Source: Clostridia bacterium (GTDB taxonomy: Bacteria > Bacillota > Clostridia > Oscillospirales > Acutalibacteraceae). From it: a stretch of 44,082 nucleotides of DNA. The position numbers were made by a program, and so were the translations under genes. The stretch is from assembly GCA_017481085.1 (NCBI GenBank), contig JAFUPS010000065.1, positions 1 to 44,082 of the forward strand. Reading direction: 5' to 3'. This document shows, piece after piece, positions 1 to 44,082 of the stretch (positions within the stretch are counted from its first letter, which is position 1; the number at the start of each line of letters is the position of its first letter). The notes beneath the pieces are model-generated. The model searched no databases and was not told where the DNA came from. It was given only the letters and a program-made list of their open reading frames with translations.

Positions 1-4
1 AGTC

Positions 5-156
5 GTGTATATCATTGCCGCACAAGTGCGGCGTATATCATCACACCTTTAGGTGTGTATTAAAAATCTATCGGCTTGATGATATACAAAACTTCGTTTT
101 GATGATATGCAATTCCCCCAGGAATTGATGATATACAATGCTTCGCATTGATTTAT
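5..156. repeat. Array of TTGATGATAT(A/G)CAA boxes interleaved with unrelated short perfect palindromes. There are 3 forward copies, 1 degenerate copy and 2 reverse-complement copies.
   Basis: Forward boxes lie at 76-89, 99-112 and 125-138, with a degenerate TTGATTTAT at 148-156. Reverse-complement copies are GTATATCAT(CA) at 5-15 and 33-43. The palindromes are 17-32 GCCGCAC/GTGCGGC, 42-57 CACACCT/AGGTGTG, 87-101 CAAAAC/GTTTTG, 110-127 CAATTCC/GGAATTG and 136-150 CAATGC/GCATTG. Confidence 0.75.
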
Positions 157-176
157 TTCCGCTTCTATGCTATAAT
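148..176 (+). promoter_or_regulatory. Candidate sigmaA promoter for the 197..775 gene
   Basis: TTGATT (148-153), a 17-nt spacer and an extended -10 TGcTATAAT (168-176). A GAGGTGA RBS lies at 183-189, before the ATG at 197. Confidence 0.45.
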
Positions 177-196
177 ACAACTGAGGTGATAATGCG

Positions 197-775
197 ATGA
201 AAGCATGGGAAACGTTGCCCGAAGGGTATAAAGAACTATATGCTATCGACCTTCAAAAGAACAAAAAGCTATCGGTGCTGGTAAACGTGCTGGCGATTTT
301 GATCGCCGTGTTGCTGGTTGTGCCGATGCATTTTGTCCGCCCGATCACGGCATTGTTCAGCATGGCAGACGGCCTGGGCGCTTATGCGCTTCGCTTTGTT
401 GTGTTGCTCGTGTTAATGGTCGTTTACATGATACTGCACGAGCTTGTCCACGGTGTGGCGATGAAGCTCTGTGGAACGAAAAAAGTGAAATACGGCTTTA
501 CCGGCTTGTATGCTTTTGCCGGCAGCGAGGATTACTACGACAAGCGATCCTACATTTTCATTGCATTGGCGCCGGTTGTCTTGTGGGGGATCGTGCTGGC
601 GCTGATCACGCCGTTCGTTTCGCTCGAATGGTTTTGGGTGGTCTATTTGCTGCAGGTGAGCAATCTGTCCGGTGCAGCGGGGGATTTTTTTGTGACGGTG
701 AGATTTTCTCGTTTTCCGCAAGACGTGCTGATCAAAGATCACGGCGTTGGTATGACGGTGTTTTCCAAACAGTAA
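197..775 (+). CDS. DUF3267-like polytopic membrane protein with an HExxH motif (putative zincin peptidase)
   Basis: The 192-aa ORF has several hydrophobic helices and the motif HELVHG. An RBS and promoter lie upstream and a terminator lies downstream. Confidence 0.55.
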   Translation: MKAWETLPEGYKELYAIDLQKNKKLSVLVNVLAILIAVLLVVPMHFVRPITALFSMADGLGAYALRFVVLLVLMVVYMILHELVHGVAMKLCGTKKVKYGFTGLYAFAGSEDYYDKRSYIFIALAPVVLWGIVLALITPFVSLEWFWVVYLLQVSNLSGAAGDFFVTVRFSRFPQDVLIKDHGVGMTVFSKQ

Positions 776-787
776 AGCGTATAATGT

Positions 788-820
788 AACGGGAGCACCA
801 GCGGTGCTCCCGTTTGTTTT
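788..820. terminator. Bidirectional rho-independent terminator between convergent genes
   Basis: AACGGGAGCACC-agc-GGTGCTCCCGTT (788-814) is followed by TGTTTT. Confidence 0.7.
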
Positions 821-1217
821 ACGCAGATGCCCGGCATTTGACCAGGCAAGCAGATGCTGTGAAGATCAGCGAGAAAAACAACAGCAGCAGTCCTACCAAA
901 ACAGCGCCGACAATGCTGGTGGCGGCAAAGGGAATAGCCAGCAGCACGACGGAAAGCAGAATACTGCCGAGAATACCCGTCAGCAGAGCGGATAAACCGC
1001 TTCCGGAGCATGCAACGGGTTGCTCACGAAGCAGATAGGCCGCCAGCAGAACGGCCAGATATCCCACAGCAACACCGAACACCACCCACAGAAACGCCGG
1101 CGTGGTCGCAATGATACCGGTAATGCGCAGTAACGCGGTGATCACACCGATGATCACGCTGGCAATAACACCCCAGCCAACGCATTCCCGATTACCGTCA
1201 CAACGGAATAATACCAT
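819..1217 (-). CDS. Small polytopic membrane protein of unknown function
   Basis: The ORF is 819..1229. The ATG at 1217 is preceded by GGAGGTGA, and the 1229 start is a GTG inside that RBS. It has about 4 hydrophobic helices and an N-terminal CDGNREC segment. Confidence 0.5.
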   Translation of the reverse strand: MVLFRCDGNRECVGWGVIASVIIGVITALLRITGIIATTPAFLWVVFGVAVGYLAVLLAAYLLREQPVACSGSGLSALLTGILGSILLSVVLLAIPFAATSIVGAVLVGLLLLFFSLIFTASACLVKCRASA

Positions 1218-1283
1218 AACGTGTCTCACCTCCTTCCATTACAATTTATGGCAAAGCGGTGGGACATGTTCTTGTATTCGGGT

Positions 1284-1312
1284 TTGACATTCAGGAGCAT
1301 ATCGCGTATAAT
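1284..1312 (+). promoter_or_regulatory. Perfect consensus sigmaA promoter (TTGACA-17 nt-TATAAT)
   Basis: TTGACA at 1284-1289, exactly 17 nt of spacer, and TATAAT at 1307-1312. Confidence 0.7.
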
Positions 1313-1348
1313 CGTATTATGCAGAAAAATGGTAAGGAGTGTCACAAG

Positions 1349-2635
1349 TTGACGATCGTTGAATTTTTTGATAAGGACGCTATTGAAAACATTGTCAGCA
1401 CGCTGTTGTGCGAGCCGGAACGTGTGATCTTCGTCGGCTCTAAAAAATCGGACATGGAGCGCGCAATAGAGGTTTATAAACGGATTGCGGAGGAAGGCAA
1501 CATTCAGGTGGAGTTCGATTGCCGCCCGGTCAACCATAACGATATGCCCGCTATTATCCGGACACTTTCCGCAATCGTAGAGGAATGCGGTGAGTGCACG
1601 TTTGATCTTACCGGCGGCGAGGATCTGTATTTGGCGGCAGTCGGAGCGGTGTTCCACAATTATCCGGACAAGGTCCAGCTTCACCGCTTTAATATCCGCA
1701 ACGGCCGGTTGTACGATTGCGATGCAGATGGCAGGGTGGAGGAAACGGTTCGCGATTCCATCAGTTGTGGGGAGCTCATCGGCGCCTTTGGCGGCCGTAT
1801 CGTCACATGTGAGGATAAGCCGAACGGCACCTTTACCTGGGATTATACCGAGGATTTCAAGGCAGATATTTGGGCCATGTGGCGTATTTGCTGTCGTAAC
1901 ATTCTGGCCTGGAATACGCAGATCAATGCGTTGGACGGTATCAACGAATGGCAACAATTACCGCCGGAGGAGCTGAATATAACGGTCAACAAGGACTTGG
2001 CCGGCGAGGCGCTTCCTTACCGGGGCAAGACCTGCGCGTTTTTATATGAGGTGCTGAGACCGTTGGAGGAGCAGGCGCTGATCTCCAATCTTTCCATGAA
2101 AGGCGATTACTTGTCGCTTACCTTTAAGAATGAGCAGGTCAAGCGCTGTCTCACCAAGGCCGGGCAGATTCTTGAGGTATTGATCTCGATGCTGGCATTG
2201 GAGCAGTCGGACGACGCTGACGAGCCTTTGTATGATGACGTGATGACCGGTGTGCTGATCGATTGGGACGGTCCGGCAGAGACGCACCCGACCGACGTGG
2301 AAAACGAGATCGACGTGGTGCTCATGAAAGGCCTGATGCCGGTATTTGTTTCCTGTAAAAACGGGTTTGTTAAAACGGAGGAGCTGTATAAATTCAATAC
2401 GGTTGCCGATCGTTTTGGCGGTAAATACGTTGTTAAGGTGTTAATTGCATCTGATTTGACGCGCTTTGGCACCGAAGAGGATCTGCGTGCGCGTGCTGAG
2501 GAGATGAACATTTGCCTTGTAACCGGCTTGACGGATTTGGACGAGCGCGAGCTTCGGCGCGTGGTACAGTTGTTGTATTCTCCCAATGAGCTGACACAGT
2601 TGATGGAATCCATTCGGAAAAAGAGGGGCGTATAA
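1349..2635 (+). CDS. Card1/Can2-like protein (DUF1887 family): N-terminal CARF-like Rossmann domain plus C-terminal PD-(D/E)xK nuclease-like domain
   Basis: The ORF is 1259..2635. The likely start is TTG at 1349, 9 nt after AAGGAG (1334-1339) and downstream of the predicted TSS. The N-terminus reads IVEFFDKD...VIFVGS...FDLTGGEDLYLAAVG. The C-terminus reads GQILEVL...NEIDVVLMKGLMPVFVSCKNG...GGKYVVKVLIAS, which has the layout of a restriction-endonuclease fold. Confidence 0.5.
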   Translation: MTIVEFFDKDAIENIVSTLLCEPERVIFVGSKKSDMERAIEVYKRIAEEGNIQVEFDCRPVNHNDMPAIIRTLSAIVEECGECTFDLTGGEDLYLAAVGAVFHNYPDKVQLHRFNIRNGRLYDCDADGRVEETVRDSISCGELIGAFGGRIVTCEDKPNGTFTWDYTEDFKADIWAMWRICCRNILAWNTQINALDGINEWQQLPPEELNITVNKDLAGEALPYRGKTCAFLYEVLRPLEEQALISNLSMKGDYLSLTFKNEQVKRCLTKAGQILEVLISMLALEQSDDADEPLYDDVMTGVLIDWDGPAETHPTDVENEIDVVLMKGLMPVFVSCKNGFVKTEELYKFNTVADRFGGKYVVKVLIASDLTRFGTEEDLRARAEEMNICLVTGLTDLDERELRRVVQLLYSPNELTQLMESIRKKRGV

Positions 2636-2677
2636 CCGACGGATAGCGGGGGATACTATCGCCGAGGTGATAGTCGT

Positions 2678-2860
2678 ATGTCGGATCGTGATGAAGAATT
2701 CTCTTATCCGCTGCCGATTGGCATTCCACAGCAATCGCTTAACGGCATCCTGCCGAATTATAACCCGTTGCTGCCGTATATGTACCCTGTGATCGATACC
2801 GATCTGGGAGAGGACAACGTGGAAAACGATATTCCGGACGCGGATCTCGAGGATCTATGA
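2678..2860 (+). CDS. Small (60 aa) acidic hypothetical protein
   Basis: A GAGGTGA RBS lies upstream. The ORF sits between the CARF-nuclease gene and the terminator, and its C-terminus is very acidic (DTDLGEDNVENDIPDADLEDL). Confidence 0.4.
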   Translation: MSDRDEEFSYPLPIGIPQQSLNGILPNYNPLLPYMYPVIDTDLGEDNVENDIPDADLEDL

Positions 2861-2866
2861 CAAGTA

Positions 2867-2905
2867 GAAGGCCTTGCCAGATAGTTCTGGCAAGGCCTTC
2901 TTTTT
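2867..2905. terminator. Bidirectional rho-independent terminator
   Basis: GAAGGCCTTGCCAG-atagtt-CTGGCAAGGCCTTC followed by TTTTT. Confidence 0.8.
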
Positions 2906-3722
2906 ATTCTGTAACAGTTAATGAAACAAGCTGAAGTTCTTCGCCGTGGCGGCGCACGGTCAGCAAATATTTTCCTTTGACTTCATAGCGTTTACCGCTA
3001 ATTTCGGTATACACACCGGGATAATCATCCGCCAAAAGATAAGCGTCGTATAAGGTGATGACAACGGTTTGGTCGTGTTCCTCCTGCTGTATGCAGAGGA
3101 ACTCGCCATCCACACCATATCCGGCAAACTGCGTAAAGGTCAACACCTTGTCGTTATAATTTGCCTGAATAGCGTTACTGTACATCCAAAACGATAAGCC
3201 GTCCATGTTGAAAGTGCGACCAAAGAAGCGTGTGATAAGGAAATTCGCCCTTTCGATGGGAACACAGATCGTTTTTATCGGTGGTGTTTCGGTCGTATAA
3301 GGGATAAACTCATCGGTTTGGATAGCGCCGTAGACGTATAAGGCTTTAGCTACACGCTCGGCCGATAGCTCGTTCACCGTTTCAAACGGCCCCAGTGCAC
3401 GTGCGATGGCGGCTATTTCTTGGACAACGGCCGGGGATAAAGCGTCTTCTGTAGCGTGAGCGGTTGTTATTTGATGACCTGTGGTGGAAGTGGTCGTGGT
3501 TGTGATTGCGACAGTTGTAGAGGATGGCGCGTGTGTTGTGGTCGTTGTGGAGGCCGGGGGATTCCGATCGATGGTGGTGTCGGCATTAGTGGCGGTTGTT
3601 GTTCCGCTATAGTAAGATGCCGTAGTCGTGGTGGTTGTCGATGGGACGGTAACGACCGGCGCAGAGCGGTTGCATGCAGATAGCAACAATAGCAGTGCCA
3701 TCGTCAGCGGTATCCATTTCAT
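2904..3722 (-). CDS. Lipoprotein with a long Thr/Ser-rich linker and a C-terminal domain of unknown function
   Basis: The start is taken at MKWIPLTMALLLLLSAC, which has a lipobox (LSAC). About 90 aa of T/S-rich low complexity follow, then a globular C-terminal domain. Confidence 0.6.
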   Translation of the reverse strand: MKWIPLTMALLLLLSACNRSAPVVTVPSTTTTTTASYYSGTTTATNADTTIDRNPPASTTTTTHAPSSTTVAITTTTTSTTGHQITTAHATEDALSPAVVQEIAAIARALGPFETVNELSAERVAKALYVYGAIQTDEFIPYTTETPPIKTICVPIERANFLITRFFGRTFNMDGLSFWMYSNAIQANYNDKVLTFTQFAGYGVDGEFLCIQQEEHDQTVVITLYDAYLLADDYPGVYTEISGKRYEVKGKYLLTVRRHGEELQLVSLTVTE

Positions 3723-3803
3723 AGCATAACTCCTTGTCGAGCGCAAATTTCCATCATTATACACCATATGACAGCTTTCGACAAGGGATGTGCAGAATTG
3801 GCA

Positions 3804-4559
3804 CTATTTATAATGCCGTGGTGAGCATCCAAACCGTTGCTTGAAGGCTTTGGAGAAATGGCAGTAGTCCGGATATCCCACCGAGATCGCCGCTGTGGTG
3901 GGGGATTCACCATAGTCTGCAATCAGCTCGGCGGCCTTCTTCAGCCGCAACTCCGAAAGATAGGCAATGGGAGAAACGCCCACTTCTTTTTTGAATAGCG
4001 TAGAAAAATAACTGCGATCCAGCCTCAGGCGGGCGGCAATGGCGTTGACGTTGATGCCTGTGGTATATTCGGCGTGCATGATGCTCAGCGCCTTTTCTAC
4101 ATGGCTGGGGATGCTATCAGAAGCGTCCTGCAACAAGGCGTGCAACTCCCATATCCGGCTGCTGAGGAAGGCGCTTCGTCCATTTTCCATTTCGCGGCAT
4201 TGTTTCATGTCTTCAAAGATCTTACCAGCACCGGGGCAACGGATCACCGGTTTATCAAACACAGCGGTCAGCGTCTCATCTGCGCGAAACCCGATCCACG
4301 TATAATACCAGGGATCTTCGGTATCGGCCTGATAAAACGTCTCCACAAACGGTGGGATCACAAAGATATCCCCCTTGCGCACGGTGTGGCGCTTGCCTTC
4401 TCGCTCGAAGATGCCCTTTCCGGAGATGACGTAATGCAACAGCCAATACGATCGGACGGCCGGTCCAAATGCCCAATTGGGCCGACATTCCTCATAACCG
4501 AAAATATAGGGATTATAGCCCGGGTAATGCCTGTTTACCACGATTTCGTTATATAACAT
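3804..4559 (-). CDS. AraC/XylS-family transcriptional regulator (cupin sensor plus HTH)
   Basis: The start is MLYNEIVV, after an AGGTGA RBS. The C-terminus has the typical AraC double HTH (SPTTAAISVGYPDYCHFSKAFKQRFGCSPRHY). It is divergent from the GH4 gene. Confidence 0.85.
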   Translation of the reverse strand: MLYNEIVVNRHYPGYNPYIFGYEECRPNWAFGPAVRSYWLLHYVISGKGIFEREGKRHTVRKGDIFVIPPFVETFYQADTEDPWYYTWIGFRADETLTAVFDKPVIRCPGAGKIFEDMKQCREMENGRSAFLSSRIWELHALLQDASDSIPSHVEKALSIMHAEYTTGINVNAIAARLRLDRSYFSTLFKKEVGVSPIAYLSELRLKKAAELIADYGESPTTAAISVGYPDYCHFSKAFKQRFGCSPRHYK

Positions 4560-4678
4560 AAAATCACCTCGGTTGCAATATACAACATTATAACAAGTTT
4601 TGCACACAAAAATCAATGTTTTTCACAACATTTTAATGATATAATGGACACACCAACCATGAAGGAGTGGATACGTTT

Positions 4679-6001
4679 ATGAAGATTACGTTTATGGGTG
4701 CCGGCAGCACTGTGTTTGCGCGCAACGTCATTGGCGATTGCCTGTGCACCGAAGCTCTGCGCGACAGCGTGTTTGCGCTGTACGATATCGACGGTGAACG
4801 TCTGGAGGAAAGCCGCGTGATTTTGGAGGCCATTCGTGCCGCCAAGGGCGGTTATGGCAAGATCGAGTGCTATCTTGGCGTGGAACAGCGCAAGGATGCG
4901 CTGCGCGGTGCAACCTTTGTGATCAACGCCATTCAGGTTGGCGGCTACGATCCGTGCACGATCATTGATTTTGAGAGTCCGAAGAAGTACGGTTTGCGCC
5001 AGACCATTGCCGATACGCTTGGCATCGGCGGCATCATGCGTGCACTGCGCACCATTCCGGTCATGGCGGATTTTGCGGCGGATATGCGTGAGGTGTGTCC
5101 GGATGCGCTGATACTCAATTACACCAACCCGATGGCGATGCTCACCGGCTATATGCAGCGGTATACCGGCATTCAGGCAGTCGGTTTGTGCCACAGCGTG
5201 CAGGTGTGCTCCGAATGTCTGTTGGGTGAGCTGGGAATGCAGGATAAGCTGGAAGGACGCAAGGAGCTGATCGCCGGTATCAACCACATGGCCTGGTTGC
5301 TTGAGATCCGCGATAAAAACGGCGTGGACCTGTATCCTGAGATCAAAAGCCGCATCGATGAAAAGCTGAACGATCCTACGTATCTCAATAAGGTCCGTCT
5401 GGAATATATCAAGCATTTCGGCTATTATTGCACCGAATCGAGCGAGCACAATGCCGAGTACAATATGTTCTACATCAAGAGCAAGTATCCCGAGCTGATC
5501 GAACGGTACAACATTCCGCTGGATGAGTATCCGCGTCGTTGCATCAATCAGGCGGCATCGTGGAAGGAAGAATATCAAAATATGCTGGAAAACGGCGTCA
5601 AGGAGCACGAGCGCTCGCATGAATATGCGTCGTATATTATGGAGTCCATCGTCACGAACAAGCCTTATCAGATCGGCGGTAACGTGCTCAATACCGGCGG
5701 CTTGATCAGCAATCTGCCGCAGGAGGCGTGTGTGGAGGTGCCGTGTCTGGTCAACGGTCAGGGTATCCATCCGTGCCGTGTGGGTGCACTGCCGGTGCAG
5801 TGTGCGGCCATGAATATGACCAACATTAACGTGCAGTTGCTGACCATTGAGGCGGCTCGCACGCTTAAGCGTGAGCATATCTATCAGGCGGCGATGCTCG
5901 ATCCGCACACCGGCAGCGAGCTGGATATTGATACCATCAAAAAGATGGTGGATGAGCTGATCGATGCTCACGGCGATTACCTGCCGAAATACCACCAATA
6001 A
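4679..6001 (+). CDS. melA: GH4-family NAD/Mn-dependent alpha-galactosidase (MelA-like)
   Basis: The sequence MKITFMGAGSTVFARNVIGD...IADTLGIGGIMRALRTIP...NYTNPMAM...GLCHSVQ...YFCTESSEHNAEY follows E. coli MelA closely as I recall it. An AAGGAG RBS lies at 4662-4667. Confidence 0.75.
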   Translation: MKITFMGAGSTVFARNVIGDCLCTEALRDSVFALYDIDGERLEESRVILEAIRAAKGGYGKIECYLGVEQRKDALRGATFVINAIQVGGYDPCTIIDFESPKKYGLRQTIADTLGIGGIMRALRTIPVMADFAADMREVCPDALILNYTNPMAMLTGYMQRYTGIQAVGLCHSVQVCSECLLGELGMQDKLEGRKELIAGINHMAWLLEIRDKNGVDLYPEIKSRIDEKLNDPTYLNKVRLEYIKHFGYYCTESSEHNAEYNMFYIKSKYPELIERYNIPLDEYPRRCINQAASWKEEYQNMLENGVKEHERSHEYASYIMESIVTNKPYQIGGNVLNTGGLISNLPQEACVEVPCLVNGQGIHPCRVGALPVQCAAMNMTNINVQLLTIEAARTLKREHIYQAAMLDPHTGSELDIDTIKKMVDELIDAHGDYLPKYHQ

Positions 6002-6013
6002 TGTACAACTAAA

Positions 6014-6047
6014 AGAGCCCGATTTCGTAAAATCGGGCTCTTTTTTC
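6014..6047. terminator. Rho-independent terminator (bidirectional)
   Basis: AGAGCCCGATTT-cgta-AAATCGGGCTCT followed by TTTTT. Confidence 0.8.
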
Positions 6048-6061
6048 GTTGGATAGATGCG

Positions 6062-6955
6062 TTATTTATTCTTGTTCCAGCGATAGTTAACGCTACGGCG
6101 ATAATACTCGCTGGGCAAGATGCCGAAATGTTCCTTGAATTTCTTGGAGAAGTAAGACAGTGAGCTGATGCCGATCATCGCCGCTACCTCGGTAACGCTG
6201 CACTTATATACGGTCAGCATGTGCGCCGCATACTCCATTCGCTTGATATGGCGGTATTGTACGATCGTATAGCCGGTATACCGCTTAAACTGCGTGATCA
6301 GTGTAGACTGTGAAAGGGGATAAGACGCATAAATAGCGGAAACGTTGGTGTTAACGTAATCGAACTGATTGAAGTGATGCAGCATATCTTTTATGTATTT
6401 GTTGGCATCATCGTCATCCGACTTAGTCTTGGCTTTGTCTGTATGACGCAAAAACGTAAAAAACAGTGCGTTATAGATAAACAGATCCAGCTGGTCGGTA
6501 TGATCTTCTCCGGGAGTGTTGTTCATTCGTCCGACGATGGAATTCAGATATTCTGCCTGATCGTGCGACAATTTGCTTTCAACGTAAGGGGTGGAGGTCA
6601 TCTCGGGGTGATTGCTAAAATGACAGGCACAAAAATCTGTAAAGTACTTTTCCTTTATAATGAAAGAAAAGTGGACACTTTCCGGTTCTTCCACATAAAT
6701 GCCGTGTGTTTGACCCAACCCGAAGAATACGAGGGTGTTTTTGGTGAGCTGACGCTTTTTGCCCATATAATCATTAATAAAGCTCCCTTTTGTCACCAGC
6801 GAAAACTCATAGAAATCGGCATGGCAATGTGTAGGGGAATTGCCGAGCGCATACTGAAACCGGCAATTCTTTTCCGGACTCAGATAGTGTTCTTCAAAAA
6901 AATGGTTTCCCGGTCTTGGCAGAAACTTTTCCGGTGTTGATACGATTTCACTCAT
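6062..6955 (-). CDS. AraC/XylS-family transcriptional regulator, divergent from the polysaccharide locus
   Basis: The C-terminus has an AraC-type HTH (VTEVAAMIGISSLSYFSKKFKEHFGILPSEY) and the N-terminus is cupin-like. A 330-bp AT-rich divergent control region follows. Confidence 0.85.
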   Translation of the reverse strand: MSEIVSTPEKFLPRPGNHFFEEHYLSPEKNCRFQYALGNSPTHCHADFYEFSLVTKGSFINDYMGKKRQLTKNTLVFFGLGQTHGIYVEEPESVHFSFIIKEKYFTDFCACHFSNHPEMTSTPYVESKLSHDQAEYLNSIVGRMNNTPGEDHTDQLDLFIYNALFFTFLRHTDKAKTKSDDDDANKYIKDMLHHFNQFDYVNTNVSAIYASYPLSQSTLITQFKRYTGYTIVQYRHIKRMEYAAHMLTVYKCSVTEVAAMIGISSLSYFSKKFKEHFGILPSEYYRRSVNYRWNKNK

Positions 6956-7284
6956 TGGCTACACCGCGCTTTCTGTAAAAAAATGTTTATTGATTGCCAT
7001 TTTATTATAGCATAATCTTAGTTTCTGTCAATCGGAAAAACGAAAAAAGTTGCTATTGCTTGGTAAATATATCTAAAATAATTAAATGAATTTAGCTGAA
7101 TTGGTAAGACTGGGCAAAGTTTCTGTGAAAAAAGTGCTCAAAAGGCCAAAACTTCATAAAAAAATGTTAAATGCCATAAAGATGTGTTAGCATTTCGATA
7201 TGCTTGATGCTACACTATAATTGTCAAATTGGGAGATATCCCAAAAATATGTACTCTTTTGCATAAAAGAAAGGGGAAATAGTC

Positions 7285-8373
7285 ATGAAAAAAACATTCG
7301 TAATGCTTTTAGCTTTGGTGTTGATAGCAGGCGTTTTGGCTCTGCCGGTCAACGCGGCGGATAGCGCTGTAGCGCGTGTGTACCTCGATGCACCGGCACA
7401 GGCGGCCTCCGGCGAGGAAATCGGCGTGGCGCTGTACGTCAACGGTAACAGCGCTTCGGGCGGCGTGCAAGCTACCATTAGCTACGACAACAATAAGCTG
7501 GATTACGTCAGCGTTTCGCTCCGTAGCGATGTGACCGCGCTTGGCAATAACGAGGACGTTACGGTCAAGGTGGATGAGTCGACCGGTACGATCAAGTTTG
7601 TCGGGCTGTCCAACGTAGCCGGCGGCACGGCTCCGTCGGATGCATGGGCGACCTTCAAGTTTACCGTGAAGATGAGTACTGCCAACGATTCCACCGACGT
7701 GACGCTGAGTAACGTGAAGGTGTCGGATAAAGACGGTGTCAATCTGTTGGATACCACCACCGTCAACACGGCCGTGTCGGTGATCACCATCGGCGTGAAC
7801 GATTACGTCGATATGGATGGTGCGACCATCAAAACGGATATCAGCAAGCAGGGTCTGCGTTTTCAGGCGACGCCGGATGCAGCGACCATCGGTAGCCTGA
7901 GCAACATCAGCGAGGTGGGCGTTGTGATGATGCCGGCTGACCTGCTGTATGAGGAGCAGGATCTGACTGCGGATACGATCGGCAAGGGCGGCACGACGCC
8001 GGCGGTTGCCAAGATCAGCTCCACGGTAAACGCCGACCTGCTGGATGACGTACAGTCTGGTGATCTCGTGTACGCGACGCTGACAAACGGTACCACCGGT
8101 GGCCGTGCGAACTACACGATCGTGGCCCGTGCTTACATCGTAGTGAATGGTGAGACCATCTACAGCCACAATACGATCTCCGATAAGAACATTGCCGACG
8201 GCGAGGCTGTGAAGACGTTGGCCTCGGTTGCGCAGGCGATTGCCAAGGAGGAGATCGCCGGTGGTGCGACCGAGACTGCCGAGATCACCGCGATTTTAGC
8301 AAAGGATACGCTTACCGATGAGGAAGTGACCGCGCTGCTGACCTTCTGCCGTGACAACATCAGCGAACTGTAA
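7285..8373 (+). CDS. Secreted protein with an N-terminal cohesin-like domain and a C-terminal domain of unknown function
   Basis: The signal peptide is MKKTFVMLLALVLIAGVLALPVNA. Residues 30-170 show a cohesin-like pattern (VYLDAP..ASGEEIGVALYVNG....VQATISYDNNKLDYVSV...GTIKFVGL...WATFKFTVK...VTLSNVKVSD). I saw no SLH, LPXTG or TM anchor. Confidence 0.5.
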   Translation: MKKTFVMLLALVLIAGVLALPVNAADSAVARVYLDAPAQAASGEEIGVALYVNGNSASGGVQATISYDNNKLDYVSVSLRSDVTALGNNEDVTVKVDESTGTIKFVGLSNVAGGTAPSDAWATFKFTVKMSTANDSTDVTLSNVKVSDKDGVNLLDTTTVNTAVSVITIGVNDYVDMDGATIKTDISKQGLRFQATPDAATIGSLSNISEVGVVMMPADLLYEEQDLTADTIGKGGTTPAVAKISSTVNADLLDDVQSGDLVYATLTNGTTGGRANYTIVARAYIVVNGETIYSHNTISDKNIADGEAVKTLASVAQAIAKEEIAGGATETAEITAILAKDTLTDEEVTALLTFCRDNISEL

Positions 8374-8383
8374 GAGGGGGTTG

Positions 8384-8536
8384 ATGTACGTGAATACGAA
8401 GTATTTGACGCCGCGGGCAGAGGTTGCCCGTCTGCTGCCGACCAATATTACCACCGTTTCGGTTGAGGGCGGCTGGAAGGACGAGTGGGACGAAGAATTG
8501 GACAACGATACGGCCGAGGCTTCGGACCAGGCATAA
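8384..8536 (+). CDS. Possible small (50 aa) protein with an acidic C-terminus
   Basis: The ATG at 8384 lies 5 nt after GAGGGGG and just downstream of the cohesin gene stop. It ends just before the terminator. There is no recognisable family. Confidence 0.3.
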   Translation: MYVNTKYLTPRAEVARLLPTNITTVSVEGGWKDEWDEELDNDTAEASDQA

Positions 8537-8544
8537 AATTTTCA

Positions 8545-8589
8545 AAAAGAGAGAGTACTCTCTCTTTTGTGGAACGAGTCCGTTCCACA
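8545..8589 (+). terminator. Tandem hairpins (terminator)
   Basis: A perfect 24-nt palindrome AAAAGAGAGAGT/ACTCTCTCTTTT lies at 8545-8568. It is followed by TGTGGAACG-agtc-CGTTCCACA at 8568-8589. Confidence 0.65.
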
Positions 8590-8639
8590 AACCCTTTACA
8601 ATTAAGGTATATATGTACGCGTGTTATAAGGAGCAAACT

Positions 8640-10130
8640 ATGAAAAAGATTTTGTGTGTATTGCTGGTCCTCGCGATGTTGCTCAGCTTCACGGCGTGCG
8701 ACAGCGAGCCGGAAGTTGAATTAAACGTCCCCGAAGGCAAACCGACCTACGCCGATGATAAAGAGCTGGAGCTGTACGCATACGCCGGTCCCCGAAGCGG
8801 CGGCTATCGCTGGCAGGTAAACGGCGAGACCCACCCGGACGATCCGGCAGGCGGTTGGGACGGGTTCATTACCGAAAAAGATTTCCAGGATTACATTGAT
8901 TGCGGCTTTACGTTCCTCTATCCGGAGTACGATGGCAAGGCGTATCGTAACGCAGCCGATCTGCAAGTTCCGTTTGAGCAGAGTACGCTGTACGAGTACA
9001 TGTCTCTGGCTGAGAAAATGAATATCGACGTGGTGGTTCAGGACGATACCGTCACGCAGCTGACCAGAGGCACCTCGCCGCTGATGGATGACGATATGAA
9101 AGCGTACGTCAAGCAACTGATCGACGATCTGTCCACCTTTGAATGCTTCAAAGGCCTGACGCTTGCGGACGAGCCGAAGGTAAACAATTACCGCATTTTT
9201 GAGCAGGTGACCAACTTCGCCCGTTCGGTCAAAGCCGATATCGAGCTGATCACCTGCATGCTGCCGGTCTACGGTGCGCCGCACTTAAACGTCGGCACCG
9301 GTACGACGGCGGATTACCAGGAGTACATCGACGACTACGGCAAGCTGGACGGTCATTTCATTTATGACTTCTATCCGCTGCGCTGGTCGCCGGTGACTGG
9401 CAACTACCTGAAGAGACAGTGGTTCCAGAATCTCGAAATGGTCGCTAACAGCAGCAAGACCAACGGCTTTGAGACCGGCGTGGTCATCCAGTCCTGCGCT
9501 TACGGCGGTGTGGGCAACGAGGGTGTCGCAGACCACGCCCGCTCGGTGCTGACGCAGGCAGACGTCGGCTACCAGCTGTATACGTCGCTGGCCTACGGTG
9601 CCAAGACCATCGGTTACTTCACCTACTGGCAGCACCGTAGCGAAGGCCGCCCGGACATCAACGAAGGCTTCTACGATGCGATGGTCATGTACCCGAAGGA
9701 CAACGGCATGGAATCGGTCAAGACCGATACCTACTACGCCGTCAAGGCCGCCAACCTCGAGGTCAAGAAGTTCGATCACGTGCTGATGAGCTTCGACTGG
9801 GAAGGCACGATCGGCCTGAAGGGTACCGATAAATTCAAGACGATGATCGACATTCCGGAGTACACCAATCCGCGCATTGCCGAAGCGACCTCCACTGAGG
9901 ACGCGATCATCGGCTGCCTGAAGGACCAGAACGGCTACGACGGTTTTATGATCGTCAATGCCCTGGAGCCCAGCCTGGAACAGAGCGTTTCCGTCACCGT
10001 GAAATTCCGTGAAGCCTCCTCCGCGATCGCTTACGTCAATGGCGAGGAAACGGAAATTCAACTGGAAGACGGCAGCTATACGTTTAACCTTGACGCCGGT
10101 GCCGGTGTCTTTGTGATCCCGATCAAGTAA
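8640..10130 (+). CDS. Surface lipoprotein carrying an unassigned glycoside-hydrolase-like domain (paralog 1 of 3)
   Basis: The ATG at 8640 follows an AAGGAG RBS. The lipobox is MKKILCVLLVLAMLLSFTAC. It shares the motifs GFTFLYPE, GLTLADEP, YDFYP, VVIQS, YTSLAYGAKTIGYFTYWQH and the C-terminal GVFVIPI with 17192-18601 and 25705-27207. Confidence 0.55.
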   Translation: MKKILCVLLVLAMLLSFTACDSEPEVELNVPEGKPTYADDKELELYAYAGPRSGGYRWQVNGETHPDDPAGGWDGFITEKDFQDYIDCGFTFLYPEYDGKAYRNAADLQVPFEQSTLYEYMSLAEKMNIDVVVQDDTVTQLTRGTSPLMDDDMKAYVKQLIDDLSTFECFKGLTLADEPKVNNYRIFEQVTNFARSVKADIELITCMLPVYGAPHLNVGTGTTADYQEYIDDYGKLDGHFIYDFYPLRWSPVTGNYLKRQWFQNLEMVANSSKTNGFETGVVIQSCAYGGVGNEGVADHARSVLTQADVGYQLYTSLAYGAKTIGYFTYWQHRSEGRPDINEGFYDAMVMYPKDNGMESVKTDTYYAVKAANLEVKKFDHVLMSFDWEGTIGLKGTDKFKTMIDIPEYTNPRIAEATSTEDAIIGCLKDQNGYDGFMIVNALEPSLEQSVSVTVKFREASSAIAYVNGEETEIQLEDGSYTFNLDAGAGVFVIPIK

Positions 10131-10143
10131 AGGAGAGAGTACG

Positions 10144-11754
10144 ATGAAAAAGACAATGACGAAAGTTCTGGCGATGCTGATCGCCGCGGTGATGCTCATC
10201 GGCTGTATGGCCGGCTGCGATGGCAGCGGCGGCGGTGCGAAACTGACCGGCGAAGTGCTGATGATCACGGCTGCGCTCAACGGCTTGGGCGAAAGCTGGC
10301 TGCGCGACGCAGCCGAGGCCTACACCTATGAGACCGGTGTGGAAGTGCGTATCGAGTTTGACTCGCTCGTTTCGCAGAATATGACCACCATCTTCGAAAC
10401 CGAAGGTATGGAGACGGCTGACCTCTATTTTGCACAGTCGTACGAGTGGGCGCAGTGGTTTGACCGTGGCTACATCATGGATATTACCAGCATGATGAAC
10501 CAGAAGGACGAAAACGGCCAATCGCTCAACGATCGTATGGTCTCCACCAAAATGTACACGCTGGACAGCGGCGAGGAGAAGCAAAGCATTCTGCCGGTGA
10601 CCAACGCCCCGACCGGTATGGTGTATAATAAAGCGATGATGAAATATCTCTGCCAGGACGTGCTGGGCTGGGATGCATCGCACGAGTACCCGGTGAACAC
10701 CAAAGAGCTGCGCGAAGTGATCGCGGCGCTGGAAAAGGTGACCGCCGAGGGTACCAACAAGGAACTCTTTACTTATGAACAGTCCGGCCAGACCCTGCCG
10801 GTCAAGCCGTTCGTGTGGTCCGGCTCTACGGGTATGCTGGAAATGATGACCTATCCGTGGATGTGGCAGTATTTCGGCACCGAAGGTATGACCGCCTACT
10901 TCAGCCAGACCAAGAACATTGATATGCTCAACGATCAGGGCTTCTATCAGGTCTACCAGGAAATGGTCGATCTGCTTGGCCTGGTCGAGGACCCCAACAC
11001 CGGCGAATGGACCACCACCACTTCCATTCCGGGCTGTGCTTCGCTCAACCACGTTGGCTCACAGCAGCGTTTCCTGCGCGGCCAGGCGCTGATGGCACCG
11101 ACCGGCTCGTGGTTCTATAACGAAATGGAAACCGTTATCAACGAAAAAGAAGGTCTGGCAGAGAACGTTGCGTTTATGCCGACTCCGTGGATGGCGGATG
11201 AAAACGGCAACCCGATCACCAAGGAAGGTGTCGAGATGCCGAAGGATGAAAACGGTAACTACAAGCCGTATGTCAAGATCAATACGCAGGACTATTTCTG
11301 CATCCCGACCAAGGCGTATGCGCCGGAACTGGCTCAGGACTTCCTGCTGTTTATGTTCTCCTCGGATTATCTGCCCACTGTGGCGGAGACGTTGCAGTCG
11401 CCGGTGTGCTTCGAGTACGGCGATGTCGAGATCGAAAAGACCTCGTGGTTTGCAAGCGTCGACAAGGCGATGCAGATCGGTGTGCAGGCAACGAAATTTG
11501 CGCCCAACAAGCTGGCGCTGTACGGCCGCATCGGCTTCTACTACAACCCGGACGTTGCGCCGTTCTCCCGTCTGGTGCAGTCCAGCTTCGGCAGCAGCAA
11601 CATCCTCGTCGACTCGGCGACCGGTAAAGTGATCCAGTCTGCCGATCAGGCGACCGGTATTGCGGTTACCGAAAACGTGTACAAATATGTGAAAGGTAAC
11701 TTCGATCGCGGCTCCATCGCGTTCCAGGATGCTAAAAAAGAGTTGGGAGTGTAA
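10144..11754 (+). CDS. Large extracellular solute-binding lipoprotein of a carbohydrate ABC transporter (LplA-like)
   Basis: The lipobox is MLIGCMAGC. The 536-aa size and its position directly upstream of two sugar-type permease genes fit this call. Confidence 0.75.
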   Translation: MKKTMTKVLAMLIAAVMLIGCMAGCDGSGGGAKLTGEVLMITAALNGLGESWLRDAAEAYTYETGVEVRIEFDSLVSQNMTTIFETEGMETADLYFAQSYEWAQWFDRGYIMDITSMMNQKDENGQSLNDRMVSTKMYTLDSGEEKQSILPVTNAPTGMVYNKAMMKYLCQDVLGWDASHEYPVNTKELREVIAALEKVTAEGTNKELFTYEQSGQTLPVKPFVWSGSTGMLEMMTYPWMWQYFGTEGMTAYFSQTKNIDMLNDQGFYQVYQEMVDLLGLVEDPNTGEWTTTTSIPGCASLNHVGSQQRFLRGQALMAPTGSWFYNEMETVINEKEGLAENVAFMPTPWMADENGNPITKEGVEMPKDENGNYKPYVKINTQDYFCIPTKAYAPELAQDFLLFMFSSDYLPTVAETLQSPVCFEYGDVEIEKTSWFASVDKAMQIGVQATKFAPNKLALYGRIGFYYNPDVAPFSRLVQSSFGSSNILVDSATGKVIQSADQATGIAVTENVYKYVKGNFDRGSIAFQDAKKELGV

Positions 11755-11757
11755 TGT

Positions 11758-12687
11758 ATGAGCCGAACTCTTAACGGTATGGAAAGGATCAGGCGTCGGC
11801 GTGTCGCCTTCGCTCTGCTCCTGATGGCCTGGCCGGTATTTATGTTTGTATTCGGCCAGGTTCTCAACCTGAATATGTTCTACATGGCGTTCCATAACTA
11901 TGGACGTTACGGTACCGCCAACCCCATCTTCGTTGGCTTTGATAACTTCGTGGGCGTTTTCAGAATGTTCGACGAAACGATCATCGGCAACGAATGGGAA
12001 GCGGTAACCAACTCCCTGCAGGTCGCGGGCGTTACGCTGTTTATCAACGCCCCGATCTCCCTGCTGTTTGCGTACCTGCTGTTCTCCAAGGTCCCGGCTT
12101 ATAAGACGCTGCGTGCTTTGCTGTATCTGCCCTGCGTGACCTCTGCGGTCGTGCTGGTGCTTATCTTCCGCGGTGTCTTCGAATCCGGCCCGCTGGAGAT
12201 GGTGTATCAGCTGTTGGGCGTTGCGGATAAATATCCGGTCAACGGCTGGTTTGTGCAAGGCCGTGCCTGGCCGGTCATCCAGATCTTCAATATCTGGACC
12301 GGCTTCTCCACCAATATGTTGTTCTTCCTTTCGGCCATGAACCGCGTGTCGGACGACTTCGTGGAAGCCGCTAAGCTAGACGGTGCCACCGAGCCGCAGA
12401 TCTTCTTCAAGATCGTGTTGCCGCTCATCTCGCCGACGGTCACCACCATTATGACCATTTCGTTGGCGGCGGTGTTTGGCTGGGGCCAGCAATCCATGCT
12501 GTTTATGGGCGACTTCTCCGGTGCGGAGGGTACCTCGGCCATCGGTCTGACGATGCTGGGTATGGCCCAGAGCCGAAACTTCGGCGGTGCATCCGCCTAC
12601 GGTGTGTGCCTTACTCTGGTCGGCGCACCCATCACCCTGGCTATTCGTGCGTTGGGCAGAAAACTGTCCACCAACGAAGAGTATTAA
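11758..12687 (+). CDS. Carbohydrate ABC transporter permease (LplB/MalF-type)
   Basis: It has six hydrophobic segments and an EAA-like loop (DDFVEAAKLDGATEPQIFFKIVLP). Confidence 0.85.
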   Translation: MSRTLNGMERIRRRRVAFALLLMAWPVFMFVFGQVLNLNMFYMAFHNYGRYGTANPIFVGFDNFVGVFRMFDETIIGNEWEAVTNSLQVAGVTLFINAPISLLFAYLLFSKVPAYKTLRALLYLPCVTSAVVLVLIFRGVFESGPLEMVYQLLGVADKYPVNGWFVQGRAWPVIQIFNIWTGFSTNMLFFLSAMNRVSDDFVEAAKLDGATEPQIFFKIVLPLISPTVTTIMTISLAAVFGWGQQSMLFMGDFSGAEGTSAIGLTMLGMAQSRNFGGASAYGVCLTLVGAPITLAIRALGRKLSTNEEY

Positions 12688-12700
12688 GGGGGTGCGGATA

Positions 12701-13597
12701 ATGGCAAGAGTAAGAGAATACCGTAAAGATAAGGTCAAGACCCCCACTACCGTCGGCAGTGTGCTGTGGGCTGGCTTCAAATGGATCGCCTACGTGCTGA
12801 TGATCCTGTGCGCATTTTCCTTCGTGTTCGTGTTCGCATGGACGTTTATGAACTCCTTCAAAACGGCCATTGGCTATGCGGAGGACACCTTCTTTCTCCC
12901 CGAAGTATGGGATTTTGATAACTATGCGAAGGTGCTGCGCGAAATGCAGTATAAGTCCTACGGTCTGTTCGAGATGCTCGGCAACTCGGTGATCCTCATT
13001 GCGCTGGGCGTTATCAACGCGATGGTCTGGCCGCAGTTTGCCGGCTACGCCATGGCACGCTTTGAGTTCCCGGGCCGCAAGATCATCGAAGCCGCGGTCT
13101 ACGTGGCAATGATCATCCCGATCATCGGTACCACCAGTACCGTGATGCAGATCAAAATGGCCCTCGGTCTGTATGACACGTTCCTCGGCGAATTCCTGTT
13201 CGGCTCCGGCGCGCTGGGTATGGGCTCGATCATGTATACCACCTTGTACCGCGGCCTGCCGGCGGCCTACGCCGAAGCAGCGTATATCGACGGCGCAGGG
13301 GAGTGGAGAGTGTTTTTGAACATCTACTATCCGCAATCCGTTCCGCTGATGCTGATCTTCGTCATTCAGGGCGCTATCGGTACGTGGAACGACTACATGG
13401 GCCCGTATCAGATGCTCCCGACTCACCCGACATTGGCGCTCGGCTTGCACGAGATGCAGCAGCGCTTCGTCCACTTCGGCGGCGATTACCCGGTGATGTT
13501 CGCCGGCTTGATCCTGGCTATGGCTCCCGTTTTGATCGTGTATTCGATCTTTGCGGATAAGATCATGGGCAACACCGCTATGGGTGCGTTGAAGTAA
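12701..13597 (+). CDS. Carbohydrate ABC transporter permease (LplC/MalG-type)
   Basis: The ATG at 12701 follows an AAGGGGG RBS. The EAA loop is AYAEAAYIDGAGEWRVFLNIYYP. Confidence 0.85.
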   Translation: MARVREYRKDKVKTPTTVGSVLWAGFKWIAYVLMILCAFSFVFVFAWTFMNSFKTAIGYAEDTFFLPEVWDFDNYAKVLREMQYKSYGLFEMLGNSVILIALGVINAMVWPQFAGYAMARFEFPGRKIIEAAVYVAMIIPIIGTTSTVMQIKMALGLYDTFLGEFLFGSGALGMGSIMYTTLYRGLPAAYAEAAYIDGAGEWRVFLNIYYPQSVPLMLIFVIQGAIGTWNDYMGPYQMLPTHPTLALGLHEMQQRFVHFGGDYPVMFAGLILAMAPVLIVYSIFADKIMGNTAMGALK

Positions 13598-13708
13598 TAA
13601 CGATACTTCAGCAACCGGCAGGGGGGCCTTGCCGGAGAAGCTAATGTTCGTTATTGCGTAATTCTACGTTTGGATGCTTATTCACTATAATTAAAGGAGG
13701 TTATTCCT

Positions 13709-16700
13709 GTGCGTTTAACCAAGAAATTTGGAGCAGTCGTGCTCGCTTTGGCGCTGCTTATCAGCTGCCTGGGCGTATTCACGGTTTCTGCCGCTACCGA
13801 CACGGTGATGAATTTGGTCTCGTTCCGTGACAGTGCTACCGGCTATGCGTCGTACGATTATTCGGCGTCCTATACGGATGCATCGTGGCGTATGTTTTTT
13901 TACGGCGATGCTTCCCCGACGGATATTAACGCTGCTTTTGGCGATTACGTCGTCACGTGGGACAACGGCGGTGAGACCGGTCAGTCGGCCGTACAGTTGT
14001 ATCCGCAGAACGCCGATAACGGCATTATGTGGGCTGTTATCTGGGGCGTTCCGGCCGCAGATGCCCTGGTGGACGGTGCGACCGTAAAGATCGCTGCCGG
14101 CACCGGTACGACCGGCAGCGGAAACAGCATCACGCTGGCCCGTGACGTCGACATGAAGTGGCATGCCGATACCCAGAGATGGGAGTACATCGCTCCCGCA
14201 CCGAGCTATACCGGCAATGCGTTGGCGTACAGCTCATCTAACGCGGGCAGCGGTTTTTACGCTTCCAGCGCAGACTCTATTCCGTATAATACCGATTGGA
14301 ATTATCGTTACTTCCCCATTGGGACACAGGGCGAAATCACCCTTATTCGTAACGGTGTGGAGACCAAACTGCCGAATGCGTATTTCCAGAAGATTGGCGC
14401 CTCGTCGTATTATATTAACGTCGAAGCTGGTGGCACACCTGTGCAGGCAGGCGATACCATCCGCATATCCGGCATATTTGGTCTGGGCGATTGGACGAAG
14501 GCGTGGGTCATCGGCTGGTTCCCGGGCACTTATGTAGAAATCCCGGAAGCCGTCTTTGATTTCGACGGCTCCAACTGGAGTGCCGGCTACGTACTGAGCG
14601 ACGATGCCGTCGTGCTGACTCACTTGGACGTCATTGCGGCGCACCAGTCGGCAACCGCCTTTTACACGAGCCTCCCGGAAGGCACTACCGGCTTGACTAT
14701 CGATAATGATTGGTATACGCGTTTCTACCCGATGACCAACCAGGACGGCGGCTTTGTAAACGGCACGGCCTACGCCAATCGTTTTGCGTTGGATGGCGGT
14801 GGTGGCATGCCGATCCAGAGCTCGGCCGGTGCGGCTGGTCTGTACGTGAGTGGTTTTGGCACGGCGACTGAAGGCACGACCGTCACCATCATGGGTGATT
14901 TCTACGGTTATAACCGTAACACCGGTGTGATGACCGGTGAGCAGATAACGCTGTATGCGCCGGTCACCTTCACCTACAGCGGCGGTGTGTGGACGCGCAC
15001 TTCCGAGATTCCGGAGATCCCGGTCTCTTGGAACTACCACGACTTTACGATTTCCGGTGTCAGTCAGGTGATCGAGAACGCTGCGACGACTGGTTATCGC
15101 CATTTCTACCTGAATATCAACGGCGAAGTCCCGGGCGACTGGGATAAGTTCGAGCACCTGCAGCTCGCCGTCAACGATGGTGAAAAATTTGGCGTTCGCG
15201 TTGGCAACAACGGTTCGACCTCCGTTATCTGCTTTGACGTGTATAAGGATTACATGCCCGCGTCGATCGACGTTGGAACGACCCTTACGCTCTATGCCGG
15301 TGCGGCGACACCCGCCGCTGATGCTGTCAATGTCAATGCCGATGACGCCATTCGTCTGACGCAGGATTGCACGCTGGTGTGGGATGGCTCCGGATGGGTG
15401 CTGGAAGAGGATTACAATCCGATCAGCTATACCAATCTGACCATCACCGGTGCGATTGAACCATCTGGTTTAAATACCGACAGCGGACGTTGGGATTTCT
15501 ATCTGTCTGTTGACGGTACTATCCCGGGCGTGGCTGACAGCGGCTATAGCTTCGCACCTATCAAAGCGATCTATAAAGATGCCGTCGGCAATACGATTCT
15601 GGAAAAGAACTTTACCTTCACCCATGCCGCTCACGGTAACGGCACGTTCTTTGCTTACGTCGAATTCACCGAGCTGACAGCCGATGCTTTGCCGGCCGGC
15701 TCGCATGTCACCTTCTATGCCGGCAAGGCGGATCCGACCACCGGTTCCGAAGGTATCAATATTACAAATGATTTCTCGCTCGAGTGGAACGGCAGCGAGT
15801 GGGTGACACCGGATCTTACTGTGTATGAGGATGTTGCTCTGAGCGCCCCGGAAAACGGTTGGAACGCTGAGCATTCCTGGTGGGATATCTATCTCACGTC
15901 CGATATCATTCTGCCGGGTACTGCCTGGGAGACTGCCTATAAGGATATCGTTGTGGAATACGGCGACGGTGCAACCGCCAATGGTCTGGCTGTCAAGAAG
16001 GCCGGCGATAAGCGGTTGAACGTCTTCTTCACAAGCGATGCTCCGGCTGTCGGTACCAAGATCACCATCAAGGCCGGCAAGTCCAAAGCGTATAACAATT
16101 CCACCGGCGTGGTGGATACGACCGCCAACGGCATCAACATCGTGTCGGATTATGTGATGGTCTGGACCGGTACCGGATTGGTGCCGGCGGCAGATTATGT
16201 GGTGTATAATGACCTCACTCTGACCGGCACGGTCAATCCGACCGGCTGGAGCGGCTCGATTTGGAACTTCTATCTGAGCGTTGATGGTACCATTCCGGGC
16301 GTGGGTGACAGTGGTTATTACTTCACACCGGCTTACATCACTGTGGTGGATGGCAACGGCAATACGCTGCTTAACAAATTTGAGAGAAACTTGGCTTTTG
16401 CGGCACATCAAACGACGCTGTTCTTCAACATTGACGCCAGCTCGCTGCCGTATGCCAGCGTGACCGAGGGCACCGTTCTGACTATCCACAGCGGCAAGAT
16501 GGATCCGATCTCCTGGGAATCCATTGCCCGCAACGAAGACGGCTATCAGATCGGTATCAACGTGCAAAACGACCTTGTGCTTGTGTGGGACGGCGCGTCG
16601 TGGATCAACTACCTCGACCGCTCCGGCTACACCGTGTACGAGGGCTCGGTATCCACGAAGGGTGCTGAAGTCGATCCGTCCACGCCGCCGCACCTGTATC

Positions 16701-18601
16701 TGCAGGGTAGCGACACGCTGGATGCGGTCATGAAAGACGTAGCCACCGATTGGAATATTGCCTACGTGTATCCGATGCTCGGCAGCGCCAACGGCGTGTT
16801 CCTCAACGGCACCAAGATCAGCGTTTCCTTCCAGAAATACAGCGGTGGGGCTAACCGCTGGTATATGGGCGGCGTCACGCCTTCTGCAGAGGGCGATACG
16901 CTCGTCATCAAGGGCCAATTCTACAACGACACCTATCAGGTCATCGTTGACCTGGCTCCGCTCACCCTCGTGTGGAATGGTACTCAATGGGTGCAGCAGA
17001 TCATCGCAACGGTGGAGAAGGACGTCAACGGCGACGGCGAAGTGGACATCCGCGATGCTATTCTGCTGCAGATGCACCTGGCCGATACCACCGTGGTCAT
17101 CTCCAATATGTCCGATATCAACGAGTCTGGCTCGGTCACTTCGGATGACCAGCGTATGCTCCGGCGTTACCTGCTCGGCATCGTCGTCACCTACGTGAAC
17201 GACATCCCGGTCGGTACGCCGTACTACGCCGGTGGCGAGATGATCAAGACGGCCTACATTCCGCCGGCAATCGGCACGATCGATTGGGATACCGAAACCG
17301 TCAACTTCAAGAGCGATGATGAGATCGACCGCCTGATGGACGATTATGCAGCGGCCGGCTTCACGCACATCAACCCCGAGTCCTATGCGTATTTCTATGA
17401 TCAGGCAGCTGATTGGGGTCCGCAGCAATTGCTGTATCGCTATTTCGAAGAAGCGGAAGAGCGCGGTCTGAAGGTCATTGTGTCCAGCGCATATATGTTC
17501 AACCTGTTGAGGGCCGGATGGGATATCGATACCTATGACTCGTCCGATGCGACGCAGGTGAACTATACCAACTGGCGTGCGGTTATGGAGAGCCTTGTCA
17601 TCATTTTGAGTGAGCACCCGGCGTTCTGGGGCTTCATGATGGCTGACGAACCGGATAGCAGTCAGATTTCCAACTATGTGAAGGTCATTTCCTATCTGCA
17701 CGAGACCTATCCGTCGGTTGGCACCTACTGGGCGAACTACCCGAGCTATGCATCCTCGAGCGCAGTGGGTGGCAACTACACCAACTACGTCACGTCGCTT
17801 GGTGCCGGTACCGGTCAGTTTATGTACGACAGCTACTGCCTGGTTAATAAGGATACCTGGTACGGCTCCTCGGATAACTATATCGACGAGTACTGGTTCT
17901 CCAACCTGAACACGGTTGCCACGCTGGGCCGCGATAACAACTTCACCAGCGGTATCACCATGCAGTCGACGGCGTTGACGCCGACCGGCGGTGACGGTTT
18001 GTTTGCCAATACCTATCAGCGCCGTCAGATCCTCTCCGATGCCGATATCGGCTTCCAGGTGTACACCGCGCTGGCATACGGTTTCAAGGAGCTGAGCTAC
18101 TTCACGTATTCGGATCACCCGTCCGGTACGAGCGCCAGCGTTGTGCTGAATACCTCTATGGTTGGCACTGACCTGTCCACCAAGAACGCGGCGTACTACG
18201 CTGTCAAGAACACCCATGCCGAGATCAAAGATCTCGAGGCGGCGCTGGTCAACTACAACTGGCTGGGCACCATCGAGCTGAATCTGGAAGATTCCGACGA
18301 TAAGACCTCGACCTATACGGCGGCGAACAACGACCGCTTGGCTTCCGTCTCCAACGCCAGCGGTGCGTTGGTCATCGGTTGCATGAAGGACGTTGACGGC
18401 TACGACGGTTACATGGTTGCAAACGCTTCCGAGCCGTCCAAGTCCAGCACTTCTTCGGTCACTCTGACCTTTAACAACGCCACCAAGGCGCTTGTGTACG
18501 TCAACGGCGTGGCACGGGAAGTGACGCTGACGAACGGTGCTTACACCGTGTCGGTTGCCGACGGCGAAGGCGTGTTCATCATCCCGATCCTCGAAGGTTA
18601 A
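13709..18601 (+). CDS. 1630-aa secreted multimodular protein: signal peptide, 8 repeat modules of about 120 aa, an internal dockerin, and a C-terminal GH-like domain (paralog 2 of 3)
   Basis: The GTG start follows an AAAGGAGG RBS and the signal peptide ends VSAATD. Modules end in (W/Y)(D/N)G(S/T)xW. The dockerin lies at 17021-17178. The C-terminal domain has the motifs GFMMADEP, YDSYC, ITMQS and YTALAYGFKELSYFTYSDH. Confidence 0.7.
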   Translation: MRLTKKFGAVVLALALLISCLGVFTVSAATDTVMNLVSFRDSATGYASYDYSASYTDASWRMFFYGDASPTDINAAFGDYVVTWDNGGETGQSAVQLYPQNADNGIMWAVIWGVPAADALVDGATVKIAAGTGTTGSGNSITLARDVDMKWHADTQRWEYIAPAPSYTGNALAYSSSNAGSGFYASSADSIPYNTDWNYRYFPIGTQGEITLIRNGVETKLPNAYFQKIGASSYYINVEAGGTPVQAGDTIRISGIFGLGDWTKAWVIGWFPGTYVEIPEAVFDFDGSNWSAGYVLSDDAVVLTHLDVIAAHQSATAFYTSLPEGTTGLTIDNDWYTRFYPMTNQDGGFVNGTAYANRFALDGGGGMPIQSSAGAAGLYVSGFGTATEGTTVTIMGDFYGYNRNTGVMTGEQITLYAPVTFTYSGGVWTRTSEIPEIPVSWNYHDFTISGVSQVIENAATTGYRHFYLNINGEVPGDWDKFEHLQLAVNDGEKFGVRVGNNGSTSVICFDVYKDYMPASIDVGTTLTLYAGAATPAADAVNVNADDAIRLTQDCTLVWDGSGWVLEEDYNPISYTNLTITGAIEPSGLNTDSGRWDFYLSVDGTIPGVADSGYSFAPIKAIYKDAVGNTILEKNFTFTHAAHGNGTFFAYVEFTELTADALPAGSHVTFYAGKADPTTGSEGINITNDFSLEWNGSEWVTPDLTVYEDVALSAPENGWNAEHSWWDIYLTSDIILPGTAWETAYKDIVVEYGDGATANGLAVKKAGDKRLNVFFTSDAPAVGTKITIKAGKSKAYNNSTGVVDTTANGINIVSDYVMVWTGTGLVPAADYVVYNDLTLTGTVNPTGWSGSIWNFYLSVDGTIPGVGDSGYYFTPAYITVVDGNGNTLLNKFERNLAFAAHQTTLFFNIDASSLPYASVTEGTVLTIHSGKMDPISWESIARNEDGYQIGINVQNDLVLVWDGASWINYLDRSGYTVYEGSVSTKGAEVDPSTPPHLYLQGSDTLDAVMKDVATDWNIAYVYPMLGSANGVFLNGTKISVSFQKYSGGANRWYMGGVTPSAEGDTLVIKGQFYNDTYQVIVDLAPLTLVWNGTQWVQQIIATVEKDVNGDGEVDIRDAILLQMHLADTTVVISNMSDINESGSVTSDDQRMLRRYLLGIVVTYVNDIPVGTPYYAGGEMIKTAYIPPAIGTIDWDTETVNFKSDDEIDRLMDDYAAAGFTHINPESYAYFYDQAADWGPQQLLYRYFEEAEERGLKVIVSSAYMFNLLRAGWDIDTYDSSDATQVNYTNWRAVMESLVIILSEHPAFWGFMMADEPDSSQISNYVKVISYLHETYPSVGTYWANYPSYASSSAVGGNYTNYVTSLGAGTGQFMYDSYCLVNKDTWYGSSDNYIDEYWFSNLNTVATLGRDNNFTSGITMQSTALTPTGGDGLFANTYQRRQILSDADIGFQVYTALAYGFKELSYFTYSDHPSGTSASVVLNTSMVGTDLSTKNAAYYAVKNTHAEIKDLEAALVNYNWLGTIELNLEDSDDKTSTYTAANNDRLASVSNASGALVIGCMKDVDGYDGYMVANASEPSKSSTSSVTLTFNNATKALVYVNGVAREVTLTNGAYTVSVADGEGVFIIPILEG
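17021..17178 (+). other. Type-I-like dockerin module (two Ca-binding repeats) inside the 1630-aa protein
   Basis: DVNGDGEVDIRDAILLQMHL ... DINESGSVTSDDQRMLRRYLLG is the classic duplicated F-hand pattern DxNxDGxxxxxDxxxLxxxL. Confidence 0.7.
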
Positions 18602-18697
18602 TTCTTTGTGAAAAACGGCGAAAGCCCTCTCGCAATCGAGAGGGCTATCCCGGATTTTAGCAATCTTTTCCAAACCTCGCATGAAGGAGGCAAATTT

Positions 18698-21600
18698 ATG
18701 AAACTTAGCAAACGCATTCTTACAATTGCGCTGTCAATTATTATGCTGTTGAGCGCTTTGGCGGTGCCGGTCGTTGCTGCCAACGACTTGACGGTCGCCG
18801 GTGTACATAACTTCAGCACGGTCGCCGGGGACTGGCGGTTCTGGCTGAACATGGAAGGCACCTGGCCGGTCAGCGATAGCTTTATAGCATTTACCGCTCC
18901 TGCGGTGAGTATCAACGACACTACGCTCGATTCTGCTGTTATTGAGACCTACAAAGACGGCGATAGGTTGTTGCTGTGTCTGTGGGGCCCGTTGACCGGT
19001 GGCGTCACGCCGAAGGCCGGCGATACTGTCGTTGTCAAAGCAGGGCAGATCTCTGCCGCCTCCGGCACTGCCAATATTGCCGAGGATGCCGTGTTGGTTT
19101 ACGACGGTTCGGCATGGAATCTGCAAGTTCAGGTCACTTATTATGATGCCAAATTGACCTTTACGGAGGCACAGACAAGCTCCGCGGCGAATTATCTCTA
19201 TATGAGTGCATATTGCGATATGCCTTGGGATGCTGGTTATAGCGACTGGCACGTTAAGATGAAGGCTGCCGATGCTGATAGCGGCGTCTTCCTCAACGGC
19301 ACCAAGGCTGTCGATGCGCAGATTGTCCCGTACGGAGAGGTATGGACCGAGACGGGTGCCGTCACCGATTGGTGGTACTATATTGAACTGTTCGGTACAG
19401 CTGTTGCCGGCGACGAACTTACCATCAAGGGCAAGTTTGCCTATGGTAATATCGGTATCAACGTGGCGGAGATCACGATGACCTATGACGGCAGCGCATG
19501 GACCGTCAAAGAAGCGGAAGAAGAGGATACTGCTGTCGAGATCCCGTATCTCGATGTGATCGACCAGTCGCACCTGCAGAATGCGACCTCGTTCTATACG
19601 GCAGTGCCGGATGCGTCCATCGCACTGACCGACAGCAAGGCCGACTGGAGCAACCGCTTCCTGCCGGTAGGCGAGGAGGACGGTGCGTTCTTCAACGGCA
19701 CTCGCTTTGACGTGGATGGCGGTGGCGGCCTGGCGTATCAATCGTCTGCCGGTGTGGCCGGTTTCTATATCAATGGCTTTGGAACGGCTGTTGCCGGTGA
19801 CAAGGTTACGATGCAGGGCCGCTTTGCTTCGGCTAAGACCGGCGAAGTGTTCAAGCTGATCGCTCCGGTGGAATTCACCTATGACGGCAGCAAATGGACG
19901 CGCACCTCCGAGAAGCCGGATTACGTGCCGGACGAAAAGGTTTATGATAACAACTACACCGGTACGCTGACCACCGTCGGCGCAGAGACCACCGGTGCGG
20001 CCCACCAGCTCTACCTCAAGGGCGATGCCGGTCTAGATCTGTACAAAGTCAACGTGACCGACTGGTCGGTTCGTCTGACGGTTGCTGTCGGCGATGATAA
20101 CGGCGTGTTCCTCAACGGCAACAAAGTGGCTGGCGGCTCACTGTTTAAGTACGGCGATGCTGACAACTACTGGTTTGCCGAAGGCTTTACCGCTACGACC
20201 GGCGATGTGATCACCATCAAGGGCGATTTTGTTAACGATGCACAGTCGGCGAAGGTGACTATTACCGAATGCCAGTTCCAGTGGGATGGTTCTAAATGGA
20301 TCGATTGCGTTCCGTCTGTTGAGCCGGAGTGGACGTATCACGATTTCACCATTACCGGTGTCAACGTGGTGCAGAACAATACCGCCAGCAACGGCTACCG
20401 TTATTTCTATCTGAATATCAACGGCGAAGTTCCGGGCAACTGGGATAAGTTCGAAGGTCTGCAGTTTGCTGTCAACGGCGGCGAGAAGTTCGACGTTCGC
20501 GTTGGCAATAACGGCAGCACAGGCGTGATCTGCTTTGACGTACACACTAGCCATATGCCGGCAGATATTCCGGTCGGTACAACCATTACGTTGTATGCCG
20601 GTGAAGCGCCTGCCGCTTCGGATGCAGCCAATGTTGCGGCTACCGACGTGATTCGCCTGGTCGCGGATTATACACTGGAGTGGAACGGCACCGAATGGGC
20701 TGCTCCGACCGATGAGCCGACCTACGTCGATGTGATGCTGTCCAATCCGTTACACGGCTGGAATAATGAGCAGTCCTGGTGGGATATTTATCTCAATACC
20801 GATGCCGCTCTGCCGGGTACGAATTGGGAGACCGTCTACAAAGATATCGTCGTCGAGCTCGACGGTACTGCTGTCAGCGGTGCGACTGTTCAGAAGGCCA
20901 ATAACGACCGCGAACTCAATGTTTTCTTCACTGACGATACGGCGCCGATTGCCGGTACCAAAGTGACGGTCAAGGCCGGTAAATCGCTGGCTTATGTGAA
21001 AGCGACCGGCGAATTGAACGCCGATCTGGACGGCATTAACATCACGGCCGATCATTCCTATATCTGGGATGGCGGCAAGCTGGTGCTCGAGAGCGAATAC
21101 CAGCCGCCGGTGGAATTCACGTATTACGATTTCACCGTCAGCGGTCTGAATCAGTACATTGATAATCTGGCTAATGACTACCGTCATTTCTACCTCGCCA
21201 TTAACGGCGCTGTCCCGGGTAACTGGGATAAGTTCGAAGGTCTGCAGGTTGCGGTCAACGGCGGCGAGAAGTTCGACGTTCGCGTTGGCAATAACGGCAG
21301 CACAGGCGTGATCTGCTTTGACGTACACACTAGCTACATGCCGGTGGATATCGCCGTTGGCACGACGTTGACGATCTACGCCGGCGAGGCGCATCCGGCT
21401 GCTGATGCAGCGAACGTGGCTGCCACCGACGCTATCCGTCTGGGTGCGGATTACACGCTGGAGTGGAATGGCAGTGCCTGGGTGCTTCCGGGTACGGAAA
21501 TCGAGTATACCGAATACACCGGTACGCTGACCACCGTTGGTGCGGAGACCGGTAACACCAACAACAACCACATCTACTTTGCCGGCAGCGCTACCCTGGA

Positions 21601-24600
21601 TGCCTACAAGGTCAACACGACCAACTGGGATGTCCGCCTGGTTCCGGTGGAGGACGGTGTGAGCGGTGTGTACCTCAACGGCATCAAGATGCCGGGCGCT
21701 ACCGTCTTCAAGTACAACGATGCGGCTAACAGATGGTTTGCGGAAGGCTTTATTGCCTCTGAGGCCGGTGACAAGGTAACCATTAAAGGCTCCTTTGTCA
21801 ACGATATGCAGGCGGCCAAGGTCATCATCGAGGAATGCTCCTTCATTTGGAACGGCTCCAAGTGGGAGGATGAGCAGACCGATATCGACTACAGCCAGTA
21901 CACCGCATACAACGGCACGCTGACCACCTTCGGTGCGGAAGCGACCGGTAAGAACAACCAGATCTATTTCAAGGGCGATGCCGGTCTGGCTGAGGTCTTC
22001 AACGATCTGATCGCGGCTGATAAAGAGGCCGGTAACGAAACCAACGGTTGGAACACGTCCATGCTGTATGCGCTGAAGGGCGAAGAAAACGGTTTCTTCC
22101 TCAACGGCGCCAAGGTCGATGCGCTGGAATTCCAGAAGTACAGCGATATCAACAACGGTTGGTTTGCAACCGGCTTTATCGCAGAGGTGGGTGACGTGCT
22201 CACCATCAAGGGCTCTTTTGCAAACGATGCGCAGCAGGTGCTGATCACATTCACCGAACGCAGCTACATCTGGGACGGCAACAAGTGGGCCGACGACGTG
22301 CCGGATACCACCGTGTATACCGATATCACGCTGACCGGTATGACTCTGCCGAACTATAGCGATGACGAATACGATCACTGGATCCTGCACCTCACCTACA
22401 ACGGCACCCTGCCGTCTGTGCACGGAGAGCGTTTTGAGAATCCGATGACCTACATCGATGGCGTTCGCGTATCGGATGGCAATATGTCTTTCTATGACGA
22501 TAGCGCCAGCGGCTTGCTGCTCGACCTGTGGGTGCAAGGCCTGAAGGACGAGGGTCCGGCTGTCGGCCAGAAGATCACCGTCAAAGCCGGCAAGCTCAAG
22601 AGCAAGTCTAACCCGGACGTTGGTATCAACATTACCGAAGATATCACGTTTGAGTACAACGGTACGAAGTGGATCATCGAGGGCTGGGTGGATACCACTG
22701 TCTACGAGGAGATCACCCTGAAGGACGATCCGATCTCCCCGAGCGGTTACCGCGATACCAGCAACCGCTGGGATTTCTACATCCCGTTTGACGGCACGAT
22801 CTCCGTTGAGCCGGATAACAACGGCCGCTTCGATTTCATCAAGGTGTCGGTCGTGGACGGCAGCGGCAAGAAGCTGCTGGATAAGGTGGACGTTATCGCT
22901 CACCACGCGGCTCACGGCAACACGACCGTGTTCTTCATTCTGGAAAACACGCTGCTCTCCAAGGATGCTGTCACGGCGGGCACGGTTCTGACGATCCATG
23001 CCGGCAAGGCGGCTCCGAGCGGCAATTCGATCAACGGTATCAACGTGACCGCTGATTACCAGATCAAGTGGAACGGTGATGCGTGGATCAACCCGAACTA
23101 CGTGGAGATCCCGTCGAAGGAAACGGTTACGTTGCAGTTGGACAAAAAGACGGATTACGGCGGCAATGAGAACGGTATCTACTTGCTCACCACCGACCAC
23201 TTCCCGGTCGATAAAGAGTGGAAGACGCGCATCTCGGCGGTCAGCTACGATGCTGATAGTGGCGTTTTCTTCAACGGTGAGAAGGTATACAACTCCAGCC
23301 TCTGCCGTTTTGACGACGGCAAGGTGTACGTGACGCTGGCGGATGCCGGCATTCTGGCGCAGGATAAGGACAAGGTCACGATCAAGGGTCTGTTCGCATT
23401 GGACGGCTACGGTGTTACCTACAAGGAACTTACCTTGTACTATAACGGTGTCGAGTGGGGTACCACCTATACGAAGGCCCCGGAAAAGACCTGGACCAAG
23501 TTCCAGATCGAAGGCATCAACACGGTGACCAGCTACAATTCGGTTTCCAAGCAGTGGAACATCTATCTTAACCTGAGCAATATGATCCCGGGCGATATTG
23601 ACGATATGAGCTTCAACGGTATGAAGGTCGTCGTCAACGGTCAGGAATACGATCTGTTTACGGCACACTCCTACCAGCATACGCTGTATTGCTACATCCC
23701 GGGCGACATCCTGCCGAACAAGGGTGTGGATGGCACGGCGGTCACCATCAAGGCCGGCAAGGCGATGGGTGAGGACCGTCACAGCGGTATTGAGTTGACG
23801 AAGGATTTCACCTTCTACTATTACAAGGGTGCGCTGAACGCTAAGAAACCGACCACCAATACCACCTGGCACGACGTAACGGTCACCCGTATGAATCAGA
23901 CGAAGGCGTTTGATCCGGCGACCGGTGAATGGCGTTTCCACCTGATCATCCGCAGTTCTCTCGAAGAGGTGGAGAACAATACGGTGTTTGGCGAACTTCC
24001 GTTGGTAGTCAACGGTGTCAAGCACGAGGTCACGGCGATGCTTGACAACTCCTATCTGTTTATCCGTATTCCGGAAAGCGTGATGGGCGACGTGCAGAAG
24101 GCAACGATCAAGATCCCGGCCGGTGCTACGGCGATCGGTGATGCCGGTTATCACGGCCTCAAATTCACCAACGAGTGGACCGGCTACGTGTTCAACGGTG
24201 TCCTGGCTGAAACGGATTACACCGAGGCAACCCGCCAGAAGGCGAACATCCTCGGCGTGCAGGCGATCACTCCGGGTGTGGACCGCGATCACGTGTATCT
24301 GCGCCTGAACAAGGAAGTATATGGTACCGCGTGGTACGAAGGCTACACGGGCTTCACCTATTACTACAATGGTAAGCTGATCACCACCGACGCATTCAAG
24401 AGCGAGAGCTCCAACAACAAGTTTATGTATTTCCCGATCGTTCACAAAGACGTCGGCGGCACCGCCAAGGAAGGCGACAAGATCGTCATTAAACCGGGCG
24501 CTGTCGGCAAGGGCGGCGGTTACGAGCTGGAGATCACAAACGAGTTTACGCTGGTCTTCAGCGGCGGCTTGTGGACGCAGTATGTGGATTCCGATGTCCA

Positions 24601-25633
24601 GGCGCCGACCAATGATAAGACGCTGTGGGAGGAGTATCGCTTTGGCGAGGGCTTTATCCCGACGATCAAGGAAGGCAATTCGGTACTGTGGTCGAACGAA
24701 GATTCCTACCACAGCATCGAATCCATCGACAAGCACGGCGATTACACCTTCACCTTCGAGGCGACCAAGAAGTACGACGACGAGGTCGTGCCGCCGTTCT
24801 ACGTGATCATGCGCGGTAACCAGATCAGCGAAGAAGATCCGATGACCGCCGAAATGCTGTACGGTTACGTCATTCAGTTTGCGGCTCTCGAAATCGACGA
24901 TCCGGCAAATCCGGGCGAGAAGATCTGGTCGCAGTACATCAACCTGTGGAAAAACGGTATCAACGGTTCGCTGATCGACCAGTATCGTATCACCTATATC
25001 CACGATCAAACCGATCACCCGTTCTTCGAGTATGAGGAGACCTACAAGTATGAGTTCTCCGTTTTCAACATCTCGGAAACGATGGCATGCATCACTGTGA
25101 AGATCAACGATCGTCTGGCACTTCGTTACTACGATGTCGCCAGCAGCGATCCGTTTGATCCGGCTATCAACGACGGCACCTTCGGTGTTTACGCCAGCTG
25201 CCCGGGTTATATCACCAGCGAGCCAATCGAGCTGGAACAGATGATCGTGGCGAAGGATACCTGCTACGTTGGCGATGGCGTCCGTGTGGCGGCAACCTAT
25301 CCGTCTATTCTGGATGGCGCCGTATTCACGGTTGACAGTGAATTCGCCACCGTGGTCGACGGTGTGTTCCGTGCAGACAAAGCGGGCGTATACACCATCT
25401 CCTGCACCTACAACGGTAAGGATCTCGGTTCCAAGACCATCACGGTCGAGGATCCGCCGAGGCGTACCGATACGGAGGCAGAGGAAGGCGAATTCCCGTG
25501 GCTGATCGTCGGCATTGCCGGCGGTGCGGTCGTCATCGCGGTGGCCGCTCTGTTCGTTATCTTGGCTGTTGCCAAGAAGCGCAAGGCTGCTGCTGCGGTT
25601 GCAGAAGCTGAGCAACCGACCGCGACGGAGTAA
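18698..25633 (+). CDS. 2311-aa cell-surface protein: signal peptide, about 15 repeat modules related to those of the upstream gene, a jelly-roll-like domain, an Ig-like domain and a C-terminal TM anchor
   Basis: The ATG at 18698 follows a GAAGGAGG RBS and the signal peptide is MKLSKRILTIALSIIMLLSALAVPVVAAND. The C-terminus is PWLIVGIAGGAVVIAVAALFVILAVAKKRK plus a 17-aa tail. There is no LPXTG and no catalytic motif that I recognise. Confidence 0.7.
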   Translation: MKLSKRILTIALSIIMLLSALAVPVVAANDLTVAGVHNFSTVAGDWRFWLNMEGTWPVSDSFIAFTAPAVSINDTTLDSAVIETYKDGDRLLLCLWGPLTGGVTPKAGDTVVVKAGQISAASGTANIAEDAVLVYDGSAWNLQVQVTYYDAKLTFTEAQTSSAANYLYMSAYCDMPWDAGYSDWHVKMKAADADSGVFLNGTKAVDAQIVPYGEVWTETGAVTDWWYYIELFGTAVAGDELTIKGKFAYGNIGINVAEITMTYDGSAWTVKEAEEEDTAVEIPYLDVIDQSHLQNATSFYTAVPDASIALTDSKADWSNRFLPVGEEDGAFFNGTRFDVDGGGGLAYQSSAGVAGFYINGFGTAVAGDKVTMQGRFASAKTGEVFKLIAPVEFTYDGSKWTRTSEKPDYVPDEKVYDNNYTGTLTTVGAETTGAAHQLYLKGDAGLDLYKVNVTDWSVRLTVAVGDDNGVFLNGNKVAGGSLFKYGDADNYWFAEGFTATTGDVITIKGDFVNDAQSAKVTITECQFQWDGSKWIDCVPSVEPEWTYHDFTITGVNVVQNNTASNGYRYFYLNINGEVPGNWDKFEGLQFAVNGGEKFDVRVGNNGSTGVICFDVHTSHMPADIPVGTTITLYAGEAPAASDAANVAATDVIRLVADYTLEWNGTEWAAPTDEPTYVDVMLSNPLHGWNNEQSWWDIYLNTDAALPGTNWETVYKDIVVELDGTAVSGATVQKANNDRELNVFFTDDTAPIAGTKVTVKAGKSLAYVKATGELNADLDGINITADHSYIWDGGKLVLESEYQPPVEFTYYDFTVSGLNQYIDNLANDYRHFYLAINGAVPGNWDKFEGLQVAVNGGEKFDVRVGNNGSTGVICFDVHTSYMPVDIAVGTTLTIYAGEAHPAADAANVAATDAIRLGADYTLEWNGSAWVLPGTEIEYTEYTGTLTTVGAETGNTNNNHIYFAGSATLDAYKVNTTNWDVRLVPVEDGVSGVYLNGIKMPGATVFKYNDAANRWFAEGFIASEAGDKVTIKGSFVNDMQAAKVIIEECSFIWNGSKWEDEQTDIDYSQYTAYNGTLTTFGAEATGKNNQIYFKGDAGLAEVFNDLIAADKEAGNETNGWNTSMLYALKGEENGFFLNGAKVDALEFQKYSDINNGWFATGFIAEVGDVLTIKGSFANDAQQVLITFTERSYIWDGNKWADDVPDTTVYTDITLTGMTLPNYSDDEYDHWILHLTYNGTLPSVHGERFENPMTYIDGVRVSDGNMSFYDDSASGLLLDLWVQGLKDEGPAVGQKITVKAGKLKSKSNPDVGINITEDITFEYNGTKWIIEGWVDTTVYEEITLKDDPISPSGYRDTSNRWDFYIPFDGTISVEPDNNGRFDFIKVSVVDGSGKKLLDKVDVIAHHAAHGNTTVFFILENTLLSKDAVTAGTVLTIHAGKAAPSGNSINGINVTADYQIKWNGDAWINPNYVEIPSKETVTLQLDKKTDYGGNENGIYLLTTDHFPVDKEWKTRISAVSYDADSGVFFNGEKVYNSSLCRFDDGKVYVTLADAGILAQDKDKVTIKGLFALDGYGVTYKELTLYYNGVEWGTTYTKAPEKTWTKFQIEGINTVTSYNSVSKQWNIYLNLSNMIPGDIDDMSFNGMKVVVNGQEYDLFTAHSYQHTLYCYIPGDILPNKGVDGTAVTIKAGKAMGEDRHSGIELTKDFTFYYYKGALNAKKPTTNTTWHDVTVTRMNQTKAFDPATGEWRFHLIIRSSLEEVENNTVFGELPLVVNGVKHEVTAMLDNSYLFIRIPESVMGDVQKATIKIPAGATAIGDAGYHGLKFTNEWTGYVFNGVLAETDYTEATRQKANILGVQAITPGVDRDHVYLRLNKEVYGTAWYEGYTGFTYYYNGKLITTDAFKSESSNNKFMYFPIVHKDVGGTAKEGDKIVIKPGAVGKGGGYELEITNEFTLVFSGGLWTQYVDSDVQAPTNDKTLWEEYRFGEGFIPTIKEGNSVLWSNEDSYHSIESIDKHGDYTFTFEATKKYDDEVVPPFYVIMRGNQISEEDPMTAEMLYGYVIQFAALEIDDPANPGEKIWSQYINLWKNGINGSLIDQYRITYIHDQTDHPFFEYEETYKYEFSVFNISETMACITVKINDRLALRYYDVASSDPFDPAINDGTFGVYASCPGYITSEPIELEQMIVAKDTCYVGDGVRVAATYPSILDGAVFTVDSEFATVVDGVFRADKAGVYTISCTYNGKDLGSKTITVEDPPRRTDTEAEEGEFPWLIVGIAGGAVVIAVAALFVILAVAKKRKAAAAVAEAEQPTATE
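20471..20551 (+). repeat. 81-nt segment identical to 21254-21334 (copy A), inside otherwise diverged paralogous modules
   Basis: GTCAACGGCGGCGAGAAGTTCGACGTTCGCGTTGGCAATAACGGCAGCACAGGCGTGATCTGCTTTGACGTACACACTAGC is present at both positions. Confidence 0.9.
21254..21334 (+). repeat. 81-nt segment identical to 20471-20551 (copy B)
   Basis: The string is the same as copy A. The flanking roughly 45 nt upstream are near-identical, and identity decays further out. Confidence 0.9.
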
Positions 25634-25704
25634 TTGTAAAACAGCATAACCGGTGGGGCAGAGAGATCTGCTCCCACCGGTCATGCTGCTATCGGAGAAC
25701 CTGT

Positions 25705-27207
25705 ATGAAAAAATTAACAAAACCTTTCTATCCGGACGATCGCCGGATAGAAGAAACGGCCTATATGGGGCCTCGCCGTGCCGGCAAACGCTTTTGGGCG
25801 GGTGAGTACGGTAAAAACCCGCGTGATCCAGAGGGCGGTTATCCGTCTTTTGTCACCGATGAGGTGTTTGAAGATTACAAAAATGCCGGCTTGACATTCC
25901 TGATGCCGGAAGGCGATGCATACTTCGAACAGAAGTTTACGGAAACTGGATTGGCCTTTGAACCGGATTTTGAAAAGAGCCCGCTGTACGCCTTTATGGA
26001 AATGGCAGAAAAGCATGGACTGGACGTATATCCGGCGTGTGAGGCTATTTTCGGCAACATGACGCATACGGACGGCCCGTTTGGGGATGAAGAAAAATGC
26101 ATCGTCCGTCATTTCGTTGAAACGGTGCAGAAGTATTGCCCAAAGAGCTTCAAGGGTATCATGCTGACAGACGAACCCGGTATTGCCTCCATCGGCCGCG
26201 TAAAGAAGATCGTCGAGTATCTGAATTCCGATGAGATCCGTGCCATCAAGCCGGATCTGGACGTTTTCTCGTCTATGCTGCCGAACTACGCAACGCTGCC
26301 GAGCTATCAACTGGGATATCAGTATCCGGATCGCACCAAGCAGTTTGTCGTATTTGATGAGGAACGCAAGGGCCTCTACGCAAACTTTATTGATGCCTGT
26401 GCCGACGCGGTGGGCGAGTTCAGCTTTGACTTTTATCCGTTGGGTGAAAAGGGCCGTCTGTCGCCCGGGTTTTATCAAAACCTGGAAATGGCTGCCGAAC
26501 ATGGACGCGACGGGAATTTTCCGATCTCGGTCACGTTGCAGAGCTTTATGATGTTGTATAAGTACAACCATAAGACCGGCCGCGGTATCATCATCTATCG
26601 ATCACCGTCTTACGAGGACGTGCGTTGGCAGGTATATTCGTCGCTGGCATTTGGTGTGCAGCGTCTGGGTTGGTTTACCTTCTGGCAGCATTACAGCGAG
26701 AGTGAGCACGAGATGTTCCCGAACGCGATGGTTATCTACGATGAGTGCGAAAAGAGCGGTTACCGCAAAACCGATATCTATCACGCGGTGGCGAAGGTCA
26801 ATCGCGAGATCCAGGCTATCGACCACGTTTTTCTCCGCTTTCAGTGGAAAGGTTGCCGTAAGATCGCTACCAGCCGTGACCGCAACATTCGCCTGTTGGA
26901 AGGCGGATACGCCGGCGGTTGCCTGCGGACGCTGACCGGCACGCGGGATACGCTGCTTGGATGCTTCGAAAATCCGGAGGACGGCGCCGAGGGCTATTGG
27001 CTTGTGAATGCACATAATCCATATTGGCTCCTGCAAAACGACGTTAGCGTGACGTTTGCCGGTGCCACACATGTGCTGTGCTATCGCAACGGCGAGGAGC
27101 AGGTGCTGCCGCTTGAGCAGGTTACCGAAAACGGCGAGACCTGCGGCAAACTGTCGATGCGCTTGAGCTGCGGCGAAGGCGTGTTTGTCATCCCGTATAC
27201 CGAATAA
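25705..27207 (+). CDS. Cytoplasmic (no signal peptide) GH-like protein (paralog 3 of 3)
   Basis: The start is MKKLTKPFYPDDRR, with no hydrophobic leader. The motifs are GLTFLMPE, GIMLTDEP, FDFYP, VTLQS, YSSLAFGVQRLGWFTFWQH and C-terminal GVFVIPY. Confidence 0.55.
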   Translation: MKKLTKPFYPDDRRIEETAYMGPRRAGKRFWAGEYGKNPRDPEGGYPSFVTDEVFEDYKNAGLTFLMPEGDAYFEQKFTETGLAFEPDFEKSPLYAFMEMAEKHGLDVYPACEAIFGNMTHTDGPFGDEEKCIVRHFVETVQKYCPKSFKGIMLTDEPGIASIGRVKKIVEYLNSDEIRAIKPDLDVFSSMLPNYATLPSYQLGYQYPDRTKQFVVFDEERKGLYANFIDACADAVGEFSFDFYPLGEKGRLSPGFYQNLEMAAEHGRDGNFPISVTLQSFMMLYKYNHKTGRGIIIYRSPSYEDVRWQVYSSLAFGVQRLGWFTFWQHYSESEHEMFPNAMVIYDECEKSGYRKTDIYHAVAKVNREIQAIDHVFLRFQWKGCRKIATSRDRNIRLLEGGYAGGCLRTLTGTRDTLLGCFENPEDGAEGYWLVNAHNPYWLLQNDVSVTFAGATHVLCYRNGEEQVLPLEQVTENGETCGKLSMRLSCGEGVFVIPYTE

Positions 27208-27212
27208 CAACA

Positions 27213-27246
27213 AAAACGCTTTGGTGAAAACCAAAGCGTTTTTAAT
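27213..27246 (+). terminator. Rho-independent terminator closing the polysaccharide locus
   Basis: AAAACGCTTTGGT-gaaa-ACCAAAGCGTTTT followed by a T-rich tail. Confidence 0.8.
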
Positions 27247-27292
27247 TTAAGTTAAAGTTTTGGCGATATAATGCCATCGGAGGTGAGGCGGC

Positions 27293-28012
27293 GTGCCGGA
27301 GTTGTACTTTTTCAAGCGCATTGAAAAGAAATACGTGATTACACCGGCAGCTCGTGACAAGCTGTTGGCAACCCTGAGTAGCCGGTTGACGCCCGATCCT
27401 CATGGTCGCAGCACCGTTATGAGCGTCTATCTGGATACAGCAGATTTTCGGTTGATCCGGCAATCGCTGGATGCCAAGGTGTATAAAGAGAAGCTTCGCA
27501 TCCGCAGCTACGGTATTCCACCAGCAGGTGCATCCGTTTTTTTTGAAATCAAGAAGAAATATAAAGGGGTAGTGTATAAGCGCCGTCTGACAATGTCGTT
27601 GGCAGAGGCTTTGCATTACCTGCAAACCGGTATTGCGCCATGCGATACGCAAATCATGCGAGAGATCGACTATGCGATGCAGTTGTATCACAATCCGCAG
27701 CCGGTCATGCTGCTGGCATACGAACGAGATGCATATTTCACCGAGAACGTACCCGATCTGCGTATTACGTTTGATACTGGTGTACGTTATCGAGCAACCG
27801 AGCTGTCGCTATCTTCAGGCGATGCCGGAACGGTCATCCTGCCACCCGATAAGGTGATCATGGAGATCAAAACCAACGGTGCTATGCCGCTGTGGTTGGC
27901 AGACACACTCGACGACCTGCATATTTATCCGTCCCGCTTTTCCAAGTATGGAACGGCGTATCAACATCATCTTGCGCAAAAAGGAGAACTGTCATATGTC
28001 TGCAATCTTTAA
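27293..28012 (+). CDS. VTC-domain (polyphosphate polymerase-like, CYTH/triphosphate-tunnel) protein
   Basis: The GTG start follows a GGAGGTGA RBS. Tunnel-type alternating basic strands are visible (FKRIEKKYVI, KLRIRSY, FFEIKKKYKGVVYKRR, IMEIKTNG). Confidence 0.6.
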   Translation: MPELYFFKRIEKKYVITPAARDKLLATLSSRLTPDPHGRSTVMSVYLDTADFRLIRQSLDAKVYKEKLRIRSYGIPPAGASVFFEIKKKYKGVVYKRRLTMSLAEALHYLQTGIAPCDTQIMREIDYAMQLYHNPQPVMLLAYERDAYFTENVPDLRITFDTGVRYRATELSLSSGDAGTVILPPDKVIMEIKTNGAMPLWLADTLDDLHIYPSRFSKYGTAYQHHLAQKGELSYVCNL

Positions 28013-28661
28013 TTCTGTCATTAACGCCAGCGTTACGATCGAGATGTATTTGCTGTGCTTGGCGGCGGCGCTTGTTTGCGGCTTGATCGCCGCGGTCACG
28101 GCGGCATACCGCTCAACGGTTTCCAAGAGCTTTTTGATCGCCTTGGTATTGTTGCCGATGATTGTACAGACAGTCATCGTGATGGTCAATGGCAACATCG
28201 GCACCGGTGTAGCGGTGATGGGTGCGTTTTCGCTTGTGCGATTCCGTTCGGTCCCCGGTAAGGCAAAGGATATTGCGGCAATCTTTATGGCAATGACTGC
28301 CGGCTTGGCGTGTGCTGCCGGATACGTGGCGATCGCGCTGTTGTTCACGCTGCTTGTCGGCGTGATAATGATGCTATTGTCGTGCATTCCGTTTGCAGGT
28401 GATCGGCTGATGGAACTGCATATCACCGTGCCTGAATCGCTACATTACGCCACGGAATTTGACGAGGTGTTTGCGGAGTTTACCGTTCGTCATCGCCTTG
28501 TCAAAACCAAAACGACCAATATGGGAAGCTTGTATAAGCTGTGCTATAAAGTGGAGCTTAAGAACAAAGCACAGATGCAGGAGTTTATGGATGCGCTGCG
28601 TTGCCGCAACGGCAATTTGGAGATCGCCTTGGTGGAAAGCGAAGGAAGTGAAGAGCTGTGA
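27996..28661 (+). CDS. DUF4956-like polytopic membrane protein with a C-terminal soluble domain
   Basis: The ATG at 27996 follows an AAGGAG RBS and overlaps the VTC gene by 17 nt. The motif is GAFSLVRFRSVPGKAKDIAAIFMAMTAGLA. Confidence 0.55.
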   Translation: MSAIFNSVINASVTIEMYLLCLAAALVCGLIAAVTAAYRSTVSKSFLIALVLLPMIVQTVIVMVNGNIGTGVAVMGAFSLVRFRSVPGKAKDIAAIFMAMTAGLACAAGYVAIALLFTLLVGVIMMLLSCIPFAGDRLMELHITVPESLHYATEFDEVFAEFTVRHRLVKTKTTNMGSLYKLCYKVELKNKAQMQEFMDALRCRNGNLEIALVESEGSEEL

Positions 28662-30478
28662 GCAAGAAAATAGGGGCTCTGCTGCTGGTATGTATGCTGT
28701 TTCTGGCGGCATGTTCGGTTGATACATCGGACGGCAGCGGTATGTCTGTAACCACGATCGGCGGTCACTGGCAGCTGCCGGAGGGATGGGGTGGAGGAGA
28801 ACCCATCACGACCGGCACGACCTCGACACCCGAAACCGCCGATCTGTCCGGCATGGACTTCACCTTTTCCGATCGGGATCTGTCATCCGAATCGGACGGT
28901 GCCAAAACCTTGGCCTTTGCCAACGAGGATCTGCTTATCACAGTAGCGGGAACGTACCGGCTTTCCGGCACGCTGACCGATCACATGATCAGGATCGCTG
29001 TGGGGGACAACGATAAGGTTCAACTGGTGTTTGCCGGTGTGACGGTGCAAAACGATCATGGCCCTGCCGTGTACGTTCAATCAGGTGATAAGGTGTTTAT
29101 CACGCTGGAGGAGGGCTCGGTCAACCGTCTGTCCGACGGCGCATCCTATGAGTTGACCGATGGTGACAGCAACGTGGACGCCGCCTTATTCAGCCGCGCA
29201 GATCTGACGATCAACGGCGGCGGTAGTCTAACTGTTACCGGCAACTGTAAGCACGCTGTCGTCTCAAAGGACGATTTGGTGATATCCTCGGGCACGTTGA
29301 CAGTTACGGCAAAAAACGTGGGTTTAAACGGCAAGGATTGCGTCAAGCTGGGTGCAGCGGATATCACCGTCACGGCCGGCTCGGACGGTATTCGGTCAGA
29401 CAATACTGAAGATACCTCGCGCGGTTACGTCTACGTCGATGGCACCAAACTGACGATTGCCGCCGACAACGATGCTATTCAGGCGGAAATGGTGGTCAAC
29501 TGCGTAGACGCAACGATTAACCTTACAGCCGGCGGTGGCAGCGATCGGGCGTTGTCCTATTCGTCGGAGTCGTATAAAGGGATCAAAGCCGGCTCGGACG
29601 TGTTGATCTCGGGTGGCAGTTATACGGTGGATTCCGCTGATGATTGTGTGCATTCCAACAATACGGTCACCGTCACCGGCGGTACGTTACAGCTCAGCAG
29701 CGGTGACGACGGCATTCATGCGGATAACGATCTGGCTATTTCGGGCGGGGCAATCAAGATCTTCAAAAGCTACGAAGGACTGGAAAGCAGCCGCATTTTG
29801 ATTTCGGGCGGCACAATCGACGTTACCGCATCGGACGACGGTTTGAACGCCGCCGGCGGCAACGATGCCTCTGCCCTTGGTGACCGTCCGGGCATGGGGC
29901 GTTTCAGCGCCTCGACAGGAACGATTGAGATAGCGGGGGGCTATTTGCTGGTGGATGCTTCCGGTGACGGCATTGACTCCAACGGTACGCTGACGGTCAG
30001 CGGCGGTATTACGCTTGTCAGTGGCCCAACCAATGGCGGCAACGGCTCGTTGGATTATCAAAGCGCGGCAACCGTAACCGGGGGTGTGCTTATTGCGCTG
30101 GGAAGCAACGGTATGGCTCAGAACTTTTCTGCCGCTGAAAATCAAGGAGCGATGTTGTGCAGCTTTGGCACACAGGCGGCTGGTACGTCCTTTGCGGTAT
30201 GTGATGTTGACGGCAAAGTGGTGGCATCCTTCACGCCGGCGAAGGCGTATCAATCGGCGGTAGTAACAACGCCCGATATACAGAGTGGTAATACCTATAT
30301 GCTGGTGGTCGGTGGGATGGTGTCCGGCGCAGACGTTAACGGCTATGCGCGGAACATCACCGTTTCGGGCGGCACGACGCTGACGACGGTTTCGATGACA
30401 TCGTCACTTTACGGCAGCGGCAATGGGTTTGGCGGCCCGGGCGGCTTTGGCCCTGGTGATCGTCCCGGAAGATGGTAA
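28658..30478 (+). CDS. Lipoprotein with Cthe_2159-like parallel beta-helix repeats (carbohydrate/polyanion-binding family)
   Basis: The GTG start overlaps the upstream stop by 4 nt and the lipobox is LFLAAC. It has repeated turns such as GGSLTVTG, SDGIRSD, NDAIQAE, DDCVHSN, DDGIHAD, DDGLNAAGG and GDGIDSNG. Confidence 0.55.
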   Translation: MSKKIGALLLVCMLFLAACSVDTSDGSGMSVTTIGGHWQLPEGWGGGEPITTGTTSTPETADLSGMDFTFSDRDLSSESDGAKTLAFANEDLLITVAGTYRLSGTLTDHMIRIAVGDNDKVQLVFAGVTVQNDHGPAVYVQSGDKVFITLEEGSVNRLSDGASYELTDGDSNVDAALFSRADLTINGGGSLTVTGNCKHAVVSKDDLVISSGTLTVTAKNVGLNGKDCVKLGAADITVTAGSDGIRSDNTEDTSRGYVYVDGTKLTIAADNDAIQAEMVVNCVDATINLTAGGGSDRALSYSSESYKGIKAGSDVLISGGSYTVDSADDCVHSNNTVTVTGGTLQLSSGDDGIHADNDLAISGGAIKIFKSYEGLESSRILISGGTIDVTASDDGLNAAGGNDASALGDRPGMGRFSASTGTIEIAGGYLLVDASGDGIDSNGTLTVSGGITLVSGPTNGGNGSLDYQSAATVTGGVLIALGSNGMAQNFSAAENQGAMLCSFGTQAAGTSFAVCDVDGKVVASFTPAKAYQSAVVTTPDIQSGNTYMLVVGGMVSGADVNGYARNITVSGGTTLTTVSMTSSLYGSGNGFGGPGGFGPGDRPGRW

Positions 30479-30484
30479 TAAACA

Positions 30485-30516
30485 AAAAGCTCCGGCTCTG
30501 TCGAGCCGGAGCTTTT
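30485..30516. terminator. Bidirectional rho-independent terminator between convergent operons
   Basis: AAAAGCTCCGGCTC-tgtc-GAGCCGGAGCTTTT. Confidence 0.8.
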
Positions 30517-30517
30517 A

Positions 30518-31756
30518 TTATAGCGGAAGGATAACGGTAATCGTCAGGGTGCTGTTATCGGCAGCAGTTGCGGCGATTTTTCCCTTGTGTGCGGTTACGA
30601 TGGCTTGGGCAATAGACAACCCAATGCCGTAGCCGCGCGAATGTCGGGCTGGGTCGGCGCGGTAGAAACGGTTGAACAAATGCTCCAACATTTCCTTGGA
30701 TACCGTTTCGAGTGTGGTGTTGGTGACGGTCATTACCGCCGTTTTGCCCTGTTGCTTCAGCGTCAGATCAATACGGCTGTTTTTGGGGGAGTACTTAAGC
30801 GCGTTATCCAGTAGAATTGAAACCAGCTGCCGTATCGCCTTTTCGTCGCCGTGCTTGGTGAGCATTGGTTGGATATCGGTTTTCAGCGTTTTGTTTTGTG
30901 TCATCGCACATGCAGTAAAAGACCCGGCGCTTTCGGCCACGACGTCCGAAAGCGGAAAATCAATGCATTGTAGCTGCAGGTTTTCTTCATCCATGCGCGA
31001 GAGATAGATCAGGTCGTTTGTCAGCGTGCTGAGCCGCTTGACTTGCTTGCGGATATCTTGTAACCACTCGTTATCAGGCATATCCATTTCCAGTATCTCG
31101 GCGTCCGCGTCAATGATGGTAATGGGCGTTTTGATCTCATGTCCGGCATCGGTGATAAACCGCTTTTGTTTTTCGTAGCTTTCCGAAACCGGCCGGACGA
31201 TATAACCAGAGAGCAGCATAATAAGCACAAATACCGCTGCCAAGCCTGCCAGCGAAATGCCGCAGCTTATCAGCAAAAAACGACGGAAGGTGGAAAGATC
31301 GCGGGTGCAATCAAGAAAGATGATGCGGGTGGATGTGCCGTCTGGGAATACGTGATAGCGATAATCACCTGTAAAACCGCTAGCATTTCCGGACAAAAAC
31401 ACCCGCTGTGCCATATCGGCAGCGGTATTTTTGTCAATGGCAGCAATAAAATCGGTATCGGTGGCTATGATGACGCCGCTTTCGTCAATCAACACCGAGA
31501 AAAAGCGGGATTCATAGCGCAGCTCCGGTCGGGCCTCAGCAAAACGATCGCCGGGGAACGGTTCTCCGGGAATCATTGGACCGTCCCGCAAGGGAAAACG
31601 GCCTTCACCGCTGGACAGCAACGAAAGCACTTCGTCGGCGCTGTATACGATGCTGTTATAGCTCACAATGTTGACGGTAGCGATGATAACGGCCAGTACC
31701 GTAAACAGTGAAAGCATGGCGATGGCGACAAATTTAAATCGTAGCTTTTTAATCAT
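30518..31756 (-). CDS. Sensor histidine kinase (two TM helices, extracytoplasmic loop, HisKA plus HATPase)
   Basis: The H-box is DAGHEIKTPIT. N and G boxes are present (LLDNALKYSP, GYGIGLSIAQ). It overlaps the response regulator gene by 4 nt. Confidence 0.85.
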   Translation of the reverse strand: MIKKLRFKFVAIAMLSLFTVLAVIIATVNIVSYNSIVYSADEVLSLLSSGEGRFPLRDGPMIPGEPFPGDRFAEARPELRYESRFFSVLIDESGVIIATDTDFIAAIDKNTAADMAQRVFLSGNASGFTGDYRYHVFPDGTSTRIIFLDCTRDLSTFRRFLLISCGISLAGLAAVFVLIMLLSGYIVRPVSESYEKQKRFITDAGHEIKTPITIIDADAEILEMDMPDNEWLQDIRKQVKRLSTLTNDLIYLSRMDEENLQLQCIDFPLSDVVAESAGSFTACAMTQNKTLKTDIQPMLTKHGDEKAIRQLVSILLDNALKYSPKNSRIDLTLKQQGKTAVMTVTNTTLETVSKEMLEHLFNRFYRADPARHSRGYGIGLSIAQAIVTAHKGKIAATAADNSTLTITVILPL

Positions 31757-32427
31757 GCGGTTTCCTCCAGATAATATCCGGCGTTCCGCTGTGCTTTGAT
31801 GCGAATATTGGCGCTAAGCGCTGCCAGTTTTTTGCGTAGATAGCAGATGTACACCCACACGACGTTTAACTCTGTCTCGCTGTCATATCCCCAGATATGT
31901 TCCATAAACCGTTCGGTGGAAACGAGGTTTTTTGGATGCCGCATCAGCATTTCCATCATTTGGAACTCTTTGTTGGCCAGCTTATAGCTGCCGGTTGGCG
32001 TAGAAAGCTCAAATGTGGCACAATCCAGTGTAACGTTTCCCAGATGTAGCTGCGAGCTGGTCTGGTCGGTATTGGTGCGCGTCATGGCCCGGATGCGTGC
32101 CAGTAGCTCCTTGGCGGCAAAGGGCTTGGTGAGATAATCGTTAGCGCCGCTGTCCAATCCCAACACCTTATCGTCGATCTCCGATTTCGCGCTCAAGATC
32201 AGCACCGGCGTTTGATTGCCGCTTTGGCGCATCGCTTTCAGCACCGATATACCGTCCCGCTTCGGCATCATAATATCCAATATAACGCCGTCGTAATTTG
32301 CCGCCGTCAGATAATCCAACGCCTCCTCGCCGTCGTAGACGGCATCGACAGAGTAGTTATTCTTTTGTAAGATCACGGCAATCGCCTTTGATAACGAGCG
32401 TTCGTCTTCTGCCAACAGCAATCGCAT
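31753..32427 (-). CDS. OmpR/PhoB-family response regulator
   Basis: The receiver domain reads MRLLLAEDE...DGVILDIMMPKRDG...LSAK. The C-terminus is a winged helix (VYICYLRKKL). Confidence 0.9.
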   Translation of the reverse strand: MRLLLAEDERSLSKAIAVILQKNNYSVDAVYDGEEALDYLTAANYDGVILDIMMPKRDGISVLKAMRQSGNQTPVLILSAKSEIDDKVLGLDSGANDYLTKPFAAKELLARIRAMTRTNTDQTSSQLHLGNVTLDCATFELSTPTGSYKLANKEFQMMEMLMRHPKNLVSTERFMEHIWGYDSETELNVVWVYICYLRKKLAALSANIRIKAQRNAGYYLEETA

Positions 32428-32535
32428 AGCGCACCTCCACGGCTTGTCAACCTGATAACAGAATAATCGTGCTACTTAAGTTGGAGTTTAAATACAGTAT
32501 ACCACAAATAAGCACCAATGCAAATAGCACGATAA

Positions 32536-33081
32536 TTATTTTTTGGTAAGATTGCGAAACCATAGGTATCCGCTGACGGCCAAAAGGCTGACGTTGCCAA
32601 GCGTTGCCACGTATAGCGAGAATGCGGTTAAAACGGTCAAAAAAGCCCTTGAAATAATGTTGGAGATACGAGAGGAAGGGAGACATTGACCGCCGTCAAG
32701 CGGCCAAATCGGCAGCAAATTCATCAGCCCGAGCAGGAGGTGAATGCCTGCTGTATCCGATACGCCGGCAAAGGCGAAAAGAAATCCGGCGGTCAGTAGG
32801 TTGACCGCCGGACCGCCAAGAGCCACCAGCACCTGCTGTCGGTAGCGCATGGGCGTTTCTTGCAAAAGTAAACACATTCCAAACGCCGAAAACCGGATTT
32901 CTTTTGGCCGGTTGCGCACGCAACACAGCACAATCAGATGCCCGCACTCGTGCATGACGGCGGCGAGCAGGCATATCGCGGTCAGTTGTCCGCCGCTTTG
33001 CATACACAGTACCGTCAACATGGCCGGAAACAGGAGGCTGAATTTTACCTTAATGCCACCAAGCTGTATGCTGGGAATCAT
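32536..33081 (-). CDS. Minimal site-2 (M50) intramembrane metalloprotease, SpoIVFB-like but without PDZ or CBS domains
   Basis: It has HECGH (HExxH) in a TM helix and the second S2P motif NLLPIWPLDGG. It is only 181 aa. Confidence 0.65.
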   Translation of the reverse strand: MIPSIQLGGIKVKFSLLFPAMLTVLCMQSGGQLTAICLLAAVMHECGHLIVLCCVRNRPKEIRFSAFGMCLLLQETPMRYRQQVLVALGGPAVNLLTAGFLFAFAGVSDTAGIHLLLGLMNLLPIWPLDGGQCLPSSRISNIISRAFLTVLTAFSLYVATLGNVSLLAVSGYLWFRNLTKK

Positions 33082-33302
33082 GGTGTGACCTCGGTTTGCT
33101 CACCGTCCGGTTCGCCAACCAATGCCGATACCGCTATATCGATCCAATGATTGTCGGACATCGAGCTTTCCCATGCGCTCTTCCATTCGGCGTATAGCGG
33201 ACCGCCGATCAGGCGTACTGTCAGTGCGGTTGCCAGAAAGATGGCGACTACGATACTTTGAGTGATAAGCAATCCGGCTCCGCTTTTCTTTTCTTGCTTC
33301 AT
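33078..33302 (-). CDS. Small single-pass membrane protein, translationally coupled to the M50 gene
   Basis: The ATG at 33302 lies just downstream of the spoIVA stop. Its stop overlaps the M50 start by 4 nt. The TM segment is LLITQSIVVAIFLATALTV. Confidence 0.4.
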   Translation of the reverse strand: MKQEKKSGAGLLITQSIVVAIFLATALTVRLIGGPLYAEWKSAWESSMSDNHWIDIAVSALVGEPDGEQTEVTP

Positions 33303-33306
33303 ACGC

Positions 33307-34785
33307 TTACACAATGATGCAGATGAGGCCGCTGCAACCGTCGTTAATGATACGCTCCACCGTTTCCTTGAGCTTCATGCGTGCATCCATCGGCATGCGT
33401 GCGAGCTTGTTGTGCAAGCCTTCATTCACCAGACCGTAGAGCGACGTGCCGAAGATATTCGATTCCCAGATCTTGCCGGGGCTTTCCTCGAACTCACGCA
33501 ACAGATAGGAGACCAGATCCTCCGATTGCTTCTCCGATCCAACGATGGGGGAAACCTCGGTCATGATGTCCGCACGTAGCATGTGAATGGAAGGCGCTTG
33601 TGCGCGCAACCGTACGCCGTACTGCCCGGATTGCTTGATGATTTCCGGCTCATCCAGTTCCAGCTCATCCAAGGCCGGCATAACGATGCCATAGCCGGTT
33701 GCTTCTACCTCGTCCAGCGCGTTTTTGAATTTCTCGTAGCGCCGTGCGGTGGCGGCCAATTCGGTCATGCGATCCATAACGGCTGCTTCGTCCGGAAGAT
33801 CAAAGCCGGTTACCTCGCCCAATAAGCGGTAGAACAGCCCGTTTTGCAATTGCACGGATAAGCAGACCGTGCCACTGCCCGGCCGAATGTTTTTCACACG
33901 GCTGTTTTCTACGTATTCGCAAGCCAGCAATCCATCGATGATGCGCTCGCTGTCACGCAGGCGTTTGACGTTGCCGGCGGCGTCCCGGATATGCTTCATC
34001 ATATCGCAACGCACCGGATGCTCCTGCCCGAGCATCAGCATCCAGCGTGGCAGATCGAATTCCAATTCGCGTACCGGGAACTCATACAGAATGCGTTCCA
34101 ATACGGCAAGCATCTGCTCTTCGCTGACAGTCAGACAATCGACCGGGCATACCGGCACACCGTATTGTTGCTCCAACGAAGCGGCCAACTGCCGTACCGC
34201 TGCCGATTCCGGCGCGGTGCAGTTGAGCAGTACGACGAACGGTTTGTTGATCGCTTTCAGCTCGTCGATAATGCGTTGCTCCACCTCGGCGTATTCTTCA
34301 CGAGGGATATCGCCGATCGATCCGTCGGTAGTGACGACCAGCCCGATGGTGGAATGCTCCGTAATGACCTTTTGTGTGCCGAGCTCGGCGGCGAGGTTGA
34401 ACGGAACTTCTTCCTCAAACCACGGCGTTTTGACCATGCGTGGCGCTTCGTCCTCGATGTATCCAAGCGCCGAGGGAACGATGTAGCCAACGCAATCGAT
34501 CAGCCGCACGTTCATGGATGCGGCACGGTCGATCGTCACGTGCACGGCATCCTCGGGGATGAATTTCGGCTCGGTAGTCATGATCGTGCGACCGGCGGCC
34601 GATTGCGGAAGCTCGTCAACCGCGCGTTCGCGCTTAGCAGCATCCTCAATATGAGGAATAACGAGCGTATCCATAAACCGTTTGATAAAGGTGGATTTGC
34701 CGGTGCGTACCGGTCCTACTACGCCGATATAGATATCGCCGCCGGTACGGGTGGCAATATCCCGGTAGATCGCTGCAGATGTCAT
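33307..34785 (-). CDS. spoIVA: Stage IV sporulation protein A (spore coat morphogenetic ATPase)
   Basis: IYRDIATRTGGDIYIGVVGPVRTGKSTFIKRFM (Walker A) and the 492-aa length are typical of SpoIVA. Confidence 0.9.
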   Translation of the reverse strand: MTSAAIYRDIATRTGGDIYIGVVGPVRTGKSTFIKRFMDTLVIPHIEDAAKRERAVDELPQSAAGRTIMTTEPKFIPEDAVHVTIDRAASMNVRLIDCVGYIVPSALGYIEDEAPRMVKTPWFEEEVPFNLAAELGTQKVITEHSTIGLVVTTDGSIGDIPREEYAEVEQRIIDELKAINKPFVVLLNCTAPESAAVRQLAASLEQQYGVPVCPVDCLTVSEEQMLAVLERILYEFPVRELEFDLPRWMLMLGQEHPVRCDMMKHIRDAAGNVKRLRDSERIIDGLLACEYVENSRVKNIRPGSGTVCLSVQLQNGLFYRLLGEVTGFDLPDEAAVMDRMTELAATARRYEKFKNALDEVEATGYGIVMPALDELELDEPEIIKQSGQYGVRLRAQAPSIHMLRADIMTEVSPIVGSEKQSEDLVSYLLREFEESPGKIWESNIFGTSLYGLVNEGLHNKLARMPMDARMKLKETVERIINDGCSGLICIIV

Positions 34786-34823
34786 AGTGCTTTCCTCCAG
34801 TCCGTTTAGTGCTTGTTTGTAAC

Positions 34824-34852
34824 AATATACGGACAGGGGAATGGAAATATGA
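34824..34852 (-). promoter_or_regulatory. Candidate sigmaE-type promoter for spoIVA
   Basis: On the minus strand the site reads TCATATT, 14 nt of spacer, then CGTATATT. The sigmaE consensus as I recall it is kmATATT-N14-CATACAnT. A GGAGGA RBS lies before the ATG. Confidence 0.4.
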
Positions 34853-34869
34853 CAGGTTTTGTGATGGGC

Positions 34870-34898
34870 TTGAATTTCCTCGCGCGATTTGGTATAAT
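34870..34898 (+). promoter_or_regulatory. SigmaA promoter for the radical SAM operon
   Basis: TTGAAT, 17 nt of spacer, then TATAAT preceded by TGg (extended -10). Confidence 0.6.
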
Positions 34899-34928
34899 GA
34901 TACCATTCCGATGGGAAAGGAAAAAGCT

Positions 34929-36770
34929 ATGCCTACACTTGATGAATTGTTTTTGTCTGTGCAAAAACCGTCGCGCTATACCGGCGGCGAGTTAAACAGT
35001 GTTATGAAGGATAAAGCGGCGGTGGACGTGCGCTTTGCGTTCTGCTTTCCGGATCTGTATGAGGTCGGTATGTCCCACTTGGGCATGAAGATCTTGTACG
35101 GCCTTTTTAACGAGCAGCCGGATATTTGGTGCGAGCGTGTGTTTGCGCCGGATACGGATATGGAAGCCCTGATGCGTGAACACGATATTCCGCTGTGGGC
35201 GCTGGAAAGCCGCGATCCGCTGACGGCGTTTGATTTCGTCGGGTTTACGCTGCAGTATGAGATGAGCTTTACCGCCATTCTCAATATGCTGGATCTGGCG
35301 CATATTCCGGTACGCAGCGCCGATCGCGACGAGCGCTATCCGCTGGTGGTGGCCGGCGGTCCATGCGCCTGCAACCCCGAGCCGATTGCCGATTTTGTGG
35401 ATATCTTCTTCCTGGGTGAAGGGGAGGAGGTCGATCTGGAGGTCGTCCGTCTGTATCAGCAGATGAAAAAGGACGGCAGCTATTCCAAGGCGGCCTTTTT
35501 GCATGCGGCAGCACAGATCGAAGGCGTTTACGTTCCTGCGTTATACGAAGTCAGCTATAACGAGGATGGCACCGTGGCAGCGGTTACGCCGCAAGAAGGC
35601 GTGCCCGCAACGGTCAAAAAACGCATTATCCGCGACTTGGACAGTTGCTACTATCCTAAATCGTTTGTGGTACCGTTTACGGATATCGTGTTCGACCGCG
35701 CACAAAGTGAGATTTTCCGCGGCTGTATCCGCGGGTGCCGTTTTTGTCAGGCTGGCTTTATTTACCGTCCGGTACGTGAGAAATTGCCCGAGGTTATTGA
35801 CCGCCAGAGCCACGATCTGTGCCGCTCTACCGGTTATGAAGAGTTTTCGCTGTCGTCACTTTCCACCAGCGACTATACCAAGCTGGAAGAGCTGTTGCCG
35901 ATGCTGTTGGAATGGAGCGAACGTGAACACACCAATATCTCGTTGCCGTCGCTGCGTGTGGATGGCTTTTCGGAGGAGCTGGCGCAAAAGCTCAACGTGC
36001 TACGTCGTGCCGGCTTGACCTTTGCGCCGGAAGCCGGCACACAGCGTTTGCGCGACGCTATCAATAAGAACGTCACGGAGGAGGAGATCTTCCGAACGGT
36101 TACGAAAGCGTTTAATGCCGGTTGGTCGGCAGTCAAACTGTATTTTATGATGGGCTTGCCGACAGAGACGTTTGAAGACGTGGCCGGTATTGCAGAGCTC
36201 GGTCAGAAGCTGGTTAATTTGTTTTATCAGAACCCCAACCGCCCGAAGGGCAAGGGCGTGACCATTTCCATTAGCTGTGCATGCTTTGTGCCGAAGCCGT
36301 TCACGCCGTTCCAATGGGAACCGCAGGATACCGCCGAGCAGTTGGCACAAAAGCAGGAGCATCTGCGCCAGAGCGTGACGACTAAAAAGATCTCGCTGTC
36401 GATGCACGACAATACCACCAGTTATCTGGAGGCTGTACTGGCGCGCGGCGACCGTCGACTGTGCGCAGCGATCGAAGAGGTATGGCGTCGCGGCAGCAAG
36501 CTGGATGCGTGGTCGGAGCATTTTGATTACGACCGCTGGATGGGTGTGTTTGCCGATTTGGGTATCGATCCGGCGTTTTATGCCAACCGCCGCCGTTCGT
36601 ATGACGAAGTGTTGCCGTGGGATCATCTGGATTACGGCGTAACCAAGGAATTCCTCATCCGCGAAAGCAAAAAGGCGCACGAAGCACTCACAACACCGCA
36701 TTGCCGTCAGCAATGCCAGGCGTGCGGCGCGGCCTGTTGGAAGGAGGGTGTGTGCGTTGAGCATCGTTAA
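34929..36770 (+). CDS. TIGR03960-family B12-binding-domain radical SAM protein
   Basis: The start MPTLDELFLSVQKPSRYTGGELN is the characteristic N-terminus. The CxxxCxxC cluster is CIRGCRFC. Confidence 0.8.
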   Translation: MPTLDELFLSVQKPSRYTGGELNSVMKDKAAVDVRFAFCFPDLYEVGMSHLGMKILYGLFNEQPDIWCERVFAPDTDMEALMREHDIPLWALESRDPLTAFDFVGFTLQYEMSFTAILNMLDLAHIPVRSADRDERYPLVVAGGPCACNPEPIADFVDIFFLGEGEEVDLEVVRLYQQMKKDGSYSKAAFLHAAAQIEGVYVPALYEVSYNEDGTVAAVTPQEGVPATVKKRIIRDLDSCYYPKSFVVPFTDIVFDRAQSEIFRGCIRGCRFCQAGFIYRPVREKLPEVIDRQSHDLCRSTGYEEFSLSSLSTSDYTKLEELLPMLLEWSEREHTNISLPSLRVDGFSEELAQKLNVLRRAGLTFAPEAGTQRLRDAINKNVTEEEIFRTVTKAFNAGWSAVKLYFMMGLPTETFEDVAGIAELGQKLVNLFYQNPNRPKGKGVTISISCACFVPKPFTPFQWEPQDTAEQLAQKQEHLRQSVTTKKISLSMHDNTTSYLEAVLARGDRRLCAAIEEVWRRGSKLDAWSEHFDYDRWMGVFADLGIDPAFYANRRRSYDEVLPWDHLDYGVTKEFLIRESKKAHEALTTPHCRQQCQACGAACWKEGVCVEHR

Positions 36771-37416
36771 CGGTTTTTATACGGTGCGGCTGGTCTTTTC
36801 TAAAACCGGCCGTGCGCGTTACATCTCTCATCTGGACTTAAACCGCACCATGGCGCGTGTGCTGCGGCGTGCTGGTATTCCGTTGTGGTATACAGAAGGT
36901 TTTAATAAGCATCCGTATATCACGTTTGCCGCGCCGCTGTCGCTCGGGTGTGAGAGCTTGTGCGAACGCATGGATTTTCGCCTGACGGACGAAACACTTT
37001 CGATGGACGAAATCGTGGCGCGTGTCAACAAAGCAATGCCGGAGGGCTTGCAGGCGATCTCTGCAGCAGAGGCGGTACGCAAGATGTCCGCTGTCGGGTT
37101 TGCGAAATACCGTTTACAGCTTTCATGCGACCGTGGAATTGTGGGGGCTTTTCTGGAGCAACCTTCTATTGAGGTAGAGAAAAAGACTAAGAAAAAGGGC
37201 GGCGTGCTCACAGTTGACATCAAACCGCACCTGCAGATAGAGGAAATCAAAGGGGAGACGGCAACGGAGTTGACCGCGATTTTGCCGTGCAGCAACGAAA
37301 CGACCGTCAATCCGACCTTGCTGCTCACGGCGCGTTCGGCTTTTGCCGGAAGAGAAATCAAAGCGTCCTCGCTACGGTTAGAGCTGTATGATATCGACGG
37401 TGAAATTTTTGCGTAA
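36757..37416 (+). CDS. TIGR03936/DUF2344 radical-SAM-associated protein
   Basis: The motif is KTGRARYISHLDLNRTMARVLRRAGIPLWYTEGFNKHPYITFAAPLSLG. The likely start is TTG at 36757, 9 nt after AAGGAGG. A GTG at 36748 is possible but abuts the RBS. Confidence 0.75.
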   Translation: MSIVNGFYTVRLVFSKTGRARYISHLDLNRTMARVLRRAGIPLWYTEGFNKHPYITFAAPLSLGCESLCERMDFRLTDETLSMDEIVARVNKAMPEGLQAISAAEAVRKMSAVGFAKYRLQLSCDRGIVGAFLEQPSIEVEKKTKKKGGVLTVDIKPHLQIEEIKGETATELTAILPCSNETTVNPTLLLTARSAFAGREIKASSLRLELYDIDGEIFA

Positions 37417-37444
37417 AATTTCTCAAAAAATTTTATAAAAACAC

Positions 37445-37473
37445 TTGCATTTTGAAAAGAGCTGTGGTATAAT
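37445..37473 (+). promoter_or_regulatory. SigmaA promoter for rplS
   Basis: TTGCAT, 17 nt of spacer, then TATAAT with an extended TGg. Confidence 0.6.
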
Positions 37474-37479
37474 CCACTA

Positions 37480-37600
37480 GTATTTGACCGTGGGCGTAGT
37501 GCGCCCGTACGGGGGTTAATGCACAGGCACTTCGGTGCCACTACATTAAAGCGGACAGTCCTCTGCCACCGAGCATGAATGTCTGGAAATTTAGGAGGAA
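37480..37600 (+). ncRNA. Structured 5' leader of rplS (candidate L19 ribosomal-protein autoregulatory leader)
   Basis: The leader of about 130 nt contains the hairpins GGGCGT-agt-GCGCCC and GGCAC-UUCG-GUGCC (a UUCG tetraloop). TGCCAC occurs twice. Confidence 0.4.
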
Positions 37601-37607
37601 ATTTGAA

Positions 37608-37952
37608 ATGGATGCTTTGAAACTGATGGCTGCAGACAGCCTGAAAGAGACCCTGCCGGAATTCGGTATCGGTGACACGGTTCGCGTTGGCGTGAAGATC
37701 AAGGAAGGCAACCACGAGCGTATTCAGAACTTCGAGGGTACCGTGATCGCTATGCGTGGTACCGGTGTTGGCAAGACCTTTACGGTCCGCCGCGTTTCTT
37801 ATGGTGTCGGCGTGGAGCGTGTGTTCCCGTTCCATTCCCCGAACGTTGCGGAAGTCAAGGTTATCCGCTATGGTAAGGTTCGCCGTGCGAAGCTGTACTA
37901 TCTGCGTGATCGCGTTGGCAAGGCTGCGAAGGTCAAGGAACTGCTGAAATAA
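37608..37952 (+). CDS. rplS: 50S ribosomal protein L19
   Basis: [33 protein letters not shown]...[21 protein letters not shown]...RRAKLYYLR, with an AGGAGG RBS. Confidence 0.95.
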
Positions 37953-37967
37953 TCGAAGCAAAAGAGG

Positions 37968-38026
37968 GGTTGTCTCGAAACAAGGAGCGAAAGCGCGCTG
38001 CCGGTTTTGAGACAACCTTTTGTTTT
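37968..38026 (+). terminator. Long-loop hairpin plus T-run between rplS and lepB (terminator or attenuator)
   Basis: GGTTGTCTCGAAAC (37968-37981) pairs with GTTTTGAGACAACC (38004-38017), with one G-U pair. TTTTGTTTT follows. Confidence 0.55.
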
Positions 38027-38051
38027 AACACACCGAAAGGAGGCGTAAGCA

Positions 38052-38594
38052 ATGCTGAAATTCAAGAATAAGCGTGAGTTTGCGGAAAGTGCGCTGCAGT
38101 TTTTATTTGACTGGGTCGGCGCGTTGGTGGCGGCATTGGTTGCGCTGGTCGTGCTTTTTATCTTTTTGTTCCGCGTCGTGGAGGTGGACGGTCATTCCAT
38201 GAACGATACGTTGACGGATAAAGACCGTTTGGTGCTGTGGACCATCAACTACACGCCGGAACGCGGTGATATCGTGGTGGTTGACCGTACCTCTGCCGAG
38301 CCGCTTATCAAGCGCGTGATCGGCGTAGGCGGCGACGTGGTAAAGGTGACGGAGGATGCGGTATACGTCAATGGCGAGCTATTAAACGAGCCATACGTAT
38401 CGGAACAATACCCCAACGTGCCAAACGGCATGGAGGTCACCGTGCCGGTCGGGTGTGTGTTTGTGATGGGTGACCATCGCAACAATTCCACGGATAGCCG
38501 GTACGAATCGGTCGGGTTTGTGCAGCAAGAGGATCTGGTCGGCAAGGTGATCTTCCGTTTCTTCCCGCTGTCGTCAATAGGGACGGTGGAATGA
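38052..38594 (+). CDS. lepB: Signal peptidase I
   Basis: It has an N-terminal TM helix, the Ser box GHSMNDTL, the Lys box KRVIGVGGD and GDHRNNSTDSR. Confidence 0.9.
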   Translation: MLKFKNKREFAESALQFLFDWVGALVAALVALVVLFIFLFRVVEVDGHSMNDTLTDKDRLVLWTINYTPERGDIVVVDRTSAEPLIKRVIGVGGDVVKVTEDAVYVNGELLNEPYVSEQYPNVPNGMEVTVPVGCVFVMGDHRNNSTDSRYESVGFVQQEDLVGKVIFRFFPLSSIGTVE

Positions 38595-39181
38595 GTATGG
38601 AAAAACCAAAAGGTCTACGTCTTCTGTTTGACGTTGTGGAAATACTGGTGCTGGCGGTCATTATCGCCGGTATTCTGTATGCTGCCGGGTTTCGGCAGGC
38701 CCAGGTGGACGGTCGTTCGATGGAATCGACGCTGCACCACGGCGAGCGCTTGTTGCTCAGCAATTTCTTTTACACGCCGGAGCGTGGCGATATCATCGTC
38801 ATCAACCGTTACGACAGCACAAAAACCTATTCGGAGTTTGAATTGGCTACCGAGACGACACCGCTGGTAAAGCGCGTGATCGGCGTGGGTGGCGACACGG
38901 TGCGCATCAGTGCCGATGCGGTATACGTCAACGGTGAATTGCTGGAAGAAGCCTACACCAAGGGGAGCAATTTCCCGGATTATATTCAAGAAAAAGCAGC
39001 CGATGGCAGCGTTTGCGAGGTGCAGGAGATCACTGTACCGGAGGGGTGCTTATTCGTGCTGGGGGATCATCGCGACGACTCGCTGGACAGTCGGTTTTAC
39101 GAGATCGGTTGTATTCGGGAAGAAAACGTGATGGGCAAAGCGATCTGGCGGTTTGCGCCGTTCGGACCGCTGTATGAGTGA
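38591..39181 (+). CDS. lepB: Signal peptidase I (second tandem paralog)
   Basis: The boxes are GRSMESTL, KRVIGVGGD and GDHRDDSLDSR. The start overlaps the upstream stop (ATGA). Confidence 0.9.
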   Translation: MSMEKPKGLRLLFDVVEILVLAVIIAGILYAAGFRQAQVDGRSMESTLHHGERLLLSNFFYTPERGDIIVINRYDSTKTYSEFELATETTPLVKRVIGVGGDTVRISADAVYVNGELLEEAYTKGSNFPDYIQEKAADGSVCEVQEITVPEGCLFVLGDHRDDSLDSRFYEIGCIREENVMGKAIWRFAPFGPLYE

Positions 39182-39188
39182 GGAAATT

Positions 39189-40070
39189 ATGGACGAACGT
39201 TTATCAAAGGATATTCAGTGGTTTCCGGGGCACATGACCAAGGCACGCCGCCGCATGGAGGCGGACCTTGGCAAGGTAGATATGCTCATTGAGATCGTGG
39301 ATGCACGCATTCCGATGAGTAGCCGCAATCCGGAGCTGACCGCGCTGGCTCCGCAAAAGCCGCGCTTGTTGATACTGAATAAAGCCGATCTGGCCGATAA
39401 AGCCGGCAATGCCCGTTGGACGGCTTGGTTCCGTGCGCAGGGCTATACGGTGCTGGAGGCGGATTGCCGTTCGGGCAAGGGGCTGCAACACCTGAATGCC
39501 GCCATCTGCAAGGCTATGGAAAAGCAGCGCGCCGTGTGGGAAAGCAAAGGCATGGGCGGTCGGCAGATCAAGGCGATGGTGGTCGGCATTCCGAACGTCG
39601 GCAAGTCCTCGTTTATCAACCGCATCAGCAAAACCGGCGGCAAAGCCAAAACGGAAGACCGCCCGGGCGTTACGCGCGATAACCGCTGGTATGCGGTATC
39701 GCCGGAGATTTTGTTGTTGGATACACCGGGCGTACTGTGGCCGAAGTTCCAGGACCAGACGGTTGGTCTGCACTTGGCGTTTACCGGCGCTGTGCGCGAC
39801 GATATTCTGGATGTAGAAGAACTGGCATGCGTGCTTCTCAGCGTTATGCGCCGGGAATATCCGGATGCTTTGCGGGAGCGTTACAAGCTGACCGGCGAGC
39901 TGGAGGAAGATTCCTACGAATTGTTACAACAGATCGGTCGTAAACGCGGTATGCTGGTCTCCGGTGGCGAGGTCAACACCGAACGGGCAGCGCGTATGCT
40001 GTTGGACGAATATCGCGGCGGTAAGCTCGGCGCGTTGACGCTGGAGTTTCCGCCGGAAATGGAGAGCTGA
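39189..40070 (+). CDS. rbgA: Ribosome biogenesis GTPase A (YlqF/RbgA)
   Basis: It has IQWFPGHMTKA and the circularly permuted GTPase motifs (NKADL ... GIPNVGKSSFINR ... DTPG). The ATG at 39189 follows a GAGG RBS. Confidence 0.9.
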   Translation: MDERLSKDIQWFPGHMTKARRRMEADLGKVDMLIEIVDARIPMSSRNPELTALAPQKPRLLILNKADLADKAGNARWTAWFRAQGYTVLEADCRSGKGLQHLNAAICKAMEKQRAVWESKGMGGRQIKAMVVGIPNVGKSSFINRISKTGGKAKTEDRPGVTRDNRWYAVSPEILLLDTPGVLWPKFQDQTVGLHLAFTGAVRDDILDVEELACVLLSVMRREYPDALRERYKLTGELEEDSYELLQQIGRKRGMLVSGGEVNTERAARMLLDEYRGGKLGALTLEFPPEMES

Positions 40071-40071
40071 T

Positions 40072-40677
40072 ATGACGATTTGGGAATATGACCGCGCTGT
40101 TCGGGGAGAGGGCTATCCCATCTTGGCCGGCGTGGACGAGGCCGGACGCGGCCCGCTTTGCGGTCCGGTGTGCGCAGCAGCGGTTGTGCTGCCGCCGGAC
40201 GCGTGCATTGACGGTATCAACGATTCCAAGAAGCTGACCGAAAAAAAGCGTGAGGCCTTGTTTGACGTCATTACGGAAACGGCTGTCAGCTACGGTATTG
40301 CGTTTGCTACGGTGGAAGAAATCGAAGAAATGAATATTTTAAACGCAACGTTTCTGGCGATGAATCGGGCAATTGCTCAGCTTACCGTTATGCCGGATAT
40401 GGTACTGGTTGACGGCAACCGCACGCCAAACGGATTGCTGCTGCCGTCCAGAACGGTTATTAAAGGCGATTCGCTGTCGGCGTCTATCGGCGCTGCATCC
40501 ATTTTGGCAAAGGTAAGCCGTGACCGACTGTTGATGGAAATGGACGCGCAATATCCGCAGTACGGATTTGCCAAACACAAAGGGTACGGCACCGCGGCGC
40601 ACTACGAGGCGCTTCGTCAATACGGCCCGTCGCCGGTGCATCGGATGTCATTTCTCAAGAAATTCTACCAGGAGTGA
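40072..40677 (+). CDS. rnhB: Ribonuclease HII
   Basis: GVDEAGRGPLCGPV, DSKKL, and the 201-aa length. Confidence 0.9.
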   Translation: MTIWEYDRAVRGEGYPILAGVDEAGRGPLCGPVCAAAVVLPPDACIDGINDSKKLTEKKREALFDVITETAVSYGIAFATVEEIEEMNILNATFLAMNRAIAQLTVMPDMVLVDGNRTPNGLLLPSRTVIKGDSLSASIGAASILAKVSRDRLLMEMDAQYPQYGFAKHKGYGTAAHYEALRQYGPSPVHRMSFLKKFYQE

Positions 40678-40683
40678 ACGGAC

Positions 40684-41070
40684 ATGGCGGAAGTATCACG
40701 CGGTGCGGCGGGGGAGATCTTGGCGGCACGATACTTGCGTAAGCAAGGCTATGAATTGGTTGAAGTCAATTATCGTTCCCGGTTTGGGGAGATCGATATT
40801 ATTGCCGAACGTGATGAGTTCTTGGCTTTCGTTGAAGTAAAAACGCGTGGCGAGGCGGCGTATTACAAACCGCGTGAGGCGGTAACTTATAGTAAGCAGC
40901 AAAAGATCATTCGCACGGCAATGGGATATTTGGCCACGCATCCCACAGACTTACAGCCGCGTTTCGATGTGATCGAGGTGTATATGGATAGCCGTGCGCC
41001 GCTAAAGGCCAAACATATCGAACATATCGAAAACGCCTTCGATACGTCCGCCAAGCAAGGAAGAATTTAA
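40684..41070 (+). CDS. YraN-family (UPF0102) endonuclease-like protein
   Basis: GEILAARYLRKQGYELVEVNYRSRFGEIDIIAE...FVEVKTR. Confidence 0.85.
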   Translation: MAEVSRGAAGEILAARYLRKQGYELVEVNYRSRFGEIDIIAERDEFLAFVEVKTRGEAAYYKPREAVTYSKQQKIIRTAMGYLATHPTDLQPRFDVIEVYMDSRAPLKAKHIEHIENAFDTSAKQGRI

Positions 41071-41106
41071 CCCGTAAAGCAATAACGCTTTACGGGTTGT
41101 TTGTTT
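41071..41106 (+). terminator. Rho-independent terminator
   Basis: CCCGTAAAGC-aataac-GCTTTACGGG followed by TTGTTTGTTT. Confidence 0.75.
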
Positions 41107-41286
41107 CAGCGAATAACTGATTTTCTGTCAAATAAAGAGAAAAATCGTTAATGTAATGTTATAAAGCTTTACAAAAAACCTAAATTTTAGAGAGCGCGGA
41201 AAAAAGCGAATAAAAGGAAGAACAGGAAATTTTCGAGTTTTTTCTTTGTTTCTGCGAAAAAAATTCAAAAAAATCTGCAATAATCT

Positions 41287-41315
41287 TTGACAAATCGTTC
41301 TTTTTATATTATTAT
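41287..41315 (+). promoter_or_regulatory. SigmaA promoter for thrC
   Basis: TTGACA, 17 nt of spacer, then TATTAT, inside a 270-bp AT-rich region. Confidence 0.55.
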
Positions 41316-41375
41316 ATCCCATGTATGCAATTATTTTTTGCGGAACCGTTTCCGCGTAGGAGTGATCTTTTAGTT

Positions 41376-42872
41376 ATGATGTATCAAAGCACGCGTAACA
41401 GCGCTGTGAAAGTCAGCGCTGCTCAAGCCATTACGCAAGGCATTTCGCGTGAAGGCGGCTTGTTTGTGCCGGAGGAAATTCCGGTGCTGTCGGCAGAAGA
41501 GCTTCGCACGCTGGTGGATGCTGACTACGTGCAGCGTGCCACTTGTGTGCTCGGTAAGTTCCTCACGGACTTTTCTGCCGAGGAAGTGGCAGAGTGCACA
41601 CGTTTGGCCTACGCTACCGGTCGTTTTCGTTCGGAAGCCGTGGCGCCGTTGCATGAGCTGGAGACCGGCAAATACGTGCTGGAGCTGTGGCACGGCCCGA
41701 CTTGCGCTTTTAAGGATATGGCGTTGCAGATTTTGCCGCATCTAATGCGTGTTTCGGCCGGCAAGACCTCTGATGGCAAAGAGATCGTCATTCTGGTGGC
41801 GACCTCGGGCGATACCGGCAAGGCGGCTTTGGAGGGCTTCCGTGATGCCGAGAACACCCGCATCATGGTCTTTTATCCGGAGTGCGGCGTCAGCGAGATG
41901 CAGAAGCTGCAGATGGCTACGCAGGAAGGAAACAACGTGGCGGTTTATGCCATCCGCGGCAATTTCGACGATGCGCAAAGCGGCGTGAAGGCGATCTTCA
42001 CCAACCCGGAGATCGGCAAGCTGTTGGCCGATAACGGCAAGATGTTCTCCAGCGCCAACTCCATCAACTGGGGCCGTTTGGTTCCGCAGATCGTATATTA
42101 CGTTTCAGCATACTGCGACCTGTTGAAATCCGGCGCTATCGCTATGGGCGATCCGATCAACGTGTCGGTTCCGACCGGCAACTTCGGTGATATCCTGGCC
42201 GCGTATTATGCCAAGAAAATGGGTTTGCCGATCGCTAAGTTGATCTGTGCTTCCAACCGCAACCGCGTGCTGACCGATTTCATCCGTACCGGCACCTACG
42301 ACCGTAACCGCGATTTCTACACGACCACGTCGCCGTCGATGGATATCCTGATCTCGTCCAACCTCGAGCGGTTGCTGTACGATCTGTGCGGTCGCGACGA
42401 CAAGGCGGTCAGCAAAATGATGGCTGATCTGTCTGCAACCGGCGTTTATACCGTGCCGGCCGAGGTAAAAGCGCAGGTAGAAGAACTGTTTGCCGCCGGT
42501 TGCTGTGATGATGAGCAGACGGCCGATACCATCCGTCAGGTGTATGAGAAATACGGTTATCTGTGCGATACGCACACCGCTGTTGGTATCTACGCCTACG
42601 AGGAATATCGTGCGCAGACCGGCGACACTACGCCGACGGTTATCGCCTCGACCGCTAATCCGTACAAATTCCCGGCTAGCGTGCTTGGTGCGCTGTGTGC
42701 CGAGGCAACCGGTGACGAGTTTGCCAAGGCCGAGCAACTGCACGAAATGACCGATGCCGAGATTCCGGCGCCGCTTAGCGGTCTCCGTGGCAAAACACCC
42801 CGTTTCACCGACGTGTGTGACAAAACGGAGATGCGTGCAGTCGTGCTGAATGCGCTCGGTATTACCGAATAA
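41376..42872 (+). CDS. thrC: Threonine synthase (long form)
   Basis: MMYQSTRNSAVKVSAAQAITQGISREGGLFVPEEIP...LELWHGPTCAFKDMALQ...ATSGDTGKAA. A TAGGAGTGA RBS is present. Confidence 0.9.
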   Translation: MMYQSTRNSAVKVSAAQAITQGISREGGLFVPEEIPVLSAEELRTLVDADYVQRATCVLGKFLTDFSAEEVAECTRLAYATGRFRSEAVAPLHELETGKYVLELWHGPTCAFKDMALQILPHLMRVSAGKTSDGKEIVILVATSGDTGKAALEGFRDAENTRIMVFYPECGVSEMQKLQMATQEGNNVAVYAIRGNFDDAQSGVKAIFTNPEIGKLLADNGKMFSSANSINWGRLVPQIVYYVSAYCDLLKSGAIAMGDPINVSVPTGNFGDILAAYYAKKMGLPIAKLICASNRNRVLTDFIRTGTYDRNRDFYTTTSPSMDILISSNLERLLYDLCGRDDKAVSKMMADLSATGVYTVPAEVKAQVEELFAAGCCDDEQTADTIRQVYEKYGYLCDTHTAVGIYAYEEYRAQTGDTTPTVIASTANPYKFPASVLGALCAEATGDEFAKAEQLHEMTDAEIPAPLSGLRGKTPRFTDVCDKTEMRAVVLNALGITE

Positions 42873-42890
42873 ACCGAAAGGGAGAAGTGC

Positions 42891-43580
42891 ATGGCGGTAT
42901 ATGCAATCGCAGATCTGCATCTGTCGCTTGGAACGGATAAACCGATGGATGTGTTTCCCGGCTGGGAGGGGTATCTCGCTCGGCTGGAGAGCAACTGGCG
43001 CAAGCTGATTGAGCCGACCGATACGGTGGTCATCCCCGGTGATGTCTCTTGGGCGATGAGTCTGGAGAACGCTGAGGCAGATTTTGCGTTCCTGCATAGT
43101 CTGCCGGGGCGCAAGCTGTTGCTTAAGGGTAATCACGATTATTGGTGGTGCACACGCCGCAAAATGGACGCGTATCTGGCAGAGAAGGGATTTAATTCGT
43201 TGACCATCGTGCACAACGATGCGGTGGCCGTGGATGCCGAGTATGCCGTTTGCGGAACGCGTGGCTGGTTTTTCGATGCCGAGGAAGACGCCGATAAAAA
43301 GGTGCTGCTTCGTGAGGTGGGGCGGTTGAACGCTTCGCTGGATGCGGCGGCGAAAATGGGGAAGAAGCCGCTCGTGTTTCTGCACTATCCGCCGGTCGTG
43401 GGTGGCACGGAATGCCCCGAGCTTATGCAGGCGCTGCGTGATCGCGGTATCGATACCTGCTATTACGGCCATATCCACGGGCCGGGAATCCGTTCAGCAC
43501 AAAACGGCGAATACGGCGGCATTCATTTCCGACTGATATCGGCGGATGCGCTGCATTTTTGCCCGTTCAAAATATTGTAA
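42891..43580 (+). CDS. Calcineurin-like metallophosphoesterase
   Basis: The motifs are AIADLHLS, PGDVSWA, GNHDYWW and GHIHG. Confidence 0.8.
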   Translation: MAVYAIADLHLSLGTDKPMDVFPGWEGYLARLESNWRKLIEPTDTVVIPGDVSWAMSLENAEADFAFLHSLPGRKLLLKGNHDYWWCTRRKMDAYLAEKGFNSLTIVHNDAVAVDAEYAVCGTRGWFFDAEEDADKKVLLREVGRLNASLDAAAKMGKKPLVFLHYPPVVGGTECPELMQALRDRGIDTCYYGHIHGPGIRSAQNGEYGGIHFRLISADALHFCPFKIL

Positions 43581-43687
43581 GAAAAATTTCCAATTTGTTC
43601 CTTTCACAGACTAGACATTACCGTATAGTTTGTGTTATAATTAAATGAAATGTGCAAAGCACAAGCAACTTAGGAGGAATATCAATC

Positions 43688-44082
43688 ATGAGTCTGAAAA
43701 ACGTAGTCAAAACCGAAAATGTCAACCGCATCGAATTGGAGATCGAAGTGGATGCCGCTACCTTCGAAAAAGCGGTGGAAGCGGCTTATCGCAAGAGCGT
43801 GAAGAACATCGCGATCCCGGGCTTCCGCAAGGGCAAAGCTCCGCGTGCGCTGATCGAGAAAATGTATGGCGCTGAGACCTTCTATGAGGATGCGATGAAC
43901 GCCGTGTATCCGGATGCGCTGGATGCAGCTATCAAGGAGAGCGGTTACGAGTTTGTCGAGGATAAGATCGATCTGGACGTGGTTTCTGTTGGCAAGGAAG
44001 GTTTGGTGTTCAAGGCTGTTATCACCGTCAAACCGGAAATTGAGATCGAGGGTTATCTGGGCCTGAAGGCCGAGACGAAGGA
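43688..44082 (+). CDS. tig: Trigger factor, 5' partial (runs off the window)
   Basis: The ATG at 43688 follows an AGGAGG RBS. My translation is MSLKNVVKTENVNRIELEIEVDAATFEKAVEAAYRKSVKNIAIPGFRKGKAPRALIEKMYG, which contains the trigger factor N-terminal signature. It is not in the ORF track because no stop falls inside the window. Confidence 0.85.
   Translation, partial: MSLKNVVKTENVNRIELEIEVDAATFEKAVEAAYRKSVKNIAIPGFRKGKAPRALIEKMYGAETFYEDAMNAVYPDALDAAIKESGYEFVEDKIDLDVVSVGKEGLVFKAVITVKPEIEIEGYLGLKAETK

Follow-up and report, generated by a model that had tools for sequence, protein, structure and literature searches.

Polysaccharide-utilisation loci of Gram-positive bacteria with CUT1 importers and multimodular enzymes tethered to the surface bring together, in a single direction, a regulator, a lipoprotein binding protein, permeases and both extracellular and cytoplasmic enzymes, with the ATPase of the importer supplied in trans. 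The bifidobacterial GNB/LNB pathway combines an extracellular biosidase, a binding protein, an ABC importer and a GH112 phosphorylase; GH112 itself has a GH42-like barrel that lacks a nucleophile. In the GH42 enzyme BiBga42A, the catalysts are E160 and E318, while O2 is bound by N159 and D285, and Y287 matters for catalysis (PMC10688820); GH20 and GH123 rely on substrate-assisted catalysis and have a consecutive Asp-Glu motif (PMC11087588). Here we analysed a window of 44,082 nucleotides (contig JAFUPS010000065.1) from an uncultured gut member of the Acutalibacteraceae, in which a regulator, a carbohydrate ABC importer and glycosidase-like genes are co-localised in an arrangement that is conserved across genomes. 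This locus shares all of the above features of the Gram-positive systems, but differs from them in that all three of its enzymes are paralogs from a single unassigned family, its repeat modules fall outside the known CBM families and it encodes a dedicated giant non-catalytic anchor protein. As judged from its genes, it is a widely conserved sugar-harvesting system with an uncharacterised enzyme family at its core, and a literature search found no description of either the family or the locus.

Downstream of the divergently transcribed AraC gene, the order is cohesin protein, 50-aa ORF, lipoprotein enzyme, binding protein and two permeases, and after these the 1630-aa secreted protein, the 2311-aa membrane-anchored protein, the leaderless enzyme and the terminator (Table 1).

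Table 1. Coordinates of the genes, protein regions and transcription signals of the locus in the window
Feature	Position	Strand	Characteristics
AraC-family regulator	6062..6955	-	Pfam HTH_18 E 4e-18, HTH_AraC E 9e-14; divergent from the locus
AT-rich divergent control region	6956..7284	.	GC 0.43
Promoter	7031-7004	-	perfect sigma-70-like TTGACA-16-TATAAT
Promoter candidates, weaker	7050-7079, 7221-7248	+	
Secreted 362-aa cohesin protein	7285..8373	+	signal peptide; cohesin aa 39-166; C-terminal domain of ~190 aa without assignment
Acidic 50-aa ORF, MYVNTKYL...GWKDEWDEE...	8385..8536	+	ATG 8385 the best reading; Shine-Dalgarno-like GAGGGGG upstream
Terminator-like hairpin past the tiny ORF	8548..8563	+	followed by a TTTACA...TATA-like stretch before 8640
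Lipoprotein enzyme paralog, 496 aa	8640..10130	+	lipobox ...LSFTAC; all key residues kept
Lipoprotein substrate-binding protein of carbohydrate ABC importer, large (536 aa)	10144..11754	+	SBP_bac_1 E 4e-12; TIGR03850 E 4e-14
ABC permease 1	11758..12687	+	BPD_transp_1 E 5e-15; similar to UgpA/MalF
ABC permease 2	12701..13597	+	BPD_transp_1 E 1e-12; similar to GlcU/UgpE/MalG
1630-aa secreted enzyme	13709..18601	+	signal peptide; 8 modules; dockerin; C-terminal enzyme domain
Its Ig-like modules	13838-16996	+	aa 44-1096
Its dockerin	17018-17176	+	aa 1104-1156; type I, Dockerin_1 PF00404, E 1.5e-8
Its enzyme domain	about 17200-18601	+	aligns with its two paralogs
2311-aa surface protein	18698..25633	+	signal peptide; 15 modules; C-terminal domain; transmembrane anchor
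Its Ig-like modules	18779-24580	+	
Its C-terminal domain, ~300 aa	24581-25462	+	
Its transmembrane helix	25493-25573	+	followed by KKRK
Leaderless (cytoplasmic) enzyme paralog, 500 aa	25705..27207	+	no hydrophobic N-terminus
Intrinsic terminator ending the locus	27212..27243	+	14-bp stem, then T run

A preliminary description, made from the DNA alone, had outlined this arrangement, and all of its elements were recovered exactly or within a few bases. Our analysis agrees with it on the AraC regulator, AT-rich control region and strong terminator that bound the locus, the secreted cohesin-like protein (Pfam Cohesin PF00963, E 1e-11), the tiny ORF, the binding protein with two permeases and no ATPase gene in the locus, the modules, dockerin and enzyme domain of the 1630-aa protein, and the lipoprotein, secreted and leaderless forms of one enzyme domain. 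Sequence features and conserved synteny likewise fit the layout of capture, surface cleavage, import and cytoplasmic finishing that it had proposed, the functions themselves being predicted. Its nine co-directional genes do run in one direction, but their number did not hold as given: we count ten with the tiny ORF, while naming them one by one gives nine. The 2311-aa protein has the predicted 15 modules and membrane anchor, but does not consist of modules alone, since it also carries a conserved C-terminal domain.

The control region stands out by composition, with a GC of 0.43 across 6001-7000 against ~0.55 within the locus. An Rfam scan of the window returned no riboswitch or leader, the control region being without a match. 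The hairpin past the tiny ORF, together with a possible promoter before 8640, indicates that the cohesin gene and the tiny ORF may form a separate transcription unit. For the lipoprotein enzyme, the mechanical ORF opens at TTG 8424 and the start that yields the MKKIL...FTAC lipobox is at 8640.

The order from the AraC gene through the cohesin protein, lipoprotein enzyme, binding protein and both permeases to the enzyme with modules and dockerin is also found in three related loci (L023, L024 and L025), and the neighbourhood survey that the preliminary description had proposed showed the core locus recurring in at least 10 further loci from Faecalimonas, Acutalibacteraceae, Ruminococcus and Tyzzerella MAGs. 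Because an identical gene order recurs in independent MAGs, the locus is not a product of chance. A divergent AraC gene lies upstream in L019, L021-L025, L029, L030, L036 and L078. Orthologues of the cohesin protein occupy the matching position in L023, L024 and L025 with 46-50% identity, the C-terminal half being conserved in L025; the tiny ORF has a counterpart at the matching place in L023 (4512-4646; 49% identity by tblastn) and none was found in L024 or L025. The lipoprotein, secreted and leaderless enzymes fall into separate orthologous groups: the first has orthologues in L017-L039 with 41-66% identity, and the last forms 70 orthologous clusters of 486-528 aa with 47-97% identity. Pairs of lipoprotein and cytoplasmic paralogs are also seen in distant Bacilli MAG loci. 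In the sampled collections, most of the family belongs to MAGs of uncultured Firmicutes from the guts of ruminants, poultry and humans, with Hadza and Nepali samples represented.

The three enzyme domains of the window show pairwise identities of 28-35% (35% between the lipoprotein and cytoplasmic copies) and have their key residues in common; by this measure they are true paralogs. The domain gave no match in Pfam (also at E ≤ 10), NCBIfam or the PDB (phmmer and profile searches). A comparison of predicted structures was likewise suggested in the preliminary description: the AlphaFold model of the leaderless paralog (pLDDT 95.3) comprises a TIM barrel of eight beta-alpha units and a beta-sandwich, and its best Foldseek neighbours are GH51, GH39, GH164, GH35, GH140 and GH157 (E 1e-12 to 1e-8, with TM scores of only 0.4-0.5), together with GH66; the modelled barrel is of the clan GH-A type. 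The link to a particular family comes through distant Paenibacillus members, one of which, named beta-galactosidase or GH42 in NCBI and UniRef, matches the Pfam GH42 profile (PF02449) at E 2.7e-12 over profile positions 233-376 only, the three paralogs of the window giving no match even at E ≤ 10. When this protein is aligned to GH42 PDB chains, LME(S/Q) stands opposite F-I-Q-T. Further likenesses to GH42 are a (beta/alpha)8 barrel followed by beta domains, a Glu ending strand 4, an Asp-x-Tyr-Pro motif on strand 6 and a GA..I.YF.W motif on strand 8. The differences are the replacement of the strand-7 nucleophile Glu by L/I/V/M, an Asp-Glu, as placed by strand order, instead of the Asn-Glu acid/base pair and the lack of a match to the GH42 trimerisation domain. 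The earlier description could not place the catalytic domain or the modules in a named family by eye; the searches, too, did not assign all domains to well-characterised CAZy/CBM families, but the catalytic domain can be placed by alignment as a remote GH42 relative without the nucleophile. The family is large, with over 900 clusters at E ≤ 1e-30 and 5049 at E ≤ 1e-3.

We mapped the active site from aligned sequences and the order of the strands; for the N-terminal half, to which the Asp-Glu strand belongs, the placement follows topology instead of a significant GH42 alignment. On this mapping, N159, D285, Y287, E160 and E318 of BiBga42A would correspond to D156, D242, Y244, E157 and L278. Among 246 collected sequences, D156 is kept in 225, E157 in 226, D242 in 231 and Y244 in 234; the nucleophile position holds L in 106, I in 88, V in 28 and M in 11 (together 233/246), and never D or E. 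Since the nucleophile Glu has thus given way to a hydrophobic residue and the O2-contacting Asn to Asp, we tentatively predict, at somewhat less than even chances, that these enzymes cleave beta-N-acetylhexosaminides by substrate-assisted catalysis. The bond would be cleaved with retention in the manner of GH20 and GH123, with the 2-acetamido group as the nucleophile, Asp156 polarising and Glu157 acting as acid/base. The family resembles GH20 and GH123 in the adjacent Asp-Glu ending strand 4 of a TIM barrel, the lack of a nucleophile supplied by the enzyme, the presence of a conserved Tyr as a potential stabiliser of an oxazolinium and the host-glycan-type surroundings of related loci. It differs from them in having no sequence kinship (no Glyco_hydro_20 or DUF4091 match in Pfam and no PDB sequence or profile match) and in having clan GH-A families as its fold neighbours. 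We know of no report of substrate-assisted chemistry in a clan GH-A lineage. Two other assignments were considered and dropped. Membership in GH123, GH163 or GH185 was abandoned because the family gives no DUF4091 or DUF4838 matches, the DUF4838 genes being neighbours and not homologues. A GH27/GH31/GH66-type reading, prompted by the GH66 fold neighbour, had Asp156 as a strand-4 nucleophile and Asp242 as a strand-6 acid/base; it was given up when Asp-x-Tyr-Pro turned out to be the GH42 motif that binds sugar O2/O1.

The same residues bear on the view that these are ordinary glycosidases, for instance beta-galactosidase-like, acting on a plant or microbial polysaccharide as part of a fibre-degrading, cellulosome-like system, which we consider unlikely. 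Such enzymes would take their nucleophile or base from Glu69/Asp71 on strand 2 or Asp242 on strand 6, or would invert. GH42 ancestry fits this view, as does the fairly good conservation of E69 and D71; however, E69 is present in just 147/246 sequences (the variants being Q, L and A), D242 matches the sugar-O2-binding Asp found also in GH42, and in all clan GH-A families known to us the nucleophile lies on strand 7. The cohesin and dockerin, the herbivore and high-fibre human guts from which the MAGs derive, and neighbouring genes for GH36, GH4, GH106-like and GH127-like enzymes, with one CE2 fusion, would also suit it. Against this, neither the window locus nor 37 large family members carry a known CBM or plant-cell-wall GH, and there is one cohesin and no scaffoldin.

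The locus shares with cellulosomes and amylosomes a type I dockerin in an enzyme and a cohesin protein encoded alongside it, whereas here a lone cohesin sits on a small secreted protein instead of a multi-cohesin scaffoldin, and the dockerin has an internal position, with the modules on one side and the catalytic domain on the other. The 362-aa cohesin protein has no SLH, sortase or transmembrane feature, no CBM and no recognisable cell anchor. Dockerins occur in 14/37 large enzyme-family members, and one Paenibacillus member has a cohesin and a dockerin on a single polypeptide. The architecture of the 1630-aa protein is found in many related loci. Jackhmmer delimited exactly 8 Ig-like modules in it and exactly 15 in the 2311-aa protein, whose gene call is likewise 2311 aa long. 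A single module is confidently predicted to fold as an Ig-like beta-sandwich, with no Pfam or CBM match and no significant structural neighbour (best Foldseek E 5e-3, TM <=0.44, generic Ig-like domains). A module profile search of 5.8 billion proteins gave no match at E ≤ 1e-3, a single module being too short and too divergent for it; the modules are confined to proteins of these loci. The C-terminal domain of the 2311-aa protein is conserved at 38-63% identity across 17 related proteins, with no match in Pfam or the PDB and only six unnamed fragments in a large protein collection. These giant Ig-like repeat proteins are adhesin-like and, along with the loss of the canonical nucleophile, might suggest a catalytically dead, lectin-like pseudo-enzyme in a locus serving mainly adhesion or surface display. 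We regard this as highly improbable: the Asp-Glu-Pro and Asp-x-Tyr motifs are kept across hundreds of clusters, the leaderless cytoplasmic paralog is kept as its own orthologous group, and the genes encoding the domain lie in tight linkage with those for a carbohydrate ABC importer and for known glycosidases.

With respect to the substrate, the importer was of little help, as a PDB search with the binding protein returned the weak relative 9h0n alone, with an uninformative ligand. In related loci, GH20, GH29, GH38, DUF4838 and BNR proteins point to HexNAc or host-type glycans; DUF4838 has the GH163/GH185 fold (PMC10570127). The closest loci mostly encode alpha-glycosidases (GH4, GH29, GH31-like, GH36, GH38 and GH106-like), with GFO/IDH/MocA oxidoreductases and phosphoesterases; these are not HexNAc-specific and speak against the HexNAc reading, as does the fact that the GH20 and DUF4838 enzymes of some loci could already supply hexosaminidase activity. 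Searches with neighbouring proteins gave only generic oxidoreductase and inositol dehydrogenase matches for a GFO/IDH/MocA protein, and no informative subfamily in the PDB for a Metallophos protein. A BadF/BadG-type ATPase, presumably resembling sugar kinases, adjoins the Paenibacillus pair. One distant Bacilli MAG locus (L040) recalls the GNB/LNB pathway, as it has lipoprotein and cytoplasmic family members, a binding protein, permeases and an ATPase, with a GH112 lacto-N-biose phosphorylase gene between the importer ATPase and the cytoplasmic member. However, GH112 is seen in this locus only, and genes for a GH112, a kinase or an epimerase are absent from the window locus.

Phosphate is a recurring theme in these neighbourhoods: three unrelated fusions join phosphoesterases to the enzyme domain (P0194 and P0226 with Metallophos, P0207 with Y_phosphatase3), 7 related loci have Metallophos genes while others have Y_phosphatase3 genes, and Na/Pi-PhoU transporters lie near related loci. 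These, together with the nucleophile-free GH42-like barrel of GH112, speak for a glycosyl-phosphate chemistry in which the domain would work with the phosphoesterases, either as a GH112-like phosphorylase, with phosphate taking the place of the nucleophile, or by cleaving sugar-1-phosphate diesters in phosphoglycans, of which teichoic acids, capsules and phosphomannan would be examples. We nevertheless hold it to be distinctly unlikely. No phosphoesterase gene lies within 7285-27207, and two of the three paralogs are extracellular, whereas we know of no extracellular phosphorylase. The GH112 profiles Lact_bio_phlase, LBP_M and LBP_C gave no match in the window proteins, the true GH112 of L040 scoring E 7.5e-170 as a control. 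Moreover, the conserved Arg24, Trp327 and His329 may, by strand position alone, match the sugar-binding Arg121, Trp326 and His369 of GH42 (PMC10688820).

Taken together, we favour, with a probability of roughly 0.45, a Gram-positive polysaccharide-utilisation-type system whose GH42-derived enzymes cleave HexNAc linkages with the help of the substrate's own 2-acetamido group. Under the control of the divergent AraC protein, the 2311-aa protein would hold a large or insoluble glycan on the cell surface together with the eight modules that the 1630-aa enzyme carries, while the dockerin would seat that enzyme on the locus-encoded cohesin protein, their pairing being assumed. The 1630-aa enzyme and the lipoprotein paralog would cut the glycan outside the cell, the binding protein and two permeases would take in the oligosaccharides, powered by an ATPase encoded elsewhere, and in the cytoplasm the leaderless paralog would finish off linkages of that type. 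The target is probably a HexNAc-containing glycoconjugate with decorations, including phosphate in some lineages. That this is an unrecognised GH family of >900 clusters and, as a whole, a GH42-type barrel gone over to substrate-assisted chemistry on a phosphorylated HexNAc glycoconjugate, outside described polysaccharide-utilisation loci, is more doubtful; bacterial cell-wall glycopolymers and phosphorylated host glycans would be examples of such a target.

If the predicted chemistry is true, the family would constitute a new family at the CAZy level and a clear mechanistic conversion within clan GH-A, in which neighbouring-group participation has taken over from a nucleophile of the enzyme. 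As the family is without annotation, a sizeable share of the "hypothetical" genes of gut metagenomes would then gain a function, and a so-far invisible gut glycan niche would be open to testing. Both the module family and the anchor domain offer new candidates for glycan-binding tools, and the minimal pair of one cohesin and one dockerin, if they do pair as assumed, would extend the use of cohesin-dockerin interactions beyond cellulosomes and amylosomes.

The locus very probably encodes a Gram-positive PUL-type system in which a glycan would be captured, cleaved, imported and finished. As a type, PUL-like loci that combine an ABC importer with a cohesin-dockerin pair are already known. Three of its components are undescribed, namely the GH42-derived enzyme domain shared by the lipoprotein, the 1630-aa protein and the leaderless 500-aa protein, the Ig-like modules repeated in the 1630-aa and 2311-aa proteins, and the C-terminal anchor domain of the latter; we found no description of any of the three in the literature, though a very recent CAZy family could conceivably cover the enzyme domain. 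The preliminary description had put this site forward as a candidate for an undescribed system; the system is real, conserved and unannotated, with an uncharacterised enzyme family. Its single-strand layout between an AraC gene with an AT-rich control region and a strong terminator was likewise recovered; the genes are co-directional as stated, with ten of them in place of the nine counted there.

Pfam matches in the locus are confined to the cohesin, the dockerin, the binding protein and the two permeases. The cohesin spans aa 39-166 of the protein encoded at 7285-8373, and the dockerin aa 1104-1156 of the 1630-aa protein. The translations reveal AXA-type signal peptides in the cohesin, 1630-aa and 2311-aa proteins, lipoboxes in the 496-aa enzyme and the binding protein, a transmembrane helix and then KKRK at the C-terminus of the 2311-aa protein, and no leader in the 500-aa enzyme. 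Of three syntenic loci, one retains the tiny ORF, and in the window a hairpin with a run of T residues comes after it; the ORF may therefore form a separate transcription unit with the cohesin gene. The window, a 44-kb contig of the ENA metagenome assembly ERZ28018670 (k141_882982), comes from a MAG of spore-forming Clostridia, as a SpoIVA gene downstream of the locus indicates. Upstream, the link of a GH4 gene to the locus is uncertain because it has its own AraC gene and the divergent regulator of the locus lies in between.

Coordinates of the locus, of rejected candidates and of other features in the window
Feature	Position	Strand	Remarks
DUF3267 zincin-like protein	197-775		Adjoins the 458-aa protein
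458-aa protein	1259-2635		Weak Card1-like endonuclease domain (E 1e-4, below Pfam cut-off); may be a cyclic-oligonucleotide-responsive nuclease
AraC regulator of GH4	3804-4616	-	Divergent; separate unit 3804-6001 upstream of the locus
GH4 NAD-dependent glycosidase	4667-6001	+	Nearest to the alpha-galacturonidase LplD of B. subtilis (3fef, E 5e-35)
Longer ORF opposite GH4	4613-5998	-	Rejected as shadow ORF
AraC gene of the locus	start of 6062-27243		Divergent
AT-rich intergenic region			329 nt; perfect sigma-70 promoter for araC, plus-strand candidates weaker
Co-directional genes (n=10)	within 6062-27243	+	Intergenic gaps 3 to 111 nt
Tiny ORF	8385-8536	+	50 aa; best reading; Shine-Dalgarno sequence present
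Lipoprotein enzyme	8640-10130	+	496 aa
1630-aa protein	13709-18601	+	
2311-aa protein	18698-25633	+	
Leaderless enzyme	25705-27207	+	500 aa
Antisense ORF opposite giant gene	15470-18682	-	1070 aa; compositionally odd; looks like a shadow cast by the repetitive, GC-rich coding strand rather than a gene
Antisense ORF opposite giant gene	20750-25720	-	1656 aa; as preceding row
Terminator-like hairpin	25526-25548		Rejected; inside codons for the 2311-aa protein's transmembrane helix, almost certainly a by-product of Ala/Val/Gly-rich coding sequence
Intrinsic terminator	end of 6062-27243		14-bp stem
Three-gene unit	27293-30478		Directly after terminator; VTC-domain protein, DUF4956, 606-aa Cthe_2159-family (beta-helix carbohydrate-binding) protein
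Histidine kinase/response regulator pair	30518-32427		Divergent; next after the three-gene unit

Scanning a single genome from each species recovered 227 relatives, the majority in gut MAGs. The main carriers are Lachnospiraceae, Faecalimonas, Acutalibacteraceae, Oscillospiraceae and unclassified Clostridia from goat, cattle and buffalo hindgut, with further carriers in chicken (Borkfalkia and Scatosoma) and in human Hadza and Nepali samples, and distant members in Paenibacillus, Cohnella, uncultured Bacilli/Mollicutes, Armatimonadota and others. Three of the loci fetched from other genomes (L023, L024, L025) keep the full order AraC, cohesin, lipoprotein enzyme, binding protein, two permeases and the protein combining modules, dockerin and enzyme domain; without cohesin, the core persists in L007, L010, L019, L029, L030, L032, L036, L078 and others. 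As in the window, L007 and L010 combine all three compartment types and a giant anchor protein in one cluster, and a single MAG can hold several such loci (e.g., L003/L025, L023 and L026 in RGIG2058). Even in the distant Bacilli loci a lipoprotein member and a short cytoplasmic member form a pair around an ABC importer; thus, the compartment-specific paralogy is an old, conserved feature.

The three paralogs in the window are 28-35% identical to each other. For the cytoplasmic one, a collection of 5.8 billion proteins contains 81 homologous clusters, all of them unnamed and devoid of Pfam domains. When 1.84 billion cluster representatives were searched with a profile, 5049 qualified as members at E ≤ 1e-3, with 3307 remaining at 1e-10 and 913 at 1e-30; multidomain proteins of 1000-1900 aa with the enzyme domain at or near the C-terminus are numerous among them. 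The domain's AlphaFold model (pLDDT 95.3, pTM 0.94) shows an eight-fold beta/alpha barrel to which a beta-sandwich is joined at the C-terminus, and its PDB neighbours are of the clan GH-A type, at about 10% sequence identity and TM 0.4-0.5: GH51 arabinofuranosidases, PslG (GH39), GH164 mannosidase, GH35 galactosidases, enzymes of GH140 and GH157, and GH66 dextranases. The sequence connection to GH42 comes from distant cultured members: a 404-aa protein of Paenibacillus mendelii matches the C-terminal third of the Pfam GH42 profile (E 2.7e-12) and can be aligned with the sequences of GH42 crystal structures, and the P. contaminans orthologue carries a beta-galactosidase/GH42 name in public records. 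Whereas GH42 enzymes have a nucleophile Glu, the family has neither this residue nor the GH42 profile match, and hence falls outside GH42 as defined.

In the alignment, the GH42 nucleophile motif L-M-E-(S/Q) corresponds to F-I-Q-T of the Paenibacillus member and to T-L-Q-S, V-I-Q-S and T-M-Q-S of the window paralogs. In the GH42 enzyme BiBga42A, Asn159 and Asp285 hydrogen-bond galactose O2 in the -1 subsite, Tyr287 is important in catalysis, and Glu160 and Glu318 are the acid/base and the nucleophile (PMC10688820). Counted over the 246 collected sequences, the nucleophile position (278) is L, I, V or M in 233 and never Asp or Glu; Asp156 is found in 225, Glu157, at the C-terminal end of strand 4, in 226, and the strand 6 residues Asp242 and Tyr244 in 231 and 234, respectively. 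Together with the BiBga42A roles, these counts argue that the framework of the GH42 -1 subsite would be retained in the family, apart from two particular substitutions, Asn to Asp beside the acid/base and the nucleophile Glu to a hydrophobic residue. From this residue mapping we infer that both changes together are the signature of enzymes whose nucleophile is a 2-acetamido group on the substrate. GH20 has the same 2-acetamido-as-nucleophile signature. A consecutive Asp-Glu motif marks such enzymes in GH123 (PMC11087588). The present family has no sequence membership in any of the substrate-assisted families. The domain might instead be a glycosidase, conventional or inverting, that relies on a different catalytic carboxylate and acts on fibre, which we consider unlikely; that it is a catalytically dead pseudo-enzyme in an adhesion system is highly improbable. 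Substrate-assisted cleavage of beta-HexNAc linkages is retained as a tentative assignment of the chemistry, and to the complete reading, a Gram-positive PUL-type system with enzymes of this kind, we give a probability of roughly 0.45.

Searching the two giant proteins iteratively with profiles sharpened the earlier counts of 8 and about 15 modules to exactly 8 and 15, each of 115-135 aa and of two sub-types that detect each other. An AlphaFold model from the alignment of all 23 modules (pLDDT 95.1) is a ten-strand beta-sandwich; against the PDB, Foldseek gave nothing better than E 5e-3 or TM 0.44, all matches being generic Ig-like domains, which on this model places the modules outside every described CBM or solved domain family. 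Among the 78 fetched loci they are restricted to two protein types: one has modules, usually a dockerin, and then the enzyme domain; the other has 7 to 15 modules, then a C-terminal domain that is conserved and about 300 aa long, and then a transmembrane anchor. The 2311-aa protein, of the latter type, had been described as modules with a membrane anchor, which stands, with this additional domain following the modules. The anchor domain is more conserved than the modules (38-63% identity) and has no relative in Pfam or the PDB.

The neighbouring genes vary from locus to locus, the commonest being GFO/IDH/MocA oxidoreductases (11 genes, 8 loci) and Metallophos phosphoesterases (8 genes, 7 loci). 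Next in the close clade come FGGY kinases, GH2-N, GH29, GH38, GlcNAc-2-epimerase-family, GH31-like, GH36, GH106-like and Y_phosphatase3; the distant clade has GH20, DUF4838, GH29, GH127-like, BNR, FucU, xylose-isomerase-like barrels and Na/Pi-PhoU. The context that says most about the family's substrate is L040:5784-18909 of an uncultured Bacilli MAG, with permeases, an unassigned 763-aa protein, a lipoprotein member, a binding protein, a MalK-type ATPase, GH112, a 394-aa cytoplasmic member and an unassigned 406-aa protein. In this one Bacilli locus a bona fide lacto-N-biose/galacto-N-biose phosphorylase (GH112, E 7.5e-170) sits between the importer ATPase and the cytoplasmic member. In P. mendelii (L053:9917-13927), the 404-aa cytoplasmic member adjoins a 920-aa secreted one with large barrel insertions and both cohesin and dockerin on one polypeptide, with a BadF/BadG-type ATPase and a binding protein upstream. 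In P. contaminans (L061:7316-14749) and P. eucommiae (L067:8892-13167), a member lies among a PhyH-type dioxygenase, two xylose-isomerase-like TIM barrels, a GFO/IDH/MocA oxidoreductase and two Metallophos genes, a set that resembles inositol or keto-sugar processing more than classical glycan breakdown and fits none of the explanations.

The 37 large family members include 14 with dockerins and none with a known CBM. Fusions among them involve two unrelated phosphoesterase folds, Metallophos at the C-terminus (P0194 and P0226) and Y_phosphatase3 (P0207), and, once, a CE2/GDSL esterase. A secreted 1402-aa Metallophos protein with shared module-like regions is encoded at L076:3762-7970. Phosphorylase-like or glycosyl-phosphate chemistry coupled to such phosphoesterases is, in our estimate, a rather unlikely reading, somewhat below that of a conventional glycosidase. 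Taken together, the neighbour genes and domain fusions fit, as a candidate target, a decorated HexNAc-containing glycoconjugate with Fuc, Gal, Man and Rha as possible decorations; in several lineages this target glycan appears to be phosphorylated.

Follow-up and report, generated by a model that had tools for sequence, protein, structure and literature searches.

A new family of Ig-like-looking beta-sandwich modules that may form surface stalks in a glycan-utilisation locus of gut Clostridia

Two adjacent genes in the window (the whole 44,082-nt stretch analysed here, from an uncultured gut member of the Clostridia that forms spores) encode secreted giant proteins carrying 23 copies of a module that, judged by profile searches, belongs to a new and previously unmodelled domain family. 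The modules look like Ig-like beta-sandwiches, and we lean towards the reading that they form surface stalks in a glycan-utilisation locus, where their most likely task is to carry a new sugar-cutting enzyme, and a partner anchored in the membrane, at a distance from the cell. The domain family is new, yet it brings no new kind of biology.

Two giant proteins and their modules

Both genes lie on the + strand, as do all features given below. Gene A (13709-18601; GTG start; 1630 aa) encodes a signal peptide (MRLTKKFGAVVLALALLISCLGVFTVSA, 13709-13792, read from the translation), eight modules, an internal type I dockerin (aa 1104-1156; 17018-17176; Pfam PF00404, E = 1.5e-8, above the cut-off) and a C-terminal domain that we term Acat (17189-18598; invariant D-E at aa 1313-1314). 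Two independent ENA assemblies carry the identical protein. Gene B (18698-25633; 2311 aa) encodes a signal peptide, 15 modules, a ~310-aa base termed Bct (24575-25504) and a C-terminal transmembrane helix (WLIVGIAGGAVVIAVAALFVILAV, 25499-25570, read from the translation) followed by KKRK. Its start was taken as the ATG at 18698, where both gene caller and signal peptide place it, whereas the open reading frame list had 18608. Bct, the conserved membrane-proximal region of B-type proteins, comprises a first part of ~210 aa and a last part of ~80 aa with weak likeness to Big_3.

A preliminary description had counted about 23 modules in two neighbouring giant proteins, and profile mapping bore this out, placing eight in A (13793-16990) and 15 in B (18776-24574). 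All of them map within the interval it had given (13790-24590), but the part from 16991 to 18775 is free of modules, being taken up by the dockerin, the catalytic-type domain, the intergenic gap and the signal peptide of B. The length of 110-130 aa did not hold (measured, 114-141 aa; typically 126-138). The two classes described are real by a pairwise matrix, yet they come in blocks rather than in strict alternation, the order being I II II I I I I II in A and I II II II I I I II II I I II I I I in B. In these orders, the modules of A are A1 (13793-14197; divergent, 74% identical to its orthologue P0009.1), A2 (14198-14578), A3 (14579-14992; DGGGG subtype), A4 (14993-15397; W.YHDFT subtype), A5 (15398-15802), A6 (15803-16180), A7 (16181-16603) and A8 (16604-16990; pre-dockerin position), and those of B are B1 (18776-19117), B2 (19118-19501), B3 (19502-19897; DGGGG subtype), B4 (19898-20299), B5 (20300-20698; W.YHDFT subtype), B6 (20699-21082), B7 (21083-21481), B8 (21482-21865), B9 (21866-22288), B10 (22289-22672), B11 (22673-23086) and a conserved II-I-I-I base of B12 (23087-23458), B13 (23459-23842) and the divergent B14 (23843-24214) and B15 (24215-24574). 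The partial collinearity of the two genes was confirmed, with A2 corresponding to B2, A3 to B3 (48% identity), A4 to B5 and B7 (66%), A6 to B6 (56%) and A8 to B8. All example strings quoted earlier are present; the closing aromatic-x-(W/Y)-(D/N)-G-x-x-W strand, ascribed to every module, is intact in 19 of the 23 and degenerate in A1, B13, B14 and part of B12 and B15.

Homology was assessed across proteins, by running HMMs built from one protein's modules only on the other protein, with shuffled sequences as a control. HMMs built from A recovered B1-B13 at 25-123 bits (shuffle maximum, 4.9 bits, n=200), and those built from B recovered all eight A modules at 13.7-113 bits (shuffle maximum, 5.2 bits), including A1 at 13.7 bits (at most 2.3 in shuffles) and A2 at 18.9 bits. 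A-derived profiles gave B14 and B15 low scores (1.6 and 5.8 bits); BLAST joins these two to B13 (29-43 bits), and they have positional orthologues in about 20 other proteins. The profiles of the two classes align with each other (hhalign, 95.5%, E = 1.5e-8), and on this profile evidence class I and class II are homologous subfamilies of one family. The modules are strongly diverged from one another (20-40% identity), their DNA copies being 60-83% identical (e.g., over 300 nt, 70% between A4 and B5 and 83% between B7 and B5).

Searches against named families and predicted fold

When both whole proteins and all 23 single modules were scanned against Pfam-A with hmmscan, no module gave a match, even at E up to 10. 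NCBIfam likewise held no match to any module, the best profile search of PDB sequences was no better than E = 0.05, and one related protein is named 'hypothetical protein' at NCBI. The view that the modules stand outside any named family is thus upheld and, since the Pfam, NCBIfam and PDB sequence searches were all without a match, there is no confident match to a characterised Pfam or CBM family at the level of sequence profiles. The suggestion of a new fold fared differently. AlphaFold models of a class I module (A5; pLDDT 93.4, pTM 0.86) and a class II module (B4; pLDDT 86.2, pTM 0.80) are confident and look like ordinary all-beta sandwiches with about 10 strands, and the Foldseek neighbours of both are solely generic Ig-like/E-set sandwiches (TM 0.35-0.45). 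As modelled, the fold class looks familiar, an Ig-like-looking beta-sandwich, though the sequence family is new.

Carriers, operon and conservation

An exhaustive HMMER search over 1.84 billion representatives returned about 100 true carriers, nearly all of them long multi-module proteins: 101 of the 127 representative matches carry full-length modules, and the other 26 form a weak tail (e.g., Calx-beta-like or Big_9/cadherin giants; half-module matches with high bias) that is probably spurious or very distant. Proteins of other organisms have 1-13 full modules, compared with 15 in B. Recurrent architectures are modules-dockerin-Acat (A-like), modules-conserved base-membrane anchor (B-like) and modules-dockerin-esterase or phosphatase. 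The catalytic domains joined to modules are unrelated to one another and comprise Acat (43 representatives), CE2/GDSL esterase, Y_phosphatase3, Metallophos and GDPD, and relatives with a CE2 esterase, CBM_4_9 or BACON as fusion partner also occur. A dockerin is present in 57 of the 127 carriers. All 20 B-type representatives end in II-I-I-I followed by Bct, and in A-type proteins a class II module usually comes last before the dockerin. In the explanation that we find best, with modest confidence in it as a whole, the family occurs solely in a narrow set of gut Clostridia that form spores and use cohesin-dockerin assembly.

Upstream of A and B, the operon encodes a secreted cohesin protein (7285-8373; Pfam Cohesin, E = 1.1e-11), which shows no visible cell anchor and is the presumed receptor of A's dockerin, an Acat paralogue with a lipoprotein-type signal (paralogue 1; 8637-10130) and an ABC solute-binding protein with two permeases (10144-13597); downstream lies Acat paralogue 3 (25705-27207), which has no signal peptide (cytoplasmic). 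The order cohesin, Acat paralogue 1, solute-binding protein, two permeases, A, B and Acat paralogue 3 is kept twice in the goat-colon MAG RGIG2058 and rearranged in three other gut MAGs, and a cohesin homologue stands upstream in L001 and L002. A broad Acat profile matched PDB entry 5xb7, which we take to be a GH42 beta-galactosidase, at E = 3.5e-5 in two collinear stretches, and Pfam Glyco_hydro_42 gave no match to Acat. As in the TIM-barrel glycosidases of GH42 and clan GH-A, Acat has an SYDxYP-type motif, and its invariant D-E falls on the N-E acid/base position of GH42; unlike them, it has Asp where the clan has Asn, and it spans about 470 aa with a C-terminal beta-rich part of its own. 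No invariant second Glu was identified in Acat as the nucleophile. From these comparisons, Acat is an unnamed, distantly GH42-like domain.

Across 282 class I modules, conservation falls chiefly on Gly, Pro, an N-G turn and the hydrophobic/aromatic core, together with one Asp conserved in 74%. The positional orthologues of B12-B15 show the same pattern, and no conserved polar or aromatic cluster was evident in either set. In an A orthologue of 64% identity, A5 and A6 are replaced while the flanking modules are kept at 71-86%, and several modules are conserved as well as the catalytic domain. Module copy number and order also differ between close orthologues. These alignments show the base modules to be positionally orthologous, and the distal modules to undergo cassette turnover.

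Stalks, binding modules or receptors

Could the repeats be an artefact of low complexity, chance motifs or mis-assembled repeat DNA? The contig is metagenome-derived and the weak tail of database matches could be taken in this sense, but we consider this reading refuted and give it practically no credence: cross-protein scores reach 123 bits compared with about 5 bits in shuffles, two independent assemblies and 101 carriers elsewhere agree, the structure models are confident, and mis-assembly is implausible because the DNA copies are too diverged. It is also very improbable that the modules are highly divergent cohesin-like receptors, with B as a membrane-anchored scaffoldin and A as an enzyme-bearing adaptor scaffoldin recruiting dockerin proteins. 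Like scaffoldin cohesins (PF00963), they measure about 130-140 aa and stand in tandem on an anchored protein of bacteria that use dockerins, they strictly co-occur with dockerin-bearing proteins of the same lineage, and class II gave very weak matches to CipA/cohesin-region entries (E = 0.57-0.85) and to a cohesin-like module, with such structural matches at ranks 8, 25, 26 and 47. However, Pfam Cohesin matches no module at E up to 10, although it readily finds the operon's real cohesin, and despite many cohesins in the PDB and confident models, Foldseek gives TM 0.23-0.30 (probability 0.15-0.35) to cohesin-like structures.

A possible, if doubtful, reading is that the modules are one or two new CBM families, whose multivalent arrays would tether the cell (through B) and the enzyme (through A) to the polysaccharide attacked by Acat, much like multi-CBM surface proteins of gut Firmicutes or SusE/F-type surface glycan-binding proteins. 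The sugar-utilisation setting, with three paralogues of the GH42-like domain and an ABC importer, argues for it, and B has no catalytic domain, so that binding would be a natural job for it. The modules also resemble the beta-sandwich CBMs of CAZy in size, in being predicted as all-beta, in their richness in Trp and in being fused to glycan-active enzymes (and in some relatives to CBM_4_9 or BACON), and their diverged classes and position-specific orthologues, some as conserved as the catalytic domain, suggest specialisation. On the other hand, they match none of the CBMs of solved structure, either in sequence or in fold. Their conserved positions resemble core and turn residues with no evident surface site, 15 copies per protein is far above the usual number of CBMs, the same modules stand before phosphatases and phosphodiesterases, and middle modules are freely swapped between orthologues.

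We prefer to see the modules as stalks or spacers, some of them possibly with a binding function, because most conserved positions are Gly, Pro or core hydrophobics; this core and turn conservation, together with fusion to unrelated enzymes, suits a structural stalk no less well than a CBM. Of the two functions guessed earlier, carbohydrate-binding and adhesin, the latter, read as adhesin or stalk, is the better supported. The modules, head to tail with linkers of only about 6-12 residues, would line up like beads on a string into long stalks at the cell surface. B would be rooted by its membrane helix and conserved base (Bct plus II-I-I-I), with the variable distal part of its array, about 11 modules long, projecting through and beyond the wall, while A would dock through its dockerin on the operon's cohesin protein, its N-terminal array of eight modules lying beside the GH42-like domain. 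Together with the lipoprotein and cytoplasmic Acat paralogues, the ABC sugar importer and an AraC regulator, A and B would make up a Gram-positive glycan-utilisation locus acting on a carbohydrate substrate, in which the arrays could provide reach and spacing and probably also a measure of contact, at low affinity, with the polymer or particle under degradation.

Big_x, G5-E, CshA-type and Cna-B-type repeats form tandem Ig-like/beta-sandwich stalks in Gram-positive surface adhesins. The modules share with them secretion, an all-beta make-up, a size of about 100-140 aa, long head-to-tail arrays with short linkers, C-terminal rooting in the envelope, copy number that varies among relatives, conservation chiefly of core and turn residues, and Ig-like Foldseek neighbours. 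They differ in matching no Pfam Ig-like family, in being larger (~130 aa, about 10 strands) and far more mutually diverged, in being position-specific with a conserved II-I-I-I base, in anchoring by a transmembrane helix instead of LPXTG, and in their cohesin-dockerin and glycan-utilisation context. X modules are function-unassigned accessory modules of cellulosomal and other dockerin-bearing enzymes; like them, our modules are non-catalytic, beta-rich and found beside dockerins and carbohydrate-active domains in anaerobic Clostridia, but they are neither CBM_X2 nor any other Pfam-modelled module, and, rather than occurring as one or two, up to 15 of them stand in an array, and they lie on the N-terminal side of an internal dockerin.

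Some observations count against a stalk. Mutual identity of 20-40% with position-specific orthologues is more typical of specialised domains than of interchangeable spacers, several modules of the 64%-identical orthologue are as conserved as the catalytic domain, and the Trp content (2.9%) is as high as in many CBMs. Conserved Trp and Tyr residues, such as the W of W.FYL (79% conserved), may form an aromatic platform.

Two classes of repeated module in genes A and B

Gene A (13709-18601, +) encodes a protein of 1630 aa with a GTG start and an N-terminal signal peptide, and gene B (18698-25633, +) encodes one of 2311 aa from an ATG at 18698 (MKLSKRIL...). For B, the ORF list gives a start at 18608; an independent gene call for the same contig in two ENA assemblies supports 18698. 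A regular expression for the closing strand matched every 126-141 residues, and cutting the proteins at these matches yielded 8 segments in A (A1-A8) and 15 in B (B1-B15), each of 114-141 aa. The preliminary description of about 23 modules was thereby confirmed in its count, and all of the example strings it quoted were found in proteins A and B; the closing motif it assigned to each module, on the other hand, is intact in 19 of the 23 and not in the remaining four.

All-against-all BLAST sorted the 23 segments into two clear groups: class I, comprising A4-A7, B1, B5-B7, B10, B11 and B13 with A1, B14 and B15 as divergent members, and class II, comprising A2, A3, A8, B2-B4, B8, B9 and B12. Two classes therefore exist as proposed, but they do not alternate; they come in blocks, the order being I II II I I I I II in A and I II II II I I I II II I I II I I I in B. 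HMMs of the two classes built from A alone recovered 13 of the 15 B modules (25-123 bits, against a maximum of 4.9 bits in 200 shuffles of B), and those built from B alone recovered all eight A modules (13.7-113 bits; shuffle maximum 5.2 bits). B14 and B15, which scored weakly against the A-derived profiles, are tied to B13 at 29-43 bits by BLAST, and their positional orthologues are present in every B-type relative, i.e., every protein sharing the architecture of B. Aligned with each other by hhalign over 90 columns, the class I and class II profiles prove homologous in turn (probability 95.5%, E 1.5e-8); both have the closing strand, a mid-module (V/F)xxNG turn and a strand of the form G(D/T)x(V/I)T(I/V)K(A)G.

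An artefactual origin of the repeats is excluded, and mis-assembly is no concern because two assemblies carry an identical gene A and the module copies are only 60-83% identical at the DNA level. The partial conservation of module order between the genes was also recovered (A2 with B2, A3 with B3, A4 with B5/B7, A6 with B6, and A8 with B8). A4, B5 and B7 are mutually 66-80% identical, which suggests that modules have been exchanged between the two genes. Two long antisense ORFs, at 15470-18682 (-, 1070 aa) and 20750-25720 (-, 1656 aa), were rejected as genes: they are codon-aligned mirror frames that stay open because A and B contain so few TTA, CTA or TCA codons (3 and 4, respectively), and are an artefact of codon usage.

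Database searches and predicted module structure

A Pfam-A hmmscan of the whole A and B proteins placed no module region above any gathering threshold. Protein A returned Dockerin_1 alone. For B, HCBP_related came out barely over its gathering score but none of its stretches passed the threshold, and Big_3 matched the C-terminal region below threshold. When the 23 modules were scanned singly against Pfam-A at E up to 10, a set of families that includes Big_1-9, fn3, Flg_new, CBM_x, Cadherin-like and CBM_X2, no match had E <0.03 and no family recurred in more than one module. NCBIfam models gave 0 families for A, and the only one reported for B was 'flexitail' (E 0.069), whose 14 bits lie below its cut-off of 40; a search of the module profiles against all PDB chain sequences found nothing better than E 0.05. 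MBP3937020.1, a B-type relative, is annotated by NCBI as 'hypothetical protein'. The claim that the modules lie outside any named family is thus upheld by consistent failure to match in Pfam, NCBIfam and PDB sequences, and at the level of sequence profiles no single module gave a confident match to a characterised Pfam family, the Pfam CBM models included. Judged by Pfam, NCBIfam, the PDB and source annotations, the modules appear to constitute an undescribed family.

We modelled one module of each class with AlphaFold2, using the internal repeats as the alignment. The models of A5 (class I; pLDDT 93.4, pTM 0.86) and B4 (class II; pLDDT 86.2, pTM 0.80) are both all-beta, with about ten strands. 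Foldseek comparison with 350,542 PDB chains gave no match with E <=1e-3 (best E 3.5e-3), the best neighbours being Ig-like or E-set sandwiches at TM 0.35-0.45, namely IrmA, an MtrC domain, P19/FetP, NFAT RHD-C, MHC class II Ig and L,D-transpeptidase Ig domains. The top query-normalised TM scores were 0.41-0.42 (IrmA 5ek5, the MtrC domain and NFAT RHD-C), and target-normalised scores reached 0.45-0.50. The models thus suggest a resemblance to Ig-like and E-set sandwiches rather than a demonstrated membership, for which a TM of about 0.5 or more would be expected; in general class they resemble well-known beta-sandwiches, without a close solved relative. Foldseek against viral models found no meaningful neighbour, and a K/N(D)/D isopeptide-type triad occurs in only 46% of class I modules, without co-variation. 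Of the earlier proposal of an unnamed family with a new fold, the family stands, whereas the fold class, to judge from the models and their Ig-like neighbours, looks familiar.

Architectures, the Acat domain and the conserved operon

An exhaustive hmmsearch of 1.84 billion representatives with the class I profile retrieved 127 proteins, 80 of them at E <=1e-10. Full-length modules (>=25 bits) are present in 101 of the 127, giving 402 modules at 1-13 per protein; the other 26 were rejected as family members, their matches being partial, high-bias half-module matches to Big_9, cadherin or Calx-like repeat giants. The class I alignment retrieved nothing from a word-indexed protein database; since the family did emerge in the exhaustive search, this is a shortcoming of the indexing.

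A-type proteins consist of modules, a dockerin and Acat, an unnamed domain of ~470 aa (39 representatives with the dockerin, 4 without), and their arrays usually close with a class II module. The type I dockerin of A (17018-17176, +; aa 1104-1156; Pfam PF00404, 35.1 bits against a cut-off of 22.9) has the duplicated Ca-binding D.N.DG..D motif (DVNGDGEVDIRD...DINESGSVTSDD) and is internal rather than C-terminal, lying between the array and the catalytic-type domain, the same order as in the 39 representative relatives. P0009 is an orthologue of A with 64% identity. Its counterparts of modules A1, A3, A7 and A8 are conserved at 71-86%, a level comparable to that of Acat (81%), and A5 and A6 (15398-16180) are replaced by unrelated modules of 16-23% identity, so that mid-array modules turn over like cassettes.

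B-type proteins (20 representatives) consist of modules, the membrane-proximal region Bct and a TM helix. Their arrays always close II-I-I-I, in positions orthologous to B12-B15, and vary in number and order of modules in the distal part. Bct (24575-25504, +; ~310 aa) was detected in 20 of the 20 and is 41-60% identical across the nine diverse representatives compared. Its last ~80 aa are weakly Big_3-like, its first ~210 aa were unmatched save for a marginal 3keto-disac_hyd match in one member, and the Bct profile search otherwise gave only a marginal adhesin hint.

In a third architecture, modules and a dockerin are followed by CE2_N and a GDSL esterase, Y_phosphatase3, Metallophos or GDPD, and by these domain orders the module-carrying lineage would use cohesin-dockerin complexes to display phosphoesterases outside the cell. 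Arrays followed by a dockerin and a Y_phosphatase3, Metallophos, GDPD or CE2/GDSL esterase domain are seen in the database proteins P0057, P0059, P0060, P0064, P0067, P0094 and P0024; Y_phosphatase3 relatives also carry FN3 or a purple-acid-phosphatase N-terminal domain.

Acat occurs three times in the operon, at 8637-10130 with a lipoprotein-type signal, at 17189-18598 fused in A, and at 25705-27207 without a signal peptide, as a cytoplasmic form. It has no match in Pfam (Glyco_hydro_42 included) or NCBIfam, and its 80 closest database relatives are all without a name. With a narrow 8-sequence profile, neither Pfam nor the PDB gave a match; only a broad 20-sequence profile, which includes distant members, reached the GH42 beta-galactosidase 5xb7 (E 3.5e-5, two collinear stretches), along with weaker GH42 and GH5 entries. 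GH42 enzymes carry an N-E acid/base and a Glu nucleophile on a TIM barrel. The invariant D-E of Acat stands where GH42 has its N-E, and the Acat alignment shows no invariant Glu that could serve as nucleophile. We read Acat as a distant clan GH-A-like putative glycosidase, and probably as a new glycoside-hydrolase-like family. More distant Acat genes are found beside genes for ABC sugar transport in MAGs of Christensenellaceae and Borkfalkia, and Planctomycetes and other phyla have single copies.

The operon is headed by a secreted single-cohesin protein (7285-8373, +; Pfam Cohesin E 1.1e-11) in which no anchor (TM helix, LPXTG or SLH) was seen and whose C-terminal ~190 aa have no Pfam match; homologues stand at the same place in two related loci (L001 and L002). 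An ABC solute-binding protein and two permeases lie between the first Acat gene and A, and an AraC-family regulator lies near the operon. Related loci were gathered with the Acat alignment, as the module alignment has no stretch conserved enough. In 'Clostridia bacterium RGIG2058', a MAG from goat colon, two loci have the order cohesin, Acat, solute-binding protein, permease, permease, A-type, B-type, Acat, and this order is rearranged in three other gut MAGs; goat colon is the named source for the conserved operon, and yak rumen is among those of other Acat-carrying MAGs. Directly downstream of the locus (27293-30478) are genes for a VTC domain protein, a DUF4956 protein and a Cthe_2159-family protein, with an OmpR-type two-component system (30518-32427, -) and SpoIVA (33307-34785, -) nearby; the presence of SpoIVA indicates that the contig comes from an endospore-forming Firmicute.

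Possible roles of the module arrays

On balance, we lean towards the modules being a stalk or spacer, possibly with weak substrate contact. B would be exported and held in the membrane by its C-terminal helix; next to the membrane would come Bct and the II-I-I-I base, from which the variable distal part of the array would reach outward. A, also exported, would presumably dock via its internal dockerin on the cohesin protein of the operon, so that Acat and the arm of 8 modules would lie on opposite sides of the docking point. An outside-to-inside degradation path would be completed by the lipoprotein form of Acat, the importer and the cytoplasmic form of Acat. A stalk or spacer is favoured because conservation, across the family as well as among orthologues, falls mostly on Gly, Pro, the N-G turn and hydrophobic positions together with one conserved Asp, because copy number is high and variable, because middle modules turn over between orthologues, and because unrelated enzymes are served by the same modules.

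That the modules are instead a new CBM family, in keeping with the carbohydrate-binding role first suggested for them, is the main alternative, though a less probable one. The glycan locus around A and B, the high Trp content (2.9%), the position-specific conservation of the modules and the lack of any other apparent function for B are consistent with it; the modules themselves matched neither Pfam CBM models nor the PDB sequences of solved CBMs. Far less probable is that they are divergent cohesins, a reading that both profile and fold disfavour: the Cohesin profile (PF00963), which does match the neighbouring gene at 7285-8373, had no match to the modules at E up to 10, and, as to the nine-strand jelly-roll of cohesins, the cohesin-like entries 2jh2 and 2w1n reached only TM 0.23-0.30 (probability 0.15-0.35) in Foldseek against the PDB, and no cohesin-like structure was among the 50 matches listed for class I.

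The earlier interpretation was half right: the family is indeed unnamed, whereas a new fold or a glycan binder is no more than a candidate reading. Arrays of beta-sandwich modules are a familiar design on Gram-positive surfaces, and the modules are a new domain family of this familiar kind, the beta-sandwich repeats carried outside the cell by surface proteins and cellulosome-type proteins of Gram-positives; the locus overturns no concept. We consider it unlikely that both classes found one or two new CBM families specialised for the glycan substrate of Acat, in which case the locus would define a complete new Gram-positive glycan-capture system: B as a binder of 15 modules rooted in the membrane, A as an enzyme with 8 modules docked on the cohesin, and beside them the importer and the lipoprotein and cytoplasmic paralogues.

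The locus offers two clean targets for family definition: the extracellular module of ~130 aa, of which about 100 representative proteins carry about 400 full-length copies, and the GH42-like putative glycosidase Acat, with hundreds of unnamed members. The operon that holds both is conserved among uncultured Clostridia of the gut that use cohesin-dockerin assembly, and defining the two families would improve annotation of gut and rumen metagenomes and provide a handle on how these bacteria reach and process a polymer. Acat, the second unnamed family attached to the modules, may be the more useful discovery.

Of note, Acat is far more widespread than the modules, occurring in Planctomycetes, Anaerolineae, Fimbriimonadaceae and Saccharimonadaceae. 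In an Abditibacteriota MAG from yak rumen (loci L013, L018 and L019), up to five tandem Acat-family genes, without modules, share one short contig.

Follow-up and report, generated by a model that had tools for sequence, protein, structure and literature searches.

By profile comparison, a family of glycoside hydrolase-like domains that is encoded three times in one sugar-uptake locus of a clostridial gut bacterium belongs to the GH42 lineage of clan GH-A as a divergent branch. The family appears to keep the acid/base glutamate of the clan, and glutamine takes the place of the nucleophile. Since the usual nucleophile is replaced in this way, these domains probably cleave sugars by an unusual route. 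The three copies lie in a window of 44,082 nucleotides, the whole stretch of DNA analysed here, from a Clostridia bacterium (contig JAFUPS010000065.1; Table 1).

The domains had been picked out from the sequence as three co-linear paralogs with an Asp-Glu-Pro (DEP) motif, and this description is borne out. In pairwise BLASTP, copy 2 matches copy 1 with E 1e-68 (31% identity) and copy 3 with E 1e-36 (26%), and copies 1 and 3 match each other with E 1e-72 (31%). Each alignment spans the full length and is co-linear. The shared blocks named at the time are all found in the three-way alignment: G(F/L)T..PE, (A/T)DEP, (Y/F)D(F/S)Y, QS, LA(Y/F)G, FT(Y/F) and the GVF(V/I)IP tail.

Table 1. Features of the locus (window coordinates)
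Feature	Position	Strand	Remarks
AraC-family regulator	6062-6955	-	Pfam HTH_18 and HTH_AraC; divergent from the operon
Cohesin protein	7285-8373 (cohesin 7399-7782)	+	Pfam Cohesin, E 1.1e-11; probably secreted, with a signal-like N-terminus and no obvious anchor motif
Copy 1	8640-10130	+	GH42-like family member, 496-aa lipoprotein; DEP 9168-9176, IQS 9486-9494
Extracellular solute-binding protein (SBP), large, of a sugar ABC transporter	10144-11754	+	Pfam SBP_bac_1, SBP_bac_8
ABC permease 1	11758-12687	+	Pfam BPD_transp_1
ABC permease 2	12701-13597	+	Pfam BPD_transp_1; homologues 287-293 aa
Secreted modular protein, 1630 aa	13709-18601	+	Signal peptide, eight ~125-aa modules, dockerin, GH42-like domain (copy 2)
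Eight copies of the ~125-aa module	13850-16990	+	Iterated HMM
Dockerin	17018-17176	+	Pfam
Copy 2	17192-18601	+	C-terminal 469 aa of the secreted modular protein
Copy 2, barrel	~17243-18247	+	AlphaFold2 models
Copy 2, D152-E153-P154	17645-17653	+
Copy 2, Y212-D213-S214-Y215	17825-17836	+
Copy 2, M257-Q258-S259	17960-17968	+
Copy 2, C-terminal β-sandwich	~18254-18592	+	AlphaFold2 model
Cell-surface giant protein	18698-25633	+	Signal peptide, the same ~125-aa module in 15 copies, ~290-aa C-terminal region, C-terminal membrane anchor
Copy 3	25705-27207	+	500-aa form without signal peptide (putatively cytoplasmic); DEP 26170-26178

Fold and kinship with GH42

AlphaFold2 models the whole copy-2 domain as the predicted (β/α)8 barrel with a C-terminal β-sandwich tail (pLDDT 89.1, pTM 0.92). 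The barrel modelled alone comprises eight β-α units (pLDDT 85, pTM 0.86), and the sandwich that comes after it is single and measures ~115 residues. In the copy-2 model, the DEP motif lies three residues past strand β4 and the Gln-Ser pair stands at the end of β7.

The best Foldseek matches are nearly all clan GH-A barrels, namely GH39 PslG (E 6e-12), GH30, GH35, GH2, GH5, GH164 (TMq 0.57), GH157 and GH42, and the probability reaches 1.00 for many barrels of the clan. β-Galactosidases, β-mannosidases and β-glucuronidases are among these structural neighbours, and GH99 endo-α-mannosidase barrels are matched with TMq 0.50-0.51. The original prediction had likened the domain both to clan GH-A and to the hexosaminidases of GH20 and GH123. 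The first likeness is supported by the structural matches and by the profile comparison with GH42. As to the second, no GH20, GH84 or GH18 structure occurs among the top 50 Foldseek matches, and the sole GH123-type β-GalNAcase there (8k2n, rank 34) is not nearer than ordinary GH-A enzymes.

Searches of Pfam, NCBIfam and PDB sequences with the three copies, a 3-sequence profile and a 77-sequence profile gave no significant match. Only a more divergent 69-sequence family profile reached GH42 and GH5 among the PDB sequences. In hmmsearch, family profile A4 detects the GH42 entries 5xb7 (E 4.9e-6) and 4uoq (E 1.2e-4) as well as the GH5 entries 8z2w (E 1.8e-4) and CelC (E 2.8e-4), and the family DEP falls on the NE(P/Y) motif of these sequences. 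When A4 is compared by HHalign with eight GH42 β-galactosidases as a profile, the probability is 98.3% with E 1.8e-14 in the local mode and 99.2% in the global mode; the entire barrel is covered and the GH42 N-E acid/base motif pairs with D-E-P. Thin GH2, GH163 and GH29 profiles, built from neighbouring genes, were uninformative in HHalign (probability <1%). The suggestion of a new family thus stands in that no Pfam or NCBIfam model describes it, but the family is a divergent GH42-lineage branch and not an unrelated one: one peripheral member scores above the threshold of Pfam PF02449 (28 against 21 bits) and a UniRef member is named ‘GH42 N-terminal domain-containing’.

The family has in common with GH42 the barrel from end to end, a Glu after β4 that aligns with the acid/base of GH42 and GH5, the β6 D-x-Y, the Q-x-Y..LA-x-G-A motif of helix 7 and the β8 Trp. 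However, an Asn precedes the acid/base in GH42 and an Asp in the family, and the β7 nucleophile Glu of GH42 gives way to Ile/Val-Gln. GH42 enzymes (~670-740 residues) consist of three domains including a middle (trimerisation) domain, whereas the family (~450-500 residues) has the barrel and one β-sandwich. Pfam matches to Glyco_hydro_42M or 42C are found neither in the window copies nor among the matches listed for 77 members. No Pfam model is reached by the three window copies or by their close relatives. In addition, GH42 enzymes are typically cytoplasmic, in contrast to the family members, which are mostly lipoproteins or secreted.

Three compartments, one locus

The proposal that the three copies go to different compartments fits their N-termini and recurs in other genomes. 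Copy 1 starts at an ATG with AAGGAG upstream as ribosome binding site, and its N-terminus, MKKILCVLLVLAMLLSFTAC followed by D, reads as a signal peptide that is closed by a lipobox Cys. The parent protein of copy 2 has a signal peptide and a dockerin at residues 1104-1156 (Dockerin_1, E 1.5e-8). Copy 3 begins right at the conserved P-x-Y-x-D-D motif, lacks a hydrophobic leader and has no possible upstream extension, because a stop codon lies upstream and the ORF opens with the first start codon that follows it. The assignment as lipoprotein, secreted dockerin protein and cytoplasmic protein is thus a prediction from N-terminal sequence features. Copy-1 orthologues (40-65% identity) are lipoproteins whose genes adjoin an SBP gene. 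Those of copy 3 (488-489 residues, 52-54% identity) are likewise leaderless and come after giant genes in the loci L019, L032 and L040; in L040, housekeeping genes lie downstream of the orthologue. Separate orthologues of every window copy exist in other loci, so that the predicted compartment split is conserved. When rows missed by the regular expression are counted, a large majority of 120 homologues carries a lipobox-like Cys.

As in cellulosome-type loci of Clostridia, the genes for an AraC regulator and for an SBP and its two permeases stand beside those for a cohesin and for a multi-modular secreted protein with a type I dockerin. The dockerin and the nearby cohesin module are both encoded and their pairing is putative; the cohesin protein is the likely docking partner of the copy-2 dockerin. 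Extracellular, membrane-tethered and cytoplasmic enzymes are predicted side by side, as in cohesin–dockerin polysaccharide-utilisation loci of Gram-positive bacteria. Unlike in known cellulosome-type loci, all three putative catalytic steps would be carried out by paralogs of one uncharacterised family. The ~125-aa binding-type modules amount to 23 copies at the locus and have no Pfam CBM match. In the giant protein no catalytic domain was recognised and no meaningful Pfam match was obtained; its start is more likely the ATG at 18698, which has a GGAGG ribosome binding site, than the listed ORF start at 18608. Permease 2 most likely starts at the ATG at 12701 and not at the GTG at 12587. The only PDB relative of the SBP is an unnamed family-1 SBP.

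At 50% identity, the family forms no fewer than 731 clusters with E <= 1e-30, and 4530 with E <= 1e-3. Its members are annotated as ‘hypothetical protein’ and occur in gut and rumen Clostridia, with several paralogs per genome. Most commonly, the domain is a lipoprotein encoded within an ABC sugar-transporter operon; in other members it is fused to CE2/GDSL esterase, Metallophos or tyrosine-phosphatase domains or to dockerins. Of 72 related loci, 49 have permeases next to the family gene, 46 have the SBP cluster, 25 the AraC cluster and 23 homologous giant proteins; in 15, tblastn finds an AraC homologue that lies upstream of the family gene and is divergent from it. The cohesin gene is kept in only one of the 72. 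A GH4 gene was considered as a conserved component of the system and rejected (0/72). Glycan-catabolic neighbours belong to GH2 (10 loci), GH163 (5), GH78 (4), GH29 (4) and GH38 (2), a mixed census that covers rhamnosides, mannosides, fucosides and possible glucuronides and is not specific for HexNAc catabolism.

Active site and routes of catalysis

Conservation was counted in 232 diverse family members (copy-2 numbering). A predicted fold other than a TIM barrel, or a DEP motif that varied among homologues, had been named beforehand as a possible refutation; the model is a TIM barrel and the motif is essentially invariant, with D152 in 231 of the 232 members and E153 in all of them. Y215 is equally universal, and Q258, D213 on β6 and D285 at the start of helix 7 reach 96%, 97% and 95%. 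Around β7, positions 255-266 follow the pattern G-(I/V/L)-(T/V)-(I/V/L)-Q-(S/A/T) and hold no conserved Asp or Glu; neither Glu at 258 nor Asn at 152 occurs in any member. An active-site location of DEP is supported by its position in the model, where it closely follows the C-terminal end of β4, and by its alignment with the GH42 catalytic residue, which agrees with the predicted correspondence to the N-E(P) acid/base motif of GH-A. Likewise, Gln-Ser ends β7 where a nucleophile Glu was expected and is found in GH42. The register is defined only to within one residue: HHalign pairs the GH42 Glu with position 257 and opens a gap of one residue ahead of Q258, and the ungapped motif comparison (h-h-I-E-T-x-A-x-G versus h-T-I-Q-S-x-A-x-G) alone pairs it with Q258. 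The counterpart of the nucleophile would then be the Ile/Val-Gln pair 257/258.

Neighbouring-group (substrate-assisted) catalysis is our leading reading, held at slightly below an even chance. The acid/base Glu would be retained in D-E-P after β4, the preceding Asn of clan GH-A would have become Asp, and the β7 Glu a nearly invariant Gln. Retaining hydrolysis could then proceed with no enzyme nucleophile, as the 2-acetamido group of the substrate would attack C1. Asp152 would polarise this group and Glu153 would serve as acid/base, as in GH20, GH84 and GH123, and Tyr215 on β6 and Gln258 may hold the intermediate. We infer both this mechanism and a HexNAc substrate from the residue pattern alone. 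An adjacent Asp-Glu pair in an enzyme that lacks a nucleophile is the mark of neighbouring-group participation in GH20, GH84 and GH123. These families and the NgaLy-type β-GalNAcases (8k2n) have in common with the present one a TIM barrel, an Asp-Glu (or Asp-Asp) after β4 and the lack of an enzyme nucleophile; for holding the acetamido oxygen, there is also a conserved Tyr. However, a sequence relationship to GH20, GH84 and GH123 is undetectable and the structural likeness does not exceed that to GH-A barrels in general. Glyco_hydro_20, NAGidase (GH84) and DUF4091 (GH123) are absent among the first 25 of the 49 Pfam families matched by 77 members at E <= 10, and PDB sequence searches with the copies and profiles gave no match to GH20, GH84 or GH123. 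The best Foldseek match of the barrel alone is BT_0435 (PDB 4h41; E 5.9e-7, TMq 0.53, TMt 0.57), at an identity of only 9%. BT_0435, which is itself uncharacterised and was deposited as a ‘putative alpha-L-fucosidase’, belongs, we assume, to Pfam DUF4434. A lead to DUF4434 (PF14488) was rejected: weak Pfam matches occur in three members, all below the cut-off, and a PDB sequence search with P0180 returned dockerins only.

Several other readings draw on the same residues. The -1 subsite signature of GH42 is kept except for the nucleophile (E153, β6 D-x-Y, β8 Trp), and D213, D285 and Y215 are conserved. The domains might therefore be GH42-like glycosidases of non-acetamido β-glycosides, which would use Asp213, Asp285 or a carboxylate-activated Tyr215 as in sialidases, or invert through water. 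The GH2, GH78, GH29 and GH38 neighbours, the want of a clear HexNAc pathway and the β-galactosidases, β-mannosidases and β-glucuronidases among the structural neighbours speak for this possibility, which we nevertheless rate as unlikely. Canonical GH42 enzymes, which depend on the β7 Glu all the same, share the β6 D-x-Y, and D213 is therefore probably a binding residue. Moreover, the Asn-to-Asp change beside the acid/base is left unexplained, and we know of no clan GH-A enzyme with a β6 or Tyr nucleophile. D213 and D285 could still have an unforeseen role. Substitution of a 2-hydroxyl for the acetamido group is a further variant, in which the substrate would react via a 1,2-anhydro-sugar as proposed for GH99, with Asp152 as base on O2 and Glu153 as acid. 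It accounts for two adjacent carboxylates and a missing enzyme nucleophile, and is in line with the GH99 barrels among the Foldseek matches and with mannoside-related neighbours (GH38, β-mannosidase-type GH2) in some loci. But GH99 is not nearer than many GH-A barrels, the sequence homology is to GH42/GH5 instead, and to our knowledge the mechanism is so far limited to one family; we give it a very slim chance.

Loss of the nucleophile may also mean loss of catalysis. A dead GH42 descendant could bind glycans at the surface and pass oligosaccharides to the SBP, like chitinase-like lectins and SusE/F-type proteins, which suits the commonest form of the family, a lipoprotein gene beside or inside the SBP–permease operon, and the fusion to long arrays of binding-type modules. 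This is improbable, as the invariance of D152/E153 and the 96% conservation of Q258 at a mean column identity of 22% (A4) are stronger than expected of a binder, and a capture protein would have no role in the cytoplasm, where leaderless paralogs are conserved. From these leaderless forms and from the fusions to CE2/GDSL esterase, Metallophos/tyrosine-phosphatase and dockerin domains, which resemble enzyme architectures, we infer an enzyme rather than a binder. In GH112, which has a GH42-like barrel, a general acid suffices and phosphate substitutes for the nucleophile. A glycoside phosphorylase or transglycosylase of this type would be compatible with the fold, the missing nucleophile and the position of cytoplasmic copy 3 after the ABC importer. 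Most members are, however, lipoproteins or secreted dockerin proteins, for which phosphorolysis brings no energetic benefit, and no conserved Arg/His phosphate-binding cluster is evident among the columns with at least 80% conservation, so that we consider it highly improbable.

For the locus as a whole, anatomy and synteny suggest a Gram-positive polysaccharide-utilisation locus with four steps. The dockerin enzyme with its eight binding-type modules, docked on the cohesin protein, would attack the polymer outside the cell. The lipoprotein copy would trim the fragments at the membrane beside the SBP, the ABC transporter would import the products, and the leaderless copy would complete their breakdown in the cytoplasm. 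Only tentatively do we extend this to a GH42-derived family that, through Asn-Glu to Asp-Glu and Glu to Gln, might form an evolutionary bridge from two-carboxylate GH-A enzymes to substrate-assisted hexosaminidases. Its cohesin-docked, lipoprotein and cytoplasmic members would act as a three-compartment cascade in hundreds of uncultured gut Clostridia, on a HexNAc-containing and possibly phosphorylated or acetylated glycan. The recurrent fusions and neighbours with phosphoesterases, esterases, GH163, GH29 and GH78 would then suggest a glycan of the host or a polysaccharide of the bacterial cell wall.

Implications

A large family without annotation is central to the glycan loci with ABC transporters that Clostridia of the gut and rumen carry. 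Once an activity is assigned to it, a considerable gap in the annotated carbohydrate metabolism of uncultured Firmicutes would be filled. The active site otherwise resembles that of GH42, and from its two fixed replacements, Asn to Asp and Glu to Gln, a mechanistic shift within clan GH-A is predicted. Finally, one locus uses one fold in what are predicted to be three cellular compartments, and would therefore be a convenient model system for the staging of glycan breakdown in Gram-positive bacteria.

The three paralogs and their setting in the window

The original prediction of three co-linear paralogs is borne out far beyond chance. BLASTP alignments among the copies are all co-linear and full length, with identities of 31% between copies 1 and 2 (E 1e-68), 26% between copies 2 and 3 (E 1e-36) and 31% between copies 1 and 3 (E 1e-72), and every motif block listed for them is present in the three-way alignment. 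The three N-terminal types also hold. In translation, copy 1 opens with a lipoprotein signal (MKKILCVLLVLAMLLSFTAC). Copy 2 closes an ORF with an N-terminal signal peptide and, at residues 1104-1156, a type I dockerin (Pfam, E 1.5e-8). Copy 3 has no hydrophobic leader, and its ORF cannot be extended upstream.

Features of the window in gene order
Feature	Coordinates	Strand	Remarks
458-aa ORF	1259-2635		sub-threshold Card1-like endonuclease match (E 1.2e-4; 22 bits, cut-off 26.4)
287-aa ORF	2904-3767	-	adjoins the preceding ORF; no Pfam match
AraC regulator	3804-4616	-	
ORF	4613-5998	-	overlaps the GH4 gene and is longer; no Pfam match
GH4 glycosidase	4667-6001	+	AraC gene on either side
AraC regulator	6062-6955	-	
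Secreted cohesin protein	7285-8373		
Copy 1	8640-10130	+	ATG with AAGGAG upstream; lipoprotein
Large solute-binding protein (SBP)	10144-11754		
ABC permeases 1 and 2 (P1, P2)	11758-12687, 12701-13597		
Dockerin protein	13709-18601	+	1630-aa ORF; eight ~125-aa modules at 13850-16990
Copy 2	17192-18601	+	final 469 residues of the dockerin protein
Giant surface protein	18698-25633		2341 aa; fifteen ~125-aa modules at 18782-24574; C-terminal membrane anchor
Copy 3	25705-27207	+	starts right at a conserved P-x-Y-x-D-D..AY.GPR motif
VTC domain, DUF4956 and Cthe_2159-family carbohydrate-binding proteins, then a histidine kinase/response regulator pair	27293-32427		first three in tandem; the pair on the minus strand
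SpoIVA and two tandem type I signal peptidases	33307-34785, 38052-39181		

Each copy has orthologues of its own. Those of copy 1 in related loci are lipoproteins (40-65% identity), those of copy 2 are C-terminal domains of giant proteins (49%; loci L001 and L002), and those of copy 3 are leaderless proteins of 488-489 aa encoded downstream of giant genes (52-54%; loci L019, L032 and L040). Together with a mutual identity of only 26-31%, this argues that the membrane-tethered, secreted-docked and cytoplasmic split is old and conserved. A recent local duplication was rejected as the origin of the three copies on the same grounds.

The dockerin protein and the giant share their ~125-aa module, every repeat of which ends in a W-x-G-x-x-W-like motif. 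The module is without a match in Pfam and probably represents a new type of domain for binding or spacing. A C-terminal stretch of ~290 aa in the giant (24575-25633), ahead of the membrane anchor FPWLIVGIAGGAVVIAVAALFVILAVAKKRK, likewise matches no Pfam family, and no catalytic domain is recognisable in the giant by Pfam. For the giant, the most likely start is ATG 18698, with a GAAGGAGG ribosome-binding site and a signal peptide after it, rather than the mechanical start 18608; for permease 2, ATG 12701 (MARVREY...) is most likely, rather than 12587. The cohesin protein carries a signal peptide and ends in a region of ~190 aa; its sequence shows no recognisable sortase motif, no S-layer homology domain and no transmembrane anchor.

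The gene group at 27293-32427 looks unrelated to the glycan locus. SpoIVA and the two signal peptidases indicate a spore-forming Firmicute. The G+C content is ~50-55% throughout the window, without a compositional break at the glycan locus.

Fold and relation to GH42

The AlphaFold2 model of copy 2 (77-sequence alignment) is confident (pLDDT 89.1, pTM 0.92) and has an all-beta domain (355-467) after eight beta-alpha units (~18-352); a separate barrel-only model agrees with it. The predicted fold is thus a TIM barrel, not the non-barrel fold that had been named as contrary to the prediction. In Foldseek searches of the PDB, the matches were glycoside hydrolases with a TIM barrel, at identities of ~10% and TM ~0.45-0.57. 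With the whole domain these were PslG (GH39), GH30 xylanases, GH35, GH2, GH140, GH66, GH13, GH29 and GH27; with the barrel only, they were BT_0435 (4h41), GH5 mannanases, GH2 glucuronidases, GH164, GH39, GH157, GH99, GH1, GH35 and GH42. Among the folds originally suggested for this comparison, the GH-A barrels were recovered; GH20, like GH84 and GH18, had no entry among the best 50 matches, and GH123 was represented by a single GH123-type beta-GalNAcase, 8k2n, at rank 34.

None of the copies matched a Pfam or NCBIfam model, and a profile of the three sequences matched nothing in the PDB. The divergent 69-sequence family alignment A4, compared with PDB sequences, found the GH42 beta-galactosidases 5xb7 (E 4.9e-6) and 4uoq (1.2e-4), the GH5 enzymes 8z2w (1.8e-4) and CelC (2.8e-4), and GH164 (1e-3); no solved structure is a nearer sequence relative than GH42/GH5, at E ~1e-6. 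In the alignments with 4uoq and 8z2w, the family DEP motif after strand beta4 lies over the NE(P/Y) acid/base motif, in keeping with its earlier likening to NEP. A GH42 profile of eight annotated beta-galactosidase genes from plasmids was then aligned with the family by HHalign. The alignment spans the whole barrel (local probability 98.3%, E 1.8e-14; global 99.2%).

Conservation among 232 diverse, near-full-length family members, and GH42 counterparts by HHalign (copy 2 numbering)
Position	Conservation	GH42 counterpart
G147	231/232	
D152	231/232	Asn preceding the acid/base
E153	232/232	acid/base Glu
P154	84%; else Leu/Ile/Val	
D213	97%	
Y215	232/232	
Y-D213-x-Y215		D-x-Y on beta6
257	Ile/Val/Leu/Met	nucleophile Glu (h-h-E-T-x-A-Q-G); one-residue gap before Q258
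Q258	96%; never Glu	
D285	95% acidic (Asp 91%)	
Q289	98%	
Q289-x-Y..LAYG helix		Q/R..A-x-GA motif
G297	232/232	
Y306	97%	
W307		beta8 Trp

The DEP motif is conserved in homologues, as anticipated. Conserved polar residues stand at or just past the C-terminal ends of beta2, beta4, beta6, beta7 and beta8, on the side of a TIM barrel where catalysis takes place. Strand beta7 has the consensus G-(I/V/L)-(T/V)-(I/V/L)-Q-(S/A/T) in the 232 members, with no conserved acid from its end to position 266. An ungapped comparison of h-h-I-E-T-x-A-x-G with h-T-I-Q-S-x-A-x-G places the GH42 nucleophile on Q258 itself, consistent with the in/out alternation of the strand; a Gly five residues downstream is common to GH42 and the family. 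Under either register, 257 or 258, a carboxylate is absent at the nucleophile position, and the replacement of the expected Glu by Gln-Ser stands.

Two further, independent indications are consistent with a tie to GH42: a Borkfalkia member is named ‘GH42 N-terminal domain-containing protein’ in UniRef, and a cytoplasmic member at the periphery of the family (L034:14976-16211) scores 28 bits with Pfam PF02449, above the cut-off of 21. On sequence comparison, the family is a descendant of GH42/clan GH-A that lacks two of that group's defining features, the beta7 nucleophile and the three-domain architecture, and has an altered N-E motif.

Distribution and genomic neighbours of the family

Among 5.8 billion proteins, a word-indexed search picked up 160 relatives. 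Almost all are ~500 aa long, come from uncultured Clostridia and are nameless or called ‘hypothetical protein’; the large majority carry an N-terminal lipobox. When 1.84 billion cluster representatives were searched exhaustively by HMM, 4530 family proteins came up at E <= 1e-3, 2808 at E <= 1e-10 and 731 at E <= 1e-30, with the domain C-terminal in many proteins of 900-1900 aa.

The 72 related loci come from GTDB species genomes, all of gut or rumen bacteria (Faecalimonas, Acutalibacteraceae, Christensenella, Borkfalkia, Lachnospiraceae, one Acholeplasma and one Paludibacteraceae), and multiple paralogous loci per genome are common. Counted by tblastn and gene clustering, permeases adjoin the family gene in 49 loci and the SBP cluster occurs in 46, a tight coupling to ABC sugar importers. 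Homologous giants lie downstream of the transporter genes in 23/72, AraC regulators occur in 25, ArsR-like regulators in 13 and a cohesin gene in one. The GH4 gene is found in none and is therefore probably a unit apart from the glycan locus. Recurrent gene orders are AraC divergent from lipoprotein-SBP-P1-P2-giant(s); ArsR, then GH2-P1-P2-lipoprotein-SBP-giant; and family-GH163-Metallophos-family-family-AraC-unknown-GH29.

Other operon neighbours are GH78 (4), FGGY kinases and RhaA, GH38 (2), beta-mannosidase-type GH2 (2), AGE epimerase (2), ROK (2) and SASA esterase (2). A gene of ~810-860 aa lies between the two permease genes in loci L034, L043, L049 and L057; to judge by gene sizes and counts, this is probably the GH78 alpha-L-rhamnosidase counted four times, and the upstream genes of L043 appear to match RhaA and FGGY kinase in size. 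These gene-by-gene assignments we infer from a census that consists of counts only.

Fusions of the family domain include dockerins, CE2/GDSL esterase, Metallophos phosphoesterases and a tyrosine-phosphatase-like domain. Phosphoesterases (Metallophos, Y_phosphatase3) and CE2/GDSL esterase are repeatedly fused to the family domain or beside it, DUF4838/GH163 adjoins it in five loci and GH29 in four (in this group, proteins P0125, P0180, P0191 and P0233; loci L038, L039, L041, L003, L027 and L063). These partners hint at a target among host-type or cell-wall glycans that bear phosphate or acetyl groups. The genomic setting is clearly one of glycan catabolism and picks out no single substrate.

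Candidate mechanisms and a proposed staged pathway

The family has a GH42-related barrel in which the acid/base Glu is kept, the Asn has become Asp and the nucleophile Glu a conserved Gln. Retaining enzymes of clan GH-A depend on the beta7 Glu, and their N-E-P motif usually contacts the C2 substituent of the substrate through its Asn. In GH20, GH84 and GH123, a fixed D-E pair in an enzyme that lacks a nucleophile goes with neighbouring-group catalysis; the family shares this residue logic, yet is no sequence member of any of them. From the residue pattern we tentatively propose such substrate-assisted catalysis. Asp152 would polarise the 2-acetamido group of the substrate, with Glu153 as acid/base and with Tyr215 and Gln258 holding an oxazoline-type intermediate.

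An ordinary beta-glycosidase which inverts, or whose nucleophile is relocated or unconventional (D213, D285 or Tyr215), is less likely: the D-x-Y motif occurs in normal GH42 enzymes too, and this model leaves the Asn-to-Asp change unexplained. That the domain is a dead enzyme serving as a glycan binder is improbable in view of the D-E invariance, the cytoplasmic paralogs and the enzyme-type fusions. We give very little weight to a GH112-like phosphorylase, against which the extracellular location of most members speaks, and consider a GH99-like 1,2-anhydro mechanism just as improbable.

At the level of the locus, the genes read most naturally as a pathway in stages. The multi-modular enzyme, once docked, would attack the polymer, the lipoprotein would work on fragments at the membrane, the transporter would import them, and the leaderless copy would finish hydrolysis inside the cell. 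We classify the family as GH-A/GH42-derived with altered catalytic machinery. As a putative glycosidase family with a clear mechanistic prediction, it represents a sizeable, testable gap in the glycobiology of gut Firmicutes.
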